Shown here: positions 1-64,000 of the stretch, in pieces
Layout: every line of letters begins with the position of its first letter
Numbering within the stretch: position 1 is the first letter of the stretch
Source of the DNA: Candidatus Zipacnadia bacterium
GTDB taxonomy: Bacteria > Armatimonadota > Zipacnadia > Zipacnadales > UBA5352
Direction of reading: 5' to 3'
NCBI GenBank assembly: GCA_029821635.1
Contig: JALGSW010000042.1
Span: 19,202 to 83,201 of the forward strand
Length of the DNA stretch: 64,000 nucleotides
Notes under the pieces: generated by a model
Told to the model about the DNA's origin: nothing
The model's database searches: none
The model's input: only the letters and a program-made list of their open reading frames with translations
Position numbers and translations under genes: made by a program

Positions 1-2670
1 GACAAAGAGCTCAAAGAGCACTATCTGCGTGAGCACGACGGTGTGCGCCATGCGCAGGGCGTTCTTTGCGTCCTCAGACATGGCGGCGCGGACGATGATT
101 GTCTCGCCCGCGCTGATGGACGCGCGAGTCCCGGTCGGGTTGAGCTGGATGAGCTCTTCGACGGTGATGTCGTATTGTGAGGCCACCTGTTCGGGCGACT
201 GGCCGGCCTTGACGGTGTAGGTCGTGACTTCGCCGCCGTGCGGGTAGTCGCCGAAAGCGACGACCTCGCCGTAGCTGTAGCCGTGTGCTCGCATCTCCCA
301 GAGGAAGCCGCCGAGTGCGCCCGCGGTGCAGAGCACGGCAACCACCGCGAGGTAGGGGACCATGTCCCCGAGCATGTTCTCCTTCGGGTTGCGCGGCGGC
401 CGGGCCATGATGTCCGGTTCGCCCTTGGTCATGCCGAGGGCGAGGGCAGGGAAGCCGTCGGTGACGAGATTCACCCACAGGATCTGCAGCGGCAGGAGGG
501 GCAGAGGCCATCCGGCGAGGACGGCGATGGAGATGATCAGCAGCTCTCCGAAGTTCGCGGAGAGGAGGAAGCGGGTGAACTTGCGGATGTTGTCGTAGAC
601 GACGCGCCCCTCTTCGACGGCGGCGACGATGCTGGCGAAGTTATCGTCGGCGAGGACGATGTCGGAGACTTCGCGCGTGACGTCGGTGCCCTTCTTCGCC
701 ATGCCGACGCCGATGTCGGAGTGCTTGATGGCCGGGGCATCGTTGATGCCGTCGCCGGTCATGCCGACGATCTCGCCACGGTCCTGTAGCGCCTCGAGGA
801 TGCGCACCTTGTGGTCTGGGGCCATGCGGGCGAGGACCGAGATGTCGCTGATCGCGGCGCTGAGATCCTCATCGGACATCTCGTCAAGCTCGCGGCCGTC
901 GACGACGCGGCCGCCGTTGAGCAGGCCGATCTCCCGCGCGATGGCGGCGGCGGTTGCGCGATGGTCGCCGGTGACCATCTTCACGTCGATGCCGGCGTCG
1001 TGGCACTCGGCGATCGACTGGGCGACCTCAGGGCGCGGCGGGTCGATTATGCCGACGAGGCCGATGAAGGTGAGGTCGTGCTCGACTGTTTCGGCGTTGC
1101 ATGGGTCGCACATCTCGTCCATCCTGCGGTGTGCCAGGGCCAGGACGCGCAGGGCGTCATCGGCCATATCGGCGACGGCGTCGAGCGTCTGCGCGCGCGT
1201 CTCCTCATCCATCTCAACGACTTCGCCACCGCGCACCAAGTGTGTGCACAGCGACAGGATCGATTCGGCGGCGCCCTTGGTGGCGACGAGGTAGCCGCCG
1301 TTCGCCTCGTGGATGGTGCTCATGCGTTTGCGGGTCGAGTCGAAGGCGACCTCCTGCACGCGCGGGTAGTCGGCGCGAACGTCCTCGTGGTCGAGGCCGA
1401 TCTTGCAGGCGAGCGGCAGGAGGGCGCCCTCGGTCGGGTCTCCCGTGATCGTCCAGTCGCCCTCTTCGAGCAGTGTGGCATCGTTGCAGAGCGTCGCGGC
1501 GCGGGCAAGCTGTTCGAGCGCGGGCACGCCTGTGACGGGTTCGCCGTTGCGGAGGATATCGCCGGACGGCTCGTAGCCGTTGGCTTCGACGGTGTATTCG
1601 TGCTCGGCGGTGCGGATGCGGACGACGGCCATCTCATTGGCTGTCATCGTACCGGTCTTGTCGCTGCAGATGACCGTTGTGGAGCCGAGCGCCTCGGCGG
1701 CCGACAGGCGCTTGACGATCGCGTTGCGCTTCGCCATGTGCCGGACGGAGATGGCGAGGGAGAGTGTGACGACGGCGGGAAGGCCCTCGGGAATGGCGGC
1801 GACGGCGAGACTGACGACGGCCATAAAGAGCCCGAGTGGCTCGCGGTCGCGTACGAGCCAGCCGATCAGGAAGACTATGGCGCAGAGGCCGACGACGACG
1901 ATCAGCAGCCATGTCGCGAGTCGCTCGAGCTTGGCCTCGAGGCCGGTGTGGGTGGCATCGGTGGTGCGGACCTGAGCGGCGATGCGCCCCATTTGGGTGC
2001 TCATGCCGGTCTCGGTGACGATCGCCCGCCCGCGGCCGTAGGTGACATGCGTGCCCATGAAGACTTCAGCGGAGTGCTCGGCGAGCGGGCTGTCGGACGC
2101 GTTGGCTTCGGTCTGCTTGCCGACGGGCAGCGACTCTCCTGTGAGGAGGGCCTCGTCGGTCTCGAGGTTGAACGACTCGCAGACGCGGCAGTCGGCAGCG
2201 ATCTTACCGCCGGTCTCCAGCACGAGGATATCGCCCGGAACCACGTCCTGCGCATCGACCTCGGCCTGTCGGCCGTGACGGACGACGGTGGCGGTGGGGG
2301 ATGCCATCTTCCGCAGGGCCTCAACGGCCTGCTCGGCGCGGTATTCCTGGAAGAAGCCGAGCACCGCGTTGATGATGACGATCGCCATGATGACGGTCGC
2401 GTCGATGTGCTCGCCGATCATGAAGGAGACGGCGGCGGCGACCATCAGCACGATGACGAGGATGTTCGCGAACTGCCGGAGCAGGATCTTCAGCGGGTTG
2501 GGGCCGCCGCTCTTGTCGAGCTCATTCGGGCCGTACTGCTCGAGGCGGCGCTTCGCTTCCTCCTGGCTTAACCCGTTCGTGGTATCGGTCTGAAGTTGGT
2601 CCGCGACCTCCGCGACGGGCATGGAGTGCCAGTCCTGGGCAGGGGCGGGCTCCGCGGACGTCTTCTGCAT
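1..2670 (-). CDS. P-type cation-transporting ATPase (type IIA, Ca2+-ATPase-like), partial, C-terminus beyond window edge; LysM-like module in the TM7-TM8 loop
   Basis: Own translation of the minus strand from ATG at 2670 (GGGAGA RBS 7 nt upstream), open to position 1. Motifs DKTGTMT, TGDGINDAPA and PEGLP in TM4. TM6 NLVTD Ca-site. PPRNPKE after TM6. TM8-like TVVLTQIVLFELFV. The ORF is not in the supplied track because it has no in-window stop. Confidence 0.85.
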   Translation of the reverse strand, partial: MQKTSAEPAPAQDWHSMPVAEVADQLQTDTTNGLSQEEAKRRLEQYGPNELDKSGGPNPLKILLRQFANILVIVLMVAAAVSFMIGEHIDATVIMAIVIINAVLGFFQEYRAEQAVEALRKMASPTATVVRHGRQAEVDAQDVVPGDILVLETGGKIAADCRVCESFNLETDEALLTGESLPVGKQTEANASDSPLAEHSAEVFMGTHVTYGRGRAIVTETGMSTQMGRIAAQVRTTDATHTGLEAKLERLATWLLIVVVGLCAIVFLIGWLVRDREPLGLFMAVVSLAVAAIPEGLPAVVTLSLAISVRHMAKRNAIVKRLSAAEALGSTTVICSDKTGTMTANEMAVVRIRTAEHEYTVEANGYEPSGDILRNGEPVTGVPALEQLARAATLCNDATLLEEGDWTITGDPTEGALLPLACKIGLDHEDVRADYPRVQEVAFDSTRKRMSTIHEANGGYLVATKGAAESILSLCTHLVRGGEVVEMDEETRAQTLDAVADMADDALRVLALAHRRMDEMCDPCNAETVEHDLTFIGLVGIIDPPRPEVAQSIAECHDAGIDVKMVTGDHRATAAAIAREIGLLNGGRVVDGRELDEMSDEDLSAAISDISVLARMAPDHKVRILEALQDRGEIVGMTGDGINDAPAIKHSDIGVGMAKKGTDVTREVSDIVLADDNFASIVAAVEEGRVVYDNIRKFTRFLLSANFGELLIISIAVLAGWPLPLLPLQILWVNLVTDGFPALALGMTKGEPDIMARPPRNPKENMLGDMVPYLAVVAVLCTAGALGGFLWEMRAHGYSYGEVVAFGDYPHGGEVTTYTVKAGQSPEQVASQYDITVEELIQLNPTGTRASISAGETIIVRAAMSEDAKNALRMAHTVVLTQIVLFELFV

Positions 2671-2734
2671 CAACGATTCTCCCTGTAGGTGACATTGTGG
2701 CGGCCATGCAGGCGGAGGCGGGCCGGCTGCGCGG

Positions 2735-4195
2735 TCAGCCCTTGACCACAGCCAGCGGAGTCATGCGGGCAACGCGGCACGATATGCCGGCGCCATCGGT
2801 GACGCCGATCACGCGGTCCACGTCCTTGTACGCATATGGCGCCTCCTCGGCCAGCGTCTTCACGCCGACCGAGCGCACGTGGATGCCGCGCGCGCGCAGC
2901 TCATCCGCCACCGCACCGCCATGCTGGCGCTTCTTGGCAGCCGTGCGCGACATCACCCGCCCCGCGCCATGACAGGTCGAGCCGAAGGTCTGCTGCATCG
3001 CGACCTGCGTCCCGCGCAGCAACCACGAGGCCGTGCCCATGTCGCCGGGCACGATCACCGGCTGGCCGATCGCGCGATAGCGCTTCGGCAACTCCTCGTG
3101 CCCCGGCCCGAAGGCGCGCGTCGCGCCCTTGCGATGCACGCACAGGCACTTGACGCCACCAGCCACCTCGTGGTCCTCGAACTTCGCCACGTTGTGTGCT
3201 ACATCATACACCATTTGCAGGCCGATGCGCGAGGTGCCGAGGCCAAGAACTCGCTCGAAAGCCTCGCGAATCCAGTGCGTGATGATCTGGCGGTTGCACC
3301 AGCCGTAGTTGGCCGCACAGGCCATTGCGGCATAGTACGCCTCACCCTCAGGCGAGCGCACGGGGGCGCAGGCGAGCTGCCGGTCGGGCAGCTCGAAGCC
3401 GTACTTGTGCGCGGCGCGCTGCATCGGCTTGAGGGAGTCGTCGCAGACCTGGTAGCCGAGGCCGCGCGAGCCGGTGTGGATCATCACCGTCACCTGGCCC
3501 TCGGCCTCAATGCCCATCGCCCGCGCGGCCTCGCGGTCGTGGATGCGGTCCACGCGCTGTATCTCGAGGAAGTGATTGCCCGAGCCGACCGTGCCGAGCT
3601 GCGGAAGGCCGCGCTCAAGGGCGCGATCGGTGAGCGCGCTCGGATCGGCGCCGTCGAGGCAGCCGCGCTCCTCCGTGGCCTCCAGGTCACCGTCGGTGCC
3701 GTAGCCCTGCGAGACGGCCCAGCGCGAGCCCTGTTCCAGCACGCGGCGCAGCTCGGCCGGCTTCAGGCGGACCTTGCCCTTCTCGCCGACGCCCGCGGGG
3801 ATCTCCCGGAAGATGTGATCGTTCAGCGCGTCGAGGCGGTCGCGCACGTCGGCCTCGACCAGGTCGCTGCGCAGCAGCCGCACGCCGCAGTTGATGTCGT
3901 AGCCGACGCCGCCGGGGGAGATGACGCCCTCGTTGCAGTCGAAAGCCGCCACGCCGCCGATCGGGAAGCCGTAGCCGTAGTGGCAGTCGGGCATCGCCAT
4001 CGAGGCGCCGACGATGCCGGGCAGGCAGGCGACGTTCTGAACCTGCGTGAGCGCGGCGTCGTTGCGCATGTCGGCGATCAGCACCTCGTCGGCGAAGACG
4101 ATGCCGTCGGTGAGCATCCCGTAGTCGGCATCGCGCGGAATGCGCCAGCGATAGTCGTCAAGCTGCTCGAGCACGCCCTCGAATGCGTTGGCCAT
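2735..4195 (-). CDS. rtcB: RNA-splicing ligase RtcB
   Basis: ORF 2735..4543 trimmed to the internal ATG (MANAFEGVLEQ...) preceded by AAGGAGG. RtcB motifs HTGSRGLG and CHGAGR. The upstream extension of the long ORF runs through REP-like repeats and is not credible coding. Confidence 0.85.
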   Translation of the reverse strand: MANAFEGVLEQLDDYRWRIPRDADYGMLTDGIVFADEVLIADMRNDAALTQVQNVACLPGIVGASMAMPDCHYGYGFPIGGVAAFDCNEGVISPGGVGYDINCGVRLLRSDLVEADVRDRLDALNDHIFREIPAGVGEKGKVRLKPAELRRVLEQGSRWAVSQGYGTDGDLEATEERGCLDGADPSALTDRALERGLPQLGTVGSGNHFLEIQRVDRIHDREAARAMGIEAEGQVTVMIHTGSRGLGYQVCDDSLKPMQRAAHKYGFELPDRQLACAPVRSPEGEAYYAAMACAANYGWCNRQIITHWIREAFERVLGLGTSRIGLQMVYDVAHNVAKFEDHEVAGGVKCLCVHRKGATRAFGPGHEELPKRYRAIGQPVIVPGDMGTASWLLRGTQVAMQQTFGSTCHGAGRVMSRTAAKKRQHGGAVADELRARGIHVRSVGVKTLAEEAPYAYKDVDRVIGVTDGAGISCRVARMTPLAVVKG

Positions 4196-4220
4196 GGTGC
4201 GAGCCTCCTTTGCGCGACGG

Positions 4221-4262
4221 GGCAACGGCCGACGCATCCAAACGGCGGATGCGTCGCTCCAA
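4221..4262. repeat. family D element: 9-bp stem palindrome with AAACGGC loop (GACGCATCC-AAACGGC-GGATGCGTC), flanked by AACGGC repeats
   Basis: ggcaacggccgacgcatccaaacggcggatgcgtcgctccaaacggcaacggcg. Confidence 0.8.
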
Positions 4263-4282
4263 ACGGCAACGGCGTGACGGCT

Positions 4283-4303
4283 GACGGGCTGGAAGCCCGT
4301 CCC
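4283..4303. repeat. family B palindromic element (GACGGGCTGGAAGCCCGTCC) followed by AACGGC/GACGGC hexamer repeats
   Basis: Stem GACGGGC/GCCCGTC with loop TGGAA. Intergenic between the DUF721 gene and rtcB. Confidence 0.85.
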
Positions 4304-4325
4304 ACAAACGGCGACGGCGACGGCT

Positions 4326-4973
4326 CTAATGCGGCTGGAAGAAGGCGGACAGGCCCTCGTCGCCGCCGGCCTGAGAGGGGCGCTCGCGGGGGTGGCAGGA
4401 GAGGCACCACTGTGCGCTCTCCAGGTGCCACGCTCCGCAGCCGGGGCACTGGACGAAGCCGTGCTGCGCACGCCAGACCGCCAGCTTCGCTTGATACAGC
4501 AGCAGGCGCTCGAGGCGCTCGCCCATCTCCCCCTCGACATCACTCACCAGTTCCAGGATCTCCCGGATGCGCTCGGGCGGCACGTGAAGCGCGTCCAGCT
4601 CATCCTGCGCGGGCGCCGCCGGACCCTCAGGCTCCGCGGGCGCGAGATCATCCATCCGGCGGCCGATGCCGGCGCTGCTGGGCCGGATCTCGTCCACCAC
4701 GTCCTCACCCAGCGCCTCGTTGACGCGCCCGATGATGGCCGGCGCGTCGAGCTGCAACTGCTGGGCGCGCGGCGCCGACTCGCAGCGGATGTAGAGCGTC
4801 CTCCCGCGCAGGCTCACAACGTAGGTGTGCAGGGCATACCACTCGCCCGCCACGCGCGGCCAGACCATCATGCACAGGGACTCGCGCGACTCGTCGAGCA
4901 GCCCCACGCTCTTGAGGAAGACCTGCAGCGCGTGGCCGGCCTGTTTGATCGGATTGCTGCGGTCGTTGGGCAT
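4326..4973 (-). CDS. DUF721 / DciA-like zinc-ribbon protein (gene family typically found between recF and gyrB)
   Basis: ORF 4326..5102 trimmed to internal MPNDRSNPIKQ... Position immediately downstream of recF and sequence character fit the DUF721 family. The N-terminal extension of the ORF consists of G-rich palindromic repeat sequence. Confidence 0.55.
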   Translation of the reverse strand: MPNDRSNPIKQAGHALQVFLKSVGLLDESRESLCMMVWPRVAGEWYALHTYVVSLRGRTLYIRCESAPRAQQLQLDAPAIIGRVNEALGEDVVDEIRPSSAGIGRRMDDLAPAEPEGPAAPAQDELDALHVPPERIREILELVSDVEGEMGERLERLLLYQAKLAVWRAQHGFVQCPGCGAWHLESAQWCLSCHPRERPSQAGGDEGLSAFFQPH

Positions 4974-4994
4974 GCTTTCCCAGCTCTTCCTGTC

Positions 4995-5080
4995 CGGCGC
5001 GCAACGGCGCCCCTCCCCCCGACCCCCTCCCCCTGGAGCGCGCAAACGGCAGCGCGCTCGGCGGGAGAGGGGGAGAAAGG
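4995..5080. repeat. family E: nested G/C-rich palindrome (CCCCTCCCC … GGGAGAGGGGG) enclosing GAGCGCGC-AAACGGC-AGCGCGCTC
   Basis: Read directly. Lies between the DUF721 gene and recF. Confidence 0.7.
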
Positions 5081-5117
5081 CAACGACACGCGCCCCCTTC
5101 ATCTCCCTGCGCGACGT

Positions 5118-6260
5118 CTACTCCTTGCCCTCGCACGGCTCGCAGGTTGCGTCGTCGGCGCCGCTGCCGATCAGGTGCGCGTCGGCAAGGCGGTCGGCGA
5201 GGTGCTCCGGGCAGCACGCGCTCGTAACGATCATCTGCTCGTGGTCGCGGCTCAGGTCGAGCATCGCCGCGCCGCGCGCCGGGTCCAGCTCCGAGAGGCA
5301 GTCGTCCAGCAGCAGGATCGGCTGCTGCTCGGTGCGGGCGAGTGCCACGCGCGCCTGGGCGAGCTTGAGCGCCAGCGCCGCCGTGCGCTGTTGGCCCTGC
5401 GAGCCGAAGCGGCGCAGATCGACGCCGTCGATCTCGAGCAGCATGTCGTCGCGATGCGGCCCGACCTGCGTGGAGCGGCGGTCCAGCTCGCGACGATGCG
5501 TCTCCTCCAGCGCGCGGTAGAACTCGTCGGCCAGCTCACCGTCCGCCTGGGAGTTCACCACCGATGGCTCGTAGCGCACGCTCAGGCCCTCGGCGCCAAC
5601 GCCGAGGCGCTCGTGCAGCGCGGCCGCCTCGGGCGCGAGCGCGGCGAGGTAGTCGCGACGGTCGATCGTGATCGGCACGCCCGACTCGACGAGCGAATGC
5701 GTCCACGGGGCGAGCATGCGGCCGTCGCCACCGCGGTGCGCCATGCCCTTGAGGACCTCGTTGCGCTGGCGCAGCGCACGTCGGTAGCGCGCGAGGTCAT
5801 CGAGGTAGCGCGCGCTCATCTGCCCGAGCGCGGCGTTGAGGAAGTGCCGCCGCTCGGCAGGCGACCCCTTCACCACGTCCAGCTCGCCGACCCAGAAGAG
5901 GATCGCCTGCACGCGTCCGATGATCTCACGCGCGGACGCGACCTCGCGCCCGTCGATCTCCAGCGTCTTCGCGCCCGAACGGTCACCCGAAGGATCGCCG
6001 AGGGTGGTGCGCAGCGTCAGCTCGCGGCCGTCCACCACGAAGCGGCCTGTGACGCGGCCCCAGCTCTGCCCGTGCCGGACCATCGTGCGCGCCCGCCCGC
6101 CGCGCGCCGAGGTCGTCGTCGCCAGCAGGTAGATCGCCTCGAGGATCGTGGTCTTGCCGGAGGCGTTGGGGCCAAGGACCACGTTGAGGCCCGGCCGGAA
6201 GTCAAGCTCCGCCCGCTCGTAGCATCGGAAGTTCTCCAGAGTCAGCGATTGCAGGAACAC
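5118..6260 (-). CDS. recF: DNA replication and repair protein RecF
   Basis: RecF N-terminus VFLQSLTLENFRCYE and Walker A GPNASGKTT. Likely GTG start at 6258-6260 with GAGAGGA upstream. The track ORF extends to 6365 but would overlap the upstream gene by 83 nt. Confidence 0.85.
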   Translation of the reverse strand: MFLQSLTLENFRCYERAELDFRPGLNVVLGPNASGKTTILEAIYLLATTTSARGGRARTMVRHGQSWGRVTGRFVVDGRELTLRTTLGDPSGDRSGAKTLEIDGREVASAREIIGRVQAILFWVGELDVVKGSPAERRHFLNAALGQMSARYLDDLARYRRALRQRNEVLKGMAHRGGDGRMLAPWTHSLVESGVPITIDRRDYLAALAPEAAALHERLGVGAEGLSVRYEPSVVNSQADGELADEFYRALEETHRRELDRRSTQVGPHRDDMLLEIDGVDLRRFGSQGQQRTAALALKLAQARVALARTEQQPILLLDDCLSELDPARGAAMLDLSRDHEQMIVTSACCPEHLADRLADAHLIGSGADDATCEPCEGKE

Positions 6261-6282
6261 GGCCCGAGTCCTCTCGCGGCGC

Positions 6283-7491
6283 TTAGCCGAAGTCGCGCCA
6301 GAGCGCGTCGATGGCGAGCATCGCCTTGAGCCCCCACAGGTGGCACCAGGTGTTCTGATAGTCACCTGCGACGATGTAGCCGTAGTTCACGCCCGCCGGG
6401 TAGTGCGTCAGGATCGCCTGCTCCATGTAGTCGAGTGTCTCGTCGATCCACTGCAGGTAGCGCGCATCGTCGGTCGCGCGATAGCCGAGCGCGCAGCCGA
6501 CCATGATCTGCGCCATGCGGTCGTAGACGCAGACCGCACCGGTGCCGGTCGTCGCGCCATCGCCGACCATCGGCGGGGCGCTCGGGTCCGACCAGTCGCG
6601 CGTGTTGTGCCGATACCAGCCGCCCTCGGGGGAGCGGCTGTGCTCGGCGAGTTGGTCCAATGCCTCAACCGCGCGGTCGCGGTAGGCGTCGCCGCGGCCC
6701 GCGAGGTTGAGCCGGAAGCACGCCTGGATCATGTTCGCGTTGGTGTGCGTGTGCTTGACCGTGCGCTTCGGCGGGCCATTGCCGGCCTTGCCTGCGTAGA
6801 ACCAGCCGCCGAACTCGTCGTCCCACATTGCGGCGTCGGCGAGGTCCACGACCGTCTGCGCGTAGTCGAGGAAGCGCTGCTCGCCGGTCGCCTCCCACGC
6901 GTCCAAGAGCTTGAGCGCGAGGTAGCTCGACCGGTAGAGTTCCTGCGACCGGTCCGGCTGGAAGGCAGCGGTCCCCACGATGTGCGCAAGCACGTTCTCC
7001 GCCGCGTCCGCGAACTCTGGTGTGGGTCGCAGGCGGTCGTAGCGCAGGAGTGCGGCCACGCTGATCATGTTGAACTCGGGGAAGAAGTTGGTCTGCCACT
7101 CCGCGGTGTGCATGTTCCACTTCAAGTAGAACTGGCGCTGCCCGGCATCGTAGCCGTTGGCGATGACCCACGCGAGCAGGTCATGCGCGTGATCGAGATG
7201 GCGCGGGTCCTGCGACAGCTCGGCTATGTCCATCTTGACCGAGGCGAAGAACGACTGCTGCTGGGTGTGGAAGTTGCCCTCATTCGGCTCGGTGGGTGGC
7301 ATTGAGCGGCTGTTCTGATGGATGGCGCGGCCGTCGAGCACGTCGTGCCAGATGTAGGCGTCATCGACCGCGAGCATCGAGGCCATGCGCAGTTGCACCC
7401 AGTTGCGCGAGTGCTGCAGCAGCGGTTCGGCGGCGGCAGATGAGGCGATCGCCGCGACGAGGCAGATTGTCGGGACAAGACTCAGGCGCAT
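6283..7491 (-). CDS. secreted six-hairpin (alpha/alpha-toroid) glycosidase-like protein, possibly GH76-like
   Basis: ORF 6283..7569 trimmed to MRLSLVPTICLVAAIASSAAAEP, a signal peptide. WDDEFGGW and other aromatic-rich motifs are typical of alpha/alpha-toroid glycosidases. Family assignment is tentative. Confidence 0.5.
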   Translation of the reverse strand: MRLSLVPTICLVAAIASSAAAEPLLQHSRNWVQLRMASMLAVDDAYIWHDVLDGRAIHQNSRSMPPTEPNEGNFHTQQQSFFASVKMDIAELSQDPRHLDHAHDLLAWVIANGYDAGQRQFYLKWNMHTAEWQTNFFPEFNMISVAALLRYDRLRPTPEFADAAENVLAHIVGTAAFQPDRSQELYRSSYLALKLLDAWEATGEQRFLDYAQTVVDLADAAMWDDEFGGWFYAGKAGNGPPKRTVKHTHTNANMIQACFRLNLAGRGDAYRDRAVEALDQLAEHSRSPEGGWYRHNTRDWSDPSAPPMVGDGATTGTGAVCVYDRMAQIMVGCALGYRATDDARYLQWIDETLDYMEQAILTHYPAGVNYGYIVAGDYQNTWCHLWGLKAMLAIDALWRDFG

Positions 7492-7600
7492 GGTGCCGCG
7501 TACCTCCACGGTGCGAGCGCATAGAGACGGTGAGGGCACAGACTCGGTCGCCTGTGCCCATGATCTCACCTGACCGATTCGGTGTGCGGCCGCGGGGGCC

Positions 7601-8713
7601 TCACATGATCTGCATCGGCATGATCACATAGACGTAGTCGTCGGAGTCCTTCGGCTTAAGCGTCCCGGGCGAGAGCGGCTGCGACAGCTCCATCACGACG
7701 TCGTCCTCGCCGATGGCGCCCAACGCGTCGAGCAGGTAGCGGGCGTTGAAGGCGATCTCAGGCTCTTCGCCCTCGAGGGTCGCGGGGATCTGCTCCTCGG
7801 CGTGCCCGATGTCCTGCGAGTCGGCGGTGATCGTCAGGATGCCGTCTGCGCCGCGCAAAACGACGCGGTTCGCGTCTTCACGCGCGACGATCAGCATGCG
7901 CCGCAGCGTGTTCGTGAGGTCGGCGCGGTTGACGGTCACGCGGCGATCGGACTCGTCCGGCAGGACCTTCTCGTAGTTGGGGAACTGTCCCTCGATCAAC
8001 CGGGAGCCGACGGTCACGGTGCCGAGCGTGAACTGGACCTGCGAGTCCGAGAGGGCCATGCCTATGGTCTCTTCGGACTCGGGGTCAAGGATGCGGAGCA
8101 CCTCGTTGAGCGCGCGCTCCGAGATGATGGCGGAGCGGCCCTCTTCAAGGGAGATGTCCGCGGTCATCTTGCGCAGCGCGAGCCGGTAGGTGTCCGTAGC
8201 GACGACGTCGATGCCGCCGGGCGTGATCTTGAAGAGCGCGCCGGTCAGGATCGGCCGGGTCTCATCGCGCGACGTCGCGAAGACCGTCTGCGAGAGGATC
8301 GTGTGCATGTCGTGCTGTGGGATGTCGAAGCGCGCTGGCTCCGACATGGGCGGGAGCATCTCGAAGTCCGCCGCCGACATACCCCGGATGCGGAAACTGG
8401 TGCGGGAGGACTCGACCTTGAGCGTGTTGTGCTCGTCGACCTCCAAGCGTATCTCCTCACCCGCGAGCGAGCCGATGACCTCGGTGAGCAGGCGTGGGGG
8501 AACGGTAACCGCTCCCTGATCAGTGACGGACGCTTCGATCTCGGCCTCAAGGCTGATGAACTCCAGATCGGTGGCCACCAGCCGTAGTCCGTTCGCGGTG
8601 CTCTCGATGTAGATGTTGTTCTGCACCGGCTGGGTGCTCCGTCCCGAGACGCCGTGCGAGACGGTCTGGACGCTCTCATACATCTTTTCCTGGGGGCAGG
8701 AGAGGTTCAGCAT
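7601..8713 (-). CDS. dnaN: DNA polymerase III beta subunit (sliding clamp)
   Basis: 370 aa. N-terminus aligns with the DnaN pattern (…RSTQPVQNNIYIE…ATDLE). GAGGAGG RBS 9 nt upstream of ATG at 8711-8713. Confidence 0.9.
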   Translation of the reverse strand: MLNLSCPQEKMYESVQTVSHGVSGRSTQPVQNNIYIESTANGLRLVATDLEFISLEAEIEASVTDQGAVTVPPRLLTEVIGSLAGEEIRLEVDEHNTLKVESSRTSFRIRGMSAADFEMLPPMSEPARFDIPQHDMHTILSQTVFATSRDETRPILTGALFKITPGGIDVVATDTYRLALRKMTADISLEEGRSAIISERALNEVLRILDPESEETIGMALSDSQVQFTLGTVTVGSRLIEGQFPNYEKVLPDESDRRVTVNRADLTNTLRRMLIVAREDANRVVLRGADGILTITADSQDIGHAEEQIPATLEGEEPEIAFNARYLLDALGAIGEDDVVMELSQPLSPGTLKPKDSDDYVYVIMPMQIM

Positions 8714-8944
8714 TACGAAGGTCCTCCTCGCATAACCCGCGCAGAGAGTGGGAATACAACGACCAAGTTAACCGCATCTGCGCTGATGCGTCAAGACAAT
8801 TCGTTCCAGGACCAGGCAATACCTCCACCTGTCAGAAAAGCTGTGTAGCTATCGGAGCAGACACGACAGGCCTCTGAATCGGACAGCTTTCCACGGCGGT
8901 AGTGGTACGTCGCGACCTCTTTAATACCTTACTACTACTCCTAC

Positions 8945-9160
8945 TACGGACGTGGAGAGCGTGGAGAAGCGAGCCCCCATCACCGAAGCTGCACACGTCC
9001 GCTGAAGGCAACCTGAAGGCGCTCTTGTGGACGCCCGTGGAGAACACTCAGGGGCCCGGCCGGACTCGCGCGTGACGGCTCCCGAGCGGGTGAAGGTACG
9101 TGGAGAGCGTGATCGCTCTCTTCGCGTGGACGATGTGGAATATGTGCGAGCGGCCTCGCG
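8945..9160. promoter_or_regulatory. dense array of (C/T)GTGGA motifs upstream of dnaN (degenerate high-GC-type DnaA boxes?)
   Basis: At least 7 copies in ~200 nt: cgtggagag (x2), cgtggagaa (x2), tgtggacgc, cgtggacga, tgtggaata. Two copies of the 13-mer acgtggagagcgtg. Confidence 0.35.
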
Positions 9161-9265
9161 GGCCGCTGGGCAGAACCGGAAGAGAAGGAGCGCACAACCA
9201 GGCGGGTTGTCTACAGTACCCACAGCGGAAGTGGGGTCAGGAGGTTCTCCCCACAGAGTCCAGAC

Positions 9266-9919
9266 TCAATTCAGGTCCGATCCACCATGCTGCGGGGAGG
9301 GGGCGTTCGTCGGGGCGGTCGGCTCCTCGTCCTTCGCGATGGTCGCACTCACGGCGACCTCGAGGATGTCGCCGTTGGCATCGACGCCCACGCCGACGCT
9401 GCCACCCCACCAGTGGGTGTTGACGATGCGCTCCCGGGCAGGTCCGTCCCTGTCGGTCGCCGGGCCCTCGGTGGTTTCGTCGGGCTCCCCGCACGCCTCG
9501 ATGAGCGTGGAGAGGGTGGTCACCCGGCCGGGAGTGAAGGCCGTCTCACCGTCCGGGGCGATGTCCTTGCGGTGCCAGGAGAGCGTGAAGGGATCGTAGA
9601 TGTCGAAGTAGGTCTGTAAGCGGCCTCCCTCCTGGACGATCGCCCGCATGCGATCGCCCTCCTCGCAGACGGCGGCGAGGACCTGCTTGCCGGACTCCGT
9701 GACGTCGGCGAGGCCCTCCTGGTGGACAATGGGCTCGGGAGTGTGCTCGGGCGGGGTCGGGGCATCTTCAGGGGGGATGTCCGGTGCGAGAGCCACGCCG
9801 TCCGCGGGCGGCGCGGCATCCCGCGCGCATCCCGCGCACATGAGCAGCGTTGCGGCGAGTGCCACAGCGGCTGCGAGCAGCAGAGGCGCGGCCTCACGGG
9901 TGATCCGTGCTCGGGTCAT
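9266..9919 (-). CDS. lipoprotein of unknown function (inserted between dnaA and dnaN)
   Basis: ORF 9266..9988 trimmed to MTRARITREAAPLLLAAAVALAATLLMCAGC (signal peptide + lipobox). No recognisable domain. Confidence 0.5.
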   Translation of the reverse strand: MTRARITREAAPLLLAAAVALAATLLMCAGCARDAAPPADGVALAPDIPPEDAPTPPEHTPEPIVHQEGLADVTESGKQVLAAVCEEGDRMRAIVQEGGRLQTYFDIYDPFTLSWHRKDIAPDGETAFTPGRVTTLSTLIEACGEPDETTEGPATDRDGPARERIVNTHWWGGSVGVGVDANGDILEVAVSATIAKDEEPTAPTNAPSPQHGGSDLN

Positions 9920-10085
9920 GGCATTGCGCCTCCCGACACAGCGACAGCCGTCTCCGATCGGACGCTTCGGACAGATTGCTGCCACCATAGCGTGTACATT
10001 GTATCGATGTCAACTATGGGGCGGCGGATTGGTCCATTTTCTGAGCGCCGCCAGAGGCAGTGAACGGACAACCTGTACATGCGCG

Positions 10086-10110
10086 ACGAGCCGCTCTCTG
10101 AGCGGCTCGT
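10086..10110 (-). terminator. hairpin downstream of dnaA (11-bp stem, 3-nt loop)
   Basis: acgagccgctc-tct-gagcggctcgt located 45 nt after the dnaA stop. No U-tract, so possibly a Rho-dependent pause or an RNA stability element. Confidence 0.4.
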
Positions 10111-10155
10111 TGGCGCAACACACACACTGCATGGATGAAGGAGTGATGAATACGT

Positions 10156-11613
10156 TTACTCGAAGGCGGCCTTGAGGTCATTGATGAGCCAGAGGACCTG
10201 CTGGTCCTCGTCTATGAGTTCCGCGACCTTATTGTATGAGTGCAGCACGGTAGAGTGGTCGCGGCCGCTGAAGTACTCGCCGATGCGTGCGAGGGAGTTG
10301 TCGGTGAGCTCGCGGCAGAGGTAGATCGCAACCTGCCGGGCCCACGCGATATCCGCCGAGCGCTTCTTGGAGACGATGTCGTCCTCGGATACGTCGAGTT
10401 CGCCGGCGACGAGCGCGACGATCTCGGCGACGGAGACGCGTCGCTCGCTGGTGGAGGTGGAGTAGTCGCCGATGATGTCCTCGACCAGCGCGCGGGTGAT
10501 GTGCACGTCGTTGAGCGAGGCGTAGGCACAGATCTTCAGCAGCGCGCCCTCGAGGACGCGGACGTTGAACTCGATCTTCGCGGCGACGTACTCAAGGATG
10601 TCGCGCGAGAGGGGCACGCCCTCGGCCTGGGCTTTCTTTTCGAGAATGGCCACGCGCGTCTCGACGTCCGGAACGCGCAGGTCGGCGACGATGCCCATCT
10701 CCAGGCGCGAGCGCAGACGGTCGTTCATCAGCTGCAGGTGGCGGGGCGGGCAGTCGGAGGCGATGACGACCTGACGGTTGCTCTCGTAGAGCGTGTTGAA
10801 GGTGTGGAAGAACTCCTCCTCCGACGCAGGCCCCTCGATCGCGGCGATGAACTGGATGTCATCGACCAGCAGCCAGACATCGCCCGAGCGGTAGTTGCGA
10901 CGGAAACGGTCGATGGTGTTGTCGCGCATGCACGAGATCATGTGGTTGACGAATGCCTCGGCAGAGATGCACACGACCTTCACATCGGTGCGGCTGGAGA
11001 TGATGGAGTGGCCGATCGCCTGGATCAAGTGGGTCTTGCCGAGCCCGGAGGCGGAGTGAATGAAGAGCGGGTTGTAGGCCTGGCCGGGCGACTTGGCGAC
11101 CTGGAGCGCGGCGGCGTGGGCGAAGCGATTGCAGTCCGCCACGACGAAGTTCTCGAAGGTGTACTTCGGGTTCAGCGGCGACGAGCGCAGCTCGCCGGTG
11201 GCGTCGGGGATGGGCGAGACGGGTGCAGGGCTGCGCGCCGGCTTGACCGCGAGGGCCTGCGGTGTGGGGGAGCGTTCGGCGGGCTGCGCGGGGGCCTCCT
11301 CGACCAGCCGCCGCTCGGTGGGGCTGGGAGCGGGCTCGGCCACAAGCTCCTCGGGCAGCACCTCGACGCGGATCGTGATGTCGTGCTGCGCGACCTCCGA
11401 GACGCACGCATTCATCACGCTCACATGGTGGCGCTCGAGCCAGTCCTTCGCGAACTCGTTCACGACACCCAGGTGAAGGCGATCATCGTTGAGGCCCAGG
11501 GCAGTCGCGTTGGTCAGGAAGCCGTCGTACGTGGCCGGGCTGACCTTCTCAGCAAGCAGCGGCAGGCTCGCGCGCCAGATCTGCTCCCCGGACTGCTGTG
11601 TCTCGATTGCCAT
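10156..11613 (-). CDS. dnaA: chromosomal replication initiator protein DnaA
   Basis: DnaA domains present: N-terminal, linker, AAA+ with GLGKTHL Walker A, and C-terminal DNA-binding region. The track ORF begins at a TTG (11622). First ATG (MAIETQ) at 11611-11613. Confidence 0.9.
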   Translation of the reverse strand: MAIETQQSGEQIWRASLPLLAEKVSPATYDGFLTNATALGLNDDRLHLGVVNEFAKDWLERHHVSVMNACVSEVAQHDITIRVEVLPEELVAEPAPSPTERRLVEEAPAQPAERSPTPQALAVKPARSPAPVSPIPDATGELRSSPLNPKYTFENFVVADCNRFAHAAALQVAKSPGQAYNPLFIHSASGLGKTHLIQAIGHSIISSRTDVKVVCISAEAFVNHMISCMRDNTIDRFRRNYRSGDVWLLVDDIQFIAAIEGPASEEEFFHTFNTLYESNRQVVIASDCPPRHLQLMNDRLRSRLEMGIVADLRVPDVETRVAILEKKAQAEGVPLSRDILEYVAAKIEFNVRVLEGALLKICAYASLNDVHITRALVEDIIGDYSTSTSERRVSVAEIVALVAGELDVSEDDIVSKKRSADIAWARQVAIYLCRELTDNSLARIGEYFSGRDHSTVLHSYNKVAELIDEDQQVLWLINDLKAAFE

Positions 11614-11759
11614 GGATGACAACCCGTCCTTTGCCGTGAATGTGGGCGCGCAGCGGGAACCTCGGAAGGCCCCTCCGCGGGGCGGGCGGGTGCCGCTCGT
11701 AGTGAGCGATCAGTGGTGCGATCGGTGCTGTCGATGAATGCGCGCGAAGCGCGACTGCG

Positions 11760-12110
11760 ATGAGTTTCGGTGGAAAACATCGGCCTTCGTCTGCGGCCGG
11801 CACGGCCCCAGGCCGTGTCTTTCTTGACCGGCGAGGTTTTCCACATCGTTATCCACACTTGTGGAAAACCTTCGTCACCCTCCCCACGTGGGCAGAGTAT
11901 ACCAGAACCCAAATCGCAATGCAAAGGGAATCTGGGAAATCCCCTGATTCCGTGATACATGGCTATGAGAGGCCTCTACGGGCAATATGGGACTGCGTTG
12001 GGGGCCCCGGCAGGCGGTGCAGAGGAAAAAAATCTCCTGTCCATAATGTTGAAAACCTTAACGATGGTGGAGAGACGAAACGCCCATTCTGCGACGAAAA
12101 CGTGTCAGTC
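11760..12110. other. candidate oriC / dnaA autoregulatory region (DnaA boxes + AT-richer stretch)
   Basis: 640-nt non-coding gap upstream of dnaA. It contains the box cluster, further GTGGAAAAC and TGTCCATAA variants, and locally lower GC (gaggaaaaaaatctcctgtccataatgttgaaaacc). Confidence 0.5.
11837..11868. promoter_or_regulatory. cluster of three DnaA boxes (TTTTCCACA, TTATCCACA perfect, TGTGGAAAA inverted)
   Basis: Read directly: ggTTTTCCACAtcgTTATCCACActTGTGGAAAAcc, ~225 nt upstream of dnaA. Confidence 0.7.
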
Positions 12111-12262
12111 TCGTGCTTTCCGGCGGACGCATGCTGCTGAAGGGAGCAACGAGCTCGGCCTGCCCGCCCGCTGCCGCGCGGTTTGTGGGAAGGCGGAGTG
12201 TAACCTCCGCAAAGCGCGGGGACACTTCAGAAGCTCCTGGGCCCGACGCCCGGGACCGCCCC

Positions 12263-13687
12263 TCAACGATCAGACACCAGTTGAGGGACCATATCCCGCA
12301 CCTCTTGCACACCGCGTCCCGCTTCCTTCATGATTGCGCTGATGGGCTTGTCAGTTGGCGTATCTCCCGGCAGCTTCAGTTCCTCAATCAATGTATCAGC
12401 GCTTACGCCGAATGCCTCGGACACCTGCTCGAGGGTCATTGTGCCCCGGATCTGTCCCGGTGTCAGTGCCGCCGGCTCCCCGTCGCTCCCAGTCCCGGCT
12501 TCAGGCCTGGCCGCCGGGACCTCTTCCGGTTGTGTGGACGGTGTCCCCAGGTGCTGAGCAATGACCGTCTCGATCTCCTCGACGTGGCGGCCTGCCCCGT
12601 GCATGATGCTGTTGATGGGGCGATTGGCGTCAGTGTCCTCGGGAAGACCGAGTTCAGATAGGATCTGATCAATCGGCATGCCGTAGGCTTCCGAAATCTC
12701 ACTGAAGGTCATGAAACCTCGAATGTTGTCGGCGGACAACTCCCCTCCGTATTCGACCAGTTCAGTCATGGACTCAGGCAATGACCGCCAGGTGCCCGTC
12801 GCCTTGGTTGTGGCGACTACTCCGAAGAACAGCGCCAGGGATGCCACGCCCAGCACGACCGGAGAGAAGGCGCGGCGCCCAATCTTGAACTGCAGAGCAC
12901 CCGGGACAGGACAGGCATTCACGCACTCGCCGCAGGTAATGCACTCGCCCGTGGTCACCTGCTCCATCGCCTCGACCCGAATATCCATCGGACAGACTCG
13001 GTCGCAGACATGACAGTGTACACACGACTGCTCATCACGAACAACACGAGTTGCCCCAATCCTGCTCAGAATGGCCAGAAAACCGCCCAGCGGACAAAGG
13101 TAGCGACACCACAACCTGTCCACGAAAAGGGAGCCAATGACGCTGACCAGCAGCAATGCCGCGCCGACGAGGAACTCCGAACGGATCTCCCCGAAGCCAC
13201 CTGCCAGATGCGCGTAGGTGGCCCATGGGTCATAGGGGGAGAAGACGAGGTCGGCTGTGACCCAGGTAAGGCCGATCACTACTACAAGGACCGCAGTCTT
13301 CAGCCATCGAATACTGCCATCGATGGCATTGTCATGGAGGGGCAGTCGCCACTTCGCCTTCCGCCCGATAGTCGCGGCAAACTCCTGCATCGCTCCCAGT
13401 GGGCACATCCAGCCACAGAATGCTCTGCGAAAGATCAGGGCGACCAGGACGGTACCTGTCAGCAGGATGATTGCGGACGGCTGGGTGCGCTTGATGAACT
13501 CGCCCCCTGCCAGCGTTTCGCGTAGCGTTGCGAGACCGCCGAGTGGGCAGAGAGCATGAATAGTCGGGGCCCCATCAGGTCTCTCGCCGCACTTCTGGTG
13601 TAGGAATGCGACATAGGTAATGGCTGCCCAGATCACGACAAGAGCTGAGATACGCAGAATCTTGAAGAACACGGGCTTTCTTTTCAT
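12263..13687 (-). CDS. NapH/MauN-type membrane-bound polyferredoxin (two 4Fe-4S motifs) with C-terminal tandem ~60-aa repeat
   Basis: ORF 12263..13891 trimmed to MKRKPVFFKI (ATG 13685-13687). FCGWMCPLG and WCRYLCPLG motifs between TM helices. CVHCHVCDRVCP and CITCGECVNACP ferredoxin motifs. The C-terminus carries two copies of (F/T)MT(F/L)xE(I/V)SEA(Y/F)G...LPxDT...PI(N/S)xIM. Confidence 0.7.
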   Translation of the reverse strand: MKRKPVFFKILRISALVVIWAAITYVAFLHQKCGERPDGAPTIHALCPLGGLATLRETLAGGEFIKRTQPSAIILLTGTVLVALIFRRAFCGWMCPLGAMQEFAATIGRKAKWRLPLHDNAIDGSIRWLKTAVLVVVIGLTWVTADLVFSPYDPWATYAHLAGGFGEIRSEFLVGAALLLVSVIGSLFVDRLWCRYLCPLGGFLAILSRIGATRVVRDEQSCVHCHVCDRVCPMDIRVEAMEQVTTGECITCGECVNACPVPGALQFKIGRRAFSPVVLGVASLALFFGVVATTKATGTWRSLPESMTELVEYGGELSADNIRGFMTFSEISEAYGMPIDQILSELGLPEDTDANRPINSIMHGAGRHVEEIETVIAQHLGTPSTQPEEVPAARPEAGTGSDGEPAALTPGQIRGTMTLEQVSEAFGVSADTLIEELKLPGDTPTDKPISAIMKEAGRGVQEVRDMVPQLVSDR

Positions 13688-13821
13688 TGAGAAGACTCCC
13701 CGGTCACTGCGTGTTGTCCAATGGGATCGCGAGCTATATGGACGGTATTCCACACGGCATCTGGCTCCGCCTTCAGAGGGCAGAGAGCAACAACTGCGAC
13801 GGCAACGACGACGACGACCGT

Positions 13822-13852
13822 AACAGGATTCGGCGCTGCGCGCCGACAGGAT
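13822..13852. repeat. family C element (AACAGGATTCGGCGCTGCGCGCCGACAGGAT)
   Basis: Core hairpin GGCGC-TGC-GCGCC flanked by the direct repeats ACAGGAT. Followed by gacaacggcacaggataaggc. Confidence 0.85.
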
Positions 13853-13924
13853 TGGACGACAACGGCACAGGATAAGGCACCGGCCGGGCAAGGGGGGACG
13901 GCGAAGGCGGCAAGGGCCCGCGAG

Positions 13925-15277
13925 CTACGGCCGCAGCGGGCGGCGGCGGTCGATCAGGTCCGCGCGTACGCCAAGCTGCTCCAGGTACTCAATATACGCT
14001 GCGTGCAGGCGCTGCGCCTGGTCGGGATGCTCGGCGAGTACGTCGCGCGCCTGCGCCGGGTCCTCGGAAGTGTGATACAGCTCCGGTTCGGCGAGCGCCC
14101 CCGCGTGCTGGAGCGTCCACTCGCCATCGTTGATCGCGTTGTACTGCCGCATGTCGTCGGGCGCGTCGAGCTTGCCGGAGGTGACCGCGACCTCGCGCGA
14201 CCCCGGCCCGCCCGCGAGAGCCTTCAGCACCGAGACCCCATGTGTGTCCGCGGGCGCGTCGAGGCCCATGATCTCCATCAGCGTCGGCGCGATGTCCACC
14301 GGCTGGCAGAGCGCATGGCTCACGAGCCCCTCCGGCAGATTCGGCGCGCGCATCAGCAGCGGCACCCGCGCGACCTCGTCGTAGAATTGCCAGCCCGCCT
14401 TCGGCTCGAGCACCGTGTGCTTGCCAATGTACTCGTGCTCGCCATGATACCAGCCGTGGTCGGAGGTGAACGCAACCGCCGTGTCCTCGGCCAGGCCGAG
14501 GTCCTCGAGCTTCTGCAGGAAGCGCCCGATCGCCCGGTCCATCATCGTGATCGAGCCCGCGTAGAGCGCACGGGCGTGCTGCAGCTCGGCTTCGGTGAGG
14601 TAGCCCGCGTGGTCGTAGCGCGGGTAGATCGCCTCATCGCCCTCGTAGCCGGGATCGTACATGTCCGTGTAGTGCCTCGGCGGCAGCCACGGCTCATGCA
14701 CGTCGAAGGTGTCGATGAGCAGGTAGAACTTCTCATGCGCCTGATTGCGCTCAAGCCACTCCTCGGCGGCGCGGAACGTCTTCGGCGACGGCCAGTCGGC
14801 CTCGTTGTCGCGCGCGCAGTAGTTGCGCGACCACGGCTTCACCCAGTTCTGCGCCTGCCGCAGCTTGTCCGGATCGCACGGGACCTGCCAGTCCACCGGC
14901 TCGGTGCGCCAGCGATCGGCGATGTGCCCGCGGATCCACTCGACGCCGTGGAAGCCACGATGGTAGTTCATCCCCGGCGACATGAGCTGCGCATGATCGG
15001 CGATGAACTGCGTGACGTAGCCCTGCGCGTTGAGGCGCTCCTGAAGGGCGGAGTTCCCGGCGGCGATCGGTGCCCAGCCGGTGGTGTGAAAGACGTAGTT
15101 GGAGCACATCAGGTCATGCCGCTGGGGCACCGTCGGGAACGAGCCGACGTAGCAGTGCTCGTAGGTCACGCCGGACGCGGACAGGTCGTCGAGTGCGGGC
15201 GTCTGCACCCAGCCGTTGCCGTAGCAGCCGAGATAGTCGCGGCGGAGCGTGTCACAGACGATGAGAACCAGGTTCAC
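13925..15277 (-). CDS. sulfatase-family protein (iduronate-2-sulfatase-like), cytoplasmic, non-canonical active-site motifs
   Basis: TSDHGWYHGEHEY and NLVLIVCDTLRRDYLGCYG resemble the IDS-type sulfatase signature regions. The first metal-binding Asp is Cys and no CxPxR/SxPxR motif is obvious. GTG start at 15275-15277 with GGAGG 9 nt upstream. The track ORF extends to 15505. Confidence 0.6.
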   Translation of the reverse strand: MNLVLIVCDTLRRDYLGCYGNGWVQTPALDDLSASGVTYEHCYVGSFPTVPQRHDLMCSNYVFHTTGWAPIAAGNSALQERLNAQGYVTQFIADHAQLMSPGMNYHRGFHGVEWIRGHIADRWRTEPVDWQVPCDPDKLRQAQNWVKPWSRNYCARDNEADWPSPKTFRAAEEWLERNQAHEKFYLLIDTFDVHEPWLPPRHYTDMYDPGYEGDEAIYPRYDHAGYLTEAELQHARALYAGSITMMDRAIGRFLQKLEDLGLAEDTAVAFTSDHGWYHGEHEYIGKHTVLEPKAGWQFYDEVARVPLLMRAPNLPEGLVSHALCQPVDIAPTLMEIMGLDAPADTHGVSVLKALAGGPGSREVAVTSGKLDAPDDMRQYNAINDGEWTLQHAGALAEPELYHTSEDPAQARDVLAEHPDQAQRLHAAYIEYLEQLGVRADLIDRRRPLRP

Positions 15278-15374
15278 GGTGAGTCGCCTCCGGGAGCAGC
15301 GTCGTTCGCGCTGGGGGGAGGGTTCGACGGGGCGGGCGGCGGGGCCTTCGGGGGAACGGCGCCTCTCCCCCCTC

Positions 15375-15440
15375 GTCCCGAAGGATCGCGCCGTTTGCGA
15401 TCCGAGGGAGAGGGGGGCGGGGGGGGAGAGGCCGCGTTTG
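15375..15440. repeat. family E-like nested palindrome (…CCCGAAGGATCGCG-CCGTTTG-CGATCCGAGGGAGAGGGGGG…)
   Basis: Between the divergent sulfatase-like and C45 genes. The inner loop is the reverse complement of CAAACGG. Confidence 0.6.
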
Positions 15441-15506
15441 CCGTCGCCCTGAAGTAGGGCACCGGCGCCCCCGTGGCGAACGAACTCGCCGGAGGTCGAT
15501 GCCACG

Positions 15507-16523
15507 ATGCTCTACCTGACAACCGAGGGCCCCGACCGCGAGCGAGGTGTGCAGCATGGCCGGAAGTTCGGCGTGGAGATCCGCCGCGCGCTCCAGCACG
15601 CCCGCTGGGCCGACGGCGGCTCCGCGGCCGAGCGCGAGGCCGCCCAGGCCATGTGGGCGTGGCTCAACGACCACCAGCCGTGGCTGGCACAGGAGATCAC
15701 CGGCATCGCGCAGGGGGCCGAACTGCCGCTCGACGCCGCCCGGCACCTGAGCCTCTTCTCCGCCACGCGCCAGTTCGGCGAATGCACCACGCTCGGTTTC
15801 TGCGACTCCGATCGCGGCCCAATCCTGGCGAAGACCTTCGACATCGGCGCCCAGCGCGATGTGTATCTGCTGCACCGCGTGCGGCCGACCGGAGGCTACA
15901 GCTTCCTGCGCGTGAGCTGGGCCGGGAACGTCTGGGCGCCGACGGGCATCAATGAGGCCGGGCTGGCCGTCGGAGGGTCATCAACGCCCGCGCTGCCCGA
16001 CCAGGACCCCTACGCGATGCCGTGGCACCTGACGCTCAACGCAGTCCTGCGCGAGTGCGCGACCAGCGCGGACGCGGTGGCGCTGCTGGCGTCGATGGAC
16101 CTCGCGGGCAAGGGGCATAACTACGCGATCATGGACGAGCAGGGCGACGGGGCGCTCGTGCAGAAGTGCGGCGACCGGCAGGCGGTCGTCACACCCGAAT
16201 GCGACGTGATCTGCGGCACGAACCACTACACGACGCCGGAGTTCGAGGACATCCCCGCGCCGACGGGTGACGCAGGGCACAGCTCCCTCGCGCGGCTGGC
16301 GTGGATGCGCGAGACCTTCATCGAGAGCAGCGACCGCCCGCGGCCGACGCTGCAGGGCCTGATCGACGCAGTGCGCCACGACGAGGGCGACGGGCGGCTC
16401 TGCCGCAAGGGGTTCCTCGGCGGGCACACACACTACGCGATGGTCTACGTGTGCCGCGAGCGGACGATGCTGGTGAGCGACGGCTACCCGTGCGAGACGG
16501 AGTTCGTGCCGCATACGGTGTGA
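15507..16523 (+). CDS. peptidase C45 / acyl-CoA:6-aminopenicillanic-acid acyltransferase-like Ntn hydrolase
   Basis: G-C-T-T autoprocessing site (QFGECTTLGF) and overall similarity to the IAT/C45 family. GGAGG upstream. Confidence 0.7.
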   Translation: MLYLTTEGPDRERGVQHGRKFGVEIRRALQHARWADGGSAAEREAAQAMWAWLNDHQPWLAQEITGIAQGAELPLDAARHLSLFSATRQFGECTTLGFCDSDRGPILAKTFDIGAQRDVYLLHRVRPTGGYSFLRVSWAGNVWAPTGINEAGLAVGGSSTPALPDQDPYAMPWHLTLNAVLRECATSADAVALLASMDLAGKGHNYAIMDEQGDGALVQKCGDRQAVVTPECDVICGTNHYTTPEFEDIPAPTGDAGHSSLARLAWMRETFIESSDRPRPTLQGLIDAVRHDEGDGRLCRKGFLGGHTHYAMVYVCRERTMLVSDGYPCETEFVPHTV

Positions 16524-16548
16524 CGCCAACGGCGGCGACGACGATCGG

Positions 16549-16600
16549 AACAGGATTCGGCGCTGCGCGCCGACAGGATGGCGCTGCGCGCCAGCAGGAA
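16549..16600. repeat. family C element plus a truncated second copy
   Basis: aacaggattcggcgctgcgcgccgacaggatggcgctgcgcgccagcaggaa. Confidence 0.85.
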
Positions 16601-16699
16601 ACTGCACAGGCTACGGCGACGGCAGGGATCGGGGGCGGGGGGAGAGGCCCGTGCGCACAGGACTGATCAAGGCGCCCGCCGAATCGAGAGAGTGAGACT

Positions 16700-17149
16700 A
16701 TGACCATCACGATTGAGCTTGTCATCGAACCCGAGGGCGAGGGGCTGGAGCTGCCCGCCTACGCCACGGAGGGCTCCGCTGGCATGGACCTGCGCGCGGC
16801 CATCGACGAGGATGTCGCCGTCGCCCCCGGCGGGCGCGCGCTCATCAGCGCCGGCTTCAGCATGGCGGTGCCGCACGGTTACGAAGCGCAGGTGCGGCCG
16901 CGCAGCGGCCTGGCGCTGCGGCACGGCGTGACCGTGCTGAACTCCCCGGGGACGATCGATAGCGACTACCGCGGCACCGTCGGCGTGATCCTCGTGAACC
17001 TTGGCGACGAGCCGTTCGTAGTACGACGTGGCGAACGCATCGCGCAGATGATCGTCGCAGCCGTGACGCGCGCAGAGCTGCGGCCGGTCGATGAGCTGCA
17101 CGAGAGCGCGCGCGGCGACGGCGGCTTCGGCCACACCGGCCGGAGCTGA
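16700..17149 (+). CDS. dut: dUTP diphosphatase
   Basis: 149 aa with dUTPase motifs ([16 protein letters not shown]). Confidence 0.9.
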
Positions 17150-17160
17150 CGGACCATGGC

Positions 17161-17766
17161 ATGAGAGGTGGGGTTGGTTTGACCACGAGGACGCGCACAC
17201 TGATGCTCACGATCGCGGCGCTTGCGGCGCTGGGCGCTTTCGCGCTTGCAGGCTGCCGGGATGAGGGCACCGGGAACTCGACGGCAGAGCCGCCGGAAGA
17301 GGTCGAGGCGCCTCCGGAGATCGCGGAGATTGAGCCTGCGAAGGCCGCGCCGGAGTTCACCGTGGCGCTGGTGGCCGGGGGCGATGCGAGCCTGAGCGAC
17401 TACGAGGGCAAGATCCTCGTGCTGGACTTCTGGGCGACTTGGTGCGTGGGCTGCGTGGCGGAGTTCCCCAGGTACCAGGAGCTCTACGCGAACTCGGACA
17501 GGGAGAAGGTGGCCTATCTCGGCATGTCGCTCGATGGCGACGCGTCCACGGTCGAGGCCTTCCTGAAGAGTCGGCCGGAGATTACGCTGCCGATGGCGAT
17601 CGCGCCGGAGGCTGTGGTGGACTCGTTTCTGGCGAAGCGCACGCTGCCATCGTCGCGCGTGATCGACGGGAGCGGGATGGTGCGCTACGAGTTCAGCGGC
17701 CCCGGCTCGGCGAAGGTCAAGGAGGCCGTGCGGCGGTTGCTGGAGGAAGACGAGAGTGCGGGATAG
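17161..17766 (+). CDS. TlpA/ResA-like thiol:disulfide oxidoreductase lipoprotein
   Basis: Signal peptide + lipobox LAGC. Thioredoxin motif WATWCVGC. Confidence 0.8.
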   Translation: MRGGVGLTTRTRTLMLTIAALAALGAFALAGCRDEGTGNSTAEPPEEVEAPPEIAEIEPAKAAPEFTVALVAGGDASLSDYEGKILVLDFWATWCVGCVAEFPRYQELYANSDREKVAYLGMSLDGDASTVEAFLKSRPEITLPMAIAPEAVVDSFLAKRTLPSSRVIDGSGMVRYEFSGPGSAKVKEAVRRLLEEDESAG

Positions 17767-17828
17767 CGCGGGGACGGTCTCGCCGCCGCTGAAGGCCCCC
17801 GGGCGGCTCGCGGCGAAGACGCGCCGGC

Positions 17829-18782
17829 ATGAATGAGACCGGAGACGGGCAATCCACACGGGCTGCCGGATTCGCGGCGGCCCTTTTCAGCGGCGCGGTC
17901 ATGGGCGTCACGTGGCCGCTGCAGAAGTACGTGCTCGCGCAGGGCGTCGTCGGCCCGGCGACGATGCACTGGCTCAACGTGATCGGCCTCGTCGCGATCA
18001 TGGCGCCGATCTTCCTGATCCGCCATAGAGGCCGGCTGCGCTACCCCGGCTTCTCCCCGCGCTGGCTGCTGCTGGTGGGCCTGGTCGCCTGTGTCATGCA
18101 CTTCTGCCGCAAGTGGGGCGTGAACGAGACCTCCTCCACCACCGCTGCGGTGGCCGAGCGCTCCGAGGTCGTCTTCGTCTTCATCCTCTCCTACCTGATC
18201 CTGCACAAGCCTGTGCGGCCGATCGGGTGGCTGGGAACGGTCCTGGTACTCTTCGGGACGATCACCGTGGCGCTCGTGGGCTCGGCGGAGCTGCACTTCC
18301 ACCCGCTGGGGGTCATCGCGCTGGCGATCACCGGCCTGACTGTTGCCGTCAACGCGACCATCATAAAGACGAAGCTCAGCGGCATCCCCAACGAGCTGAT
18401 CATCCTCGGCAGCATGGCGGTGCAACTGGTCGTATTCAGCGCGTGGGTGACCGGCGGTGGGCTGCTGCCCGAAGTGCGGGCGTTGATGGGCGTCCCGATG
18501 CTGGCCGCGCTGGTGGGCATGGGCTCGGTGGTCTGGGGCGGGAATCTGGCGATCTACTACTTCGCGCTCAAGCACGCGCCGATGTGGGCGGTGCGGATGC
18601 TCACGCTCAGCGGCCTGCCGGTGGCGACGCTCGCGGACCTGTGGGTGCTGCACGAGCCGGTGACGACCGGGCACGTCATCGGGCTCGTGGCGGCGATGGT
18701 CGGGGCGGGGCTGGTGATCCTCGCGGAGCGCAACGGCTGGAACGACGACGACGGGCTGGAAGCCCGTCCCACAAACGGCTGA
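17829..18782 (+). CDS. EamA/DMT family transporter (10 TM)
   Basis: Hydrophobic 10-helix pattern with two EamA halves. The last 10 codons (DGLEARPTNG) and the stop are supplied by a REP-like family B element. Confidence 0.8.
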   Translation: MNETGDGQSTRAAGFAAALFSGAVMGVTWPLQKYVLAQGVVGPATMHWLNVIGLVAIMAPIFLIRHRGRLRYPGFSPRWLLLVGLVACVMHFCRKWGVNETSSTTAAVAERSEVVFVFILSYLILHKPVRPIGWLGTVLVLFGTITVALVGSAELHFHPLGVIALAITGLTVAVNATIIKTKLSGIPNELIILGSMAVQLVVFSAWVTGGGLLPEVRALMGVPMLAALVGMGSVVWGGNLAIYYFALKHAPMWAVRMLTLSGLPVATLADLWVLHEPVTTGHVIGLVAAMVGAGLVILAERNGWNDDDGLEARPTNG

Positions 18783-18800
18783 CGGCAAACGGCTGACGGC
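18750..18800. repeat. family B element + (AAACGGCTGACGGCA)x2 tail; forms the 3' end of the EamA gene
   Basis: gacgggctggaagcccgtcccacaaacggctgacggcaaacggctgacggcaagcggc. Confidence 0.85.
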
Positions 18801-18823
18801 AAGCGGCGCGGGGTAGAGTTCGG

Positions 18824-19756
18824 ATGCGGATCGATCAGGACCCACGATGGACACGGATGGCGGGCTACATAGCGGCGCTGCTCTCAGGCATCGTCATGGG
18901 TCTGTCGTGGGTGATCTTCAAGCTCGAGCTGAACCTCGAGGAACTCGGCCCAGCCGACGTGAACTGGCTCAACATGATCGGCGTGGCCGCGATCATCTGG
19001 CCCGTCTACCTGATCCGCAACCGTGAGCACCTGTTCCCGCGCGGGCAACCCTACCGCTGGCTGCTGCTCTTCGCGACCCTCGCAGCCGGCATCTTCTACC
19101 TGCGCAACATCGGCGTGGACCTGTGCGGCCCCACCACCGCCGCCATCATCAGCCGCACCGAGACCGGCTTCGTCTTCATCCTCTCCTACCTGATCCTCCA
19201 CCAGGCCGTAAGCGGTCTCGGCTGGATCGGCACCGCCCTGCTGCTGGTCGGCGCGATGCGCACCATCGGCATCGGCTCGGTGGGCCTGACCTTCCCGCTC
19301 GCAGGCGTCGCCGCGCTGGCCGTCGCCGCCGCGCTCATCGCACTCAACGCGGTCATCATCAAGACGCAGTTCAACAAGGTGCCCAACGAGCTGGTCATCC
19401 TCGCCAGCGCGACCGTGCAGACGATCGTTTTCTCGATCGCGGTGCCGGCGTTCGTGGGACTCGACGGCGCGCGCTACGTGCTCGCACACCCGCACGCCAT
19501 GCGGCTCGTGGCGCTCGCGTCGCTGGGGATCGCCGGGAACCTGTTCCTGTACTACTACGCGATGAAGCGCGCGCCGATGTGGGCGGTGCGGGTGCTGGCG
19601 CTGGTAGCGCTTCCCGCGGCCGTCGCGGGCGACTACTTCGTGCTTGGCCAGCCGATCACGACGGACGCCGTGCAGGGGATGGGGCTGGTGATCGCCGGGG
19701 CGCTTATCGTGATCCACGCGGGCCGGCGGCGGAACGGCGACGGCAACGACTCTTAA
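18824..19756 (+). CDS. EamA/DMT family transporter, tandem paralog
   Basis: Clear paralog of the preceding gene (…ISRTETGFVFILSYLILHQ… vs …AERSEVVFVFILSYLILHK…). The stop TAA lies within a family C repeat (TAACAGG). Confidence 0.8.
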   Translation: MRIDQDPRWTRMAGYIAALLSGIVMGLSWVIFKLELNLEELGPADVNWLNMIGVAAIIWPVYLIRNREHLFPRGQPYRWLLLFATLAAGIFYLRNIGVDLCGPTTAAIISRTETGFVFILSYLILHQAVSGLGWIGTALLLVGAMRTIGIGSVGLTFPLAGVAALAVAAALIALNAVIIKTQFNKVPNELVILASATVQTIVFSIAVPAFVGLDGARYVLAHPHAMRLVALASLGIAGNLFLYYYAMKRAPMWAVRVLALVALPAAVAGDYFVLGQPITTDAVQGMGLVIAGALIVIHAGRRRNGDGNDS

Positions 19757-19830
19757 CAGGATTCGGCGCTGCGCGCCGACAGGATCCCGCCCTGCGGGCG
19801 GGAACAGGAAACGGCACAGGATACGGCAAG
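19755..19830. repeat. family C element (overlaps the TAA stop of EamA-2) followed by the palindrome cccgccc-tgc-gggcggg and AACGGCACAGGATACGGCA
   Basis: ttaacaggattcggcgctgcgcgccgacaggatcccgccctgcgggcgggaacaggaaacggcacaggatacggcaagg. Confidence 0.85.
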
Positions 19831-19889
19831 GCAGAACAGGTGAACGGCGACGGCTGGTTCTGCATGGTGCACGGGATGTTGAGATGAGC

Positions 19890-19945
19890 CGTTTCTCCCC
19901 CTCGCCGGAACGGAGAGGGGGTCGGGGGGAGAGGTCAATAGAGGG
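19890..19945. repeat. family E-like element (CTCCCCCTCGCCGGAACGGAGAGGGGGTCGGGGGGAGAGG) just upstream of the aminotransferase RBS
   Basis: Read directly. G-rich arms with an AACGG-containing loop. Confidence 0.6.
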
Positions 19946-19956
19946 AGGCGTCGCTC

Positions 19957-21081
19957 ATGCACACCGACCCCTGGCGCAAGGAGTTCCCGGTCACAGATGA
20001 GCTGATCTACCTCAACCACGCCGCCGTCTGCCCGCTGCCGCGGCGGACGGCCGGCGCCGTCTGCGCGATGGCGAACGAGTACCGCGACCGCGGTTCGTGG
20101 GACTACCCGCATATCCTCGACACGGTCCGGCGCGGGCGAGAACGCCTCGCGAACCTCATCGACGCCAGGCCGCACGAGGTCGCGTACGTGAAGAACACCA
20201 CCTCCGGCCTGATGCTCGCCGCCGAGAGCATCCCCTGGCGCGCGGGCGACAGCGTGGTCGTCGCCGGCATCGAGTTCCCCGCCAACGTCTACCCGTGGTT
20301 GAACCTGCGGCGGCGCGGCGTCGAAGTGCGCATCGTCGAGGCGCGCGAGCGGCTCCTGCACGTGGACGACTACCGGGCGGCGTGTGACGCGAGCACGCGC
20401 GCCATCGCGGTGAGCTGGGTGCAGTACTCGACCGGCCAGCGCATGGACCTACCCGCGCTGGCGGGGATCGCGCGCGAGGTCGGCGCGTACCTGATCGTGG
20501 ACGCGATCCAGGGCCTCGGCGCGCTGCAGGCGGACGTGGGGGAGATGGGCGCGGACGTGCTCTGCGCCGACGGGCACAAGTGGCTGCTGAGCGTCGAGGG
20601 CTGCGCGCCGCTGTTCGTCTCAGACCGCATCATCGGCGACCTCGAGCCCTTCTGGCGCGGCTGGTGCAGTGTGCCCACGCCGATGGACCTCGGCGCGCAC
20701 GATCAGCCGCCGCGCAATGACGCCAGGCGCTTCGAGGAGGGCTCGGCGAACACCATCGGCGCGGCGGCGCTCGACGCGTCCGCCGGGCTGCTGCTTGAGG
20801 TCGGCCCGGCGGAGGTCGAGCGCCGGATCATCGCGCTGACGGACGGGCTGATCGAGGGCCTGCGCGCGGGCGGCTGCACGATCGTGAGCCCGCTCGCGCC
20901 CGAGGAGCGCTCGGGAATCGTGTGCTTCGAGCACCCCACGCGGGATGCCGACGAGGTCGTCGAGCGCCTGACGCACGAGGGGATCGCGGCGGCAAGCCGG
21001 ATGGGGCTCGTGCGCCTGTCACCGCACTTCTACAACGATGAGGGGGAGATTGAGCGCGCGGTGCAGGCTTGCGTATCTTAG
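19957..21081 (+). CDS. class V aminotransferase (cysteine desulfurase / isopenicillin-N epimerase-like PLP enzyme)
   Basis: PLP-lysine context CADGHKWLL and fold-type I pattern. GAGGGAGG RBS. Confidence 0.8.
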   Translation: MHTDPWRKEFPVTDELIYLNHAAVCPLPRRTAGAVCAMANEYRDRGSWDYPHILDTVRRGRERLANLIDARPHEVAYVKNTTSGLMLAAESIPWRAGDSVVVAGIEFPANVYPWLNLRRRGVEVRIVEARERLLHVDDYRAACDASTRAIAVSWVQYSTGQRMDLPALAGIAREVGAYLIVDAIQGLGALQADVGEMGADVLCADGHKWLLSVEGCAPLFVSDRIIGDLEPFWRGWCSVPTPMDLGAHDQPPRNDARRFEEGSANTIGAAALDASAGLLLEVGPAEVERRIIALTDGLIEGLRAGGCTIVSPLAPEERSGIVCFEHPTRDADEVVERLTHEGIAAASRMGLVRLSPHFYNDEGEIERAVQACVS

Positions 21082-21143
21082 TGTCGTAGTCGTACGTAGG
21101 ACAGGCCTGTCAATTCTGTTCGTGAATCGAGTAACCGACAACT

Positions 21144-21207
21144 GACAGGCTGGAAAGCCTGTCCTACAACGACAACGACTGACAGGCTGGAAAGCCCATC
21201 GTGTAGG
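21144..21207. repeat. family A palindromic element (GACAGGCTGGAAAGCCTGTCCTAC), two tandem copies, second degenerate
   Basis: Stem GACAGGC/GCCTGTC with loop TGGAAA. Intergenic between the aminotransferase and isomerase genes. Confidence 0.85.
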
Positions 21208-21287
21208 GAGGGAACCCCGCCGCCGAAGCGAATCCTTCGACGCGACTGTAGCAAACGCCCCGAACGGATTACTGGAGGCTTTGACCC

Positions 21288-22109
21288 ATGGCCGATACGA
21301 AGCTCAAGCTTGGCGTGATGATGCACATCCGCGACGACGCGGAAGCCGCGATCGGGAAGGTCGCTGAGATCGGCGTCCCGTCCGCGCAGCTCGGCTGGCC
21401 GCCCAACATGACCGTCGAGCAGGGCGTCGAGGTCAAGCGCATCGCCGATGACCTCGGCGTCGAGATCACGACGCTCTGGGCCGCACTGCCGGGCATCGCG
21501 ATCTGGAACTTCACCGAGGGCCCGACCACAATCGGCCTCGTGCCAGAGGACTGGCGCGCGCTGCGCGTGCAGGCCCTCGAGCAGGCCGCGCGCTGCGCCG
21601 CGAAGATGGGCGTGGAGTCGATCACCACGCACTGCGGCTTCATCCCCGAGTTCCCCGGCGACCCGCTCTACCAGGGCACCGTCTGCGCGCTCAAGCAGGT
21701 CATGGGCACCTGCGACTCGCTCGGCGTGCAGTTCTGGTTCGAGACCGGGCAGGAGACGCCGATCACGCTGCTGCGCACCATCCAGGACGTCGGCAGCCCG
21801 AACATGGGCATCAACCTCGACCCGGCCAACCTGCTCATGTACGGGAAGGCGAACCCCGTGGACGCGCTCGACACCTTCGGCGAGTGGGTGCGCGGCGTGC
21901 ACGCCAAGGACGGCGACTACCCGACCGACGGCGCCTCCCTCGGCAAGGAGAAGCCGCTGGGCGAGGGCAAGGTGAACTTCCCGGTGCTGGTGCCCAAGCT
22001 CAAGAGCTTCGGCTTCGCGGGCGCGCTGACGATCGAGCGCGAGATCTCCGGCGACAAGCAGGTCGAGGACATCAAGAAGGGGATCGATCTGCTGACGCCG
22101 CTGCTGTAA
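21288..22109 (+). CDS. sugar phosphate isomerase/epimerase (xylose-isomerase-like TIM barrel)
   Basis: 273 aa with typical AP-endonuclease-2/xylose-isomerase-like TIM-barrel motifs (WFETGQE, GINLDPANL, HAKDG). Confidence 0.8.
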   Translation: MADTKLKLGVMMHIRDDAEAAIGKVAEIGVPSAQLGWPPNMTVEQGVEVKRIADDLGVEITTLWAALPGIAIWNFTEGPTTIGLVPEDWRALRVQALEQAARCAAKMGVESITTHCGFIPEFPGDPLYQGTVCALKQVMGTCDSLGVQFWFETGQETPITLLRTIQDVGSPNMGINLDPANLLMYGKANPVDALDTFGEWVRGVHAKDGDYPTDGASLGKEKPLGEGKVNFPVLVPKLKSFGFAGALTIEREISGDKQVEDIKKGIDLLTPLL

Positions 22110-22216
22110 CGGCCGGGAATGGGGAACCGAGAAGGGGGCAACGGCAACGGCTATGGCCGTAGTCGGATGACTTGTGTTGTCAGTGACCCAAAACGACACT
22201 GAGGAGGAGACAGAGG

Positions 22217-22888
22217 ATGGAAGAGCGCTCAATGTCGCTGATCGGCGATCCGGCACCGGCCTTCACGGCCACGACCACACAGGGGGAGATCAACTTCCCC
22301 GACGACTACGAGGGCAAGTGGGTGATCCTGTTCTCACACCCGGCAGACTTCACCCCCGTCTGCACGACCGAGTTCATGACCTTCGCGTCGATGGCTGAGG
22401 ACTTCAAGGCGCGCAACTGCGAGTTGATCGGGTTGTCAATCGACTCGAACTACTCGCACATCGCCTGGGCCCGCAAGATCAGAGAGGACATCGAGTACAA
22501 GGACATGAAGAACGTGGAGATCACGTTCCCGATCATCGCTGACCTGACGATGGAGGTCGCGAACAAGTTCGGGATGATTCAGCCCGGTGCGAGCAGCACC
22601 GAGGCCGTCCGTGCCACGTTCCTGATCGACCCGGAGGGCTTCATCCGGGCGATCCTCTACTACCCGCTGAGCAACGGCCGCAACATGAACGAGATCATGC
22701 GGGTTCTGGTCGCGATGCAGACCTCGGACGAGCACAAGGTGGCCACCCCGGCGAACTGGGAGCCCGGTGACGAGGTGATCATCCCGCCGCCGCACACCGA
22801 CGCCGACGCCGACAAGCGCGTGGCAGGCGCGGGCGAGGACTACCGCTGCCTCGACTGGTTCCTGTGCCTGAAGAAGCTGGACGTGTAA
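22217..22888 (+). CDS. peroxiredoxin (Prx6-like 1-Cys type)
   Basis: FTPVCTTE peroxidatic-Cys motif. Strong GAGGAGGAG RBS. A GC-rich intrinsic-terminator hairpin follows the stop. Confidence 0.85.
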   Translation: MEERSMSLIGDPAPAFTATTTQGEINFPDDYEGKWVILFSHPADFTPVCTTEFMTFASMAEDFKARNCELIGLSIDSNYSHIAWARKIREDIEYKDMKNVEITFPIIADLTMEVANKFGMIQPGASSTEAVRATFLIDPEGFIRAILYYPLSNGRNMNEIMRVLVAMQTSDEHKVATPANWEPGDEVIIPPPHTDADADKRVAGAGEDYRCLDWFLCLKKLDV

Positions 22889-22914
22889 GGCGCACGCATT
22901 GCCTGAAGACCCAA

Positions 22915-22950
22915 CCGGCCCCCGCGGCGACGCGGGGGCCGGTGTCGTGT
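22915..22950 (+). terminator. intrinsic terminator-like hairpin after the peroxiredoxin gene
   Basis: Perfect 12-bp GC stem ccggcccccgcg-GCGA-cgcgggggccgg followed by tgtcgtgtt. Confidence 0.55.
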
Positions 22951-22966
22951 TCGGGGGAGGGACGAC

Positions 22967-22990
22967 TGACAGGCTGGAAAGCCTGTCCTA
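22967..22990. repeat. family A palindromic element
   Basis: gacaggctggaaagcctgtcctacgaacg, between the convergent peroxiredoxin and URO-D genes. Confidence 0.85.
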
Positions 22991-23106
22991 CGAACGACTG
23001 ACGACGACGGCGTCTCACCCTCCCGGAAGGACGCCAACGGCATCTCCGTGGCACGGGCGTCTCGCCCGTGCAGAGCCGTTGCCACGCACAGACAACACCA
23101 CCTCTC

Positions 23107-24246
23107 CTACCGCAGCCTCTTCCACTCGTCGATCATCGCCAGCGTGCTCTCCCACGGCATGATGCTGTGCGAGGAAACGCAGGGCGAGAGGATCAGGCCG
23201 GCTTCCCCGAAGATCTCGAAGGTCTGCCGGACCGCCTCGCGCGTGGGCTCGGGGCCCTTCCAGAGCTGGTAGGTGCTGCTCGGGCCCGTCCAGAAGCTGC
23301 TCACGTCGCTCAGCGCGTCATGCACGCGCTGCGGATCGACGCCGGGGAACGAGAGGTCGATGCCGAAGAACGAGTCGAGCCCCAGCCCGCGCATGTAGTC
23401 GAGGATCGGCATGATGCCGGTGTGCGCGGTGTAGGTCATGAGCATCCCGCCCGCATGCGCCGCGTCGCGCTCGGCGCGCAGCCGGTCGCCGAGGAAGCGC
23501 TCAAGCATCGTCGGCGAGTAGAAGTCCGCGGTCTCGTAGAAGCCGTTGCGACGGATCATGTCCACGCCGCGGCCCGCGAGCGCCTTGAGTATGCGCATGT
23601 TCAGCCCATGCTCGAACTCCAGGTAGGCGTCGACGAGCTCGGGGTTCTCGATGGTCATCATGCACAGCTCGGTCGCGCTGAAGAGGTGCTGGGCGCCCGT
23701 CATGCCCGTGCCGCAGTGGGCCAGCGTCGCGAGGTCCCACCGGCCCGCAAGCTCCTGCGCGGAGGCGACGGCGCTCTCCGCCCGAGCCTCGATCGTGGCG
23801 TCATCGGCGGGCGCGAGCACGAGCTTGAGGGCCTCAAGGTCCTGCTCGGTCTCGATCCACGGCTCAACGTAGTGGCCGATGTTGAAGTCGCTGTAGAACG
23901 GGATATTCTCGCCGAACGGCCACTTCTCGTCATACCTGATCGCGGCGTGCAGGACGCCCGCGGGGGTGTGATAGCTCTTGTGGAGCACGGCGCCCTCAAC
24001 CCGGATCTCGGGCTCGAACGGCTCGGGGATGCTCGCGTTGACGCCCACGGGGACGACCTGGTCGAGCCCCAGCTCCTCGACCTGGTAGCGGATCTGTTCG
24101 TCGCGCGGCGCGTCGGCCGCCCACGGGAACTGCCACTCGCGGCCTCGGCGCTGCGCCGCGCTCAGTGGATTGAACGCCACGCAGCATGGGACGTAGTCAA
24201 CAGGCTCGCGTCTGATGGCAGCAACCATGCGTTCTCGCGATGTCAT
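23107..24246 (-). CDS. uroporphyrinogen decarboxylase (URO-D) family protein, MtaA/CmuA-like fold
   Basis: C-terminal 379 codons of the long track ORF 23107..26817. Begins MTSRERMVAAIRREPVDYVPCC. GGGAGAGAGA RBS upstream of ATG 24244-24246. The rest of that ORF is antisense to the heparinase-like gene. Confidence 0.75.
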   Translation of the reverse strand: MTSRERMVAAIRREPVDYVPCCVAFNPLSAAQRRGREWQFPWAADAPRDEQIRYQVEELGLDQVVPVGVNASIPEPFEPEIRVEGAVLHKSYHTPAGVLHAAIRYDEKWPFGENIPFYSDFNIGHYVEPWIETEQDLEALKLVLAPADDATIEARAESAVASAQELAGRWDLATLAHCGTGMTGAQHLFSATELCMMTIENPELVDAYLEFEHGLNMRILKALAGRGVDMIRRNGFYETADFYSPTMLERFLGDRLRAERDAAHAGGMLMTYTAHTGIMPILDYMRGLGLDSFFGIDLSFPGVDPQRVHDALSDVSSFWTGPSSTYQLWKGPEPTREAVRQTFEIFGEAGLILSPCVSSHSIMPWESTLAMIDEWKRLR

Positions 24247-24390
24247 TGCGTCTCTCTCCCTGGATTTCTCGCTTTCCCCGCCGACACATAGCGGTTCCCC
24301 TCGGCAGCCACAGTATCCTGCCGGAAGGCCGTGCCGCCCGCCGCGCGGAACCCCCATAGGCGCGCACACGGCACAATCGGGTGGTTGAGC

Positions 24391-27201
24391 ATGCTTTCGC
24401 GACTGGCTCTCGTGGTAATCGTCGTCACCGAACTGATCGCATCGGCGGCCTTCGCCGATCCGGCGGCCGCCGGCCCGCTGCCCAGCAGCGAGATCGAGCA
24501 CCCGGCGGTGATGCACATGGTGAGCGACCGCCGCCTCGACGTGGACGATGCCCGCACCGCCGAGCTGGTGCGGCAGGCGATGGCTTTGAGCGACGAGCAG
24601 ATCGCGCAGATGATTCTCCCCGAGCACGGTCTGATCGACGACCTGGTGTGCCCGACCTGCGGCTCGCAGAAGGTCAACTTCTCGCTGGACCATCCGGACG
24701 AACTCGACTGTCCGGAGTGTGGGGCCGTCATCACCGCCGAGACGCTGCCGACCGACTTCGAGACGAGCGGCCCGAATCTGCTGGGTGAGACGGTCACCTA
24801 CACGCTGAGCACCGTGCGGCCCGGGCCGGTGGGCATCGCGGCGACGATCCGCTTCCGCCGGCACTTCGAGATGGCCGCGGCGGCGCGGGCGCTGGGTGAG
24901 GCCTACCACGAGAGCGGCGATGAGGCGCTGGCGCGGCGGTCGGTGCAGATCATGGCGCGCTTCGTGGAAGTCTACCCGCACTGGCCGGTCTTCCAGCGCG
25001 GCGGCAAGCCGTACTGGCGGGTCTGGACGATCGGCCCGCCGCGCCCGTACAGCGACTGGCTCTACGGCCGCTGGTCCGACCTGTTCATGTATGAGATCCC
25101 GCAGGACCTCGTGTTCGCGTATGACCTGATCTACGAGGCGACCGCGTGGGAGGAGCTGGCGCAGGAGGGCGAGGACCTGCGGCGGGAGATCGAGGAGACG
25201 CTGTTTCGCCCGGCGCTTGAGTTCGCGCTGACGGCCCACGCCGACTGTGGCGGGCGCATCTACAACCTCAACCCGACGCTCTACCAGCGGATGATCCACC
25301 TCGGCCGCGTGCTCAACGACCCCGACATGGTGCACCAGGCAGTGCGCTTCATGCAGGAAATGATCCGCATGTCCTACCACTTCGACGGGATGGAGTACGA
25401 GGGCACGCTGACCTACCACGGGGTGGTGACGTGGCGGCTGGCGATCGCGATGCGGATGCTGTCGGGCTATCAGGACCCGGTGGGCTACGTGGACGAGCGC
25501 TTCGGCATTGTGCTGGGCGGCGGGGAGGAGCCGCTGAACATGCCGATCTACCGCCGGGCCGGGCAGGTCACGGGCATGATGACCTTCCCGGACGGCAATC
25601 GCGTCTGCGTGCATGATACGAGCTGGGGCGCGGGCCGAGCAGAGACGCCGCCGGAGGTGGAGCCGGCGAACATCGAGCTGAACGCCTACGGGCACTATGC
25701 CGTAGGGGGAGGGCGCGGCGCGGACGGGATGCAGGCGCACCTGCACTTCTGCCCGCGCATCAAGGGTGGGCACTTCCACTGGGATCGCCTCGGGCTGATC
25801 CTGTGGGGTGCGGGGGAGGAGCTGCTGCCCGACACCGGCTACGTGAACATGGGCAAGCCGCACCGCTACTTCATCAACCGCCAGCTCGCGCACAATAGCG
25901 TGGAGGTGTTCTTCGACACCCCACTCGAGGAGCCGGAGATCGTGCCGCCCGCCGAGGCGCCGACCGACCCGGTCGGGCGCTTCAGGGCGCTGGCGGAGGC
26001 TGAGAGGCCGGTGGTCTACGCGCGCTCGCAGCTCATCGCGTATGATCCCGGCACGGTCTCGGACGGCCGCGTGCAACTCATCGCGGCAACCTCGCCGGGC
26101 CCCGAGTGGATGGGCATGCAGCGGCAGGAGCGGCACCTGCTGATGGTGCGCGTGGATGAGCGGCGCAGCTACCTCGTGGACGTCTTCCGCGTGGCGGGCG
26201 GCGACCGCCATCGCTTCACCCTCCGCGCCAGCGCCGATGAGGACGTGGCGACGGAGTGCGCGCTGCCGATGGAGCCGGTGCCGGGCACGCTCGCGGGGCC
26301 GGATGTCCCCTACGGACAGGTGACGAAGGGCACCGAGCCCTATTCGTGGCTGGTGCACGACATGCGCCGCGCGCAGACCGCCGAGCCGTGGGAGCTGACC
26401 TGGACGGGCGCGGACAGCGGCGCGTCGCTGCGCGCGTTCTTCGCCCCGCAGCAGGGCGCGGAGGTGACGCTCGGGATGTCGCCGACGCTGCGCCGGGCGA
26501 TGCAGGACGCGCGCAGGGCCGACGACTACCAGGGTCCGCACCTGCTGGTCGAGCATGACGGGCCGGAGAGCCTGTTCGCGGCGGTCTACGACTGCTGGCC
26601 GGAGGGCTCCGCGCCCGCGGTGCAGTCGGTGGCGTGGGAGACGCTCGGCGAGGGCTCGGACGCGGCGCTCGCGCTGCGGGTGACGCTTAACGGTCGCGAG
26701 GACGTGGTCTACTGCAGCCTCGATCGCGAGGAGCGCGAGGTTGCGGGCGTGCGCTTCGCAGGACCGTGGGCGGTTGCGTCGCTGCGCGAGGGCAGGCCGC
26801 AGTGGGCGTGGGCGCATGACGGCTCGGTCGCGTGGCGCACGCGCGCGGAGGGCATCAGCGTCAGCGCGCCGGAGCGCATCGAGCTGCCGCTGGTGGCCAC
26901 GCGGCGCACGGAGGATGGTGCGGCAGCGGACGCGCTGGTGGTGGCGGGCGCGATTCCCGACGCAGAGGGCCTCGTGGGCCAGTGGGTGCGCGCGCTGCTC
27001 GGCGACGACCCGGCCTACGGCTACGGCGTGGCGGCGGTGCGCACCGAGGGCGGGCGGACGGTGCTGGAGCTCACGGGCGGCCCGGGGCTGAGCGTGGTGG
27101 ACGACCGCTGGGAGCTGCTCTTCAACCCGTTCTTCCGGGGAGACGGTCCGTGCCGGGTGGAGATCAGCCGCAGCGCGTTTGGCGAGGCGGACGGCCTGTA
27201 A
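24391..27201 (+). CDS. secreted heparinase II/III-like (alginate-lyase superfamily) polysaccharide lyase family protein
   Basis: ORF 24331..27201 trimmed to MLSRLALVVIVV… (signal peptide). Alpha/alpha-toroid N-terminal half and beta-sandwich C-terminal half. The stop TAA is embedded in a family C repeat. Confidence 0.65.
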   Translation: MLSRLALVVIVVTELIASAAFADPAAAGPLPSSEIEHPAVMHMVSDRRLDVDDARTAELVRQAMALSDEQIAQMILPEHGLIDDLVCPTCGSQKVNFSLDHPDELDCPECGAVITAETLPTDFETSGPNLLGETVTYTLSTVRPGPVGIAATIRFRRHFEMAAAARALGEAYHESGDEALARRSVQIMARFVEVYPHWPVFQRGGKPYWRVWTIGPPRPYSDWLYGRWSDLFMYEIPQDLVFAYDLIYEATAWEELAQEGEDLRREIEETLFRPALEFALTAHADCGGRIYNLNPTLYQRMIHLGRVLNDPDMVHQAVRFMQEMIRMSYHFDGMEYEGTLTYHGVVTWRLAIAMRMLSGYQDPVGYVDERFGIVLGGGEEPLNMPIYRRAGQVTGMMTFPDGNRVCVHDTSWGAGRAETPPEVEPANIELNAYGHYAVGGGRGADGMQAHLHFCPRIKGGHFHWDRLGLILWGAGEELLPDTGYVNMGKPHRYFINRQLAHNSVEVFFDTPLEEPEIVPPAEAPTDPVGRFRALAEAERPVVYARSQLIAYDPGTVSDGRVQLIAATSPGPEWMGMQRQERHLLMVRVDERRSYLVDVFRVAGGDRHRFTLRASADEDVATECALPMEPVPGTLAGPDVPYGQVTKGTEPYSWLVHDMRRAQTAEPWELTWTGADSGASLRAFFAPQQGAEVTLGMSPTLRRAMQDARRADDYQGPHLLVEHDGPESLFAAVYDCWPEGSAPAVQSVAWETLGEGSDAALALRVTLNGREDVVYCSLDREEREVAGVRFAGPWAVASLREGRPQWAWAHDGSVAWRTRAEGISVSAPERIELPLVATRRTEDGAAADALVVAGAIPDAEGLVGQWVRALLGDDPAYGYGVAAVRTEGGRTVLELTGGPGLSVVDDRWELLFNPFFRGDGPCRVEISRSAFGEADGL

Positions 27202-27262
27202 CAGGATTCGGCGCTGCGCGCCGACAGGATGGCGCTTCGCACCAACAGGAACGGCAAACAGC
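27200..27262. repeat. family C element (contains the TAA stop of the heparinase-like gene) plus a truncated second copy
   Basis: gtaacaggattcggcgctgcgcgccgacaggatggcgcttcgcaccaacaggaacggcaaacagcgg. Confidence 0.85.
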
Positions 27263-27471
27263 GGGGGTTACAGGATGAAAAGGACCAACGGAGAGGTCGT
27301 TGGAGAGGCCGACCGCCGGCAGACGCATCGCGTCTGGCGGCGTGTGCCGCCAGCCGTCCGCGCCCCGACCCGCTCCATCCTTGCCGTTCGTGGAGCAGGC
27401 ATCCCTGCCTGCTGCCGTTGCGAACCGCCGCGTTGACGCACCTCGTCATTTCATCCGGAGGCGGGGGGGAC

Positions 27472-29190
27472 ATGGCTAAGCGAGAGGACGTTGAGCGACC
27501 GGAAAGCGCAGCGCAGCCCCCCATCGACGCCGGAGTGGGTGAGCCCCCCGTCGAGCGGCCCCGGCACCGTGCGCCCGCCATCGAGCTTGTCGCCCTCGCG
27601 GTCTTCATCGCCGCGTCGGTCGGCTTCGCCATCATCACGCTGCCCTTCGGCACGCCCGACGAACCCGGGCACGCCGTCTACGCCGAGGCCCTCTCGCACG
27701 GCAGGCTCCCGACGCCGGAGTTCAGCGGCCGGCCGGCCCCCCCCGAAGCCGCCTACCCATCCCCGCAGGCCCACCATCCGCCGCTTTACTACGCCATCAC
27801 AGGCGGCGTGTGGGCGCTGAGCGGCCGGCAGCCGGGGCTGCTCGCGCAGATCGCCCGCGGAGTGAGTGTCCTCGCCGGGATCGCGGCCCTGCTGCTGCTG
27901 CGCGGGGCGATGCACCGGGCGTTCCCCGACCGTCCGCTCGCGGTGGCGGCGGGCCTCGCGATCGTTGTGAGCTCGACGGGCTTCACCTACGTGATGGGCA
28001 GCTTCAACAGCGATCCGCTGGCGGTGCTCGCCGTCTGCGCGGCGCTGTACCTGGCGGTGAGGGCGCTCGGGTCGGAGCGGCCGACGCGCTGGATGGTGGC
28101 GCTGGGCGCGTGCCTGGGCGTGGGGCTGCTGGCAAAGCTCACGTCGGTGGTGATCGTGGTGCCGATCGCGATCGCTGCTGTCTACGTGGCACGGCGGGAG
28201 GGGCGCGGACCGCTGCGCGCGGCGGGCCTGGCGTTCGCGGCACTTGGTGTGGCGGCGGTCATCTCCGGACCGTGGTTCGTGCGCAATCAGATCGTGCTGG
28301 GCACGCCGACCTTCAACTGCGCGACGCGCCCGGTCTTCGAGTCGGCGTCTCTGCTGCTCCCCAACTGGGACGCGGCGACGCTGCTGACGTTGATCACGCT
28401 CGAGGAGCTGACCATCGCGCCGTGGTGGCCGGACTGGCTGCTGAAGACGCGCGGATCGATCATCGGCGGCCTGGCCTTTCCGGAGAGTGCTGAGGTGGCT
28501 CGGCCTCTCTGGAAGGTGCTGCTGCCGCTCGCGGTCGGCGTGATGGGGCTCGGGGGTGTCGTGCGGACACTGCGCACAGGCGAAGGATGGGGCGCGGACC
28601 CGCGTCGGCGCGCGGTGCTGTGGATGCTGCTCCTGCTGCCGGTCGCGACCACGCTCGGGATACTCCAGCAGATGCTGCTGGTGGACTCAGTCATCATGCG
28701 CTGGACGGGGCGCTACGTGGGCACGATGATTCCGCCGCTTGGGATGGCGCTGGGGTTGGGCTTCGCAACGCTGCTGCCGCGGCGGCTGCGGGCCGCGCTG
28801 CCCGTGCTGGCGCTGATCGTCGCCGTGGCGCTCAACGCACTCGCGCTGGTGGAGGTGCGGCGGTTCTACGAGTCGCCGCCGTCGATCCACAGACCTCGGG
28901 GACTGAGCGCGGCGGCGTCAGCGGTCGGCCGGGCTGAGGTGGCCGTGCACGCGGCGGATGCGCGCGAGGTCGGCGACCATCTGCATGCCGTCAGTGAGGG
29001 CGTTGACCTTCGTGTCGGGCGAGTTCACCCAGCGCACCGGTACCTCGACGACCGTGAGGCCAAGGCGCAGCGCGATGAAGATCAGCTCCGCGTCGAAGGC
29101 CCAGCGTTCGAGCTGCTGGTGGGGGAAGACGGCCTCGACGGCCTCGCGCGTGTACATCTTGAAGCCGCACTGTGTGTCGTGGATGCCTGA
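27472..29190 (+). CDS. GT-C fold membrane glycosyltransferase (ArnT/PMT-like, uses polyprenyl-phospho-sugar donors)
   Basis: ORF 27229..29190 trimmed to MAKREDVERPE (ATG 27472, GGAGG upstream). First periplasmic loop with LPFGTPDEPGHAVYA (DE motif). 10+ TM helices. The last ~90 codons overlap the convergent GT2 gene and have antisense-like composition. Confidence 0.65.
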   Translation: MAKREDVERPESAAQPPIDAGVGEPPVERPRHRAPAIELVALAVFIAASVGFAIITLPFGTPDEPGHAVYAEALSHGRLPTPEFSGRPAPPEAAYPSPQAHHPPLYYAITGGVWALSGRQPGLLAQIARGVSVLAGIAALLLLRGAMHRAFPDRPLAVAAGLAIVVSSTGFTYVMGSFNSDPLAVLAVCAALYLAVRALGSERPTRWMVALGACLGVGLLAKLTSVVIVVPIAIAAVYVARREGRGPLRAAGLAFAALGVAAVISGPWFVRNQIVLGTPTFNCATRPVFESASLLLPNWDAATLLTLITLEELTIAPWWPDWLLKTRGSIIGGLAFPESAEVARPLWKVLLPLAVGVMGLGGVVRTLRTGEGWGADPRRRAVLWMLLLLPVATTLGILQQMLLVDSVIMRWTGRYVGTMIPPLGMALGLGFATLLPRRLRAALPVLALIVAVALNALALVEVRRFYESPPSIHRPRGLSAAASAVGRAEVAVHAADAREVGDHLHAVSEGVDLRVGRVHPAHRYLDDREAKAQRDEDQLRVEGPAFELLVGEDGLDGLARVHLEAALCVVDA

Positions 29191-29664
29191 GCCGAGGATC
29201 GCGCGCTGGACGACTGAGAACATGCGCCCGGCGGTCTGGCGCATGAACGGCTGCGGCACCGCAAGGTCTGAGTCGCGCAGCGCGCGGGAGCCGATGGCGA
29301 TGTCGGCGCCGCGCTCGATCGCCGCGCGCAGGTCCACCACGTGCTCGATCGGCGTGGAGAGATCGGCATCGGAGAACAGGGCGAGGCGGCCGGCCGATTC
29401 GGTCATGCCGCGCCGGACGGAGTAGCCCTTGCCGCGATTCTGCTCGTTGACGAGCACGCGTCCGGGGACCGGCGAACCCTCGATGATCTCCCGAGCAAGC
29501 TCCGGGGTGGCGTCGGAGCTGCCGTCATCCACGACGATGACTTCAGTCGGCCACGGCTGCTCGCCGAGGTACTCCGCCACGCGATCAAGCGTCGGGCCCA
29601 GGCGCTGCTCCTCATTGTATGCCGGGATGATGACGGACAGCTCGACCGTTTGCGACTCAGTCAT
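28918..29664 (-). CDS. GT2 polyprenol-phosphate sugar synthase (DPM1/GtrB/ArnC-like)
   Basis: ORF 28918..29742 trimmed to MTESQTVELSVIIPAYNEE. DxD region VVDDGSSD. DPM1-type catalytic core. Confidence 0.8.
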   Translation of the reverse strand: MTESQTVELSVIIPAYNEEQRLGPTLDRVAEYLGEQPWPTEVIVVDDGSSDATPELAREIIEGSPVPGRVLVNEQNRGKGYSVRRGMTESAGRLALFSDADLSTPIEHVVDLRAAIERGADIAIGSRALRDSDLAVPQPFMRQTAGRMFSVVQRAILGSGIHDTQCGFKMYTREAVEAVFPHQQLERWAFDAELIFIALRLGLTVVEVPVRWVNSPDTKVNALTDGMQMVADLARIRRVHGHLSPADR

Positions 29665-29811
29665 GACGGCGCTCTCTTCCCTCCGCGGGCGGTGGCAGCA
29701 TAGCGGATAGCTCTTCGACTGTGGCTGGTGCTTTTCCTTCATCCGCGGGAGGTCGGGTCGGCAGCGTCGTCGAAGTCACGATATAGCGACGGCGCAGGCG
29801 GAGGTGGAGTG

Positions 29812-30471
29812 ATGGTCAAGTCGGCCGAATGGCTCTCCGGGGGCTGGGCGCTCGTCAAGCCCTACCTCGGCACGTACATCCTCATTGCGCTGGTGGCGGG
29901 GCTGCTGTCCACGCTGACGGTGGGCATCCTGGCGGGTCCGCTCGCCTGCGGCTGGCTGATGATCCTCCTGCGGCAGAAGCGGGATCCGTCCTACGAGCCG
30001 CAGTTCGGCGACCTGTGGAAGGGCTTCGAGGTCTTCGGGCAGTCGTTCCTCGCCTGGCTGGTGATCGCGATCGTGGGGGCGATCGGCGGGGGATTGGTGA
30101 GCGTCCTCGTGTCGGTCATCGAGGCGGTGCCGGTCGTCGGGCAGTTGCTTGCGCCGATGACCGGGGCGGTCCTGGGCGTGTGCATGCTGGTGGTCTTCCT
30201 CTACGTGTTCCCGCTGATCGCCGACCGGCGGATGGACTTCTGGGCCGCGATCCAGCTCAGCGCGGAGACCACCGCGCCGGAGTTCCTGCCCTTCGCGGGC
30301 TTCGGCCTGATCCTCTACCTGCTCAACGCGGTCGGCGCGGCCCTGTGCGGCGTCGGCGCGCTGATCACCGGCCCGATCGTGATGGCCGGCGTGCTCGCGT
30401 CCTACGAGGACGTGCTCTCCGGTGCGGCAGCGCCTGTCGCGGACTCGCCAGAGACTCCAGGCCCGCAGTAA
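29812..30471 (+). CDS. small polytopic membrane protein (4-5 TM), function unknown
   Basis: ORF 29728..30471 trimmed to MVKSAEWLSGGWALV (GGAGGTGGAG RBS). Conserved KDPSY(E/T)P…G(D/V)…KGFE motif shared with the next gene. Confidence 0.55.
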   Translation: MVKSAEWLSGGWALVKPYLGTYILIALVAGLLSTLTVGILAGPLACGWLMILLRQKRDPSYEPQFGDLWKGFEVFGQSFLAWLVIAIVGAIGGGLVSVLVSVIEAVPVVGQLLAPMTGAVLGVCMLVVFLYVFPLIADRRMDFWAAIQLSAETTAPEFLPFAGFGLILYLLNAVGAALCGVGALITGPIVMAGVLASYEDVLSGAAAPVADSPETPGPQ

Positions 30472-30559
30472 CGCGTGCGCAGAGACCGGAGAACCGCATT
30501 TCTTTGACGCGGGGGATACCATCCACACGCGCCCCAAGAATGTCGGGAGAGGAAGCAAT

Positions 30560-31201
30560 ATGGGTAACGTGAAGATCGGCGAGTGGCTCTCTGAAGCATG
30601 GACGATCGTCTCCCAGGACCTTGTCACGCATATCCTGCTGGCCTTGATCGTAGGGCTCGGCTCCGGCCTCACCGGTGGGCTGCTGTCTGGGCCGCTGATG
30701 GGTGGCTATCTGTGGATCATCTTCAAGAAGATGAAGGACCCCTCCTACACCCCCGCCGTCGGCGACGTCGGCAAGGGCTTTGAGAACTTCGTGCAGCTTT
30801 TCCTGGTCGCGATCGTGGGTGGCATCATCGCGAGCCTGGGCGTCATCGGCTGCGTCGTAGGCGTGTTCTTCACCAGCGCGCTCGTCGTGCTGGCGCTGCC
30901 GCTCGTGGTTGAGCGCGGCATGGCGTTCTGGCCCGCGATCACTGAGAGCATGAGCAGGACGAAGCAGAGCATGATGGGCTGGGTCGTCTTCGTGCTCGTG
31001 GTTGGCCTGCTCAACGCACTGGGCAGCGCGGTCGCGGTCGGTTTCCTCATCACGCTGCCGATCGGGATCACGGCCCTCGCCATCGGCTACCGCGAGACCG
31101 TGGGCCTCTCCGGCGCCGCGCCGGCGGCGGCCGCTCCGGCGGCCCCGCAGGCCCCCATCGCGCCTCCCGGCCCCGGCACGGAGGGCGGCACGACGCAGTA
31201 A
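30560..31201 (+). CDS. small polytopic membrane protein, tandem paralog of 29812..30471
   Basis: ORF 30422..31201 trimmed to MGNVKIGEWLSEAW (GGGAGAGGAAG RBS). Alignable with the preceding gene over the whole length. Ala/Pro-rich tail. Confidence 0.55.
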   Translation: MGNVKIGEWLSEAWTIVSQDLVTHILLALIVGLGSGLTGGLLSGPLMGGYLWIIFKKMKDPSYTPAVGDVGKGFENFVQLFLVAIVGGIIASLGVIGCVVGVFFTSALVVLALPLVVERGMAFWPAITESMSRTKQSMMGWVVFVLVVGLLNALGSAVAVGFLITLPIGITALAIGYRETVGLSGAAPAAAAPAAPQAPIAPPGPGTEGGTTQ

Positions 31202-31210
31202 CGGCAAGGG

Positions 31211-33073
31211 ATGCGCATGAAGCTTGTACTGAGCGCCGACAATCAGCCGGCGGCGAGCGTGGTCATCGAGGCCGACTCGCCGCCGGCCGTTTCTTTCGCC
31301 GCGAGTGAGTTGAGTCGCTACCTCGCGATCCTCACCGGCGGGCGGTTCCCTGTGTGTGAGGGGGAGGCGGCGGAGGGGGCGGTGATACGGCTGGGCACGG
31401 CGCCTCACCCCCCCGGCCTCCCTCTCCCTGGCGTCGCAGACGACGCGACGCAAGCGGGAGAGGGGGGAGAACGGCAGACGGGCTGGAAGCCCGTCCTACA
31501 AACGACAAACGGCACGACGCTGGCGCGTGGTTCGTACGCGTGGCGGGTGCATGAGGGTGGGGTGGAGGTCGTCGGGGAGCGGCCGGGGGCGGTGCTGCAC
31601 GCGGTCTACGCGCTGCTTGAGACGATCGGCTGCCGGTGGCTGCACCCGCGCGATGGCGGGGAGATCGTGCCGCGCATCCCGCGCATCGAGCTGGCTCTCG
31701 GCGAACACGCCGCGCAGCCCGAGCTGGCCCACCGCGAGCTGACGAACCTCCACTCGATCGACCGCGAGTACCCCCTGCACATCGACTGGATGGCGAAGAA
31801 CCGCCTCAACCGCTTCATGGCGTTCCTCAACGTGGAGGGCTCGCAGGAGGCGTTCGCGGAGTTCATCGAGCCCGAGCTGGCCGCGCGTGACATGGACGCG
31901 ACCCTCGGCCATCACAGCTTCCGCTTCCTGCTGCCACCCGAGCAGCACTTCGCCGACCATCCGGAGTGGTACGCGCTCATCGACGGGGAGCGCAGCCCCG
32001 ACGGGCAGCTCTGCACGTCGAACCCGGAGGTCGCCGAGCGGGCTGCCGAGCGCATCTGCGAGCTGTTCGACGCCCACCCGACCGTGGAGATGTTCGGCCT
32101 GTGGCCCAATGACGGCTTCCGCTGGTGCGAGTGCGACGAGTGCGCGAAGCTCGAGCCGCAGATGCCCTCGCGCTTGCGCTCCGACGCCCCGCGGCGCACC
32201 GACACCTACCGGCTCTTCGTGAACGCAGTTGCCGAGCGCGTCGCGCGGGCGCACCCCGACCGGCGCATCGGCGCGCTGGCCTACGTCAACTACGCCGACG
32301 CGCCCGAGGCGGTGCGGCCCGCGGACAACGTGGCGGTGTGCTTCGCGCCCTTCCTCCGCTGCCTCAAGCACCCGCTCCGCCCGGACGTGGAGTGCGAGCG
32401 GCTCAACGCCGCGTACGCGCGGGAGTTCGAGCGCTGGCGCGGGATGGTCGCGGGCGACCTCTACCTCTTCAGCTACCTCTCGCAGATACACACGCTCTCG
32501 CTGCCCTACCCGATCCACACGATGCTGCCGGCGAACTGGCAGTGGCTGATTGACGCGGGCTGCGACGGCTTCGTGATGGAGTTCGTGCCCGAGGAGTGGG
32601 GCGCGTTCGGCGCGAATCTCGAGCTGATCGCACGGCTCGCGTGGGAGCCCGACACCGACGCGCAGGCGTGGCTGGGGGAGCGTGACGAGCTGATCTACGG
32701 CCCGGCGGCGGCGGTGATGGGCGACTACCGGCGGGAGCTGGCTGAGGTCATGATCGCGGGCGGCGGCTGCACCGGGCACTACGACGTGACGTGGACGCGC
32801 GGAGCCGACGAGCGAACGCTGCGGGCAGCGCTGGACGCGCTCGGGAAGGCCCGGGCGCTCGCAGCCACCGGTGAGAAGCGGCACTGGCAGGCGGCGGAGC
32901 AGGCGTGGGTAGGGCTGGAGCTGCTGATGCGCGCGGGCGAGTGGCAGCGCCTGCTGCGCGACGGCCTGCAGGACCGCGCGGACGAGGCGCTGGAGCGCAT
33001 GGTGGCGTTCGCGTCGGAGCAGGCGGACAGCGGCGCGGTGGACGCGGCGAGGTATGAGCGGTTGCTCAGCTAG
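31211..33073 (+). CDS. DUF4838 domain protein (glycoside-hydrolase-like, GH20/GH67-type N-domain)
   Basis: N-terminal pattern of DUF4838 proteins (…ASELSRYLAILTG…, …LHAVYALLETIGCRWLHP). Contains an in-frame ~43-codon insertion made of palindromic repeat families E+B at 31392-31520. Confidence 0.65.
   Translation: MRMKLVLSADNQPAASVVIEADSPPAVSFAASELSRYLAILTGGRFPVCEGEAAEGAVIRLGTAPHPPGLPLPGVADDATQAGEGGERQTGWKPVLQTTNGTTLARGSYAWRVHEGGVEVVGERPGAVLHAVYALLETIGCRWLHPRDGGEIVPRIPRIELALGEHAAQPELAHRELTNLHSIDREYPLHIDWMAKNRLNRFMAFLNVEGSQEAFAEFIEPELAARDMDATLGHHSFRFLLPPEQHFADHPEWYALIDGERSPDGQLCTSNPEVAERAAERICELFDAHPTVEMFGLWPNDGFRWCECDECAKLEPQMPSRLRSDAPRRTDTYRLFVNAVAERVARAHPDRRIGALAYVNYADAPEAVRPADNVAVCFAPFLRCLKHPLRPDVECERLNAAYAREFERWRGMVAGDLYLFSYLSQIHTLSLPYPIHTMLPANWQWLIDAGCDGFVMEFVPEEWGAFGANLELIARLAWEPDTDAQAWLGERDELIYGPAAAVMGDYRRELAEVMIAGGGCTGHYDVTWTRGADERTLRAALDALGKARALAATGEKRHWQAAEQAWVGLELLMRAGEWQRLLRDGLQDRADEALERMVAFASEQADSGAVDAARYERLLS
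31478..31520. repeat. family B element inside the DUF4838 CDS (in frame), with AACGAC/AACGGC tail
   Basis: gacgggctggaagcccgtcctacaaacgacaaacggcacgacg. Confidence 0.8.
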
Positions 33074-33094
33074 CCGACGCAGGAGGGGGCGGCG

Positions 33095-33739
33095 ATGCAG
33101 GCGCGACAGGCGGTCGCAGTGGCGGCAGTGCTCACGTGCGCCCTGATCGGGGGCTGCGCGCCCGGGCCTCTGCACCAGCCTGCGTGCAACGGTGACTTCA
33201 TCACGATCGAGCGGCGCCTCGCGCGCGGCGCGGACCCAGACGCAGTGGACGAACACGGGCGCACCGCGCTGCATTACGCCGCCATGCTCGGGCACCTGCA
33301 CACCGCCTCGGTGCTGCTCTCGGGCGGCGCCGATCCCGACACCCGTGACAGCAATGGGCGTACGCCGCTGCTCATCGCGATCAGCACCGGTCAGCACGAC
33401 CTGGCCGAGCTGCTGGTCGTGCGCGGGGCGGACGTGACGCTGCCCCTGCGTCGCGAGATAGCCGCGCCCGACGGTTCGGGCCCGCCGACGATCGAGGTGG
33501 GTGAGACGCCGCTGCAGCGCACCTGCGAGCGAGGCGACGACGTACTCGCGAGGCTGCTCCTCGAAGCAGGCGCGGACGTGAACGCGTCTGCTGGGGACGG
33601 CGACACTCCGCTGGCGCTGGCGATGGACTCGGGCAACACCGAGCTGGTCCGGGTGCTGCTGGAGGCGGGGGCCCTCGCGAGCCGCCCGGACGCACGGGGT
33701 GAAACGGCGGCTTCGGACGTGCAACCGAAGGGAGACTGA
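33095..33739 (+). CDS. ankyrin-repeat lipoprotein
   Basis: Signal peptide + lipobox (LIGGC). At least four ANK repeats (GRTALHYAAMLGH, GRTPLLIAISTGQ, ETPLQRTCERGD, DTPLALAMDSGN). Confidence 0.8.
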   Translation: MQARQAVAVAAVLTCALIGGCAPGPLHQPACNGDFITIERRLARGADPDAVDEHGRTALHYAAMLGHLHTASVLLSGGADPDTRDSNGRTPLLIAISTGQHDLAELLVVRGADVTLPLRREIAAPDGSGPPTIEVGETPLQRTCERGDDVLARLLLEAGADVNASAGDGDTPLALAMDSGNTELVRVLLEAGALASRPDARGETAASDVQPKGD

Positions 33740-33745
33740 GACGCG

Positions 33746-35533
33746 GTGGTGGAACTGACCGGACTGACGACGATGCTGCTGCTGGCACTCGCGCTGGCGC
33801 CGACCGGCCTCGCGGACGAGCTGGAGCCGCGCTGGGGCTGGCGGCTGGATGAGGCCGCCGATGGGCGCTGCGAGCCAGTGGTGGGGGAGATCGCGCTGGC
33901 GATCGAGGGCGCGGATGGCGTTGCGACGGGCGAGGGCCTCGGGACGATCGTCGCGGGCAGCATCGAGTGCCTCGTGCGGCCGCTTGCGGGCGGACGGGTG
34001 GAGCTGATCTCCTTCGCCGACGAGGGCGCACCCGCGGGCGAGTGGTCAGGGCTGGCGCTGGACGAGGAGATGCGGCCGGTCTTCCGCGTGTATCACTACC
34101 CCGAGGCGGGCGAGGCCCGCGCGGACGAGCCGCTGGAGGTCGGGCGCGAGCATCACCTCGCGGCGACGTGGGGCGCGGACGGCCTGCGACTCTACGTGAA
34201 CGGCGTCCTGCGCGCGCACTCCGAGGAGCGCAAGGCGCTGCACGCGATGGAGGGCATCACGCTCGGCGGCGGCGAGGGCCGCGCGGCCATCGAGCAGCTC
34301 GCGATCTTCACGCGACCGCTCTCCGACGCGGCGATCGCCGAGCACGTGCGTGAGCCGCGGCCGTTGCAGGCGCCCGCGATCGGTGGCGACGGTCCGGCGC
34401 AACTGAGCGTGGCTGACTTCGCGTCGGCGGCGTCGATGACCGGCGGCATCCAGGAGGCCGTGGACGCGCTGCCCGCAGGCGGCGGTGAGGTCTACGTGCC
34501 GCCCGGCCGCTACGTGCTGAAGTGTGCGGTGCATCTGCGCAGCAACGTGACGCTGCGCGGGGCAGGGCCGAGCACGCTGCTGGTGCGGCCGGCGGATGCG
34601 CACTCGCTCGCGACCGCGACGGTGGCGGTCGGCGACCGGAGCATCGCGGTCGAGGACGCGTCGGGCTTCGAGGTTGGCGCGGAGGTCGCGTTCCACGGGA
34701 AGCAGACCGGGTGGTTCGCCACGCAGGCGCTCATCACCGCGATCGACGGCAACCGCGTGACCCTCGACCGGGGCGTTGGCAAGGGCTTCACGCCGGAGGA
34801 GGGCGCGGCGCTTGGCAACCTCTACCCGATGGTGACTGCCGAGCACGCGCGCGCGGTGACGATCCGCGACCTGGCGATCGACGAGCGCCCCGGCGCCCGT
34901 CAGGGCCATCCGAACGAGGGCCCGGCGTCCTTCACGTGGGAGGCGATCCACCTCTACAACTGCCGCGACAGCCGCATCGAGGCCTGTCAGGTGCGCAATC
35001 ACATCTCCGACGGGATCGGCGTTCAGGGCGGGCGCGGGGTGACGGTCACCGGCTGCGTGGTGGAGAACTGCCGCGGCCACGGGCTGCATCCGGGCGTCTA
35101 CGTGCGCGAGAGCACGTGGACGGGGAATGCCTCGCGCGGCAACGCGGGCGACGGGCTCTACTTCTGCGTGGCGGTGCGCGACAGCATCGTGAGCGGCAAC
35201 GTCTGCGTGGACAACGCAGGCCACGGGATCGGCGGGCTGGGCGCGGGGCAGATCGGCGACAAGTACAACGTGGTCTCGGCGAACGTCTGCGCGCGCAACG
35301 GCCGGGCGGGGATCGAAGCGATCCTCGGCGGCGACAACGTCATCAGCGGCAACATCTGCCGGGACAACTCCCAGTCCGAGCCGGGCCGCTGGCCGGGCAT
35401 CCTGCTCGACCGCACCACGGACACGATCGTCACCGGCAACCTGTGCCTCGACACGCAGCCCGAGCCGACACAGACGCAGGCGGTCGTCGAGACGGATGGG
35501 TGCGAGCGGAACACGGTCGGCGGGAACGGGTAA
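33746..35533 (+). CDS. secreted protein: LamG/ConA-like lectin domain followed by right-handed parallel beta-helix (pectate-lyase fold)
   Basis: Signal peptide. N-terminal jelly-roll-like segment. C-terminal series of NxxGxG/beta-helix repeats (GNVCVDNAGHGIG, SANVCARNGRAGI, GNICRDNSQ). The track start is a GTG; an ATG lies 27 nt downstream. Confidence 0.7.
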   Translation: MVELTGLTTMLLLALALAPTGLADELEPRWGWRLDEAADGRCEPVVGEIALAIEGADGVATGEGLGTIVAGSIECLVRPLAGGRVELISFADEGAPAGEWSGLALDEEMRPVFRVYHYPEAGEARADEPLEVGREHHLAATWGADGLRLYVNGVLRAHSEERKALHAMEGITLGGGEGRAAIEQLAIFTRPLSDAAIAEHVREPRPLQAPAIGGDGPAQLSVADFASAASMTGGIQEAVDALPAGGGEVYVPPGRYVLKCAVHLRSNVTLRGAGPSTLLVRPADAHSLATATVAVGDRSIAVEDASGFEVGAEVAFHGKQTGWFATQALITAIDGNRVTLDRGVGKGFTPEEGAALGNLYPMVTAEHARAVTIRDLAIDERPGARQGHPNEGPASFTWEAIHLYNCRDSRIEACQVRNHISDGIGVQGGRGVTVTGCVVENCRGHGLHPGVYVRESTWTGNASRGNAGDGLYFCVAVRDSIVSGNVCVDNAGHGIGGLGAGQIGDKYNVVSANVCARNGRAGIEAILGGDNVISGNICRDNSQSEPGRWPGILLDRTTDTIVTGNLCLDTQPEPTQTQAVVETDGCERNTVGGNG

Positions 35534-35574
35534 GCGGCAGCCTCGCCGTGGTGCGGACGCCTCCGTCCGCACAG

Positions 35575-38262
35575 TCACTCCGCGCCGATCTCCATGACCT
35601 CAAAGCCGCGCGCGAGGATGGTGGCGGTAGCCTGCTCGTGCCCCGCGATCCCCGTCTCCAGCGTCACCGTCTGCTCGTCCTCCGAGATGTTCGCGAGCAC
35701 GATCGCGGTCGAGCCGTCCGGCGCGCGCCACGCGGAACACAGCACCGCCGGGAGCTCCGCTACGAACGCGGCCTTGTACCGCCACGTCGAGCGCACCGTC
35801 GGCAGCTCGGAGACGATGCGCGGCTCGGGCAGCATCTCCCCGAAGAGCAGCCACGGCTTCGCGCGCTGCCACGTCTGCACGAGCGTGCGGTACCACGCCG
35901 CCGCCTCGGGAGCGTAGGTTGGCAGGTCCGGGCGCACCCAGCCGGGCTGGATACCGAGCACCAGCGCCTGCGCCTGCGCCGTGATGAACTCGTCGATTTT
36001 GACATCGCCGGCCTGCTCGTCCTCGGGGTAGTTGCGCAGCATCGACGAGGCGTCGTACCACTTGCCCACCGGCCGCCCCTGGCAGACGGAGTAGTCGTGG
36101 TAGACCGCCTGCCATAGCGGGATGTTGTCCGGGTAGCGCGAGCCGTAGGTGAAGTTGAGATCGTTGAGGTCGATGTAGACCTCGCACGGCTCCTCGCCGC
36201 CGGTGAAGAAGTCCGGCTCGATCGGCTCGCAGGCCGCGCGCAGCTTGCGCAGCATCTCCCGGCGGCCCTGCACCCAGTGGTTGCCCGGCCCCGGCTCGTG
36301 CCCGTGCTCGGTGGCGTAGCACGGGGCGGCGCCCGCGGTGCCGAGCTCGTCGAGGTAGAGGCCCGTCACGCCCTGCTGCACGAAGCCCGCGCAGTAGCCA
36401 GCGAAGTAGTCCTGCCAGTGCTCGGAGGCCGGGCACATCACGGCGGTCGCGCCCTCCTTGATCGGCTCGGTGACGACCTGGCCCTGCGCGTTGATGACCG
36501 CGGCGCTGGCGAGGTCGAGCGTCTGCCACTCGGGGATGCCGGTGTCGAAGCGCCGGATGTTCGTGTAGGGAATGACCGGCACGCCCGCGTCCTCGACCGC
36601 CGCGATCGTTTCCTCAAACTGGCGCGGCCACGTCTGCCGACCGTGCGCGACGTCGAAGGCCGGCAGCATCCACGTCGTCCACCACCAGCCCACCGGGACG
36701 CCGAAGTAATCCTCGAAGTCCTCGGCGAGCTTGCGGTTGCGCTCAAGGGCCAGCGGCGGGTACTGCTCGCGAAGCTCATCGGGCGTCAGCGCCCGCACCT
36801 CGGTCAGGCTGCGCTCGGGCGGGCGCGTCCAGTCGGTCTTGTCCCGCGCGATGTGCCCGACCATCCACACGTCCGTGTCAGTCACCGGCGCCGGCACGTC
36901 GCGCTCGGCGAGCGTCCCGGCCCGGCACCACTCCTGCTCCGTGGCCCACTGCCGGTAGAGGCGCGCGGCCTCATACCAGCCGCCCGTGACCGGACCGATG
37001 GCGACCGGGTAGGGCGTGGACCACTGGCGAGCGCCCGCGGGTGGCTGGTGCTCCACTGAGTAGCGGAGGCCCGCCGTCACCTCCGCGCTCATGTTCAGCA
37101 CCTTCAGGTGCCCGGCGCCATCGTGCGGCGCGAGGTAGAGGCCGCCCTGCGGGTCGGTGAGCGCCATCAGTTGCATGCTTGCGCCCGAGGAGGGGTAGCG
37201 CGCGGCGACGGCCGTCGGGTTGCTGAAGGGGTCGCGGATGAGCGCGCCGATGCCGCGCGGCCAGGCGAGCGAGTCATCGGTCGGGTCGCCGCCCAGCGGG
37301 AGGATCTCCGCGAGCACCGGGAAGCGCAGCGATGCCAGCTCATACGCCTCGTCGTGCAGCGTGACTTCGCAGGTCAGGCGCGCGAGCGGATCGCCGGCCA
37401 CCACGGTTGCGCTCACGGTCACGTCCAGCACCGGCCTGCCATCGACCGCCACGCCCTGCCATGTCAGCGTCGCGCCGCTCGCGGCCCCCCCCGGCTGCGG
37501 CTGCGCCGAGAGCTGCGCGCCATCATCGGGGGTGATCCGCAGCATCCCGCCCTCCGGCCCGCGCAGCGCGACCTCCCAGAGGTTCACGCCCGGCAGGATG
37601 CCATCGGGGCCCTCGAGATACGCCCGCCCGTCGGGCACGCGCAGGTCGCGGATCTGCACGCGGGCGCCTGCCGCCACGAAACGCATCGCGACGGCATCGC
37701 AGCCGATCGCGATCAGTTCGCGGGCGGGCGCGTGCTCCGGCGCCTCGGCCCAGAACTCGATGTCATCGAAGAGCACGTCGGCGGTCGAGTCGTAGCTCAG
37801 CGCCCACGCGCCAAGGTGCGCGATGGGCTTGTCCGGCACGAAGGTGTGCTCCATGAGCACCCACTCGCCGACGCGCTCGACGCTCGTGTTCGCGAACAGC
37901 CCGACGCCGGTTCCGTCCATGTTGCGGCCGTAGAGGTCGATGCACTGCAGGGCGTTCGGGTCGGTCGCGCCGCGCTTCACGCGGTAGCGCAGGTGCACCG
38001 GCCGCGGCTCATCCTGGTTGAGCTGCACCGAGGGCTGGTAGGCGCGGACCTTCGCCGCCGAGGGGTTCGTGAGCCGCAAAGCGCCCTCGCCGGAGGCGAC
38101 GTCCTCGGTCTCCAGCACGATCTCCCCGGGCGCACCGCCGCCCCAGAAGCGCCAACCGTCGAGGCCGTCCTCGAAGCCGGGGTTGCGGACGAGGTTGCGC
38201 TGTGCGAACGCGGGTACGGCGATGGCGCAGATGATGAAGGCGATGGTGAGCGTGCGGCGCAT
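35575..38262 (-). CDS. secreted CBM4/9-like carbohydrate-binding domain + putative glycoside hydrolase (895 aa)
   Basis: Signal peptide MRRTLTIAFIICAIAVPAFA. NLVRNPGFEDGLDGW start of a CBM_4_9-type domain. Large C-terminal catalytic-like region of unknown family. Confidence 0.6.
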   Translation of the reverse strand: MRRTLTIAFIICAIAVPAFAQRNLVRNPGFEDGLDGWRFWGGGAPGEIVLETEDVASGEGALRLTNPSAAKVRAYQPSVQLNQDEPRPVHLRYRVKRGATDPNALQCIDLYGRNMDGTGVGLFANTSVERVGEWVLMEHTFVPDKPIAHLGAWALSYDSTADVLFDDIEFWAEAPEHAPARELIAIGCDAVAMRFVAAGARVQIRDLRVPDGRAYLEGPDGILPGVNLWEVALRGPEGGMLRITPDDGAQLSAQPQPGGAASGATLTWQGVAVDGRPVLDVTVSATVVAGDPLARLTCEVTLHDEAYELASLRFPVLAEILPLGGDPTDDSLAWPRGIGALIRDPFSNPTAVAARYPSSGASMQLMALTDPQGGLYLAPHDGAGHLKVLNMSAEVTAGLRYSVEHQPPAGARQWSTPYPVAIGPVTGGWYEAARLYRQWATEQEWCRAGTLAERDVPAPVTDTDVWMVGHIARDKTDWTRPPERSLTEVRALTPDELREQYPPLALERNRKLAEDFEDYFGVPVGWWWTTWMLPAFDVAHGRQTWPRQFEETIAAVEDAGVPVIPYTNIRRFDTGIPEWQTLDLASAAVINAQGQVVTEPIKEGATAVMCPASEHWQDYFAGYCAGFVQQGVTGLYLDELGTAGAAPCYATEHGHEPGPGNHWVQGRREMLRKLRAACEPIEPDFFTGGEEPCEVYIDLNDLNFTYGSRYPDNIPLWQAVYHDYSVCQGRPVGKWYDASSMLRNYPEDEQAGDVKIDEFITAQAQALVLGIQPGWVRPDLPTYAPEAAAWYRTLVQTWQRAKPWLLFGEMLPEPRIVSELPTVRSTWRYKAAFVAELPAVLCSAWRAPDGSTAIVLANISEDEQTVTLETGIAGHEQATATILARGFEVMEIGAE

Positions 38263-38421
38263 GGCTGGACCTCCGCGCGGTAGTGCTTGGCGACGGAAGG
38301 AGGTTCGCTCGCAGGCGGCGGAAGGCCTTCAGAGCGTCCGCACCACGGGGGAAGGCCGCCGGGCTCGGCGAAGCGAACCGTCCCGAGCATCCATCCGACG
38401 AGCGAGGGACGGTGGTGAGTC

Positions 38422-39528
38422 ATGGCGCTGAGCGTGGGCGCAGTGGGCTGCGGGGCGTTCGGGAAGCACTTCATCGAGCTGATCCGGGACCACCCGGAGG
38501 TCGATCGGATCGCGCTGTGCGACCTCGACGCGGACAAGCTGGCCAGCTGCGCGAAGAAGTTCGGAATCGAGGAGTGCTACCCGAGCCTCGATGATCTGCT
38601 CAAGACCGACATCGACGCGGTGATGATCTTCACGCAGCCGTGGCTGCACGCGCCGCAGGCCATCGCGGCGATGGAGACGGGCAAGCACGCCTACACCGCG
38701 GTGCCGATCATCGCGCTCTCCGACGGCGATGAGATGCTCGAGTGGTGCGACAGGGTCGTCGAAGCCGCCGGGCGCACCGGCCAGCTCTACATGATGGGCG
38801 AGACGACCTGCTACCGCGCGGAAAGCATCTTCTGCCGCCGCAAGGCCGCCGCGGGCGAGTTCGGCCACTTCGCATACTCCGAGGGCCACTACCTGCACGA
38901 CATCTCGCACAACCTCAAGAACGTGGCGATGTGGCGCTGGGGCGCGCAGTGGAACGACAGCAAGCGCGGCGGCATCCCTATGCACTACCCGACACACTCC
39001 ACCGGCGGGATCATCGACATCACCGGCGCGCACATGACCCACGTCTCGGCGATGGGCTACGCGATGCCCGACGAGGACTGGCACCTGCCCGACACGACCT
39101 CCGGGAACATCTACGGCGACATGATCGGTCTGTACAGGATGAGCGACGGCTCCGTCGCGCGAATCGCGGAGATGCGCCGGATCGGCACCCCCTGCCAGGA
39201 GACCTTCCGGCTCTACGGCACCGAGGGCGCGTTCGAGCGCAACTTCAGCGGCGCGACATGGCTGACGAAGAAGACGCAGGAGCCGGTGGACCTCGGCGAG
39301 GTCGCGGACCCACTGCCCGAGGCGCTCAGCGCGAACAAGGGCGGCCACGGTGGCTCGCACGCCTACCTCGTGCACGAGTTCGTGAGCGCGTGCCTCGAGG
39401 AGCGCCAGCCGCGGGTGAACGCGTGGCAGGCGGCGCGTTTCCTGGCGCCGGGCGTGATGGCGTACAAGTCCGTCCAGCGCGACGGCGAGCTGCTGGCGGT
39501 ACCCGATTGGGGCGACGCGCCGGAGTGA
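38422..39528 (+). CDS. Gfo/Idh/MocA family NAD(P)-dependent oxidoreductase
   Basis: Rossmann motif VGAVGCGAFGK at the N-terminus. Family-typical length. Confidence 0.85.
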   Translation: MALSVGAVGCGAFGKHFIELIRDHPEVDRIALCDLDADKLASCAKKFGIEECYPSLDDLLKTDIDAVMIFTQPWLHAPQAIAAMETGKHAYTAVPIIALSDGDEMLEWCDRVVEAAGRTGQLYMMGETTCYRAESIFCRRKAAAGEFGHFAYSEGHYLHDISHNLKNVAMWRWGAQWNDSKRGGIPMHYPTHSTGGIIDITGAHMTHVSAMGYAMPDEDWHLPDTTSGNIYGDMIGLYRMSDGSVARIAEMRRIGTPCQETFRLYGTEGAFERNFSGATWLTKKTQEPVDLGEVADPLPEALSANKGGHGGSHAYLVHEFVSACLEERQPRVNAWQAARFLAPGVMAYKSVQRDGELLAVPDWGDAPE

Positions 39529-39552
39529 CGGCGGACGGCTGTGTGTCGTTCG

Positions 39553-39576
39553 TAGGACAGGCTTTCCAGCCTGTCA
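39553..39576. repeat. family A palindromic element (inverted orientation)
   Basis: cgttcgtaggacaggctttccagcctgtcag. Same 31-mer as at 40304-40334. Confidence 0.85.
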
Positions 39577-39615
39577 GTCGTAGACCGCTGCCCGGCAGAC
39601 GCTGGAGAAGCCCGC

Positions 39616-40287
39616 ATGAACCGCACACTTGCGATAATCCTCGGTGTGGGCCTGGGACTGGCGCTGCTCGGCGCCGGCGCGTGGGTCTTCGCGCGTGAGG
39701 ACGTCCGCGACCTGCGCCTGCAGATCGTCCGCAACGTGGACCCCGGCGCCTTCGAGCAGCAGTCCCGGGCGCTCTTCGAGCAGCGCTACCCCGATGAGAA
39801 GCCGCTCAACTGGGCGATCGCCGATACCGCCGAACGCTTCTACCACGAGCAGCCGATGGGCCGCTTCGTCCTGCACGAGAATGACTGCTCGGACTTCGTC
39901 GGCTGCATCATCGACGAGGCGCTCGGCGCAGACGCGCGCTTCAACCGCGACAGTGACGAGCACGCGCTCTGCGGCGAGGGCGGCTCAACGCCACGCGCGC
40001 TCTTCGACATCCGGAGGCTGCCAGAGAGGGGGGCGGTCCAGCCGGGCGACATTGTGCACGTGCGGCATTCGCCGTGGTACGCACCACACGAGGACTCGAT
40101 CGGGCACGTCGGCGTCGTCGGTCCGGACGGGCGCGTGATCGACTTCACGAAGCTCAAGAGCTGGTCCAGCGCGCGCTACAACCAGGTGGAGTTCGACTTC
40201 TTCATCCAGAACAACGCGCCGGACGAGGTGAGGATCGGAAGGCTGCGGCCGGAGTTCCGCTACCGGGTGCTGGATATACGGCAGTGA
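39616..40287 (+). CDS. membrane-anchored NlpC/P60-like papain-fold hydrolase (putative)
   Basis: N-terminal TM anchor. HENDCSDFVGC catalytic-Cys context and downstream His (IGHVGVV) resemble NlpC/P60/CHAP-type enzymes. Confidence 0.5.
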   Translation: MNRTLAIILGVGLGLALLGAGAWVFAREDVRDLRLQIVRNVDPGAFEQQSRALFEQRYPDEKPLNWAIADTAERFYHEQPMGRFVLHENDCSDFVGCIIDEALGADARFNRDSDEHALCGEGGSTPRALFDIRRLPERGAVQPGDIVHVRHSPWYAPHEDSIGHVGVVGPDGRVIDFTKLKSWSSARYNQVEFDFFIQNNAPDEVRIGRLRPEFRYRVLDIRQ

Positions 40288-40309
40288 GGGCACCGGCCCT
40301 GCGTCGTTC

Positions 40310-40333
40310 GTAGGACAGGCTTTCCAGCCTGTC
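40310..40333. repeat. family A palindromic element; supplies the stop codon of gene 40332..42011
   Basis: cgttcgtaggacaggctttccagcctgtcag. Confidence 0.85.
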
Positions 40334-42011
40334 AGTTGTTGACGTCCGTCCCGGCCCTCAGCTCCGGCACCGCCCCCGCTTCCGGGAAGCGATAGATCAC
40401 CAGCGCCCCGGTGTCGTGCACCGCTTGCAGCCACGAGAGCCCCCGCAGCGCGCTCGCCTGTCCCGGCGTCGCCGCTACCCAGCCGCAGCCGGACTCGCGC
40501 AAGATCTCCCTACGCCGCGCCTGCGCGGTGCCCGGCGCGAAGAACTCCTCCGCCAGCGCCTGCTTGCCCTGCGGATCGACCGTTACCTGCAGATGCCCGA
40601 CGGACACATGCCGCAGCGCGTAGCGACAGCAGTACTGCCCCACGGTCATGCTCGTGAACACGCGCGCGTCCGGCGGGGTGTTGGCCTCGATCCACTCGAA
40701 GCCCTGGAGCATCCCGAGCGGGATGCGCGCCTGCTGCGCCCGCGCCCCGTGAACCAGCAGCATCACGTTCGTCGGTAGGATCGCGACCAGCAGTAGCACG
40801 AGCGCGAGTCTGCGCGCGCGGCCCTCCGAGCCGGCCAGTCGGTCGCGCAACCACGGCAACACGCACCCGGCCATGCCCGCGCCGGCGAGCAGAGCCAGGG
40901 GGATATGTATTCCCTCGACCGCGCGGCGCTCGAAGGGCACCAGGGGATAGGAGTAGGCCATCAGCACGCTGACGAGCGCCCAGAGCACGAGGAATTGCCC
41001 GACCGGCGGCGCAGGCGGAACGTCGTCGGCGGGCTCCCTGCGCATGGCGCCGCGCCCGAGGATCGCCAGCGGCAGCACGATGCCCATGCCGATCAGGTAG
41101 ACGTGCAGCGCGGGCGAGCGCAGCAGGTTCTGCTCCGACCACACCGCCACCATCGGATGCGTCTTCGACTGCAGCGCGTACGCGGCCGCCGGGATCGTCG
41201 CGCCCGCCAGCGCCCACGCGTTGACGGCCACCGTGCGCGCGGGGACGCGCGCCAGTGCGCAGACCGCGGTGTGCAGCACCAGCAGCGGCCCCCAGACCAC
41301 GATGTCGTAGGGATGCACCGCGATCAGCAGCAGCGCCCAGCCGGCCGCGGCGAAGCTGAGGCGCATCGACGGCGCGCGCCAGGCCCTCAGCAGCGTCAGC
41401 GCCAACAGCGCCATCAGGCACAGCGTGAGCGTGAAGTGCGGCAGCAGGAATGAGTGATACGCCCAGAGCTCGGGCATGAGGTCGGCGGAGAAGATGACGG
41501 TGCGGCCCGCGAGGGCGTTGATTACGTCGCAGATCGCCCCGAAGCCACTGCCCAGCGCGCCGATCGCGAAGGCGAAGAGGCGCGCGTTGGGGTCGCGGAA
41601 GACCTCACTGATCAGCCGCCAGAGGATCAACAGATAGGCGAAGGCGAGGGCGACGGCGACGATGCGGTAGAGGATGATCGGCGGGATGGGGATGATGCGC
41701 GCGAGCATCCCGAGCGCGACCCACTGCGGGCCGACGAACATCGGCGGCGCCTGCTCGGCGGTCGCGAGGTTGTCCATGAGCACGCCCCCGGCCTGCGCCT
41801 GGCGTGCCCACATCAGGTAGAGGTTCTGATCGTTGTGCGCCTCGACGAAGCCGGTGAAGACCTCATCCGCGGGGCAGGTGAGCGCCTGCCACGCGTGCGG
41901 AATCGCCGATGACAGCGCCAGCGCGACGCTCAGCGCGAGCACCCAGCGCGGCCAGGCAGGAGTTCTGTCGGCAGTCGTGCCGCTCACCCGCGCGGGCTCC
42001 TCCCATCCCAC
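40332..42011 (-). CDS. polytopic membrane protein, GT-C-like glycosyltransferase candidate
   Basis: ~11 TM helices with an early periplasmic DE motif (PADEVFTGF) and a soluble C-terminal domain. The stop codon is provided by a family A repeat. Confidence 0.45.
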   Translation of the reverse strand: MGWEEPARVSGTTADRTPAWPRWVLALSVALALSSAIPHAWQALTCPADEVFTGFVEAHNDQNLYLMWARQAQAGGVLMDNLATAEQAPPMFVGPQWVALGMLARIIPIPPIILYRIVAVALAFAYLLILWRLISEVFRDPNARLFAFAIGALGSGFGAICDVINALAGRTVIFSADLMPELWAYHSFLLPHFTLTLCLMALLALTLLRAWRAPSMRLSFAAAGWALLLIAVHPYDIVVWGPLLVLHTAVCALARVPARTVAVNAWALAGATIPAAAYALQSKTHPMVAVWSEQNLLRSPALHVYLIGMGIVLPLAILGRGAMRREPADDVPPAPPVGQFLVLWALVSVLMAYSYPLVPFERRAVEGIHIPLALLAGAGMAGCVLPWLRDRLAGSEGRARRLALVLLLVAILPTNVMLLVHGARAQQARIPLGMLQGFEWIEANTPPDARVFTSMTVGQYCCRYALRHVSVGHLQVTVDPQGKQALAEEFFAPGTAQARRREILRESGCGWVAATPGQASALRGLSWLQAVHDTGALVIYRFPEAGAVPELRAGTDVNN

Positions 42012-44122
42012 TCTTCGCCGAAGCTCCTCGGCTTGTTGCCACCGCCCCGCGGGATGTTCGGCTTGAACTCCACCGATGACAGCCAGCCGACGAAGGGCCG
42101 TGCGAGCTGCATCGAGAGCACGCGGAACTCGCCCGGGCCAAGCGTCACGAAGACCACCGGGCGGTTGAGGGCGACGGCGTCATCGCTGTAGTGGAAGGCG
42201 CCGACGTAGCCGCGTCGGACGCCTTCGGGGCCGACCGACACCGTGTGCACGTCGAGCGGCTGCGTGCGCGGCTCGAAGATCAGGTCCACCGGCGCGCCGG
42301 TGTTGTTCCACAGCGCGAGGATCCCCTCGTCATTGCGTATGAAGGGCCGGAAGCCGACGGACGCCGTCGGGGCGCTGCCGATCTCCGGAGACTGCTTGAG
42401 GATCGACACCGGGATCGCCGCCGCCAACTCGCGCGAAAGCTCGCAGTAGGCCTCACCAACCGGCCCGCGCAGCTCGCCCGCGGCGTCGAGGAGCGTCCAT
42501 GCGTCCGCGCCCTCGGGAGCGTCTTCGGGTCGTGCGGCGATCGTCCAGCCCGTGGCGCCCTGCCACGCGCAGACCGCCAGCGTGCGCGCCAGCAGCGCCG
42601 CATCGCACTCCGCCGAGCCGGTCGAGCGCGCGGCAAGGTCGGCGAAGAACATGGGCAGCCGGGCGCTCTGACGGATCGCCGCCGGCGCCTGGTCGATTTC
42701 GAGCGCGGCCGCGACCGCCGTCCAGCAGGGCTGGGGGCCGGTGACGTTCGCGCGATCGAGCATGACCTTGCGTGCCGGGCGGGCGCCGAGGATCGGCAGC
42801 CGCAGGGAGGGTGCGGAGATGTTGCCGCCACTGCCCAGCGTGGCCGCCACGGCGAGGTCCGCCTCCGCGATCGTGGGCGGCGGACCAGGCAGCAGGTCGG
42901 CGGGTGGGCCGAGGAGGAAGAGCGGGACCTGCGCATCATCGGCCGCCCGGCGCAGCGCGCGGGTCGGCGCCGCACCGTCGCCATCGGACTCCCCGCCGCG
43001 TGGGTAGTAGACGGCCGCGAACTCAGCCTCAGTCGGGATCCGGGTGACGGCGGTCGCCACTGCCTCCTCCGACCAGGGAGAGGGGAGCAGCCACAGGCGG
43101 GTCAGATCGCCGCGCAGGCCGGTCGCGGGTGCGGTCGCGATCAGCGGAACTCCCAGCGCAGGCAGCGCCGCGAGCAGCTCCGCGGGCGGCGCGGCCCCGA
43201 TGCAGGCGACGCCCGGCGCGGGATAGGACGGCACGACCTCGATCTCGACCGGCGCGGACGCTTCGGAGTCGTCGCTGCGGAAGGTCATGCGCGCCCGGAA
43301 GGTGCCGACGCGGAACGCCTGCAGTGAGGCCTCGAAGACCGTGTCCGCGCCGAGGCGGATGACGACGGTGCGCTCCGGCGCGAAGAAGCCTGGAGGGCCG
43401 GCGACCGCGACCGTCAGGTCTTTCTCCTTCATCGAGCGATTGCGCACGGCCAGGCGGATCGTGCCGCGATGGCCGCGCGCGGCCATCACCATCGGCGGCA
43501 TCGTGACCTCCAGCCCACCGACCTGCACGATCAGCTCCGAGGTGCCGGCGATTGGGCGCGAGATCGCATCGAGCAGCCCCTCGGGCTCCCAGCCCTCAGG
43601 CAGCGGCTCAGCGAAGATCGCAGCGTCCTCGAATGGCTCGGCGGCGGGCGGGTCGGTGGCGGCGACCGTGACGCTGTCGATCAGCCACGGCCCGCCACCC
43701 TCAACGCCGATCGCGACGGACGCGGGCGCACCCGGCGGAGGCAGCAGCTCGGCGGAGAGCGTGTGCCAGCCGGAGCCGGCGTCTTCGGCGCTGAGCGCCA
43801 CCTGCGCGGCGAGCTCGCCGGCATCGGGCGCGAGCGCAAGCAGCAGGCGCGACTGCGCACCCTTGCCGGGGCCCTTGACGCGCACTTCGACGCGCTGCCA
43901 GCCGGTGAGGGGCTGCTCGGATGCGCCTGAGCGCGCCCAGCCTCCGGGCAGCGAGAGCGCGCCGCGCGTGCCCTCATTCGCGCCGACCTCCGCGCCCTCG
44001 GGCAGCGCCCAGCCGGCGGCGCCGTCCGCGAACTCCGGGTTCGCCGGGAACTGCGCCCACGCGGCGGAGGCGGCGAGGGTGAGTGTGATGCTGATCGCGA
44101 GTGCGGCCCATCGGTCGGTCAT
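41984..44122 (-). CDS. secreted protein of unknown function (712 aa)
   Basis: Signal peptide MTDRWAALAISITLTLAASAAWAQ. No confident domain. Overlaps the downstream membrane-protein gene by 28 nt, suggesting an operon with the GspF-like gene. Confidence 0.5.
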   Translation of the reverse strand: MTDRWAALAISITLTLAASAAWAQFPANPEFADGAAGWALPEGAEVGANEGTRGALSLPGGWARSGASEQPLTGWQRVEVRVKGPGKGAQSRLLLALAPDAGELAAQVALSAEDAGSGWHTLSAELLPPPGAPASVAIGVEGGGPWLIDSVTVAATDPPAAEPFEDAAIFAEPLPEGWEPEGLLDAISRPIAGTSELIVQVGGLEVTMPPMVMAARGHRGTIRLAVRNRSMKEKDLTVAVAGPPGFFAPERTVVIRLGADTVFEASLQAFRVGTFRARMTFRSDDSEASAPVEIEVVPSYPAPGVACIGAAPPAELLAALPALGVPLIATAPATGLRGDLTRLWLLPSPWSEEAVATAVTRIPTEAEFAAVYYPRGGESDGDGAAPTRALRRAADDAQVPLFLLGPPADLLPGPPPTIAEADLAVAATLGSGGNISAPSLRLPILGARPARKVMLDRANVTGPQPCWTAVAAALEIDQAPAAIRQSARLPMFFADLAARSTGSAECDAALLARTLAVCAWQGATGWTIAARPEDAPEGADAWTLLDAAGELRGPVGEAYCELSRELAAAIPVSILKQSPEIGSAPTASVGFRPFIRNDEGILALWNNTGAPVDLIFEPRTQPLDVHTVSVGPEGVRRGYVGAFHYSDDAVALNRPVVFVTLGPGEFRVLSMQLARPFVGWLSSVEFKPNIPRGGGNKPRSFGEEWDGRSPRG

Positions 44123-44140
44123 GAGCGTAGGCTCCTCAGC

Positions 44141-45301
44141 TCAGACTCCGGCGCGCTCGAAGAGCGCCTCGTAGAAGTTGCGCCATGCGATCACCAGCGC
44201 GATCAGCGCCAGCACCGCGCTCCCCGCCAGCGCCGCCGCCGCCGTCCCCGCGGAGATCGCGTTGACGGACGACTCGCGCCGCTCGATCGCGTAGGCCACC
44301 GCCGCATCGAGCCTGCGCTCAAGCTCCCCCGTGCGCTCGCCGCCCGCGATCATCTGCCGGACGCGCTGAGGCAGGAAGCGCAGGTCCGCGACGGCGCCGT
44401 CGAGGCTCTCGCCCGCCCGCACCGCCGTAGCGGCCCGCGCGGCGGACGCGCGCATCGGCTCGTGGCCGGTCGCATCGGCCGCAAGGTCCAGCGCACGGTG
44501 GAATGTGACTCCGGCGCGCTGTGCCAGGTTCAGTGTGCGAAGAAACCGCGCCACTGCCGACCAGCGCGCCATCGAGCCGAAGACGGGGATCGCCATGGCC
44601 ACGCGCGAGCGCAGGTCGGCGAACACGCGGATCGCGTTGAGCGCGCGGAGGGCGTAGAGCAAGACGATCACGCCCGCAAGGATCGGGAGCAGGCGCGTGG
44701 CGGCCAGCTCGGCGTACCAGCGGAAGCCGCGCGCGATCATCCACGGGAAGGGCGCGACCAGCAGCGCCAGCACGAGCACCGCGCCGTAGTAGAGCCGCAG
44801 CCACTTGAGGCGGCCCTGCAGGCGCGCGTCGGTCTCGTACTGCTCGGCGAGCTCGCCGAGCATCTCCGGCAGCGCGCCAAGCTCCTCTCCGGCCTCAACG
44901 AAGCCCACCACGTGGCGCGGCAAGATCGCGGGGTAGCGCGCGATCTGCTCCGCGAGGCCCACGCCCTCGGCGGCCTGCTCGCTGATCTCGCGCGCCACGC
45001 GGCGCAGGCGGCGGTCGCCGAGGAGGTCGGAGAGCTCGTCGAAGGCGTCATGGGCATTCACGCCCGCGCGCAGCAGCGAGGCGAGCTGGGTGAAGAACTG
45101 CGCGAGGTGCGCGGACGAGACCGGGCGGAGGTAGTGGACAACGCTCGAGCCCCACGGTGACGCGCCGACCTCGGCGATGCGGACGGGGAAGAGGCCCTCG
45201 TCACGCAGCGCACGTGCGGCCTCACGCGAGTCGGCGGCGCGGATCGCCCCGCTGGTGCGCTCGCCGTCGCGGCTGTGCGCTTCGTACTGGAACTGAGGCA
45301 T
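44141..45301 (-). CDS. type II secretion / type IV pilus platform protein, GspF/PilC/TadC family
   Basis: ORF 44141..45370 trimmed to MPQFQYEAHSRDG (ATG 45299-45301). Two T2SSF repeats including the MIAGGERTGELERRL motif. No GspE/PilB ATPase gene nearby. Confidence 0.75.
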   Translation of the reverse strand: MPQFQYEAHSRDGERTSGAIRAADSREAARALRDEGLFPVRIAEVGASPWGSSVVHYLRPVSSAHLAQFFTQLASLLRAGVNAHDAFDELSDLLGDRRLRRVAREISEQAAEGVGLAEQIARYPAILPRHVVGFVEAGEELGALPEMLGELAEQYETDARLQGRLKWLRLYYGAVLVLALLVAPFPWMIARGFRWYAELAATRLLPILAGVIVLLYALRALNAIRVFADLRSRVAMAIPVFGSMARWSAVARFLRTLNLAQRAGVTFHRALDLAADATGHEPMRASAARAATAVRAGESLDGAVADLRFLPQRVRQMIAGGERTGELERRLDAAVAYAIERRESSVNAISAGTAAAALAGSAVLALIALVIAWRNFYEALFERAGV

Positions 45302-45496
45302 GATCGCCACCGGGTGCGGTGCGGATGCGCGCTCTGGGGGTATTGTAACGCGCGCGGGCCGAGGTTTCAACGCTGATGGTTCGGCGTGGGCGATCTGCCG
45401 GGGTTCTCAGAGGGCATGAGCGGCCTGGCGTTGAACTGCCTCAGTGCCGTGAGGTCAGTTCCGCAATTCCGCTGAAGTCACGAGCGCAGAGGGGAC

Positions 45497-45988
45497 GTGT
45501 TCGCGGTGATGGCCACACCGCACCTGCTTGCCAGCGCGGCCATCGGCCGGGGGCTGCAGCGGCGTCCCCTGCTGGCGGTCGCCACGGCCTTCGCGTTCCA
45601 CTTCGTCCTCGATGCCACGCCGCACCTTGACTCCAACGACCTCTTTGGCTCTCCCGCCGGTTTCACCGGCCTGGAGGTAGGCATCGCCATCGTGGACTTC
45701 GTGCTCGCCTGCGTCCTGATCGGCCTTCTGATCCGAGGGCGCGCATGGTGGAAGATGGCGCTGTGGGGCGCGTTCAGCGGCATCGTTCTCGACTTGGTGG
45801 ACACGATCCCGCCGGTGGGGCCGTGGTTCGTCGCCTGGCGCGGCACGGCGTGGCTCAATCGTCTCCATCACGGGATTCAGCCCGACGTGCCGTCCGACCA
45901 GTTGCTCCTCGGCTTTGGGACGCAGGCGGTGGTGATCGCGGTCAGCGCCTGGTTCCTGCTGCGGAGGGACCGCGATCAGGAGAAGTGA
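45497..45988 (+). CDS. DUF457/YdjM-like membrane-bound metal-dependent hydrolase (putative)
   Basis: MATPHLLASAAIG N-terminus typical of DUF457. 4 TM helices. The overlapping minus ORF 45455..46021 has antisense-like composition. Confidence 0.45.
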   Translation: MFAVMATPHLLASAAIGRGLQRRPLLAVATAFAFHFVLDATPHLDSNDLFGSPAGFTGLEVGIAIVDFVLACVLIGLLIRGRAWWKMALWGAFSGIVLDLVDTIPPVGPWFVAWRGTAWLNRLHHGIQPDVPSDQLLLGFGTQAVVIAVSAWFLLRRDRDQEK

Positions 45989-46078
45989 CGACCTGCCGGC
46001 GCCGCCATCCCGAGCGTACACGAAAGGGCCGGCCGCGCGGGGGTCAACGCGCGGCCGGCGAGGTTGAGCCGAGGTGCG

Positions 46079-46381
46079 CTATCCACGCGGGTTGAGTATC
46101 CGCTCGGCCACCTTATCCGGGTCAACTCGATAGGTTCCGGACTCGACCTGTGCCTTCAGTTCCGCGACCCGCTCGGCACGCACCTCCGGCGCCTGTGCCA
46201 GAGCGGCCCGAGCAGCCTTGATCTCCTCCGCGCGACTGCTCAGCGCGAGCTGATCCGGGCCACCGGTTGCCCTGGTGGAAGCCACGTCTCGCAGCGGCCC
46301 CGCACCCTCCACTTCCTGCCCGGTCACCCGGCCCACGTTGCTGCGACCAATGTTGTGTAGCCTGCTCGGATCGATCCTCAC
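46079..46381 (-). CDS. flgM: anti-sigma-28 factor FlgM
   Basis: C-terminal FlgM signature (…RAERVAELKAQVESGTYRVDPDKVAERIL). GTG start with GAGGAGAGGGGA RBS. Preceded by a consensus sigma-28 promoter. Confidence 0.75.
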   Translation of the reverse strand: MRIDPSRLHNIGRSNVGRVTGQEVEGAGPLRDVASTRATGGPDQLALSSRAEEIKAARAALAQAPEVRAERVAELKAQVESGTYRVDPDKVAERILNPRG

Positions 46382-46435
46382 TGCACTCGTCCCCTCTCCT
46401 CAATACGAACGGCCCCCACGCATACTGCATATCAT

Positions 46436-46462
46436 ATATCGGCAGCATGCCCGGGGGCTTTA
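46436..46462 (-). promoter_or_regulatory. sigma-28 (FliA) class III flagellar promoter upstream of flgM
   Basis: Minus strand reads TAAA-N15-GCCGATAT (consensus TAAA-N15-GCCGATAA), ~50 nt upstream of the flgM start. Confidence 0.65.
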
Positions 46463-46506
46463 GGACTTTTTTGAAGTTTTTTCTGAGGCGAGCCGGTCGT
46501 CGCCGG

Positions 46507-47520
46507 TCAGGGATGGATCGACGCCTTCACCTTACGCGCCTCTTCGGCCATCAGCGTGCCCATCAGTGTGAAGCAGTAGCCGCCGTCTTGCCAGGTGATC
46601 GAGCGATCGCGCTCGATCGGGCCGGGGCTTCCCGAGGCCTGGCGCTGGAAGAGGCTGAAGGTGTCCGCGCCGTTGCTGAAGGAGAGCCAGATCGTGGGCT
46701 TGTCCCCGACCTCGATGACTGTGACGTGGTCGCTGTGGAAGCTGTAGCCGGGCGGGAAGTAGCCGGGCATAGCGGCCCTGAAGCCGGCCTTCTGTTGCGC
46801 CTCCTCCAGCGTCATGCTCTCGCTGGGGCGCTGCGCCTCGACCACCGTGACGCCTGCCGGCGGCTCGAACTCGAAGAGCCCGGGGGCGAATGAGGGGCTG
46901 AAGGTGATTCGCGTGTAGTACGCGGACGACTTGACGCGCCCATGCGAGTCGAAGCGTTGGGTCTTGAGCTCGATGGAGTGCTCGGCGTCCACCCACGTCT
47001 TCTTCACCGGCACGCCGCGGGGCGTGTAGACCTTCACGACGTGCGCCTGGCGGCCCGCGATGCTCTCGATACCGACGTACTGCGCGCGCATCTGACCGGC
47101 GAGCTCGGCGAGCTCCTCCAGCCGCGTCGCGATGACTCGCTCGGGCGGAGGCAGTTGCGTGTGCACCGCCCGCCCGGTCGCGGGGGTGAACTCCCAGTGC
47201 TCCTGGCCGGTGGTCAGGCAGAGCTTGCCGCGCTCGGAGTCGGGCGCGAGGAAGAAGATGCGCAGGTTCGCGGGGGCGTCGCAGTCGATCTTCTGCTCGA
47301 CGCCGAGGATCTTCTGGCCGTTGGCGAAGACCACGACGGTGCGGATGCCGGAGAAGTCCACGGATGCGCGGGAGAGGATGCTCTGGCGAAGAATCTCCAT
47401 CGGCTGCGGCTCCGCGCCCGCGGCCACGAGTGCCACGGCGATCAGCGCGGTGAGTGCGACCGCGGTCGTGCGGGTTCTCGTCGTCGATCTGCGTTGCTTC
47501 ATCGAGCCGGAGCCATCCAT
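46507..47520 (-). CDS. RseB/MucB-like (LolA-fold) periplasmic sigma-E regulatory protein
   Basis: Signal peptide after MKQRR. Position as third gene after an ECF sigma and a ZAS anti-sigma. Its ATG overlaps the anti-sigma stop (ATGA). Confidence 0.5.
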   Translation of the reverse strand: MDGSGSMKQRRSTTRTRTTAVALTALIAVALVAAGAEPQPMEILRQSILSRASVDFSGIRTVVVFANGQKILGVEQKIDCDAPANLRIFFLAPDSERGKLCLTTGQEHWEFTPATGRAVHTQLPPPERVIATRLEELAELAGQMRAQYVGIESIAGRQAHVVKVYTPRGVPVKKTWVDAEHSIELKTQRFDSHGRVKSSAYYTRITFSPSFAPGLFEFEPPAGVTVVEAQRPSESMTLEEAQQKAGFRAAMPGYFPPGYSFHSDHVTVIEVGDKPTIWLSFSNGADTFSLFQRQASGSPGPIERDRSITWQDGGYCFTLMGTLMAEEARKVKASIHP

Positions 47521-48050
47521 CAGTTCGAAGTGTACACCACGAGACTCACGCCGGCATCATCGGCCAGCGGCTGCGTCATCTCAAGCGCCTGGTGGCGCAG
47601 GAGAAGCTCATCAAGCTCCGCCTCGCTTGCCGCGGGGCTGGAGACGGCGATCGCGGTCGGCCCGCCGGACACAATCTGCTCTGGCGAGCCACCGTCGAGA
47701 CCGTGGTTTACCCAGACGGCGCCACCCGCGACAGCGAGTGCAATGGCCGTGCCGACCGCCGCCGCGCGCGCCCACGAGGGCTGGCGCGAAGGAACGAACA
47801 TCTCGGCAATGCGAGCGGCCCAGCCGGGCTGCGCCTGCTCGCTCGCGATCTGATCGAGCACCCGCCCGGTGAAACCGGCCGGCGCATGCTCACCCGGCAG
47901 CGAACGCACCATCACGAAGGTCTCGCGCAGGATCAGCGCCTCGTAGCGGCACTGCGCGCACACCTCAAGGTGCGCGACCGCCGCCGCGCATAGCTGCTCG
48001 GTGCTTCCCCAACATTCCACGAACTCCACCCGCACCTCTTCGCACGTCAT
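47520..48050 (-). CDS. zinc-finger (ZAS) anti-sigma factor with one TM helix
   Basis: ORF 47520..48095 trimmed to MTCEEVRVEFVECWG. HLEVCAQC (HxxxCxxC) motif. Central TM (AAAVGTAIALAVAGGAVWV). Confidence 0.65.
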   Translation of the reverse strand: MTCEEVRVEFVECWGSTEQLCAAAVAHLEVCAQCRYEALILRETFVMVRSLPGEHAPAGFTGRVLDQIASEQAQPGWAARIAEMFVPSRQPSWARAAAVGTAIALAVAGGAVWVNHGLDGGSPEQIVSGGPTAIAVSSPAASEAELDELLLRHQALEMTQPLADDAGVSLVVYTSN

Positions 48051-48127
48051 CTGTCTCGCCCTCCAACTCCCCGCCCGGCACAACGGGTCCGTCATCTAGC
48101 GGACGACTCGGCGGCTCTTCTGGTTCG

Positions 48128-48748
48128 TCAGCGCTCAACTTCGAGCTCCCCCGCCGCCACGAGCTCCTCCAGCGAGTCCTTCAACCGGCTGCGCGCGTTG
48201 AACAGCCGGCTCTTCACGGTGCCGAGCGGCACGTTGAGGATCTCCGCGATGTCCTCGTAGGTCTCCCCCTGCAGTTCGTAGAGGATCATCACGTCGCGCA
48301 GCTTCTCCGGCAGCTCCACGATCGCCCGGCGCACGGCCACCTGCGTCTCGCGCGTGGTGGACGTCTCCTCGGGACTACCGCTGTCGTCAGGGATCTCGCG
48401 CTCGTACTCGCCGTCATCGGACTCGAGCGGCTCGTCCAGTGAGTACGTCGGTTCGGTCCGCTTGCGCTTGCGCACGACATCGATCGCGAGGTTGCCGGCG
48501 ATCCGGTAGAGCCACGTATGAAAGCTGGACGCGCCCCGGAAGCGGGGAAGAGACCGGTACGCGCGCAGGAAGGCCTCCTGCGTCACGTCCTCAGCCTCAT
48601 ACGGATCGTTGAGCATCCGGGAGACGTAGCTGTAAATCTTGTCCTTGTACTCATCCACGAGTTGGCTGAAGGCCGCGCGATCGCCTCTGCGAGCGCGCTC
48701 GACCAGGTCCTCGATATCCCGTTGGCTGAGTTGCCTGGCCTTCGCCAT
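48128..48748 (-). CDS. ECF-type RNA polymerase sigma factor (RpoE-like)
   Basis: Region 2 (DAFDELVDEY-like: AFSQLVDEYKDKIYSYV…DVTQEAFLRAY) and region 4 (DIAEILNVPLGTVKSRL). Confidence 0.85.
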   Translation of the reverse strand: MAKARQLSQRDIEDLVERARRGDRAAFSQLVDEYKDKIYSYVSRMLNDPYEAEDVTQEAFLRAYRSLPRFRGASSFHTWLYRIAGNLAIDVVRKRKRTEPTYSLDEPLESDDGEYEREIPDDSGSPEETSTTRETQVAVRRAIVELPEKLRDVMILYELQGETYEDIAEILNVPLGTVKSRLFNARSRLKDSLEELVAAGELEVER

Positions 48749-48751
48749 TGG

Positions 48752-48778
48752 TAGACGTTGCTTTCCTGTCAGTGTTCA
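48752..48778 (-). promoter_or_regulatory. possible ECF-type autoregulated promoter (TGAAC-N16-CGTCTA) abutting the sigma-factor start codon
   Basis: Minus strand reads tctGAACactgacaggaaagcaaCGTCTAccaATG. If real, it implies a leaderless or near-leaderless transcript. Confidence 0.3.
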
Positions 48779-48835
48779 GAGCGCGGGCGGTCCCACGCCT
48801 CACAATACGCTCACGTCTGTGGAAACGCGGCTGCG

Positions 48836-49897
48836 TTACTGATCGAACAGGCTCCCGCTGGCCGGGCCCGGCGGCTCGTCCGCGGCGGGATGCTCGGGCG
48901 TATTCGCGGCCTCCTCGGGCGGCACGCGCCCGCCCGCGGCGCCGGAGTGCGAGCCGACGTAGATGTAGCGCTCGAAGAGCCGCTGGTAGTCAGACCAGCG
49001 CGAGCCCGCGGCCTGGCCGTCGGCGATTACCTGGCTGAAGTACTGCACGTGCGCGTCGAGGTTGTCGGCGTAATGCAGCGCACACGCCTCGGCAGTCATC
49101 GGCAGCACAGGCGCACCGTACTCGCGCTGCCCGTGATGCGAAAGAAGCAGGTGTGTAAGGCGATTCGACAGCTCTTCGGGGAACCGCTCGATTCGGTCGA
49201 TGGCCTTGTTCACCATCCGGTCTGTCAGCACCGTGTGCCCGACCAGCCGCCCCGTGTCAGTGTATTCGATTGCGGCCTTGCACTCAAGCTCGGCGACCTT
49301 GCCCAGATCGTGCAGCAGGGCACCCGCCATCATCAGGTCGCGGTCGAGCTCGGGATGCACCCGTGCGACCGTCTCGAGCACCTCAGCCACGCCGATGGTG
49401 TGCTCCAGCAGCCCGCCGAGGTGCGAGTGATGCAGGGACTTGGCGCCTGGCGCGCGGCTGTAGCGGTCCATGAAGGCCTCGTCGCCGAAGAAGTAGTTCA
49501 GCAGCGCGGAGAGGTGCGGGTTGCGCACGCTCGCGACGCTCTCCAGCAGGCGCTCGCGCAGATCGCCGAGGTCCCGGCTGCTTGAGGGCACGAGGTCGGC
49601 GGCGTCGGTCTCGGCCTGCTCGGCGGGCTTGAGCTTCTCGATGACGAGCTGCTTCTGCCCGCGGTACTCCTCGACGACGGCGCGGACGGTGACCGGATCG
49701 CCCTCGGCGAAGAGTGCGGCGGCCTCCTCGGCGCCATCCCACATGCGAGCGGTGATCTCACCGGTGGCGTCGGCGAGAGTCAGTGACAGGTACTGTCCGG
49801 GCTTGGACTTGAAGGAGGCGAGGGACCTGGACTTGGCGGCGTAGGTGCCGACGATGCGCTCCCCGATTTCGAGTTCGGCGACGGTCTTGCCGGGCAT
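48836..49897 (-). CDS. OB-fold + HD-domain 3'-5' exoribonuclease, YhaM-like
   Basis: N-terminal OB-fold (GQYLSLTLADATGEITARMW) and HD motif (HSHLGGLLEHT…LLHDLGK). Confidence 0.75.
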   Translation of the reverse strand: MPGKTVAELEIGERIVGTYAAKSRSLASFKSKPGQYLSLTLADATGEITARMWDGAEEAAALFAEGDPVTVRAVVEEYRGQKQLVIEKLKPAEQAETDAADLVPSSSRDLGDLRERLLESVASVRNPHLSALLNYFFGDEAFMDRYSRAPGAKSLHHSHLGGLLEHTIGVAEVLETVARVHPELDRDLMMAGALLHDLGKVAELECKAAIEYTDTGRLVGHTVLTDRMVNKAIDRIERFPEELSNRLTHLLLSHHGQREYGAPVLPMTAEACALHYADNLDAHVQYFSQVIADGQAAGSRWSDYQRLFERYIYVGSHSGAAGGRVPPEEAANTPEHPAADEPPGPASGSLFDQ

Positions 49898-49991
49898 GGG
49901 TGGAATCTCCCCTTGGACGGCAGCAAACGGCGCGTCCGAGAGTATTCGCCGAGGGGTGCGCGACGGCCTCTGCGGGGGACCGTTCGGCCTG

Positions 49992-51527
49992 CTACTCCGC
50001 CGCTGCGGCCTTCAGCACCGTGATGCGGCCACCGGAGGCGGTAACGATCTCCCCCAGGCCGCAGCCGTCCACGTCCGCGATGATCGCCCAGCCCAGCCAC
50101 AGCGGCGCCTGCCACCGGATCTCGCCCCTGCCATCGTCATCAGTGCCGATGCACAGCGGGCCGACGATGAACTCGCCCTTCCCGTCGCCGTCGGCGTCGG
50201 CGCACAGCACCGGGCCCGAGACCGCGAACGGAAGCTCCAGTTCCCACTCCGTGTCGCCGGTCCACAGGTCGCGGCAGATGAACGTGCGGCTGTTGCGCAG
50301 GGCGTATCCGGCCTCCAGTGAGCCATCGCCATCGACATCCACCAGCCCCGCCCGGTCCGGCACATCATAGCCCACGTCCTCCCGCCAGACGCCCTCCCTC
50401 GGATCAGGCTTCATGAGGCCGAATCTCCCATGGCCGAGCGGCACGAACCAGTGAGGCTCCGTGGCCTCAGGCGAATCGTAGACGGGGCAGTAGCTGTTGT
50501 AGAGCAGCGCGGCATAGAGCGAATCGTCCGCAGTGATGTTGGGCGTGTGGTAGAGGCGGGCGAAGCTCCCGTCCTCGCCGCGCAGGAACGCCATGTAGCT
50601 GTACATGTCCATCAGGACTTCCTCGACCCCGTCGCCGTCCACGTCGAAGGCACTCGGGATGCCGATCGGGCGGTAGGCCCGCCACAGGCCGTTGTTGTCA
50701 AACATGTCGCGGAACCAGACGACGTGACCATCGCGTCCGTCGAGGAGGAACGTCCCCTCCACGGTGCGGTCCGGACTCGCCACGGAGATCGCCAGCCCGG
50801 CTCGCGGACCGGGAAGGAACTCACCCGCGTTCCAGGCGACGACCTCGGCATCCTCGCTTGGCGGCAGCCCCTCCAGCGCGCTCTCCCACAGCAGCGAGTT
50901 GTCGGCCCGCCAGGCCCTGACGCACAGGCCACCGGTGGCCGTCCGGCCCGGCGCGATCAGGCAGAGGCGGCCGCTACCCTCGAGGTCGTACAGCAGCGGC
51001 CCCAAGCGGCCCCGCGGCGCCTCGATCTCGTGCTCCGCCAGCACCTGGGCCTCTCCTTCACTCGAGAGCGAGTAGACGCGCACGACGTCGCCGGGGCAGG
51101 CGGCGACGATCTCCGCGCTGCCATCGCCGTTGAGATCGGCCGCCGAGAGTGACGCCGGACGTCCGCCGACAAGCGGCAGGTCCCATCGTGCCTCCCCCGG
51201 CCAGTCGATCGCCTGGAGCGTGCCGGATGTGCCGGTGACCAGCATCCGGAGCCCGGCGCTTGCGCGCCCGTCCTCGGCTGCCAGTGCCAGGCGGAGGTCG
51301 GCCGCGATGAGACCGCGATCGCTCGTCTCCGCCACCTTCGCGAGTTCGCCGCCGCTCAGCCGGTAGCGTGCGAGCCGCTGGCCATGCTCATCGGAATGGA
51401 CCAGCAGTATCTCGGACCGCTCCCCCACGATTCCGTAGAGGCGGCTTGCCTCGAAGCTCGCGAGCCTCTCCACTGCGCCGGAGCCGGAGAAGCGCAACAC
51501 CTCCAGCGGAGCGGCCGTCGCCGGCAA
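49992..51527 (-). CDS. FG-GAP/VCBS repeat beta-propeller protein, C-terminal part (probably fused with 51388..52713 across a frameshift)
   Basis: DVDGDG/DADGDG/DLNGDG calcium-binding FG-GAP loops. No signal peptide of its own. The first 46 codons are the same DNA as the last 46 codons of the upstream ORF in another frame. Confidence 0.6.
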   Translation of the reverse strand: MPATAAPLEVLRFSGSGAVERLASFEASRLYGIVGERSEILLVHSDEHGQRLARYRLSGGELAKVAETSDRGLIAADLRLALAAEDGRASAGLRMLVTGTSGTLQAIDWPGEARWDLPLVGGRPASLSAADLNGDGSAEIVAACPGDVVRVYSLSSEGEAQVLAEHEIEAPRGRLGPLLYDLEGSGRLCLIAPGRTATGGLCVRAWRADNSLLWESALEGLPPSEDAEVVAWNAGEFLPGPRAGLAISVASPDRTVEGTFLLDGRDGHVVWFRDMFDNNGLWRAYRPIGIPSAFDVDGDGVEEVLMDMYSYMAFLRGEDGSFARLYHTPNITADDSLYAALLYNSYCPVYDSPEATEPHWFVPLGHGRFGLMKPDPREGVWREDVGYDVPDRAGLVDVDGDGSLEAGYALRNSRTFICRDLWTGDTEWELELPFAVSGPVLCADADGDGKGEFIVGPLCIGTDDDGRGEIRWQAPLWLGWAIIADVDGCGLGEIVTASGGRITVLKAAAAE

Positions 51528-52713
51528 TGCGGCGCACGATCAGGCAGCTTCCGCCTTCGGGTTGCGAGCACAGTCCCGCGCAGACGCTGTCGGGCAGCTC
51601 GACCTCGACCTCACCGGTGCCGCCGTCCCGGACGCGGACGAAGGGGCGGAAGCCCTGCTCGGGATCCCGCACGTTGTAGACGATCTCAGTCGATCCGTCG
51701 GCGTCCACGTCGCCGATCGTGAGGCAGTCGAGGGCAACGCCGGGCGTTTTGTAGACCTCACCGTAGTAGTGCTGCCAGGCAAGCTCCGACGGACCGTGGC
51801 GGTTCAGGCGGATGCCGTGCACGTGCTGCTGGATGGCCTCGCCCGCGACGCAGATGATCGGCGCGCCGTCGCGGGCGGTACCGAGCGCCCACGGGCCGTA
51901 GTTGCGCCGGTGGCCGCCGCCGATCTGGTACACGAGGGAACTGATCTGTTCGCCGGTGCGCGCGTCGAAGCCCCGGCAGCGGTGGTGGCGCACGTTCCAG
52001 ATCACGGGCTCGCCGGGCACGCTCAGGTCGAACCGGATATCGCAGCCGTGGTCGGCGCGTTCGGGATGCTCGCCCGGCTCCACCACCGTGCGCTCCCAGA
52101 CGATCCGCGGCTCATCATCGGGCGGGAAGTTGATCAGACAGCCCTGCTCCCCGTACTGCATGAAGACAGCGGCTTCCATGCCGGGGAGATCGGGCAGCAC
52201 GTCGGCTACCTGGCAGCGGACGTAGGCGTGCGGCGGCTCGAAGACGTGCCGCCAGTAGCGCTGACCGGTGGTCGCATCGAGCACGGCCAGCCGGTTCGCG
52301 GCGGTTAGCACCACGTAGTCGTGCCCGTCTCCGCGGAGGTCGCCGAAGAACGCCAGCGAGCCCGAGTCGGCGCCGGTCCACAGCACCTCGCCATCCGTGC
52401 TCACCAGGCGCAGGCGGCCGTCGTTGACCAGCAGCCGGTCCTGCGCGTCCGCTGTCTGCACGCGCCGGACCCAGCTCAGCTCTCCGCCGACCTCGATGGT
52501 GGCCGAGACCTCGGGCGCCTCGCGCATACCGAGCACAAGCGGCGAGAAGCCCGTCAACTGCCTGTCATGCAGCACGCGCGGCCATCCGGTGTCCCAGACG
52601 TCGGCGCACCGGACGCCGGGCAGCAGCGGATGCGTCTCCTGTGCGCCGGCAGCACCGGCGCACACGCCGGCGATAGCAGCGACCAGAAGCCAGGCAGGTT
52701 GCTCCGCCATCAT
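51388..52713 (-). CDS. FG-GAP repeat beta-propeller protein, N-terminal part with signal peptide
   Basis: Signal peptide MMAEQPAWLLVAAIAGVCAGAAGAQE. GDVDADG and GDLRGDG repeats. 140-nt out-of-frame overlap with 49992..51527. Confidence 0.6.
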   Translation of the reverse strand: MMAEQPAWLLVAAIAGVCAGAAGAQETHPLLPGVRCADVWDTGWPRVLHDRQLTGFSPLVLGMREAPEVSATIEVGGELSWVRRVQTADAQDRLLVNDGRLRLVSTDGEVLWTGADSGSLAFFGDLRGDGHDYVVLTAANRLAVLDATTGQRYWRHVFEPPHAYVRCQVADVLPDLPGMEAAVFMQYGEQGCLINFPPDDEPRIVWERTVVEPGEHPERADHGCDIRFDLSVPGEPVIWNVRHHRCRGFDARTGEQISSLVYQIGGGHRRNYGPWALGTARDGAPIICVAGEAIQQHVHGIRLNRHGPSELAWQHYYGEVYKTPGVALDCLTIGDVDADGSTEIVYNVRDPEQGFRPFVRVRDGGTGEVEVELPDSVCAGLCSQPEGGSCLIVRRIAGDGRSAGGVALLRLRRSGEARELRGKPPLRNRGGAVRDTAGPFR

Positions 52714-52752
52714 CTCGCCCTCCGCGTCGAGATCGACCGCCGAGGCCGGCGG

Positions 52753-55050
52753 TCAGTTCGCCTCGCCCAGGTCGATCGTGACCTCCACAGGCTCCTCGCC
52801 GCCATAGAGGGTCACCTGCTCCTGCCCGCCCAGGAGGCGCCCGGGCTGCGCGGGATCTTGCAGCGCGATGACGTAGCTCAGCCCAGGCAGCAGGTGCTCG
52901 ATGCGCGCCTTCCCGTCCGCGTCAAGCTGCACGTCGCGCGCGTGGACGATGGCCGGCTTCGGCAGCCCGCCAATCATCGGCACCCCCTGACCGAACACCT
53001 CCACCTGCGCACCCGCGAGCGGTCGACCATCAGCGGCCAGAACCTTCACGATGATCGTCGCGAGCGGCGCGAGCTGGATCGTAGGCTCGTATGCGTTCTG
53101 CGGATCCACCGGTGTCAGCATTCCACGTGTCCCGTCGGGCGACACCGCGACAATTGCCTGATCCTGCGCGCCGCTGAGGCCCTTGACCTCAAAGCGCCCC
53201 TCAGCGTCGGTCACCGCCGGCTCCCCGCTCCACATGAACACGTTCAGCGGCTGCACCGTCGCGCCCTCCACCGGCTCGCCCGCCTCGTCGATGACACTCC
53301 CGCGGAGGCTGAAGCCGCCGCGTATGATGGTCAGCGGCGCCAGCTCGACTACCTCGCCGGGCTGCAGCTCGACTGCCTGCCAGCGTTCGTCGCGGTTGGC
53401 CAGATAGCGCGCAAACTGGCGATCCGGCCCGATCCGCATGCCGATTCCCGGCGGCAAAGGCGCGATCTCGGCGACGCCGTCCGCGTTGGCCTGCACGTTG
53501 ATGGGCAAGCCCACGTCGGGACTCGCGTCGTCGAACCACACGCGGAAGACCGCATCCGTGACGGGTGCCGCTTCCCCATCGATTGCGGCGACTGTGGCAG
53601 TCGCGGCTTCCTGGAGTGTCAGCGCGACTTCCCCACCCGCCTCGTCCGCAGAGGCGACGACGGTGGCTGCGACGAGGCCCCGCTCCTCGTCCAGCGCATA
53701 CGCCAGCGCGCCCGAGTGCCCCCGTGATCGATAGACGACTGCGACCTCCCCCTGCGCATTGGTTTGCTGGGGCTCGATCCGCGACGCTGACAGTTCGCCG
53801 CCGCCGCACCAGTAGACATCGACGCCCGGCGCGGGCGTGCCATCCGGATTGACGACCCGGATCACGAGGTCCGGCGCGCGCGTGATCCGGAAGTCGAAGA
53901 CCGGCTCATCGTCGGGCGCGATCTCCTGCTTGTACTCCCTCGGCTCTCGGTCCCGGCCACCCTCAGGCGTTCCCCCGTATACACGGTTCAGTCCAGGCGG
54001 CAGGTGCATCAGATACTGTCCGGTCTCATCCGTTCGGGTGACCTGCACCCAGGCAGTGGAGGACGGGTGCGCGGGACCGTAGGCTCCGACCCACACGTCG
54101 GGGATCGGCTCCCCCGTGTCCGCCCAGGTGACGGTGCCGCGGACGACCACGCCCTCGATGGCCTCGAAGTCGCGGCCCTCGACATGCTGCCCGGACTCGA
54201 CGACAATGCCCTCTTGGGCCACCGCGGTCCACTCGGGCGGCGCATCCACGATCACGTTGTAGGTGCCCGCCGCGAGACCCCGGATCGTGTAGGCGCCATC
54301 ATTCCCGGTCACGGCGTCGCCGTAGCCCATCGTGCGGGTGCTGTGGTGCCCCTGCGCCCCAATGCGCACCCCCTCCAGCGGCTCTCCGTCGCGGGTCAGG
54401 CGACCGCTGATGACGGCCTCGCGCTGCAACTCGATGCTGATATCATCACCGGTCCGTGGCCAGTTGTCCCGCTGCGTCTCGTGGCGCCCGGCGTAGCCCT
54501 CGGCGTCGGTGCGAAGCCACGCAGTCGCGTCCGGCGGCAGGCCGCCGATGCTGAAGCGCCCGTCCCCTCCAGTGATAGCGGCGGGAGCGTGCTCCCAGTC
54601 GTACGTGCTTGTGCGACCGAAGGGGCCGCTGCCTCCGCCGGGGATGCCCCAGACAGTCACTTCGGCCCCGTCGATGGGCACGCCGTCGGCGTCCACGACC
54701 GTGCCGGTGATGGGCTCACCCTCCGCGGGCAGGGCGATCTCGACGGTCTCACCCGGCTTCGCATCGGCGCCTCCGAGGCCAAAGCCCTCAGCGATGGCCG
54801 CGACACCGTAGCTATCCTTCACCCGCTCGGTGTCGAAGATCAGCGCGAAGCCGCCGTCCTCCGCGGTCGTCACGGACGTCCACTGCTGCCCCTTATCGGC
54901 ATAGTCGTCTCGAACCCCAACGTGTGCCCCTGCAACGGGCGCGCCGTCCGGCCCAACCACGCGTCCGTCGATCCTCACCTCATCGGCGAACAGGGCTGTT
55001 GCAGACAGCGTAAGCAGCGTCAGCACGGCGATCGTCAGCGTCCGTGACAT
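52753..55050 (-). CDS. secreted protein with ~7 carboxypeptidase-regulatory-like (CarboxypepD_reg/prealbumin-fold) repeats
   Basis: ORF 52753..55173 trimmed to MSRTLTIAVLTLLTLSATALFA. Repeated G(R/T)V(V/T)xxDGxP(V/I)xGAxVxV modules. Confidence 0.65.
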   Translation of the reverse strand: MSRTLTIAVLTLLTLSATALFADEVRIDGRVVGPDGAPVAGAHVGVRDDYADKGQQWTSVTTAEDGGFALIFDTERVKDSYGVAAIAEGFGLGGADAKPGETVEIALPAEGEPITGTVVDADGVPIDGAEVTVWGIPGGGSGPFGRTSTYDWEHAPAAITGGDGRFSIGGLPPDATAWLRTDAEGYAGRHETQRDNWPRTGDDISIELQREAVISGRLTRDGEPLEGVRIGAQGHHSTRTMGYGDAVTGNDGAYTIRGLAAGTYNVIVDAPPEWTAVAQEGIVVESGQHVEGRDFEAIEGVVVRGTVTWADTGEPIPDVWVGAYGPAHPSSTAWVQVTRTDETGQYLMHLPPGLNRVYGGTPEGGRDREPREYKQEIAPDDEPVFDFRITRAPDLVIRVVNPDGTPAPGVDVYWCGGGELSASRIEPQQTNAQGEVAVVYRSRGHSGALAYALDEERGLVAATVVASADEAGGEVALTLQEAATATVAAIDGEAAPVTDAVFRVWFDDASPDVGLPINVQANADGVAEIAPLPPGIGMRIGPDRQFARYLANRDERWQAVELQPGEVVELAPLTIIRGGFSLRGSVIDEAGEPVEGATVQPLNVFMWSGEPAVTDAEGRFEVKGLSGAQDQAIVAVSPDGTRGMLTPVDPQNAYEPTIQLAPLATIIVKVLAADGRPLAGAQVEVFGQGVPMIGGLPKPAIVHARDVQLDADGKARIEHLLPGLSYVIALQDPAQPGRLLGGQEQVTLYGGEEPVEVTIDLGEAN

Positions 55051-55175
55051 GACACGTTCCCCTCTCGTTGTGCTCGCGACAACGACCGCAGGCTGGAATG
55101 CCTGAAGCGCAGAGCGCTTTGCGCGAGTTCGCTTCGCGAACGTCGATGCTCCACGAACGGCACGAACGGACATCT

Positions 55176-55199
55176 GACAGGCTGGAAAGCCTGTCCTAC
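55176..55199. repeat. family A palindromic element; supplies the TAG stop of the giant gene. A degenerate copy lies at 55088-55110
   Basis: gacaggctggaaagcctgtcctac. Confidence 0.8.
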
Positions 55200-58100
55200 A
55201 GCACCGTATTCGTCAGCATCACCGCCGAGATGCGCGCGCCGTCCTCGCGCGCGAGGATGCGGACGGTGTGCTCGCCCGCGTCGAGCTTCGCCGTCGGGCC
55301 CTGGGTCCACAGCCACTCGCCCATCCGGCCCGCGTTGCCGAACTCCACCGGGTCGGCGTCGTCGATCTGCGCGTAGAACGAATTGCCCTTGTCATCGAGC
55401 CACCAGCAGTGCCCGAGCAGCGTGTACTCGCCCGCCGTCGGGAGCGTCAGCGTCCACGTGGCCGAGCCCGCGTCATCAGCGGCCTGCCAGGGGCTCGGGT
55501 TGAAGCGCACGTCGCGCGGCACGTGGATGAAGCGCATCCCGCCGTCGTCGTCGATGGCGAACGGCTCCGTGAGCGCGGCTGCGTCCGCCTCGGACTGCTC
55601 ACGCACCATCGACTCCACGACGCGCACCGTGAAGTCGCGCTTCCACGTGCGGTCGCCGCAGGTAATCTCCAGCAGCGAGTCTGCCGAGCATGGCGCGGTC
55701 CCGTCGGGCGGACAGGCGGTGACGGTGGCGGTCGCGGTCTCGCCCGGCCCGATGGTGAGCGTGGTCGGCTCACACGCGATGCGCAGGAGCTCGGAGGTAC
55801 CCCGGAGCGTTGCCTCGACCGGCTCGTCGGTGGTGTTGCGCAGTTGCACCTGGCCCTGCCACGGCTGGTCCGGGCAGCAGATCGGGATGCTGTCGGGCAG
55901 GAGGACCTCCAGCGGCGTGATTCGCGGCTGCACGTGCGCGAGCGAGGAGTACATCCACGAACACGAGCGCGAGCTTGGGCCGGTCATGCTCAGCAGCTCC
56001 TCGGTCAGCGTGCCGAACCAGTCATCGCCGGTGTAGCGGTAGGGGTAGCTGAGCGCGCCCGTGCACTGGGTGGTGGCGCTGTAGCCGGTCTTGCAGCGTG
56101 GCGCCTGCTTGTACCAGAAGCGCGCGGGCGGCCCCATCGGCTCGGTGGTCAGCCACTCACCGACGCCGAGGCACATGCGCATCGCGCGCTCCTCACCGGT
56201 GGCCTCGTAGAAGCGCCCGAGGCCGCGGCCGAGGATGCCGTGCATGAATGCGGTGCCGCCCTCGTAGGAGGGCTGCTCGGAGATCGGCACGCTCACCACG
56301 CCGCGCACCGGGTCCTGGATCGTCGCCATCCAGTCGAGGATCGAGTCGCCGGCGGCCTTGTAGCGCTCGTCACCGGTCATGCGGTAGAGGCTCGAGAGCG
56401 CGATGAGCGTCCAGCCCGGCCCGCGCTCCTGGCCGCCGGCGCCGTAGCGACCGTTCTCGACCGTCCAGACGTACCAGTCGCCCATCTTGCGCGCGGTCTC
56501 CTCGGCGCGCACGTCACCGGTGAGCAGCCAGTAATCCAGCAGGCCCTCGACCCACGAGTGGCCGTTGCTCGCGCCACCGACGCAGTGGTCCGGGAACCAG
56601 CCCTCGTCGACAATATGCCTGGAGTTGTGATGGTGCGGGGCGCCGATGAGATGCTCGCGGCCCGGGGCCCAGTGGTAGCAGTCCGTGGCTTCGTAGTGCC
56701 GCGCGGCCTCCTCACCGATCTCGAAGTAGCGCCGGTCACCGGAGCGGAACCACTCCACGAGGAAGCCGTGATGGTGGTCATACTCCTGGTTGCTCCAGAA
56801 CGTGTAACTCGGCCCGTAGCCCCACTCGAAGGTGTCGTCCCCGTAGTTCTCCATCCCGTACTCGCTGCGCTTCTCGCGCTTGGCCATGTAGCCCTCGTGG
56901 AGGTGGTCGATGGCCTCCTCGTAGCGCGGGAAGAGGAACTCGTTCTCGGCGGGCATCTCACCGAGCGCCAGTGTGCCGACTGCGTAGCGCGAGTCGGACG
57001 CAGCGATGAGACGGTCGCGGAAGGCCTCGAAGGCGTCGGCCGAGTTCGTGTCCGTGCCTGCGGGCTCGAAGCCCAGCATCACCTCATGCGTGATGCCCTC
57101 GCCCTGGTAGAGCACGAACGGGCCGTCGGAGAACTGCGTGTGGCTGTCCATCGGGATCAGGTCGAGCGCGATGCCGCCCGCGCCAACCTCGACGGCCTTC
57201 GGCCACTTCTCCCACCACCAGCGGGTGGCGACGGCGAGCGCCGGGCCGTTGCCGCCCGTGGGCGCGAGGCGCGCGAAGCCCTGCGTGCGAACCTGCTGTG
57301 CGGCGGGACCATCGGCGCCGATCGTGCCGCTGTCAAGCTCGAGCTGGCTGCACGAGGCGGACGCGCCGGAGGCGGGCGCGTCATCGCCCCAGACGGTCGC
57401 CTGCGCGCCATCGCCCGCCCACGGGCAGGGCATGTTCAGCCGCACCTGCCGGAGCTTCTGCGTCTCCGTGTCCTCCTTGTGCGTGAAGACGTAGCTCAGG
57501 CGCGTGGTCGGCGAGCCGAGGTAGAACTCCTGGATGATGTCGAACTCCAGCAGCGTCGAGCCATCTTCGGCGGTGTGCCGGCCGATGCGCCGGATCACCG
57601 CGCGCAGCGGCCCAGCCTCGATCACCTGCGTGTCGGTGACCTCGCCCAGCGCGGAGGAGTATTGCGTGCCATCCTCGGCGGTCACCAGCGCGGCCCACGG
57701 CTCATCGCCGATCATCTGCGTGCCGTCGAGCACCGCGCTGTCCACGAGCGTGCCGCGGGTGGTGCTCAGCGTGGCCTGCAGCGGCCCGGTGTTCACGGCG
57801 ATGCGGCCGTCCTGCTCGTTGACGGTCAGTATCCGCCCCGGGAACTCCGCGGGCCGCACCTGTGAGCCGAACTCGACGGTGTACTGCGCGTTCGCATTGG
57901 CATCGACCGACGCGGGGAAGCTCACCAGCGCGAACATCACTGAGCCGTCGGGCCAGGAGTTGAGCGCCCGCGCCTGCACCGGGACCTCCGCGCCGGAGGC
58001 GTCGAGCACGCGCAGATTCCGCGCTGAGGTCAGCGCCCCGTACGCGAAGGGCAGGCCCTGCGTGGCGACTTCGCCCGAGCGCGCGACGCCCGCGTGGTCG

Positions 58101-59836
58101 CTGACGGTCATCGTGAACGAGTCGCGCGCAGGCTCCTCGCCCGGCTGGTAACACGGTGGCTCGATCGCGACCTCCTCGCGCACGGGCTTGCGCTCGACCA
58201 GCTCGCGCGGGAGCAGCGCGATCTCCTCGACGCGCATGACCTCCGTGCGGTCGCGCGTGGCGTCGAGGCGCACCTCGTCGCCGCGATTGACCTGCACCGG
58301 GCCGAAGACCGCGTGCCACTGCCCGTAGTCATCGGCGGTCATTTGCACCTCGCCGACCTGCTTCCCGCCAACCGACAGCCGCAGTCGCGACTGGCCGGTG
58401 TGGTCGTCGCGCAGGCCGATGGCGGCGTAGTACTGGCCGCTCTCGCCGGTGAACGGGCGGCGCAGCGAGCCCTCCGGCGCGCCGATTTGCATCGCGCCAT
58501 CATCCTCGGCGAAGCCCTCGGCCTCCATCTGCCGCGCGGGGATGCGCTGGATGCCCGGGAACATCTCGACGCCCGCCCAGAAGACCTCGGTCAGGAAGGG
58601 CTTCTCCGTGCCCTGGCGGTCGCGCACCTGCAGGGAGATGGTGACCTCGTCCTTGCCGCGGATCGCGTTGGAGATGTCCGCGAGGTAGAAGCGCCGGTCG
58701 GCCGGGCGGGGGTTGCGGCCCAGCACGTCCATGTCCCAGACCTGCTCGCCATCGACGAGCACTTCGCAGAAGCGCATATCGCGCTTCTTGTTCTCGTAGG
58801 TGGCTACAGCGCGGTCACCCTCATAGTCCCTGTCCACGCCGCCGCAGTAGTCATCGGAGACGTAGAAGCGCAGGTAGCAGCCGCCCTCGGCGTCCACGGG
58901 GACGGTGCGGCTCACGCGCCCGAAGGCGCCCTCCTCGGTGTCCTCGTGCGGGTGCGAGATCGTGAAGACCGCCCGGCGGTCGGGCTTGCCGGTGAACTTG
59001 CCCTGCGACTCGAAGGTCCAGCCTGCGCCTTGGCGCCCGTCGTCGAGCGGCCACGCGCCGCCCGCGGTGGGCTCGGGCAGCAGGTCGGAGACGCTGCGGT
59101 GGTAGCACTCGGGCACGGCGCTCGCTCCTTCCGGCCAGTCGGGGGAGTGTGAGAGCGCATACGTGACGAGGTTCGCGAACAGCTTCGCGCCGGCGGAATC
59201 GGGCCCGTCGCCATCGCTGAACCAGGCATGCTCGGGGATCAACTGCGTCAGCACGATCCGCCCCATGCCATACTCAAGCTCGATCATCCCGTAGTGCTCG
59301 CCATCGCTGGCGGCGGGCTCCGCGTCCCAGCCCTGCTGCTTCCCGGCGCTGATGAGTGGCACCCAGCCCTCGCCCAGGTCGTACCAGGCGTCGTAGATGC
59401 TGCCCATGTGGACCTGCAGGAGCGTCTCGCGCGTGAGTTCGTTCGGCTGGTGGAAGATCGGGTGGTCGGGCACGAGGACCTCGCCGAACTCGTACGAGCG
59501 ATCGTTCTTCGCGGGCACGGGCAGCCACGCATCGGCCCTGCGGTTGCGCATGCCGAGGAAGACGCCGCCGCTGTCGACGAAGCGCCGGAGCCTGGTAGGC
59601 GAGTCCTTGATGGGCGAGCGGTCCTCGTCCATGGCGCTGATGATGACGGTGTAGTCGAAGATGTTGATGCGCCCGGCCTTGTAGTCGGGCCAGGTGGTCT
59701 GCTCGAAGGGGATGTCGAGGGCTTCAAGGGCGGACGCGGTCCCGCCTCCGCCGACGAGCAGCACGCGCGGCTCGGCGGCAAGGACCGCACTCGCTACGAG
59801 CAGGACGATCAGCGCGACGGTCAGTGTGCGGGTCAT
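55196..59836 (-). CDS. giant secreted multidomain protein (1546 aa): ThuA/GATase1-like N-domain, heparinase-II/III-like or six-hairpin central region, C-terminal CBM-like domain
   Basis: ORF 55196..60079 trimmed to MTRTLTVALIVLLVASAVLAA. His/Tyr-rich region (…YDHHHGFLVEWF…APHHHNSRH…) resembles lyase/hydrolase toroids. Domain calls are tentative. The stop TAG lies in a family A repeat. Confidence 0.6.
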   Translation of the reverse strand: MTRTLTVALIVLLVASAVLAAEPRVLLVGGGGTASALEALDIPFEQTTWPDYKAGRINIFDYTVIISAMDEDRSPIKDSPTRLRRFVDSGGVFLGMRNRRADAWLPVPAKNDRSYEFGEVLVPDHPIFHQPNELTRETLLQVHMGSIYDAWYDLGEGWVPLISAGKQQGWDAEPAASDGEHYGMIELEYGMGRIVLTQLIPEHAWFSDGDGPDSAGAKLFANLVTYALSHSPDWPEGASAVPECYHRSVSDLLPEPTAGGAWPLDDGRQGAGWTFESQGKFTGKPDRRAVFTISHPHEDTEEGAFGRVSRTVPVDAEGGCYLRFYVSDDYCGGVDRDYEGDRAVATYENKKRDMRFCEVLVDGEQVWDMDVLGRNPRPADRRFYLADISNAIRGKDEVTISLQVRDRQGTEKPFLTEVFWAGVEMFPGIQRIPARQMEAEGFAEDDGAMQIGAPEGSLRRPFTGESGQYYAAIGLRDDHTGQSRLRLSVGGKQVGEVQMTADDYGQWHAVFGPVQVNRGDEVRLDATRDRTEVMRVEEIALLPRELVERKPVREEVAIEPPCYQPGEEPARDSFTMTVSDHAGVARSGEVATQGLPFAYGALTSARNLRVLDASGAEVPVQARALNSWPDGSVMFALVSFPASVDANANAQYTVEFGSQVRPAEFPGRILTVNEQDGRIAVNTGPLQATLSTTRGTLVDSAVLDGTQMIGDEPWAALVTAEDGTQYSSALGEVTDTQVIEAGPLRAVIRRIGRHTAEDGSTLLEFDIIQEFYLGSPTTRLSYVFTHKEDTETQKLRQVRLNMPCPWAGDGAQATVWGDDAPASGASASCSQLELDSGTIGADGPAAQQVRTQGFARLAPTGGNGPALAVATRWWWEKWPKAVEVGAGGIALDLIPMDSHTQFSDGPFVLYQGEGITHEVMLGFEPAGTDTNSADAFEAFRDRLIAASDSRYAVGTLALGEMPAENEFLFPRYEEAIDHLHEGYMAKREKRSEYGMENYGDDTFEWGYGPSYTFWSNQEYDHHHGFLVEWFRSGDRRYFEIGEEAARHYEATDCYHWAPGREHLIGAPHHHNSRHIVDEGWFPDHCVGGASNGHSWVEGLLDYWLLTGDVRAEETARKMGDWYVWTVENGRYGAGGQERGPGWTLIALSSLYRMTGDERYKAAGDSILDWMATIQDPVRGVVSVPISEQPSYEGGTAFMHGILGRGLGRFYEATGEERAMRMCLGVGEWLTTEPMGPPARFWYKQAPRCKTGYSATTQCTGALSYPYRYTGDDWFGTLTEELLSMTGPSSRSCSWMYSSLAHVQPRITPLEVLLPDSIPICCPDQPWQGQVQLRNTTDEPVEATLRGTSELLRIACEPTTLTIGPGETATATVTACPPDGTAPCSADSLLEITCGDRTWKRDFTVRVVESMVREQSEADAAALTEPFAIDDDGGMRFIHVPRDVRFNPSPWQAADDAGSATWTLTLPTAGEYTLLGHCWWLDDKGNSFYAQIDDADPVEFGNAGRMGEWLWTQGPTAKLDAGEHTVRILAREDGARISAVMLTNTVL

Positions 59837-59930
59837 GGTGAGTGCCTCCTGATAGCTGCGAACGACGTCGTTGCCCAGTCGTATGGAGGGGAGGGGCTTC
59901 AGCCGCTCCCACGTGCTCCGATACCCCCCA

Positions 59931-59990
59931 ACGGCCGACGCATGTAAACGGCACATGCGTCGCTCCGAACGACAACGGCGGAACGGCGAA
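59931..59990. repeat. family D element (GACGCATGT-AAACGGC-ACATGCGTC) with AACGAC/AACGGC tail
   Basis: acggccgacgcatgtaaacggcacatgcgtcgctccgaacgacaacggcggaacggcgaacggc. Same architecture as 4221-4262 with a compensatory change in the stem. Confidence 0.8.
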
Positions 59991-59994
59991 CGGC

Positions 59995-60879
59995 TCACTC
60001 GCAGATCGCCTGAAGCTCCGCGAGGCGTTCGGGTGACTGGCGCTGCGCGTCCGGCAGCGGGTCGGGTAGGCCCAACCATGAGTACTTCCCGCCCGTCGCC
60101 GGGTTGAAGGGCAGAAGCTCAATCCGCTCCACGCCGAGGCTCCTTGCCAGCGTCGCGATCTCGCGGACCGCCTCGTCCGTGTCATTCACGCCCGGGATCA
60201 GCGGCACGCGCACCAGCACGTCCGCGCCGCTCGCGAGCAACGCCCGCAGGTTCGCGATGATCTGCTCGTTCGGCGCGCCCGTGTACGCCTCGTGGGCCGC
60301 CGAGTCCGCCAGCTTCAGATCGTAGAGCCACAGGTCCAAGGCCTCGGCGAGGCGCTCGATCGTCTCCCATGGCGCGAGCCCGCAGGTCTCCAGCGCCACG
60401 TGGATGCCCGCGTCGCGGCAGAGGCTCGCGATGGCGTGCGCGAAGTCGGCCTGCGCGGTCGGCTCGCCGCCGGTGATCGTCACCCCGCCGCCCGTGCGCG
60501 CGAAGAAGGGCGTCAGGCGCGCTGCCATGTCGGCGATCTCGCCCGCGGTCGCCTCGCGGCCCTTGACCTCCAGCGCGCCCGCCGGGCAGGCCTCGATGCA
60601 CGCGCCGCACAGCGTGCAGCGCGCGCGATCCTCCGGGGCGATCAGCCCCGGTCGGCGGATGCGCTGCGGGCAGGCATTCACGCACGCGCCGCAGTGTGTG
60701 CAGCGGGTCTCGTACCAGACGATCTCGGGCGCGAATGCCTGCGACTCGGGGCTGTGACACCACGCGCAGTGCAGCGGGCAGCCCTTCAGGAAGACGGTCA
60801 TACGCACGCCGGGTCCATCGTGCAGCGCGGTCTGGTCGATATCGAAGATCGTGCCGGTCACATCGCGCAAGTCCTTCAC
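59995..60879 (-). CDS. glycyl-radical enzyme activating protein (radical SAM with ferredoxin-like insert)
   Basis: GCPLHCAWC (CxxxCxxC) followed by CTHCGACVNACP and CTLCGACIEACP motifs. GTG start overlaps the GRE stop (GTGA) with GAGGAG upstream. The rest of the track ORF is antisense overlap. Confidence 0.8.
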   Translation of the reverse strand: MKDLRDVTGTIFDIDQTALHDGPGVRMTVFLKGCPLHCAWCHSPESQAFAPEIVWYETRCTHCGACVNACPQRIRRPGLIAPEDRARCTLCGACIEACPAGALEVKGREATAGEIADMAARLTPFFARTGGGVTITGGEPTAQADFAHAIASLCRDAGIHVALETCGLAPWETIERLAEALDLWLYDLKLADSAAHEAYTGAPNEQIIANLRALLASGADVLVRVPLIPGVNDTDEAVREIATLARSLGVERIELLPFNPATGGKYSWLGLPDPLPDAQRQSPERLAELQAICE

Positions 60880-63164
60880 CAGCCCAACTCCTCGCGCGCG
60901 ATGACTTCCTCCTGCGCGTGCTTGCTCAGCAGCACGAAGGGCACGAGGTAGCCGCCGATGCGCACGAACAGGTCGCGGTGCGCGTCGGGATTCGCCTGCG
61001 CCGCGCGCATCTGCTCGGTGGAGGCGAGGTTGAACTGAAGCTGGTAGGCGCCGAGGTCCATCGCGGCCTCGGTGAGGCCCTTGAGCGCGTCGGCGCCCTC
61101 GTCGGTGTCGAGCACACTCGCCTGGAAGCGCACGTTGCAGGTGGTGCCGCCGAGCCCGCGCGAGTTGTCGAACTCGTCGGTGATCGAGCGTACCAGCGCC
61201 GGGAAGCCGTTCGTCTGCACGCCGGTGCAGTTCATGATCGAATTCGCCAGCGGCTCGCCCGCGAGGCGGCCGTCGGGTGTGGCGGGCGTGCGCTCGCCGT
61301 AGGCGATCCAGACGGTCCAGCCGAGGAAGCCGGGCAGGAACGGGCCTCCGAGGTAGTTGCGGTTGCCCTCGACCAGGTCCGACCAGCCCCCCGCGACTTC
61401 GCCGAAGAGCCGGTTGCACTGGGCATCGTCGGTCCCATGCTTGGGGCAGTCGCGCTTGATCGCGCGGCGCAGGTCGTCGTGGCCGCGGAAGTTGTCGCGG
61501 ATCGCCGAGCGGAAGTTGTCGAGCGTGTACTCGCCGCGCTCCTCGACCAGCGTCTGCACCGCCGCGAGCGCGTCCACCACGTTCGACGCGCCGACCGCCT
61601 CGGGCTGGATGAAGTTGTAGAGCGCGCCGCCGTCGGACATGTTCCGGCCGCTCTCGATGCAGCCCTCGATGAGGCACGAAAGCAGCGGGAAGGGCCGGTG
61701 GATCGACTGCAGCCACAGGTCGCGGTTGCACTGGATCACCGCGCCATCGACCGCATGGGCCAGCACGCGCTCGTAGGCGTGGCGGAGTTCGGCGTACGTT
61801 GTAGGACAGGCTTTCCAGCCTGTCAATGTCCTACGAACGGCCCAACTGGCGGGCGGGTCGGTCAGCCGCAGGCCGACGTCCGCCGCGAAGTCATCGGCAT
61901 GGCCCTTCTCCGGGTGCACGCCGCCGAAGAGCGCGTACTCCAGGCACATCGCGAGGTTGACGTAGGGCCATGCGACGTGCGGGTTGCTGCGGCCCATGAT
62001 CGAAGTCTCGGTGCAGGTGCTGGGCAGGTGATCGACCGCGTGCTCGAAGGGCACGCCGTGCCGCACGAGGCCCTTCGTGATTTGGTCGGAGTTGAAGATC
62101 GATGGCTGGCCCTTGCCGTTGCGCAGCAGGGCCATCGCGTGGCGCATGAACTGCGGATCGATGTCCGCGTGCCACGAGATGTCGATGCCGGGGAAGTACA
62201 TCTCCACCCGATCGGTCAGCTCGAGGATGCGGAACGAAAGCTCGTTGGTGCCGTCGGAGCCGTCGGGCTTGCGGCCGCCGATCACGAGAATCACAGCGCT
62301 CATCGACGGGCCCTGGAACTCGTTGCACTTGATCATGAGCTGGGCCAGCAGGTCCTCGGTAAGCGCCTCGTCGAGCGTGCCCGCATCGCGTTCGGCCTCG
62401 TAGAAACGCCGCAGCCACTGATCGATGCGCCCCGGGCCGAAGCAGTGGTGATGCTGGGAGTTCTCCAGCGCGCAGCCCATGAACATGAACCAGCCGAGCT
62501 GGATCGCCTCGCGGAAGCTGCGCGGCGGCTCGTGGGCGATCTGCCGGCAGGTCGCGGCGGCCTCGCGCAGGTCATCGGCCCACGCGGGATCGGTGGCGTC
62601 GTCGGCCATCTCCTGCGCGAGGTCGGCGTAGCGCTCGATGAGCCGCTGCAGGCCGCCGAGGGCGATGCGCGCGGCCTCGTAGAAGTGCTGCTTCGCAGGC
62701 GTCTGCGGGTCGTCGGGCCGCAGCGCGTGCTCGGCGTCGTCGATGCGCTCCATGATGCCGCCGAGGCCCTGCTTGCACGCGGTCGGGTAGTCCGGCGCCA
62801 TGTGCCCCTCGGAGACGAAGCCGCGCCACTGCTCACGCCCGAGGTAGGCGTTCGCCTCGGCGATCTCCGCGGCGAGGGCCTCATCGGCGTGCGTGTTCGG
62901 GTGCCGGCCGACGAGCCTCTCGCCCTCGCGGATGCGCACGGGCATCTGCTCGAAGAGGTGCGCGACGGCCTGCGCCACGCGTATCTGCCGGCGCGGCTCA
63001 CCCTCGGTGGCGCGGAAGCTCTCGGCCATGATGATCGCGCGCTCGTCGAAGGCGCCCCCGTCGGCGAGGACGTCCTCGCGCAGCGCGCGCGACCACTCCG
63101 AGAGCCCGTCGGGGCCTACGGGGCGGGGCAGGGCGTCGGTTGTACGATCTGCGACGGTTGCCAT
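60876..63164 (-). CDS. glycyl radical enzyme (PFL-like / 1,2-diol-dehydratase-lyase family)
   Basis: ORF 60876..63644 trimmed to MATVADRTTD (ATG 63162-63164, GAAGGAGA RBS). Cys-loop LIEGCIESG. Glycyl motif FVRIGGYLVPF near the C-terminus. Contains an in-frame family A repeat at ~61795-61840. Confidence 0.8.
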   Translation of the reverse strand: MATVADRTTDALPRPVGPDGLSEWSRALREDVLADGGAFDERAIIMAESFRATEGEPRRQIRVAQAVAHLFEQMPVRIREGERLVGRHPNTHADEALAAEIAEANAYLGREQWRGFVSEGHMAPDYPTACKQGLGGIMERIDDAEHALRPDDPQTPAKQHFYEAARIALGGLQRLIERYADLAQEMADDATDPAWADDLREAAATCRQIAHEPPRSFREAIQLGWFMFMGCALENSQHHHCFGPGRIDQWLRRFYEAERDAGTLDEALTEDLLAQLMIKCNEFQGPSMSAVILVIGGRKPDGSDGTNELSFRILELTDRVEMYFPGIDISWHADIDPQFMRHAMALLRNGKGQPSIFNSDQITKGLVRHGVPFEHAVDHLPSTCTETSIMGRSNPHVAWPYVNLAMCLEYALFGGVHPEKGHADDFAADVGLRLTDPPASWAVRRTLTGWKACPTTYAELRHAYERVLAHAVDGAVIQCNRDLWLQSIHRPFPLLSCLIEGCIESGRNMSDGGALYNFIQPEAVGASNVVDALAAVQTLVEERGEYTLDNFRSAIRDNFRGHDDLRRAIKRDCPKHGTDDAQCNRLFGEVAGGWSDLVEGNRNYLGGPFLPGFLGWTVWIAYGERTPATPDGRLAGEPLANSIMNCTGVQTNGFPALVRSITDEFDNSRGLGGTTCNVRFQASVLDTDEGADALKGLTEAAMDLGAYQLQFNLASTEQMRAAQANPDAHRDLFVRIGGYLVPFVLLSKHAQEEVIAREELGW
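61801..61824. repeat. family A palindromic element located inside the glycyl-radical-enzyme CDS, in frame
   Basis: gtaggacaggctttccagcctgtcaatgtcctacgaacg. Translates on the gene strand as …RRTLTGWKACPTT… without a stop. Confidence 0.8.
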
Positions 63165-63201
63165 GATCGGTCTCCTTCGCGTGAATGCGAACGACAACAG
63201 C

Positions 63202-63245
63202 GACGGGCTGGAAGCCCGTCCTACAAACGACGTAACGTCAACGAC
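63202..63245. repeat. family B element with AACGAC tail, between the GRE start and the sulfatase stop
   Basis: aacgacaacagcgacgggctggaagcccgtcctacaaacgacgtaacgtcaacgacg. Confidence 0.85.
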
Positions 63246-63249
63246 GTCG

Positions 63250-63312
63250 TTCTCCCCCTCTCCCGCTTGAAACCGCGTCGTTTGCGGTTTCCAGGGAGAG
63301 GGGGCCGGGGGG
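63250..63312. repeat. family E nested palindrome: CCCCCTCTCCC-[GAAACCGCG-TCGTTTG-CGGTTTC]-GGGAGAGGGGG
   Basis: tctccccctctcccgcttgaaaccgcgtcgtttgcggtttccagggagagggggccgggggg. Confidence 0.75.
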
Positions 63313-63327
63313 TGAGGTAGCCTTACG

Positions 63328-64000
63328 CTAGTTAAACACCGCCCGCTGCTCCCGGATGATGCGCCGCTGGCCCTCGGCCCAGGGGTCGAGGAGCTCGCGC
63401 AGATACCAGACCTCTTCCGGATTCGCGTCGGCGAGGTTGTTCGCCTCGCTGAAGTCCTCAGCGATGTTCGACAGCCACACCTCGGGCACCGAGTCGTCGT
63501 TGTCGCGCAATCCTCCGTTGAGCACCAGCTTCCAGTCGCCGCGGCGGATGGCGGTCTGGCCCGCGAGGTGCCAGGCGATCCAGTCGTGGGGATTATCCGC
63601 CCCGTTGACCACCATGTCCAGCAGCGAGACGCCGTCGAGGTCATAGCGGGACAGATCGCCGCCCACCGCCTCGAGCATCGTGGGGAAGATGTCCATCATG
63701 ATACCCACTTCCGAGGACACCTGCCCGCCGGCGATGGTTCCCGGCCAACTCATGATCGCGGGCTCGCGGACGCCGCCGTCCCAGCAGGTGCCCTTGTGCC
63801 CCTTCAGGCCGCCGGTGGTGCCGCCGTAGTAGGGGTCCCTGGTGCCATCGAGCCAGTTGCGCGTCTCCCGCGACGGGCCGTTGTCCGACGAGAAGAAGAT
63901 GAGGGTGTCCTCGCGGATGCCCTCGGCCTCCAGCGCCGCGATGATCCGGCCCACGCCATCGTCCATGCACGCGATCATTGCCGCCATGATCTGCTTGTCC
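63328..64000 (-). CDS. sulfatase (arylsulfatase family), C-terminal part; N-terminus beyond window edge
   Basis: FFSSDNGP and GHKGTCWDGGVREPAIMSWPG sulfatase signature regions. The reading frame stays open to the window edge. Confidence 0.8.
   Translation of the reverse strand, partial: DKQIMAAMIACMDDGVGRIIAALEAEGIREDTLIFFSSDNGPSRETRNWLDGTRDPYYGGTTGGLKGHKGTCWDGGVREPAIMSWPGTIAGGQVSSEVGIMMDIFPTMLEAVGGDLSRYDLDGVSLLDMVVNGADNPHDWIAWHLAGQTAIRRGDWKLVLNGGLRDNDDSVPEVWLSNIAEDFSEANNLADANPEEVWYLRELLDPWAEGQRRIIREQRAVFN

Follow-up and report, generated by a model that had tools for sequence, protein, structure and literature searches.

We find that a P-type cation pump encoded at the start of the window (the whole 64,000-nucleotide stretch analyzed here) carries a folded, putatively carbohydrate-binding module on its outer face. 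Profile searches, structure prediction, and structural comparison confirm that a segment of the loop between transmembrane helices 7 and 8 (L7/8) is a genuine, complete single LysM (CBM50) domain. The combination is apparently rare and undescribed.

The gene occupies positions 1..2670 of the minus strand. Its open frame begins with the ATG at 2670 and runs to the window edge, giving codons 1-890 of 978, with the final 88 codons lying beyond the window start. Minus-strand translation of window positions 1-2800 reproduced exactly the peptide ...GGFLWEMRAHGYSYGEVVAFGDYPHGGEVTTYTVKAGQSPEQVASQYDITVEELIQLNPTGTRASISAGETIIVRAAMSEDAKNALRMAHTVVLTQIVLFELFV reported in the first-pass annotation, and the complete protein is present in public data (P0121, 978 amino acids, 100% identical). 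Pfam recognizes the Cation_ATPase_N, E1-E2_ATPase, Cation_ATPase, Hydrolase, and Cation_ATPase_C domains, and the closest PDB matches in a phmmer search are SPCA1, LMCA1, and SERCA1a (E about 1e-156 to 1e-167). All of the P-type catalytic motifs are found (DKTGT, TGES, and TGDGINDAP). The phosphorylation motif appears as CSDKTGTMT in the translation, with the catalytic aspartate D337 at 1660..1662 (minus strand), and D337, K338, T339, G340, and T341 hardly vary across a 121-sequence alignment. The protein is predicted from these features to be an intact, functional SERCA-like P2A cation pump.

The annotation of this protein as a Ca-ATPase is a probable one. Alignment to SERCA1a shows that every residue of Ca2+ sites I and II is matched, with counterparts that are nearly invariant among relatives: E309 corresponds to E295 (IPEGLP), N768 and E771 to N706 and E709 (SANFGEL), N796, T799, and D800 to N734, T737, and D738 (VNLVTDG), and E908 to E887 (LFELF). 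The last of these, a site I residue, is encoded by the codon at 10-12 (minus strand), where vlfElfvvfncqs aligns with SERCA1a vtiEmcnalnsls. The HAD-IC P-type ATPase model TIGR01494 matches at 315.7 bits (cut-off, 62.3), but the NCBIfam equivalog cut-offs are missed by both the SERCA-type model (TIGR01116, 663.0 versus 703.4 bits) and the PMR1-type model (TIGR01522, 695.3 versus 798.3 bits). Because of these sub-cut-off scores, we file the protein as a SERCA/PMR1-like P2A cation ATPase; judging from its site residues, it is most likely a Ca2+ exporter.

Several lines of evidence, drawn from homology and prediction, support placing the LysM outside the cytoplasm, in agreement with the original proposal that it lies between an M7-like helix and the counterpart of SERCA M8. 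M7 (residues 768-795, 286..369, minus strand) is an AlphaFold helix that coincides with a hydrophobic stretch (765-793) and aligns with M7 of SPCA1 and SERCA1a. L7/8 follows (residues 796-865, 76..285, minus strand) as a SERCA-like scaffold with the LysM inserted, and residues 866-890 (1..75, minus strand) form an outward helical extension and the start of M8, within a helix that AlphaFold draws from 866 to 893. In the phmmer search against the PDB, residues 16-795 and 877-945 align to the parts of SPCA1 that flank its short M7-M8 loop. When the LysM is excised, the C-terminal region aligns without a break to SERCA1a 753-980, so that the luminal L7/8 loop (about residues 858-895) is covered as well, and the insertion point falls at SERCA1a G885, within the exposed C876-C888 hairpin. 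L7/8 contains 3 K+R versus 8 D+E and the flanking cytoplasmic loops are K/R-rich, so the positive-inside rule is followed. In the AlphaFold model, the LysM stands between M7 and the 866-893 helix, seated on the outward M8 extension and a short helix after M7. M7-M10 move less than any other part of P2 ATPases during the transport cycle, and this seating thus puts the LysM on the little-moving side of the pump. A survey of loop lengths, which the first-pass annotation had suggested, bears out that the loop is exceptional: L7/8 measures 85 residues here, compared to 11-16 in most relatives and 36-39 in the surrounding clade. That the 37-residue loop of the clade is an expansion peculiar to this lineage is rejected, as the loop aligns with SERCA1a L7/8.

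The LysM core spans residues 818-860 (91..219, minus strand), as delimited by the Pfam profile match. Searching the 890-residue protein with the Pfam LysM profile (PF01476, CBM50; gathering score, 20.9 bits) gave 27.3 bits over profile positions 1-42 of 43 (E = 3.6e-6), and the loop alone gave 31.6 bits (E = 1.6e-7). The claimed resemblance to the LysM consensus is therefore a significant one, above the curated cut-off. The same profile scored 24.8 bits, again above the gathering score, in the only other carrier, a metagenome fragment (P0002), and found no match in the two nearest LysM-less relatives (P0123 and P0127) or in one ortholog loop searched alone. AlphaFold predicts a beta-alpha-alpha-beta fold (beta1 816-819, alpha1 826-832, alpha2 837-843, and beta2 857-861; pLDDT 73-85), and solved LysM domains are its closest PDB structures. 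The best 25 Foldseek matches to the region are all LysM domains, including 4uz2, 3zqd, and 5k2l, with rmsd of 1.4-2.0 A over 45-50 residues and TM scores up to 0.86 on single-LysM targets; owing to the small size of the domain, the E-values reach only 0.05-0.4. By sequence, phmmer matches the LysM domains of LytE (2.5e-7) and YkuD (7e-6) in the PDB. The coordinates first given for the module, 60-330, do span the whole L7/8 loop, but the profile match is narrower, as is the insert (82-228).

The two known copies of the domain share the motifs GQSPE, ITVE, NP, and SISAG on the beta1-alpha1 and alpha2-beta2 loops, which form the glycan groove of the AtlA LysM. GQSPE and SISAG, both of them unusual, are the same in the two carriers even though overall identity between the copies is only 50%. 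In AtlA, mutation of T13, L14, or I39 costs 60- to 80-fold in affinity, with lesser effects at D37 and L38 (PMC4083421). By manual alignment, the counterparts are S825 (T13), P826 (L14), I852 (I39), A850 (D37), and S851 (L38); the canonical GDTL reads GQSP, and a leucine that is among the most important AtlA residues is replaced by proline. A single LysM suffices for peptidoglycan binding, with weak affinity (micromolar for chito-oligomers and about millimolar for muropeptides with stem peptides), and chitin is bound by LysM domains at least as well as peptidoglycan is (PMC4083421).

Codon-level and protein alignments define the inserted segment as V815-A863 (82..228, minus strand), 49 residues or 147 nucleotides in place of one Gly. 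Orthologs have a lone Gly between HGGE and M(S/T) where the insert sits (in a codon-level comparison that covered L002, L004, L010, and the insert-bearing L081). The insert keeps the reading frame of the ATPase sequence that flanks it, and its GC3 is 0.85 versus 0.89 in the remaining gene. Twelve clade relatives with a 36- to 39-residue loop have no counterpart to it, and three of them (L001, L003, and L010) share the dnaN-recF-dciA-rtcB-ATPase locus. By this comparison with positional orthologs, the LysM is dispensable for pumping. Among the best 150 matches in a HMMER search of 1.84 billion representatives, only P0002 matched the M7-LysM-M8 segment over its full length; all others were proteins with several LysM domains, whose multiple matches outrank any single-LysM ATPase. 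P0002 carries the LysM at the same site but belongs to a different subclade, making carriers 2 of 14 in the clade. The junction, HGGE|...|MS, recurs in an independently assembled JGI contig (L081) at only 60% identity. A metagenome scan by alignment and another by a degenerate DNA pattern (YPHGGE...GQSPE) gave no match in a collection that apparently holds neither known carrier, and phmmer over all six-frame open reading frames of the window found no donor LysM gene.

The insert appears to have a long history. Identity between the two LysM copies is 50%, compared to 66% in the flanks, which means that the acquisition was not recent; a recent horizontal acquisition is also rejected by the host-like GC3. 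Between the two carriers, dN/dS is about 0.34 in the insert versus 0.18 in the flanks, at a dS of about 1.2. Given the host-like GC3, the 50% identity, and this dN/dS, we conclude from the gene comparisons that the insert is old, real, and under purifying selection, a conservation argument that rests on two sequences. Independent double gain is unlikely, since the junction is identical. The domain may instead have been present in the ancestor and lost at least five times, or the loop may have spread by an old recombinational transfer; only two carriers bear on this choice. With 2 carriers and 12 noncarriers across two subclades, the LysM must often have been lost or never fixed, and any benefit is conditional at best.

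What could a LysM do on a cation pump? The answer that we favor, with slightly better than even confidence, is that it serves as a periplasmic glycan anchor or localization tag. It would bind a GlcNAc-containing glycan, namely peptidoglycan strands, preferably denuded or nascent ones, and would act mainly to hold or concentrate the pump at particular wall regions; candidates are the septum, the poles, and places where wall is being synthesized. By analogy, the single periplasmic LysM of FimV/HubP may serve as a working model for such anchoring: deleting it from FimV delocalizes the FimV-dependent polar pilus-machinery proteins PilO and PilQ (PMC5285504). The envelope type of the source organism and its placement in the Armatimonadota are judged here from its nearest relatives only. 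By our own estimate, the linker under the LysM is only about 10-20 residues long, and the mature sacculus of an E. coli-like diderm envelope may be out of its reach.

One alternative is that the LysM-like stretch is spurious, arising from chimeric assembly, a frameshift, or mistranslation. The contig probably comes from metagenome assembly, and the architecture has been met only twice, but an error of this kind is hardly credible, given a 147-nucleotide segment that is in frame between ATPase sequence with GC3 like that of the gene, a junction repeated in an independent contig, and strong HMM and fold evidence for a LysM. It is also conceivable that the domain is real and merely tolerated, its fold kept in a permissive surface hairpin while glycan binding has been lost or become inconsequential, leaving it nearly neutral and heading for loss. 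The distribution fits this idea, as two carriers out of 14 in two subclades imply repeated loss, as do the degeneration of GDTL to GQSP, the higher dN/dS of the insert than of its flanks, and the acceptance of other, unrelated L7/8 inserts in Anaerolineae and Pleurocapsa relatives. However, a dN/dS well below 1 at this dS means that the insert has been maintained over a long divergence, GQSPE and SISAG have stayed identical while the copies diverged to 50% identity, and both copies still score above the Pfam threshold. We regard a passive insert as unlikely.

Two further alternatives keep the binding function and change its target or its consequence. The ligand could be something other than the cell's own peptidoglycan, such as environmental chitin or chito-oligosaccharides, a GlcNAc-containing exopolysaccharide, or a periplasmic protein partner. 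The affinity of LysM domains for chitin, the atypical GQSP binding-loop motif, and the abundance of polysaccharide-degrading genes in the window all point this way. Yet in diderms a domain at the inner membrane surface meets peptidoglycan and its fragments, not polymeric external glycans, and the neighbors of the ATPase gene are rtcB, dciA, and recF, with no evident partner gene adjoining; we consider such a ligand quite improbable. Alternatively, the LysM could be a regulatory sensor, in which the M8 extension passes on the binding of muropeptides, nascent peptidoglycan, or chitin oligomers and so alters pump activity, coupling cation export to the state of the wall. The geometry is suggestive: the LysM joins directly to the continuous helix that turns into M8 (866-893), and the site I glutamate E887 lies about 25 residues below it. 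L7/8 is also the docking site for the regulatory beta subunit in Na,K-ATPase. The insertion site is the counterpart of the SERCA C876-C888 hairpin, whose redox state is reported to modulate SERCA2b through ERp57 (Li and Camacho, 2004). Set against these points, the LysM sits on the M7-M10 side, which moves least, orthologs work without it, and M7 and M8 show no sign of coevolving changes. Single bacterial LysM domains are, to our knowledge, binding modules and not allosteric switches. A sensor role thus seems rather unlikely, and its strongest form, a P-type ATPase gated directly by wall glycan through binding at the L7/8 tip and relay via M8 and E887, with cation export tuned to wall synthesis or damage, is less probable still.

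Few transporters have been studied as well as the P-type ATPases, which as a rule expose little outside the cytoplasm; an elaborated L7/8 either serves to recruit another subunit (the Na,K-ATPase beta subunit) or forms a redox-regulated hairpin (SERCA2b). We know of no earlier case of an ion pump physically linked to the cell wall, and a carbohydrate-binding domain in L7/8 would be the first such link known. Full-text literature searches turned up no account of a P-type ATPase with a LysM, a weak negative given that domain-architecture databases lay outside their scope. The LysM pump is a natural case in which to test whether pumps are placed, or regulated, with respect to peptidoglycan, and natural variants with and without the LysM in one gene family, three of the latter at the same locus, provide ready-made controls. 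The L7/8 tip (SERCA1a G885) tolerates a whole folded domain, and so may be useful for engineering tags or sensors in P2 ATPases. This importance is potential rather than established, since it is based on two environmental sequences.

Comparison with characterized pumps shows what is conserved and what has been added. The pump shares its ten-helix architecture and Ca2+ site I and II residues with SERCA1a and SERCA2b, and without the LysM its approximately 37-residue L7/8 (HGYSYGEVVAF..GDYPHGGEG) aligns with SERCA1a 858-895 at high posterior probability. In both proteins, L7/8 is the main extracytoplasmic protrusion. In SERCA it is a disulfide-bonded hairpin (C876-C888) with no folded domain, whereas the pump lacks the cysteines and has a 49-residue LysM at the hairpin tip. 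The best overall PDB sequence matches are Listeria LMCA1 (6zhf/6zhh) and SPCA1 (8iww), at E about 1e-165 to 1e-167; these are prokaryotic or secretory-pathway cation exporters that, unlike the pump, have no extracytoplasmic domain. The M7-M8 loop is about 8 residues in SPCA1 and 11-16 in bacterial and archaeal relatives.

Proteins that carry a LysM differ from the pump in where the domain is placed. The LysM domains of E. faecalis AtlA, B. subtilis YkuD/LytE, and T. thermophilus NlpC/P60 have the same fold and profile match, with a beta-alpha-alpha-beta core of 43-48 residues. In such wall enzymes (peptidoglycan hydrolases and transpeptidases) the domain is terminal and often repeated, whereas the pump has a single, embedded copy with GQSP in place of GDTL. 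FimV/HubP are closer in setting, as inner-membrane proteins of diderms with one periplasmic, peptidoglycan-binding LysM; the pump likewise has a single LysM, with binding predicted. However, FimV/HubP are single-pass scaffolds with an N-terminal LysM, whereas the pump is polytopic and holds its LysM between two transmembrane helices. It is not a member of that family, being a ten-helix P-type ATPase and not a single-pass protein with a large acidic cytoplasmic region and a C-terminal FimV/TPR domain. A parallel among pumps is the alpha subunit of Na,K- and H,K-ATPases, in which the same L7/8 loop holds a folded extracytoplasmic module that affects pump placement and stability. There the module is a separate beta subunit, held noncovalently; in the present pump, a carbohydrate-binding domain is built into the loop itself.

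The ATPase is encoded by a single open reading frame on the minus strand (window 1-2670), which opens with an ATG at 2670 (MQKTSAEP...), exits at the window start and, in translation, holds the LysM-like peptide of the first-pass annotation word for word. Database searching identified the full-length protein, P0121 (978 amino acids, 100% identity across the 890 residues encoded here), on an 86.7-kb contig at NCBI and JGI; residue numbers refer to this protein. Its Pfam domains (Cation_ATPase_N, E1-E2_ATPase, Cation_ATPase, Hydrolase, and Cation_ATPase_C) make up the full P2-type cation pump set, and the DKTGT, TGES, and TGDGINDAP motifs are present. All of the SERCA Ca2+ ligands have counterparts in the alignment (E295, N706, E709, N734, T737, D738, and E887), with E887 aligned to SERCA1a E908 of Ca2+ site I. 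The top NCBIfam models are PMR1-type (695 bits) and SERCA-type (663 bits) Ca2+-ATPases, with neither score reaching its equivalog cut-off (798 and 703, respectively). Because both cut-offs were missed, we classify the pump, from its sequence, as a SERCA/PMR1-like P2A cation ATPase; its substrate is probably Ca2+.

Pfam matches a LysM domain (PF01476) to residues 818-860 (window 91-219, minus strand), inside the extracytoplasmic loop between transmembrane helices M7 and M8 (L7/8; window 76-285, minus strand), and the interval first assigned to it, 60-330, is correct. Both the match to the whole protein (27.3 bits) and that to the isolated loop (31.6 bits, E 1.6e-7) exceed the gathering score of 20.9, which bears out the annotated LysM resemblance; Pfam LysM was absent from the negative controls, i.e., the closest LysM-less relatives and one ortholog loop. 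Against PDB sequences, the 59-residue insert matches the LysM repeats of B. subtilis LytE (E 2.5e-7), YkuD (7e-6), and a T. thermophilus NlpC/P60 protein (4e-5). AlphaFold2, given the full protein and 121 aligned relatives, of which just two span the LysM segment, predicts beta 816-819, alpha 826-832, alpha 837-843, and beta 857-861, with a pLDDT of 73-85 across the segment and 85.3 overall. A loop-only model reproduces these elements, and its best Foldseek matches in the PDB are essentially all LysM domains (4uz2, YkuD 3zqd/4a1i, MltD, Volvox chitinase 5k2l, Ecp6, and AtlA 2mkx), with an rmsd of 1.4-2.0 Å across 45-50 residues and TM-scores ≤0.86 normalised to single-LysM targets; the modest E-values (0.05-0.4) are in keeping with a domain of 45 residues. 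Three independent lines (PDB sequence match, AlphaFold2, and Foldseek) thus concur in predicting that the segment is a LysM domain. Residues 815-859 also have a weak NCBIfam match to the SAG1386/EF1546 surface-associated protein family (27.8 bits versus a cut-off of 80), which probably just mirrors the LysM-like region of that family.

The annotated placement in L7/8 was upheld by two alignments and by charge. In a phmmer search of the PDB, residues 16-795 align with SPCA1 12-784 (through M7) and residues 877-945 with SPCA1 793-862 (M8-M9); because the alignment breaks between 795 and 877, residues 796-876 represent an insertion in the M7-M8 loop. When residues 815-863 were exchanged for the single Gly of the orthologs, the C-terminal 241 residues aligned with SERCA1a 753-980 in one stretch, loop included (HGYSYGEVVAF....GDYPHGGEG), with high posterior probabilities. 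Counted from this alignment, the LysM stands in place of the residue aligned to SERCA1a G885, which falls within the C876-C888 hairpin of the luminal L7/8 loop. To our knowledge, L7/8 is luminal or extracellular in all solved P2 ATPases. The LysM loop has 3 K+R versus 8 D+E, and L6-7 (4/22 residues), L8-9 (3/15), and the C-terminus (4/21) are K/R-rich, a pattern that agrees with the former lying outside and the latter three inside. The two outcomes that would have overturned the annotation, a LysM profile score short of significance and a cytoplasmic placement, did not occur.

The loop-length survey proposed at first pass, measured from M793 to T877 in an alignment of the 121 closest proteins, gave 11-16 residues in 106 sequences, 20-25 in 3, 36-39 in 10, and 85 in only 2: P0121 and P0002, a 233-residue metagenome fragment. 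Two more partial orthologs (P0393 and P0394) have a 37-39-residue loop without LysM. The LysM is also missing from the loops in the five closest species-representative genomes, all Armatimonadota or 'WS1' MAGs (L001-L004 and L010), where matches are ~48 residues shorter than the query. Of the 120 nearest full-length relatives and some 240 fragments, just P0121 and P0002 carry the LysM. At the codon level, 49 residues are exchanged in frame for one Gly between HGGE and M(S/T), with a clean junction. The gene order dnaN-recF-dciA-rtcB-ATPase is common to the window and three LysM-less loci (L001, L003, and L010), making these positional orthologs of the window ATPase. By sequence comparison, the LysM is an indel inside one orthologous gene. 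Full-text searches of the literature turned up no account of a P-type ATPase with a LysM. "Undescribed" and "rare" are valid only within the literature, relatives, and fragments searched; both components are well known, and it is their combination and placement that are new.

What might a LysM do here? LysM modules recognise GlcNAc-X-GlcNAc of peptidoglycan and chitin. One module is enough for sacculi binding, affinity is micromolar for (GlcNAc)4-6 and lower with stem peptides, and T13, L14, and I39 are most important in the AtlA LysM (PMC4083421). By manual alignment, their counterparts are S825, P826, and I852, held in GQSPE and SISAG, which are identical in both carriers. That these stretches are unchanged in domains 50% identical overall suggests a conserved, though atypical, groove. 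In the diderm inner-membrane proteins FimV and HubP, a single periplasmic LysM is a positional determinant; when the FimV LysM is deleted, the pilus-machinery proteins PilO and PilQ lose their polar localisation, and denuded peptidoglycan at the septum or poles is known to be targeted by LysM (PMC5285504). By analogy, on the periplasmic face, the LysM would serve the pump as a passive anchor or as a tag for its localisation. This is the most economical reading, because the M7-M10 side of P2 ATPases is static and the orthologs function without the insert. Regulatory coupling to the pump via the M8 helix is a less likely reading. The L7/8 hairpin is known to serve as a modulatory site in SERCA2b, and in Na,K-ATPase the beta subunit docks on it.

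The main deflationary alternative to an anchor or tag is that the LysM is a nearly neutral passenger. Between the two carriers, the insert and flanks have amino-acid identities of 50% and 66%, dS of about 1.15 and about 1.4, and dN/dS of 0.34 and 0.18, respectively; GC3 in the window gene is 0.85 in the insert and 0.89 in the remainder. These values argue that the insert is neither recent nor foreign-looking and is under purifying selection in both lineages. In a neighbour-joining tree of the 180 C-terminal core columns common to P0002, P0121 clusters with P0123, P0122, and P0001 (bootstrap 78%) and P0002 with P0127, P0132, P0126, and P0129 (99.5%), all of them without LysM. With two carriers, this patchy distribution fits two histories: the insert was ancestral and was lost several times, or the loop was transferred long ago by recombination. 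A second, independent contig (L081) has the identical junction, which excludes an assembly artefact. In all, two environmental sequences present a clean, real, evolutionarily maintained oddity and a testable idea, that the cell wall may tether ion pumps or inform them.

The ATPase closes an array of genes that share one orientation, preceded at window 2735-11868 by dnaA (10156-11622), dnaN (7601-8713), recF (5118-6365), dciA (4326-5102), and rtcB (2735 to about 4060). A cluster of three DnaA-box-like sites, one of them exact (TTATCCACA), lies at 11837-11868; because it is directly upstream of dnaA, this is probably a replication-origin region. The mechanical rtcB ORF (window 2735-4543, minus strand) encodes 602 amino acids, yet the RtcB profile begins at residue 167. 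The real start is probably ~160 codons downstream, which would make the dciA-rtcB spacer larger than the ORF list suggests. Window 33746-63644 encodes many proteins predicted to be polysaccharide-active or surface-located, including a beta-helix/Laminin_G protein (33746-35533), DUF6259 (35575-38262), a CarboxypepD_reg/Big_1 repeat protein (52753-55173), and a 1627-residue PcRGLX/GH127-like protein (55196-60079). A T2SS-F/type IV pilus platform protein (44141-45370) and a glycyl-radical enzyme (60876-63644) lie there as well.

In Anaerolineae and Pleurocapsa relatives, the L7/8 of P2A ATPases has an acidic insert of another kind, about 60-70 residues long (…PENWDELSIEQREEIL…), found at L017 (3826-6861), L034 (2759-5971), and L037 (3859-6837) and in P0003, with no Pfam match. 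L7/8 seems to be a recurrent site for lineage-specific insertions. In P0395, a close relative in ENA (584 amino acids, 85% identical across the aligned half), similarity breaks down exactly in the M7-L7/8 region (…MVLQWWWSPCSAPPGPSGLL…) and resumes at VLFELFVVFNCQS, which looks like a frameshift or sequencing error in the record rather than a third loop variant. The 36-39-residue L7/8 of the Armatimonadota clade resembles the luminal L7/8 of eukaryotic SERCA1a in both length and sequence (…Y..(E/Q)(V/L)..F…D(Y/H)PH..EG…), as seen in the window (76-285, minus strand), in P0122-P0129, P0132, P0393, and P0394, and at L001-L004 and L010. In contrast, most bacterial and archaeal relatives have an L7/8 of only 11-16 residues. 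SERCA1a has C876 and C888 in this loop, whereas the Armatimonadota clade lacks both cysteines. The SERCA-like loop of this clade may be informative about how the SERCA-type loop arose.

Follow-up and report, generated by a model that had tools for sequence, protein, structure and literature searches.

Among the systems described so far, the closest to the elements studied here is the GTAG-tagged REP superfamily. According to the part of Di Nocera, De Gregorio and Rocco (2013; PMC3733652) available to us, these REPs are short palindromes that end on one side in an unpaired GTAG or GTGG, organised in subfamilies with complementary stem changes and in several families per genome. They lie in the spacers of co-directional or convergent genes and avoid divergent ones, supply TAG stops from their tag, occur in frame within genes, and flank RAYT genes, forming "REPtrons"; our elements resemble them in palindrome and tag, subfamilies, placement and REP-flanked RAYT genes. 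The superfamily includes families of the PVC superphylum, such as GTAG-20 of Opitutus terrae with its GTGG heads; that part of the paper does not name Armatimonadota among its phyla, and no paper in the literature searched links Armatimonadota to REPs. RAYT genes flanked by inverted REPs are the defining feature of such systems (Nunvar 2010, PMC2817692). The E. coli REP/BIME-RayT (TnpA-REP), Pseudomonas/Stenotrophomonas REP-RAYT and REPIN-RAYT systems (PMC2817692; Bertels and Rainey 2011, PMC3116915) resemble ours in having the RAYT between two inverted REPs, and REPs that are homogeneous within a genome and different between relatives. The RAYTs described below have only a distant relationship to those characterised so far, score modestly against Pfam Y1_Tnp, and are known here from sequence alone.

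We consider it probable that the elements in our window, a stretch of 64 kb, are repetitive extragenic palindromes (REPs) of an Armatimonadota bacterium, with families A and B being GTAG-tagged and dispersed by a RAYT. The Armatimonadota REPs are an addition to the known REP class, ordinary REPs in a little-studied phylum, and their unusual part is an AACGGC-rich flank. Features found remarkable in the original prediction, namely element-supplied stops, several families in one genome and in-frame copies, have already been published for REPs, as the available part of PMC3733652 attests.

About 27 small hairpin elements are present in the window, at 14 loci. The non-coding 7.3% of the window holds 23 of the 27 (binomial P ~1e-22), and four lie in frame within genes. 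The occupied spacers are co-directional (11) or convergent (3), and a divergent spacer holds a half copy only. The claimed non-random siting at gene boundaries is thus borne out; intergenic siting holds for most copies. Several that the original prediction called intergenic fall within over-long ORFs whose true starts lie downstream. Such placement matches REP behaviour as published in the available part of PMC3733652 and supports the RAYT/REP explanation, as does the occurrence of exact multi-copy, stably folding hairpins far beyond chance. Folded as DNA, all representatives gave z-scores of -2.2 to -4.8 against shuffles, except the short E2 (z = -0.7). The hairpin families that had been proposed are real. 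Orientation of the elements relative to transcription is mixed. Families B, C and D are found 10:0 on one strand regardless of gene direction, a bias that the RAYT/REP model does not predict and that counts against it. Most copies are singletons, with inverted pairs only at 21096-21167 and 59855-59980, unlike the doublets or alternating arrays of REPIN and BIME systems, and a REPIN/BIME organisation was rejected for this reason; the scarcity of doublets likewise counts against the RAYT/REP model. A CRISPR array was also rejected, since the copies stand at gene boundaries in either orientation with kilobases between them, and Rfam covariance models run over the whole window gave no match at gathering score.

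Family A (GACAGGCTGGAAAGCCTGTC) has seven copies, six exact and one with two mismatches, where shuffles predict 0, and family B (GACGGGCTGGAAGCCCGTC) has four exact copies against 0.1 expected. Both belong to one REP family, as subfamilies set apart by a compensatory exchange of A·T for G·C in the stem. On the opposite strand both read GTAG/GTGG followed by GACRGGC-loop-GCCYGTC, the canonical architecture of GTAG-tagged REPs, with a GC-rich stem of 7-8 bp, a loop of 3-6 nt and the unpaired GTAG/GTGG preceding it on one strand (dG -9 kcal/mol as DNA; z = -4.8 and -2.2). The head is GTAG in all A copies; two of the B copies carry GTGG and the other two GTAG. When the 59 perfect hairpins of the window were listed without bias, the tetranucleotide that flanked them most often was GTAG (8, with GTGG at 3), which supports the assignment to GTAG-tagged REPs. 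The A/B hairpin sequence is absent from searchable paper text. In total, A and B account for 11 copies and two relics at 10 loci. On the plus strand are A1 (21144-21167, GACAGGCTGGAAAGCCTGTC-CTAC, with the GTAG head on the minus strand), the degenerate A2 (21181-21205, two mismatches), A3 (22968-22991, in the spacer of the convergent Prx (+) and URO-D-like (-) genes) and A6 (55176-55199). On the minus strand are A4 (39552-39575, GTAGGACAGGCTTTCCAGCCTGTC on the plus strand, 23 nt past the stop of gene 38422-39528), A5 (40310-40333, between convergent genes) and A7 (61801-61834). One decayed relic (21096-21115, minus strand), with its loop deleted (GTAGGACAGGCCTGTC), is inverted relative to A1 and makes a REPIN-like doublet with it; the other, a degenerate A-like hairpin GCAGGCTGGAATGCCTG, lies at 55085-55104 on the plus strand. 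All B copies are on the plus strand: B1 (4277-4312, GACGGGCTGGAAGCCCGTC-CCAC-AAACGGC, with the GTGG head reading on the minus strand), B2 (18742-18779), B3 (31469-31506) and B4 (63194-63231, between a sulfatase stop and the start of a glycyl-radical enzyme, GRE, gene).

Additional GTGG-headed hairpins were found beyond those listed earlier. Family G comprises G1 (35546-35572, minus strand; CCGTGG-TGCGGACG-CCTC-CGTCCGCA-CAG), which fills the 41 nt spacer of convergent genes, G2 (23047-23072, minus strand; CCGTGG-CACGGGCG-TCT-CGCCCGTG-CAG, with its head at the 5' end of the plus strand), and the half copy in the divergent spacer (38334-38348, plus strand; the reverse complement of CCGTGGTGCGGACGC). 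One further hairpin (27390-27413, minus strand) reads GTGG-AGCAGGC-ATCCC-TGCCTGC, and the GRE of the related L117 contains its GCAGGCATCCCTGCCTGC hairpin too, in frame. These hairpins, G and F, are probably GTAG-tagged REPs like A and B.

The search for a RAYT suggested by the original prediction found none within the window and was successful in related contigs that carry the same REP with its AACGRC tail. ORFs of L159 and L148 score 84.8 and 91.7 bits, respectively, against NCBIfam NF047646 (REP-associated tyrosine transposase; cut-off 80 bits), also match Pfam Y1_Tnp, and each have the A/B REP on both sides, head-first on one and tail-first on the other. L170, which shares synteny with L116 (itself related to the window), likewise has a RAYT between inverted REPs, and one of the contigs with this arrangement is of the same Armatimonadota lineage as the window. 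Thus, the proposed multi-family REP/RPE-like system holds for A and B, with their GTAG/GTGG head and palindrome, and the RAYT genes between inverted copies support the RAYT/REP explanation. After its RAYT unit, L148 carries a copy that has an internal deletion and retains both REP ends, a RAYT-less doublet that resembles a REPIN (PMC2817692, PMC3116915). The orthologous regions of L116 and L117 are devoid of A/B sequences and carry other hairpin variants instead, which is the genome-specific uniformity that REPs typically show. No clean case of a filled and an empty site emerged, which counts against the RAYT/REP explanation, as does the lack of a RAYT gene in the window. By comparison with relatives, the host genome would be expected to carry a cognate RAYT and further copies genome-wide.

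By analogy with characterised systems, the hairpin would form on single-stranded DNA, where the RAYT, an HUH/Y1 enzyme, would bind and cut it. The RAYT gene would reside elsewhere in the genome, between two inverted REPs, and its enzyme would disperse and homogenise the copies. These could then persist where they are harmless, in spacers after co-directional genes, between convergent genes and in variable surface segments of proteins. C, D and E pile up in the same permissive spacers as A/B. Any effect on transcript 3' ends would be that of a plain stable hairpin and not of an intrinsic terminator.

The predicted contribution of elements to stop codons was found at each of the genes named. The TAA of genes 18824-19756 and 24391-27201 overlaps the first two bases of a C element, the TGA of 17829-18782 (EamA1) lies in the AACGGC tail of B2, the stop of the minus-strand gene 40332-42011 shares 2 nt with the A5 stem, and the minus-strand gene 55196-59836 takes its TAG from the CTAC/GTAG tag of A6. 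Of the REP element's six reading frames five are open, so ORFs next to it run into it or borrow its TAG, TAA or TGA. In-frame copies within genes, also claimed, were recovered at three loci: B2 encodes the last ~10 residues of EamA1 (DGLEARPTNG), E3 and B3 together lie in the DUF4838 protein (B3 as …RQTGWKPVLQTT…) and correspond to ~38 residues extra relative to its best homologue (P0121), and A7 lies within the GRE. At A7 the REP forms part of a longer palindrome, GTAGGACAtt…TGTCCTAC, and translation of 61797-61850 (54 nt) gives ASWAVRRTLTGWKACPTT. Both sides are in the same frame, public annotation calls one identical protein of 762 residues, and the insert falls within a clade-specific variable GRE segment of lower model confidence. 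Rickettsia palindromic elements (RPE) likewise insert palindromes in frame with the genes kept, as for the GRE, the DUF4838 protein and the EamA1 C-terminus here. RPEs are longer, at about 100-150 bp. Their sequence family and length are unrelated to those of our elements, most of which are intergenic, and what is shared is a behaviour and not membership. The peptides of intragenic REPs in O. terrae and R. baltica (e.g. VGPALAAG, in the available part of PMC3733652) also differ from the TGWKACPT encoded by this hairpin.

Families C, D and E also consist of tagged hairpins of the same design, in which a conserved tag (C, ACAGGAT; D, GYCGTWCGGAG; E, GGGGWSAS) accompanies a variable, covarying stem; none has a GTAG head, a point against the RAYT/REP explanation. 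The 30-mer of family C, AACAGGATTCGGCGCTGCGCGCCGACAGGA, has four exact copies against 0 expected, all on the plus strand. C1 (13822-13873), with the hairpin TCGGCGC-TGC-GCGCCGA flanked by ACAGGAT words, lies between a sulfatase stop and the start of a Fer4 gene, and C2 (16549-16600), a double hairpin, 25 nt past the stop of gene 15507-16523. C3 (19755-19830) has two different hairpins with ACAGGA words between them, its first two bases completing the TAA of EamA2, and C4 (27200-27251), which does the same for gene 24391-27201, is followed by a 220 nt stack of other small hairpins. The two copies of family D are 85% identical over 65 nt and show a two-base-pair compensatory stem change, CC/GG to GT/AC. 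D1 (4223-4274, plus strand; hairpin CGACGCATCC-AAACGGC-GGATGCGTCG with a CTCCAAACGGC tail) separates the stop of DciA from the start of RtcB, two minus-strand genes, and D2 (59929-59980, plus strand; hairpin CGACGCATGT-AAACGGC-ACATGCGTCG with CTCCGAACGAC) abuts with its AACGGC tail the stop of a radical-SAM activase gene. A third, inverted D-like unit, D3 (59855-59905, minus strand; GGGAGCGGC-TGAA-GCCCCTCCC with CTCCATACGAC-TGGGCAACGAC), is paired with D2 and located immediately 5' of the Shine-Dalgarno site and ATG of a PcRGLX-like gene. Family E, CTCCCCCTC...GGAGAGGGGGyCGGGGGGwGAGG, has three full copies and one partial: E1 (16625-16650, plus strand), the partial one (GGGGGCGGGGGGAGAGG), E2 (19888-19935, plus strand; CTCCCCCTC…GGAGAGGGGGTCGGGGGGAGAGG), E3 (31397-31466, minus strand, in reverse orientation inside the DUF4838 gene) and E4 (63250-63320, plus strand), a nested hairpin 70 nt long with CCGGGGGGTGAGG at its end, which lies 7 nt from the stop of the sulfatase gene.

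The hairpins could instead have been kept by host selection as RNA elements, terminators or stabilisers of mRNA 3' ends, alike by shared function and not by enzymatic copying. Most copies do lie just past the stops of co-directional or convergent genes, and stems covary between D1 and D2 and between G1 and G2 with the tags fixed, which shows that conservation acts on the structure. Against this, the copies of 24-37 nt are identical including loops and unpaired tags, none of which a stabilising hairpin needs, copies also occur within genes and in 5' leaders, and neither the mixed orientation nor the RAYT genes between inverted copies in relatives fits such a role. In its simple form the terminator role that had been proposed is not supported: no T-run follows the hairpin at any copy in the sequences read, and a terminator scan of 19 kb (13-32 kb) gave 5 sites, the chance level (4.7 expected), with no A, B or C copy flagged. 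No family resembles an intrinsic (Rho-independent) terminator, a candidate rejected on the 19 kb scanned and the sequences read. Altogether, we regard selection as RNA elements as improbable.

Similarly low is the probability that C, D and E are systems separate from RAYT/REP, either the TIRs of TIR-associated tyrosine transposases (TIRYTs) or decayed ends of another miniature transposon, merely co-accumulating with A/B. The E tail, GGGGTGAG or GGGGAGAG, with its long inverted repeats, fits the GGGGWSAS of TIRYT-flanking TIRs given in the available part of PMC3733652, a resemblance of an 8 nt motif only, and no TIRYT gene turned up adjacent to an E copy. In favour of separate systems, C and D each keep a tag of their own while their stems vary among related contigs, and E-like units with variable inner hairpins are also present in L117 and L027. 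Against them, the ~1.1 Mb of loci retrieved showed no Y1 transposase next to a C, D or E copy, and all three families stand in the same AACGRC context as A/B.

Further support for the RAYT/REP explanation of A and B is that their hairpin was found at a minimum of 115 genome loci in many phyla. Although the search pattern placed no constraint on the 5' arm, 114 of 134 cross-phylum matches have GAC there, pairing with the specified arm, while stem position 4 covaries (A-T 95, G-C 25, other 14). An origin of the whole pattern in GC-rich, low-complexity sequence or in local duplication, as opposed to a repeat family, has a negligible probability and was already refuted, for all the 69% GC of the host genome and the tens of chance matches (estimate 35-136) that a pattern-only scan of 596 Gb would return, by this pairing, by window shuffles yielding 0-0.1 matches, and by the 14 separate loci with unrelated flanking genes, to which a metagenome scan adds 51 contigs with REP and AACGRC tail. 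At a Lentisphaerae locus (L104), the REP hairpin lies ~260 nt from a RAYT of only ~25% identity, where REP flanking of the RAYT is not established. The 23 nt REP hairpin is almost unchanged across many phyla, which could mean a very old or a horizontally spreading REP specificity, an idea that we entertain with considerable doubt.

Equally doubtful, and a separate matter, is the role of the AACGRC words, which might be the target or cleavage site of the RAYT, or its footprints, with one enzyme mobilising a cassette of word and hairpin. A cassette with swappable stems, if true, would account for one context common to families with different stems and tags. The ACGGC/AACGRC words bracket every hairpin family in direct orientation, and such co-oriented flanks are not described in the available part of PMC3733652. 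The claimed AACGGC/AACGAC signature is real, and the words are lineage-specific and share the orientation of the REP: in the 60 nt 5' of A/B copies they number 9 sense against 1 antisense in the window, and 70 sense against 21 antisense on the 51 related metagenome contigs.

Pattern searches of the window (69% GC), run with shuffled controls, bore out the five families of short hairpin elements (A to E) described in the original prediction. Family A has seven copies, six of them exact, family B four copies, all exact, and family C is a 30-mer present in four exact copies, with a chance expectation of 0-0.1 for each of these three families in the shuffled controls. Family D is represented by two copies, whose stems differ at two adjacent compensatory base pairs, and family E by four copies, one of them partial. 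Additional elements were two decayed A copies, a third D-like unit, in inverted orientation (D3), and GTGG-headed hairpins at 35546, 23047 and 38334, with another at 27390. The total amounts to 27 elements at 14 loci, and 23 of the 27 lie in non-coding sequence, which makes up 7.3% of the window (P ~1e-22). Representatives fold into stable DNA hairpins, with the exception of the short copy E2 (z = -0.7). The 220 nt spacer at 27252-27471, devoid of coding signal, consists almost completely of small unrelated hairpins; one of them, the GCAGGCATCCCTGCCTGC hairpin, is GTGG-headed there and recurs in frame within the glycyl-radical enzyme (GRE) gene of L117, a syntenic Armatimonadota bin. As readings of the elements, chance palindromes were rejected, as were a CRISPR array and a MITE with TIR and target-site duplication.

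Read on the opposite strand, family A has the form GTAGGACAGGC-TTTCC-AGCCTGTC and family B the form GTGGGACGGGC-TTCC-AGCCCGTC. In each, a 7 bp palindrome comes after a GTAG or GTGG head that is unpaired; they are distinguished by one loop base and by a compensatory stem change from A·T to G·C. This architecture is that of the GTAG-tagged superfamily of repetitive extragenic palindromes (REPs), as presented by Di Nocera, De Gregorio and Rocco (2013; PMC3733652). When all 59 perfect hairpins of the window were listed without bias, GTAG also proved to be the commonest flanking tetranucleotide. Given this architecture and the presence of a REP-associated tyrosine transposase (RAYT) in related contigs, the initial interpretation was essentially right, and the feature is a REP system for which sister contigs document the RAYT. 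This puts Armatimonadota, a phylum seen mainly through metagenome bins, among the hosts of REP/RAYT systems. A literature search combining 'Armatimonadetes' with REP terms found no paper, a full-text search with the hairpin sequence gave only unrelated primer matches, and the PMC3733652 supplement holds no sequence matching the A/B stem.

In regard to the transposase, no RAYT was detected in the window, either by screening for motifs or by tblastn with three RAYTs as queries. A metagenome scan detected the REP with its AACGRC (AACGGC/AACGAC) tail in 51 contigs, two of which, L159 and L148, each encode a RAYT protein of 179 residues. Both proteins pass the 80-bit cut-off of NCBIfam NF047646 'REP-associated tyrosine transposase' (84.8 bits for L159 and 91.7 bits for L148), as well as Pfam Y1_Tnp. 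In both contigs a head-first REP lies upstream of the RAYT gene, accompanied by GCCGTT-type words, and a tail-first REP downstream, accompanied by AACGGC-type words. L170, whose RAYT came from a search for homologues, shows the same arrangement of REPs around the gene and has a block of acetate kinase and Mbh-type hydrogenase genes in common with L116, which is related to the window. Nunvar et al. (2010; PMC2817692) define such systems by a RAYT gene flanked by inverted REPs, a feature thus documented in the lineage, though not for the window's genome itself. At 850-1060 of L148 (reverse complement), the RAYT unit is directly followed by a copy that has lost the ORF but retains the REP at either end and the final codons of the RAYT gene; this copy resembles a REPIN or MITE in the making. 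A homologue search yielded 46 relatives of the RAYT, several of them named RayT by JGI and most residing on very short contigs; since most of the related RAYT contigs are below 5 kb, repeats of this kind seem to break assemblies. In L171 (1031-1110), a palindromic insert of about 50 nt (GACAGGCTGGAAAGCC[…]TGTCCTAC) splits the REP downstream of a RAYT gene. L169 (7084-8010) encodes a RAYT 51% identical to that of L159, with another GTAG-tagged double hairpin (GCGTAGGTCGAGCGTCTCGCTCCACGCCGACCGGGACGGTCGGCCTACGCGG) in its flanks, showing that RAYT and REP change together.

The hairpin is not confined to this lineage. A scan of 596 Gb, with one genome per species and with only the loop, 3′ arm and tag specified, located it at at least 115 loci, of which, by our own estimate for a pattern of that size, possibly tens could be chance matches. 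The hosts belong to Planctomycetota, Verrucomicrobiota, Lentisphaerae, Desulfobacterota, Acidobacteriota, Chloroflexota, Armatimonadota and others. The 5′ arm, left unspecified, nevertheless reads GAC in 114 of 134 matches, and the base at position four of that arm changes together with its pairing partner (A-T in 95, G-C in 25, other in 14), so the cross-phylum matches are real copies of one hairpin. L116, whose GRE is 85% identical to that of the window, and L117 are devoid of A and B sequences and hold other hairpin variants in comparable places; homogeneity within a genome and difference between genomes is a pattern typical of REPs. In a Pirellulales MAG (JAXMBK010000003, ~6000-7000), eight tandem repeats of ~166-168 nt, possibly inside a gene, each include the same REP hairpin.

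Contacts between elements and coding sequences proved to be as originally proposed when the stop codons associated with family C, B2, A5 and A6 were checked against the sequence. The TAA stops of two genes overlap the start of C, the A5 stem overlaps the stop of one gene, and the CTAC/GTAG tag of A6 provides the TAG stop for the gene ending at 55196. The EamA-family transporter gene EamA1 (17829-18782) has its stop within the AACGGC tail of B2, which also supplies its last ten residues. EamA1 is one of two tandem paralogues (17829-19756; 45% protein identity), and both C-termini run into a repeat element. Several other copies are intragenic only in appearance: the longest ORFs extend across them, and further downstream there are plausible start codons that have Shine-Dalgarno sites. 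As stop codons are rare in the elements, longest-ORF calls in this Armatimonadota lineage are inflated, and starts and C-termini close to elements should be treated with caution. The longest-ORF listing is also wrong for 23107-24240 (minus strand), where a URO-D-like gene is concealed within an antisense open frame of 1,386 codons.

The predicted in-frame intragenic copies were found in the GRE, a DUF4838 protein and EamA1, and the reading frame is kept in all three cases (A7, E3+B3 and B2, respectively). Such copies are already recorded for REPs in PMC3733652, and those in the GRE and the DUF4838 protein are clean examples of translated REP sequence inside enzymes. A7 encodes ASWAVRRTLTGWKACPTT within a clade-specific segment of about 33 residues in the GRE, which has lower local model confidence (pLDDT 66 vs a mean of 87) and does not align to solved GREs. 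At the same site, L116 has a decayed hairpin (AGGACAG…CTGTCC) and L117 has 25 extra residues formed by another hairpin and a D-like unit, and this GRE loop is thus a recurrent landing place. Compared with the best homologue, the DUF4838 protein has ~38 additional residues within its N-terminal part, contributed in frame by E3 and B3 together. The suggestion that the hairpins act as terminators was not supported in its simple form: a scan of 19 kb flagged none of the A, B or C copies as similar to an intrinsic terminator. Element orientation relative to transcription is mixed, and a 3′ stabilising hairpin is a possible role.

The behaviours that made the elements look special are all already in the REP literature, and only the oriented AACGRC context and the unassigned families C, D and E go beyond it. 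The AACGGC/AACGAC signature is real and oriented, with sense words exceeding antisense around REPs. Around tail-first REPs the ratio of sense to antisense words is 9:1 in the window; the metagenome contigs give 70:21 for the 5′ flank and 33:5 for the far 3′ flank. The words are almost absent around REPs of other phyla. The consensus, ACGGC-W-[hairpin]-CYAC-R-AACGGC, therefore places an ACGGC word in direct orientation on either side of the hairpin. AACGRC words may be target sites, may be footprints that lost hairpins left behind, or may belong to the mobile unit. A new biological question is opened only if these flanks take part in the chemistry of transposition. All-against-all BLAST of related contigs found no pair of filled and empty REP sites; at orthologous sites the REP was always kept and only neighbouring modules varied. 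Copies of C are bracketed by ACAGGAT words, which in related contigs flank hairpins with different stems, and D can be generalised as a variable stem followed by CTCC[GA][AT]ACGRC. Families B, C and D lie exclusively on the plus strand (10:0), independently of neighbouring gene direction, which the REP model does not explain; A copies are evenly split between strands. A CTCCATACGRC-TGGGCAACGAC motif, which may be a leader element or simply a D-type unit, is located just 5′ of the Shine-Dalgarno site of a PcRGLX-like gene in the window (59855-59905, minus strand) and of the GRE in L116 (1-57).

The window holds dnaA, dnaN, recF, a DciA-domain gene, RtcB, sulfatases, the GRE with its activase and many polysaccharide-related genes; ARAGORN found no tRNA genes and Rfam gave no match at the gathering score. 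The closest homologues of the GRE are proteins of Armatimonadota metagenome bins, and a contig of 86.7 kb is recorded as encoding an identical protein of 762 residues. The GRE and activase (60876-63987) adjoin a sulfatase, an arrangement kept in L117; the nearest solved relatives are glycerol and hydroxyproline dehydratases. GC skew keeps its sign at the spacers near dnaA, and only two elements lie beyond this region. Two low-GC spacers adjoin dnaA and dnaN. The one at 11623-12262 is probably oriC, as it contains several GTGGAAAAC-like words in addition to a DnaA box without mismatch (TTATCCACA near 11852), and in the other, at 8714-9265, ACGTGGAGAGCGTG is repeated.

Follow-up and report, generated by a model that had tools for sequence, protein, structure and literature searches.

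A DUF4838 gene in the 64-kb window (the whole stretch of DNA that was analysed) carries within its coding sequence a segment of 111 nt that derives from two kinds of short repeat, a triplex-type motif (TM) and a GTAG-tagged REP hairpin, and that would be translated in frame. We consider this segment to be a passenger insertion, tolerated in a surface loop that is permissive and is remodelled by TM-linked instability and REP spread, and assign this reading a probability of about 0.8. Four other explanations are weighed below where the evidence bears on them; even taken together they are rather unlikely.

Layout of the insert and the families of its two repeats

The host gene occupies positions 31211-33073 of the plus strand, as defined by its open reading frame, Pfam match, homologs and predicted structure, and encodes 620 residues counted from the ATG at 31211. 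A database protein (P0001) is identical to this product from the second ATG, at 31217. The ORF crosses the repeat segment without a stop codon, and its translation gives exactly the peptide quoted in the original prediction. The repeat DNA extends from 31403 to 31513 (+), begins in phase 0 and comprises codons 65-101, encoding the 37 residues PHPPGLPLPGVADDATQAGEGGERQTGWKPVLQTTNG, which are rich in Pro, Gly and Thr. While the in-frame insert had been recognised correctly, its proposed extent of 129 nt or 43 codons (31392-31520) was too large and is replaced by these 111 nt and 37 codons.

All parts of the insert are given here as they read on the plus strand. The TM occupies codons 65-89 of the intact gene and starts with the third-strand arm CCTCACCCCCCC (31403-31414), the complement of which, GGGGGGGTGAGG, corresponds to the second G-rich arm in the motif as published. 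Inspection for inverted repeats and folding identify a C-rich stem CCTCCCTCTCCC (31417-31428) and a G-rich stem GGGAGAGGGGGG (31456-31467), separated by a first loop of 27 nt (31429-31455) that is widened by a nested hairpin (GCGTCGC 31431-31437, loop AGACGAC, GCGACGC 31445-31451). Comparison with other copies delimits a spacer AGAACGGCA after the TM (31468-31476), which is typical of Armatimonadota copies and no general TM feature. The B-type REP follows at 31477-31499, consisting of the hairpin GACGGGCT-GGA-AGCCCGTC (stem arms 31477-31484 and 31488-31495) and the tag CTAC, and ends in the tail AAACGAC AAACGGC (31500-31513). A nested palindrome followed by a tailed hairpin is what the original prediction had described, and both are found as stated. 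Folding of the segment, using Watson-Crick pairs only, gave z-scores of -3.1 (DNA) and -2.8 (RNA). A search of the window against Rfam yielded no match at the gathering threshold, and the permissive mode gave only sub-threshold microRNA-like noise; the segment therefore does not belong to any known RNA family. Nor was any terminator- or promoter-like signal found within it.

The two repeats had been put forward as families E and B. They are real repeats, but not new families. Judged by its sequence, E is an intrastrand triplex motif of the BoxC/PIT/TM type, with a nested hairpin in the first loop. The TMECO pattern was published as CCCTCNCCC N3-6 GGGNGAGGG N3 GGGNGAGGG (Holder et al., Nucleic Acids Res 2015, PMC4666352), a study that cites earlier BoxC/PIT/TM literature by Bachellier and by Hoyne/Maher (2000) and found no link to transposases. 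Read on the complementary strand, E takes the form CCCTCTCCC-loop-GGGAGAGGG-(AGG)CCG-GGGGGGTGAGG, which corresponds to TMECO type B in its three arms and in the CCG of its second loop. Within the insert, the C-rich arm CCCTCTCCC (31420-31428) and the G-rich arm GGGAGAGGG (31456-31464) pair as expected, and the complement of 31403-31428 reads GGGAGAGGGAGG-CCG-GGGGGGTGAGG, placing the second G-rich arm after a 3-nt loop. This third arm is imperfect, matching at 9 of 12 mirror positions. Like TM, E is multi-copy, mainly intergenic and situated in a locally hypervariable spot. Unlike TMECO, which is 'always located intergenically' in E. coli K-12 (Holder 2015, PMC4666352), E lies inside coding sequence; its first loop measures 27 nt with a nested hairpin as opposed to 3-6 nt, its stems 10-12 nt as opposed to 9 nt, and its host belongs to the Armatimonadota, whereas the published census of the TMECO pattern was proteobacterial.

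By the same kind of comparison, B belongs among the GTAG-tagged REP hairpins; its tails have the form AAACGRC. The 8-bp stem and 3-nt loop at 31477-31495 form a short G+C-rich palindrome, the CTAC at 31496-31499 is GTAG on the minus strand and lies directly at the stem, and the element is dispersed, multi-copy (10 copies per 64 kb) and mostly extragenic. B thus resembles GTAG REPs in being a G+C-rich hairpin of 19-20 nt, with GTAG at the stem, present in many copies, mostly in intergenic DNA or at the 3' ends of genes; particular to the copy in the insert are the adjoining TM and the AAACGRC tails. Armatimonadota are absent from the phyla listed for GTAG REPs by Di Nocera, De Gregorio and Rocco (BMC Genomics 2013, PMC3733652), who reported REPs wholly inside ORFs, REP clusters encoding 43-82 residues and, in recB of two Xanthomonas species, different REPs at about one site. 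In the RAYT/REPtron model, the cognate RAYT gene, encoding a Y1/HUH transposase, is flanked by REPs (Nunvar 2010, PMC2817692). No match to a RAYT (PF01797-type) transposase gene was obtained among the 20 window ORFs scanned, and mobility of the REP is for this reason deduced from copy number and identity only.

The classic case of repeats residing in frame is that of the Rickettsia palindromic elements (RPEs; reviewed in PMC10969869). As with RPEs, E and B are palindromic repeats found in frame in unrelated genes as well as outside genes, the host gene remains intact, and the extra peptide lies on the protein surface and is compatible with the fold. RPEs, however, are A+T-rich, about 150 bp long and CGTC-tagged, with a conserved peptide each, whereas E and B are short, G+C-rich members of two other families and their peptide is not conserved, the frames differing between orthologs. 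Neither sequence kinship to RPE families nor a conserved peptide was found, and the resemblance is one of mode of working only. A likeness to BIMEs is seen in the mixture of small palindromes and short spacers at 63202-63319 of the window and in the orthologous locus L001, where four tandem hairpins accompany a TM and a REP; BIMEs lie outside genes and contain REPs that regularly alternate in orientation, whereas E and B are co-oriented and in coding frame.

Copies in the window and in other genomes

The tagged B-type hairpin occurs 10 times in the window, where none is expected (100 shuffles), with the tag reading CTAC in eight copies and CCAC in two. The E core is found at four loci, plus one variant at 15370-15431, again against an expectation of 0. 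Most copies are extragenic: 8 of the 10 REPs lie between genes or at gene ends, and 4 of the 5 TMs lie outside genes. Inner stems vary among the TM copies around one shared A(A/G)ACG(A/G)C loop. The copy of B in the insert is identical at 30 of 30 nt to positions 63202-63231, where an intergenic B-type REP (63202-63224, +) adjoins an intergenic TM with nested hairpin (63254-63319, -); this pair is bounded on one side by the stop of ORF 63328-63987 (-) and on the other by the start of a PFL-like gene. A further intergenic TM, without nested hairpin, lies at 19897-19936 (-). Two TM copies with nested hairpins were considered as additional intragenic cases and set aside because better start codons are available downstream of them: that at 5008-5073 (+) is probably 5' of the true start (ATG 4973) of ORF 4326-5102 (-), and that at 15370-15431 (-) is 5' of a probable sulfatase start, GTG 15277, which has a GGAGG ribosome-binding site. 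One REP copy in the window supplies a stop codon.

The claim that these elements reside within an intact ORF at a second place in the window holds. A B-type REP at 61801-61824 (-) is in frame in the gene for a PFL-like glycyl-radical enzyme (60879-63167, -), where it encodes about AVRRTLTGWKACPTT, approximately 15 residues that face a gap in a solved homolog.

We scanned one genome per species with the E core pattern and obtained more than 114 genome loci distributed over many phyla. The third arm, CCTCACCCC, which the pattern does not demand, is present just upstream in 96 of 116 copies, compared with a background of 0.6%, and a long first loop is seen in about 25 of the 116 TM copies elsewhere. 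An AGAACG tail was tried as a part of the TM and rejected, as it is not conserved once the pattern no longer demands it; it belongs to a TM sub-family or to the AACGRC spacer of Armatimonadota. In two independent samples, of 116 and 134 copies, approximately 5% of TMs lie far within ORFs, where the sequence on either side of them has a coding signature. Several of these, in other phyla, fall inside Pfam domains or linkers. Their hosts, as named by Pfam, comprise NRPS adenylation domains, an AMP-binding enzyme, DnaE, KsgA, a DEAD helicase, a CO-dehydrogenase flavoprotein, DUF7133 and, in a Variovorax isolate, an acyl-CoA dehydrogenase in which the TM peptide faces a gap in PDB 8r1e. A bias of intragenic TMs towards the sense orientation, suggested by 9 of 9 copies in the first sample, was dropped when, in an independent sample from metagenomes, 2 copies proved to be sense and 5 antisense; the first sample was biased by the search pattern used.

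These copies bear on the possibility that the segment grew by slippage as a native low-complexity linker particular to this lineage, its likeness to intergenic repeats being secondary. The tails do consist of short tandem units (AACGGC/AACGAC) that could slip, and the L001 ortholog contains four tandem 36-nt units. Slippage does not readily account for complete identity over 30 nt with an intergenic copy or for a three-arm TM architecture common to many phyla, and distant homologs show no trace of such a linker. The first two of these observations already largely refute the idea, and we regard it as very improbable.

The host protein and the history of its loop

The DUF4838 protein matches PF16126 over residues 150-502 (E=3e-52), shows homology over its full length, and is predicted to adopt a GH115/GH20/GH84-like fold. 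With the insert excluded, dN/dS is 0.29-0.51 against seven orthologs (Nei-Gojobori, 574 ungapped codons), and the rest of the gene is under purifying selection. The original description of the host ORF as intact is upheld by the Pfam match, the full-length homology and a dN/dS of about 0.3. An AlphaFold model built from the homolog alignment has a mean pLDDT of 89.9 and a pTM of 0.90, with pLDDT below 50 in residues 66-103 only. This loop sits between strands 58-63 and 109-114, and the insert-encoded residues are accordingly modelled as a predicted disordered loop joining two β-strands.

The Pfam model covers residues 150-502 only, which would be compatible with a broken gene, with a dead N-terminal relic before the insert and a shorter gene beginning after it. 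Against this, the first 64 residues are kept across all homologs, with F29, A30, E33, L34, Y37, T42 and G43 invariant or nearly so, and the N-terminal strands and helix pack with the strands following the insert in a confident model. The frame is kept in every ortholog, and the dN/dS of about 0.3 likewise speaks for a functional gene. A broken gene is already contradicted by these data, and its probability is slight.

An alignment of 35 DUF4838 proteins was made, with a tree computed from the columns outside the loop. In the outgroup and distant homologs the loop has 5 residues, between the strand '…IRL…' and 'RGxYxWRV'; in intermediate clades it has 8-13 residues, and in an inner clade of nine Armatimonadota orthologs it reaches 17-95 residues and is built of TM and REP DNA. 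The alignment with homologs, proposed originally as the check on the insertion, therefore did not reveal a general segment of equal length, and the short loop in outgroups identifies the segment as an insertion.

We compared the DNA at seven orthologous, syntenic loci (L001, L003, L004, L005, L006, L007 and L008). The L001 loop contains, entirely in frame, E with a different inner hairpin, another CTAC-tagged hairpin and the four 36-nt hairpin units in tandem. L004 and L005 have the E core with TM first loops of 3-5 nt and no inner hairpin, L007 has the left arm of E alone plus one hairpin, and L006 has two tagged hairpins with E absent. In L003, the closest relative (protein P0002, 83% identical overall and 87% over ungapped columns), E persists in decayed form with the nested hairpin, and B is absent. 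The L008 loop is short and still holds CCCCTCCTGAACGGC, which could be a remnant. Because short loops such as this may keep remnants, gain and loss in the mid clade are not fully separable from the sequences. The TM is common to the whole ortholog clade, so the E part is old, and the REP is missing in the closest relative, so the B part is recent; comparison of the loci thus dates the TM as old and the REP as a later addition in the window's lineage. E and B do adjoin, as originally proposed for a composite repeat, but their arrival in a single insertion event is not borne out, with E clade-wide and B absent from the closest relative. Better conservation of the TM than of its flanks among orthologs was considered and could not be demonstrated, flank nucleotide identity being already 74-89%.

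Repeats are a classic source of misassembly, and the window's protein comes from one assembly (P0001 has one member, on one contig), as might be the case if repeat reads had been misjoined into the gene. Both flanks, however, are parts of one orthologous gene and join the insert exactly in phase. TM-derived DNA lies at the same site in at least five orthologs from independent samples, with REPs in a sixth (L006), and one such insert, of 330 nt in the P0006 ortholog, is base-identical in two independent metagenome assemblies. An assembly artefact is thus highly improbable.

Reading frame was maintained in every ortholog examined, and yet the frame in which the repeats are read is not constant. 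The REP is read in a different frame in the window gene than in L001 and L006, and in L004 the left half of E is read in another frame, with an extra A restoring the frame (a compensated frameshift). Given these different frames, the peptide is unconstrained and frame alone constrained; across the orthologous sequences, the peptide is independent of any particular frame of the repeats.

These comparisons also bear on whether the insert could be adaptive, acting through DNA or mRNA structure (as a translational pause, an mRNA stabiliser or a recombination or hypermutation hot spot) or as a selected variable Pro/Gly loop. One loop has been remodelled many times, from 5 to 95 residues among relatives, the TM has long been retained within the clade, and the structures are stable in silico; raised local variability at TM loci has been reported in E. 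coli (Holder 2015, PMC4666352). On the other hand, the peptide frame differs among orthologs, and the TM or REP has decayed or disappeared in close relatives, where the gene shows no harm. Copies of E and B are mainly intergenic and the segment is free of terminator- or promoter-like signals; earlier work, as cited by Holder 2015 (PMC4666352), attributed neither promoter nor terminator activity to PIT/TM elements. We consider an adaptive role improbable, although it is the least improbable of the four alternatives.

A proposed course of events and its implications

The preferred reading, a tolerated passenger insertion, can be set out as a series of steps. In an ancestor of the Armatimonadota clade, a TM palindrome would have come into the DUF4838 gene at the place where a loop connects two β-strands of the N-terminal domain. 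A small hairpin would later have been placed in the first loop of this TM, and a GTAG-tagged REP with AAACGRC tails would have been added just downstream in the window's lineage, possibly through RAYT-type single-strand transposition or through recombination. Only variants with a net length divisible by three and no stop would have survived, a filter that is easily passed because 5 of the 6 frames through these G+C-rich elements are open. The fold would tolerate the resulting 37-residue, Pro/Gly/Thr-rich disordered surface loop, and the peptide itself is presumably neutral. The loop keeps changing among relatives, likely through local indel instability associated with the TM and through REPs accumulating beside existing repeats; TM-linked replication trouble together with REP clustering would explain such continual change.

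Both element families were already known, as was the in-frame residence of REPs, from intragenic GTAG REPs and from RPEs. Within the literature searched, TM/BoxC in coding frame and the successive reuse of a single protein loop seem to be undescribed. The known range of TM/BoxC and of GTAG REPs is extended to Armatimonadota. The locus provides a natural experiment on non-coding repeats turning into protein sequence, with a dated series from old TM through nested hairpin to recent REP and with the intermediates, including the compensated frameshift, all seen in relatives. Inserts of this kind inflate apparent protein diversity, give rise to spurious low-complexity 'domains' and can mislead gene callers and alignments.

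We offer more tentatively, and with considerable doubt, the wider proposal that the TM is not strictly extragenic, with about one copy in twenty lying in frame in real genes, and that the spot it occupies becomes a fast-changing 'landing pad'. Were this true, hairpins would nest in the TM and REPs would pile up alongside it, making for a long-lived spot. A non-B-DNA motif would then drive the length evolution of specific protein surface loops, and the best-resolved case would be the DUF4838 loop, which ranges from 5 to 95 residues across orthologs.

Repeat elements within and at the ends of genes

In addition to the DUF4838 gene, a PFL-like glycyl-radical enzyme gene (60879-63167, minus strand) carries a B-type REP hairpin in frame in its central part. 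This hairpin, at 61801-61824 on the minus strand, encodes approximately 15 residues, AVRRTLTGWKACPTT, for which the solved homolog 6vxc has a gap in the alignment. An extended palindrome, CGTTCGTAGGAC…GTCCTACAACG, flanks the hairpin. In P0006, an ortholog of the DUF4838 protein, a tandem array of four hairpin units of 36 nt each (ATGGGCGGGCAGGGAAGCCCGCCCCTCCTTGACGGC, tagged CTCC; 10310-10455 of its locus, L001) is likewise in frame and reads as (GMGGQGSPPLLD)x4. The sequence of this array is identical in two independent assemblies.

Other REP copies are found at gene ends. The TGA stop codon of the ORF at 17829-18782 is supplied by a REP tail (18750-18782). The REP at 55176-55199 occupies the whole 22-nt gap between two co-oriented genes, the first ending with its stop codon at 55196 and the second starting at 55173.

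Variable-stem hairpins and the region adjoining dnaA

A third kind of hairpin in the window has a conserved loop, A(A/G)ACG(A/G)C, and stems that vary among copies through compensatory changes (for example CGACGCATCC/GGATGCGTCG versus CGACGCATGT/ACATGCGTCG). Free-standing copies at 4230-4256 and 59936-59962 are each followed by CTCC, and further copies are nested in the loops of the triplex motif (TM) at 5036-5059, 15385-15410, 31431-31451 and 63273-63293. Separately, the hairpins at 16565-16610 and 19771-19820 have different stems (GATGGCGC…GCGCCAGC and GATCCCGCCC…GGGCGGGAAC, respectively) within nearly identical flanks (gcgcgccgacag … aggaaac.gcacag), and may represent an additional small repeat family.

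The window also contains a DnaA gene (10159-11622, minus strand; Pfam Bac_DnaA, E=9e-61). No GC3-supported ORF was found in the adjoining stretch, 11700-13900, within which a perfect DnaA box, TTATCCACA, lies in a small inverted repeat (11848-11869). This stretch is probably the replication origin.

Triplex motifs across phyla

The sequence AGAACG follows the TM in the window, as well as in many Armatimonadota and Gemmatimonadota copies. We considered AGAACG as a conserved feature of the TM and rejected it, as the conservation disappeared once the cross-phylum search pattern omitted this sequence (loci L009-L122 versus L123-L242). In Armatimonadota, TMs and REPs are surrounded by spacer arrays resembling (AACGGC)n, as seen for TM locus L041.

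TM (BoxC) copies were also found in frame within real genes of other phyla, in both orientations; they make up approximately 5% of the copies in two samples. These intragenic loci include L025, L058, L056, L072, L069 and L021, with a further set comprising L128, L153, L157, L220, L232 and L241. The host genes encode, among others, NRPS adenylation domains, an AMP-binding enzyme, a Variovorax acyl-CoA dehydrogenase and DnaE, as well as KsgA, a DEAD helicase, a CO-dehydrogenase flavoprotein and a DUF7133 protein.
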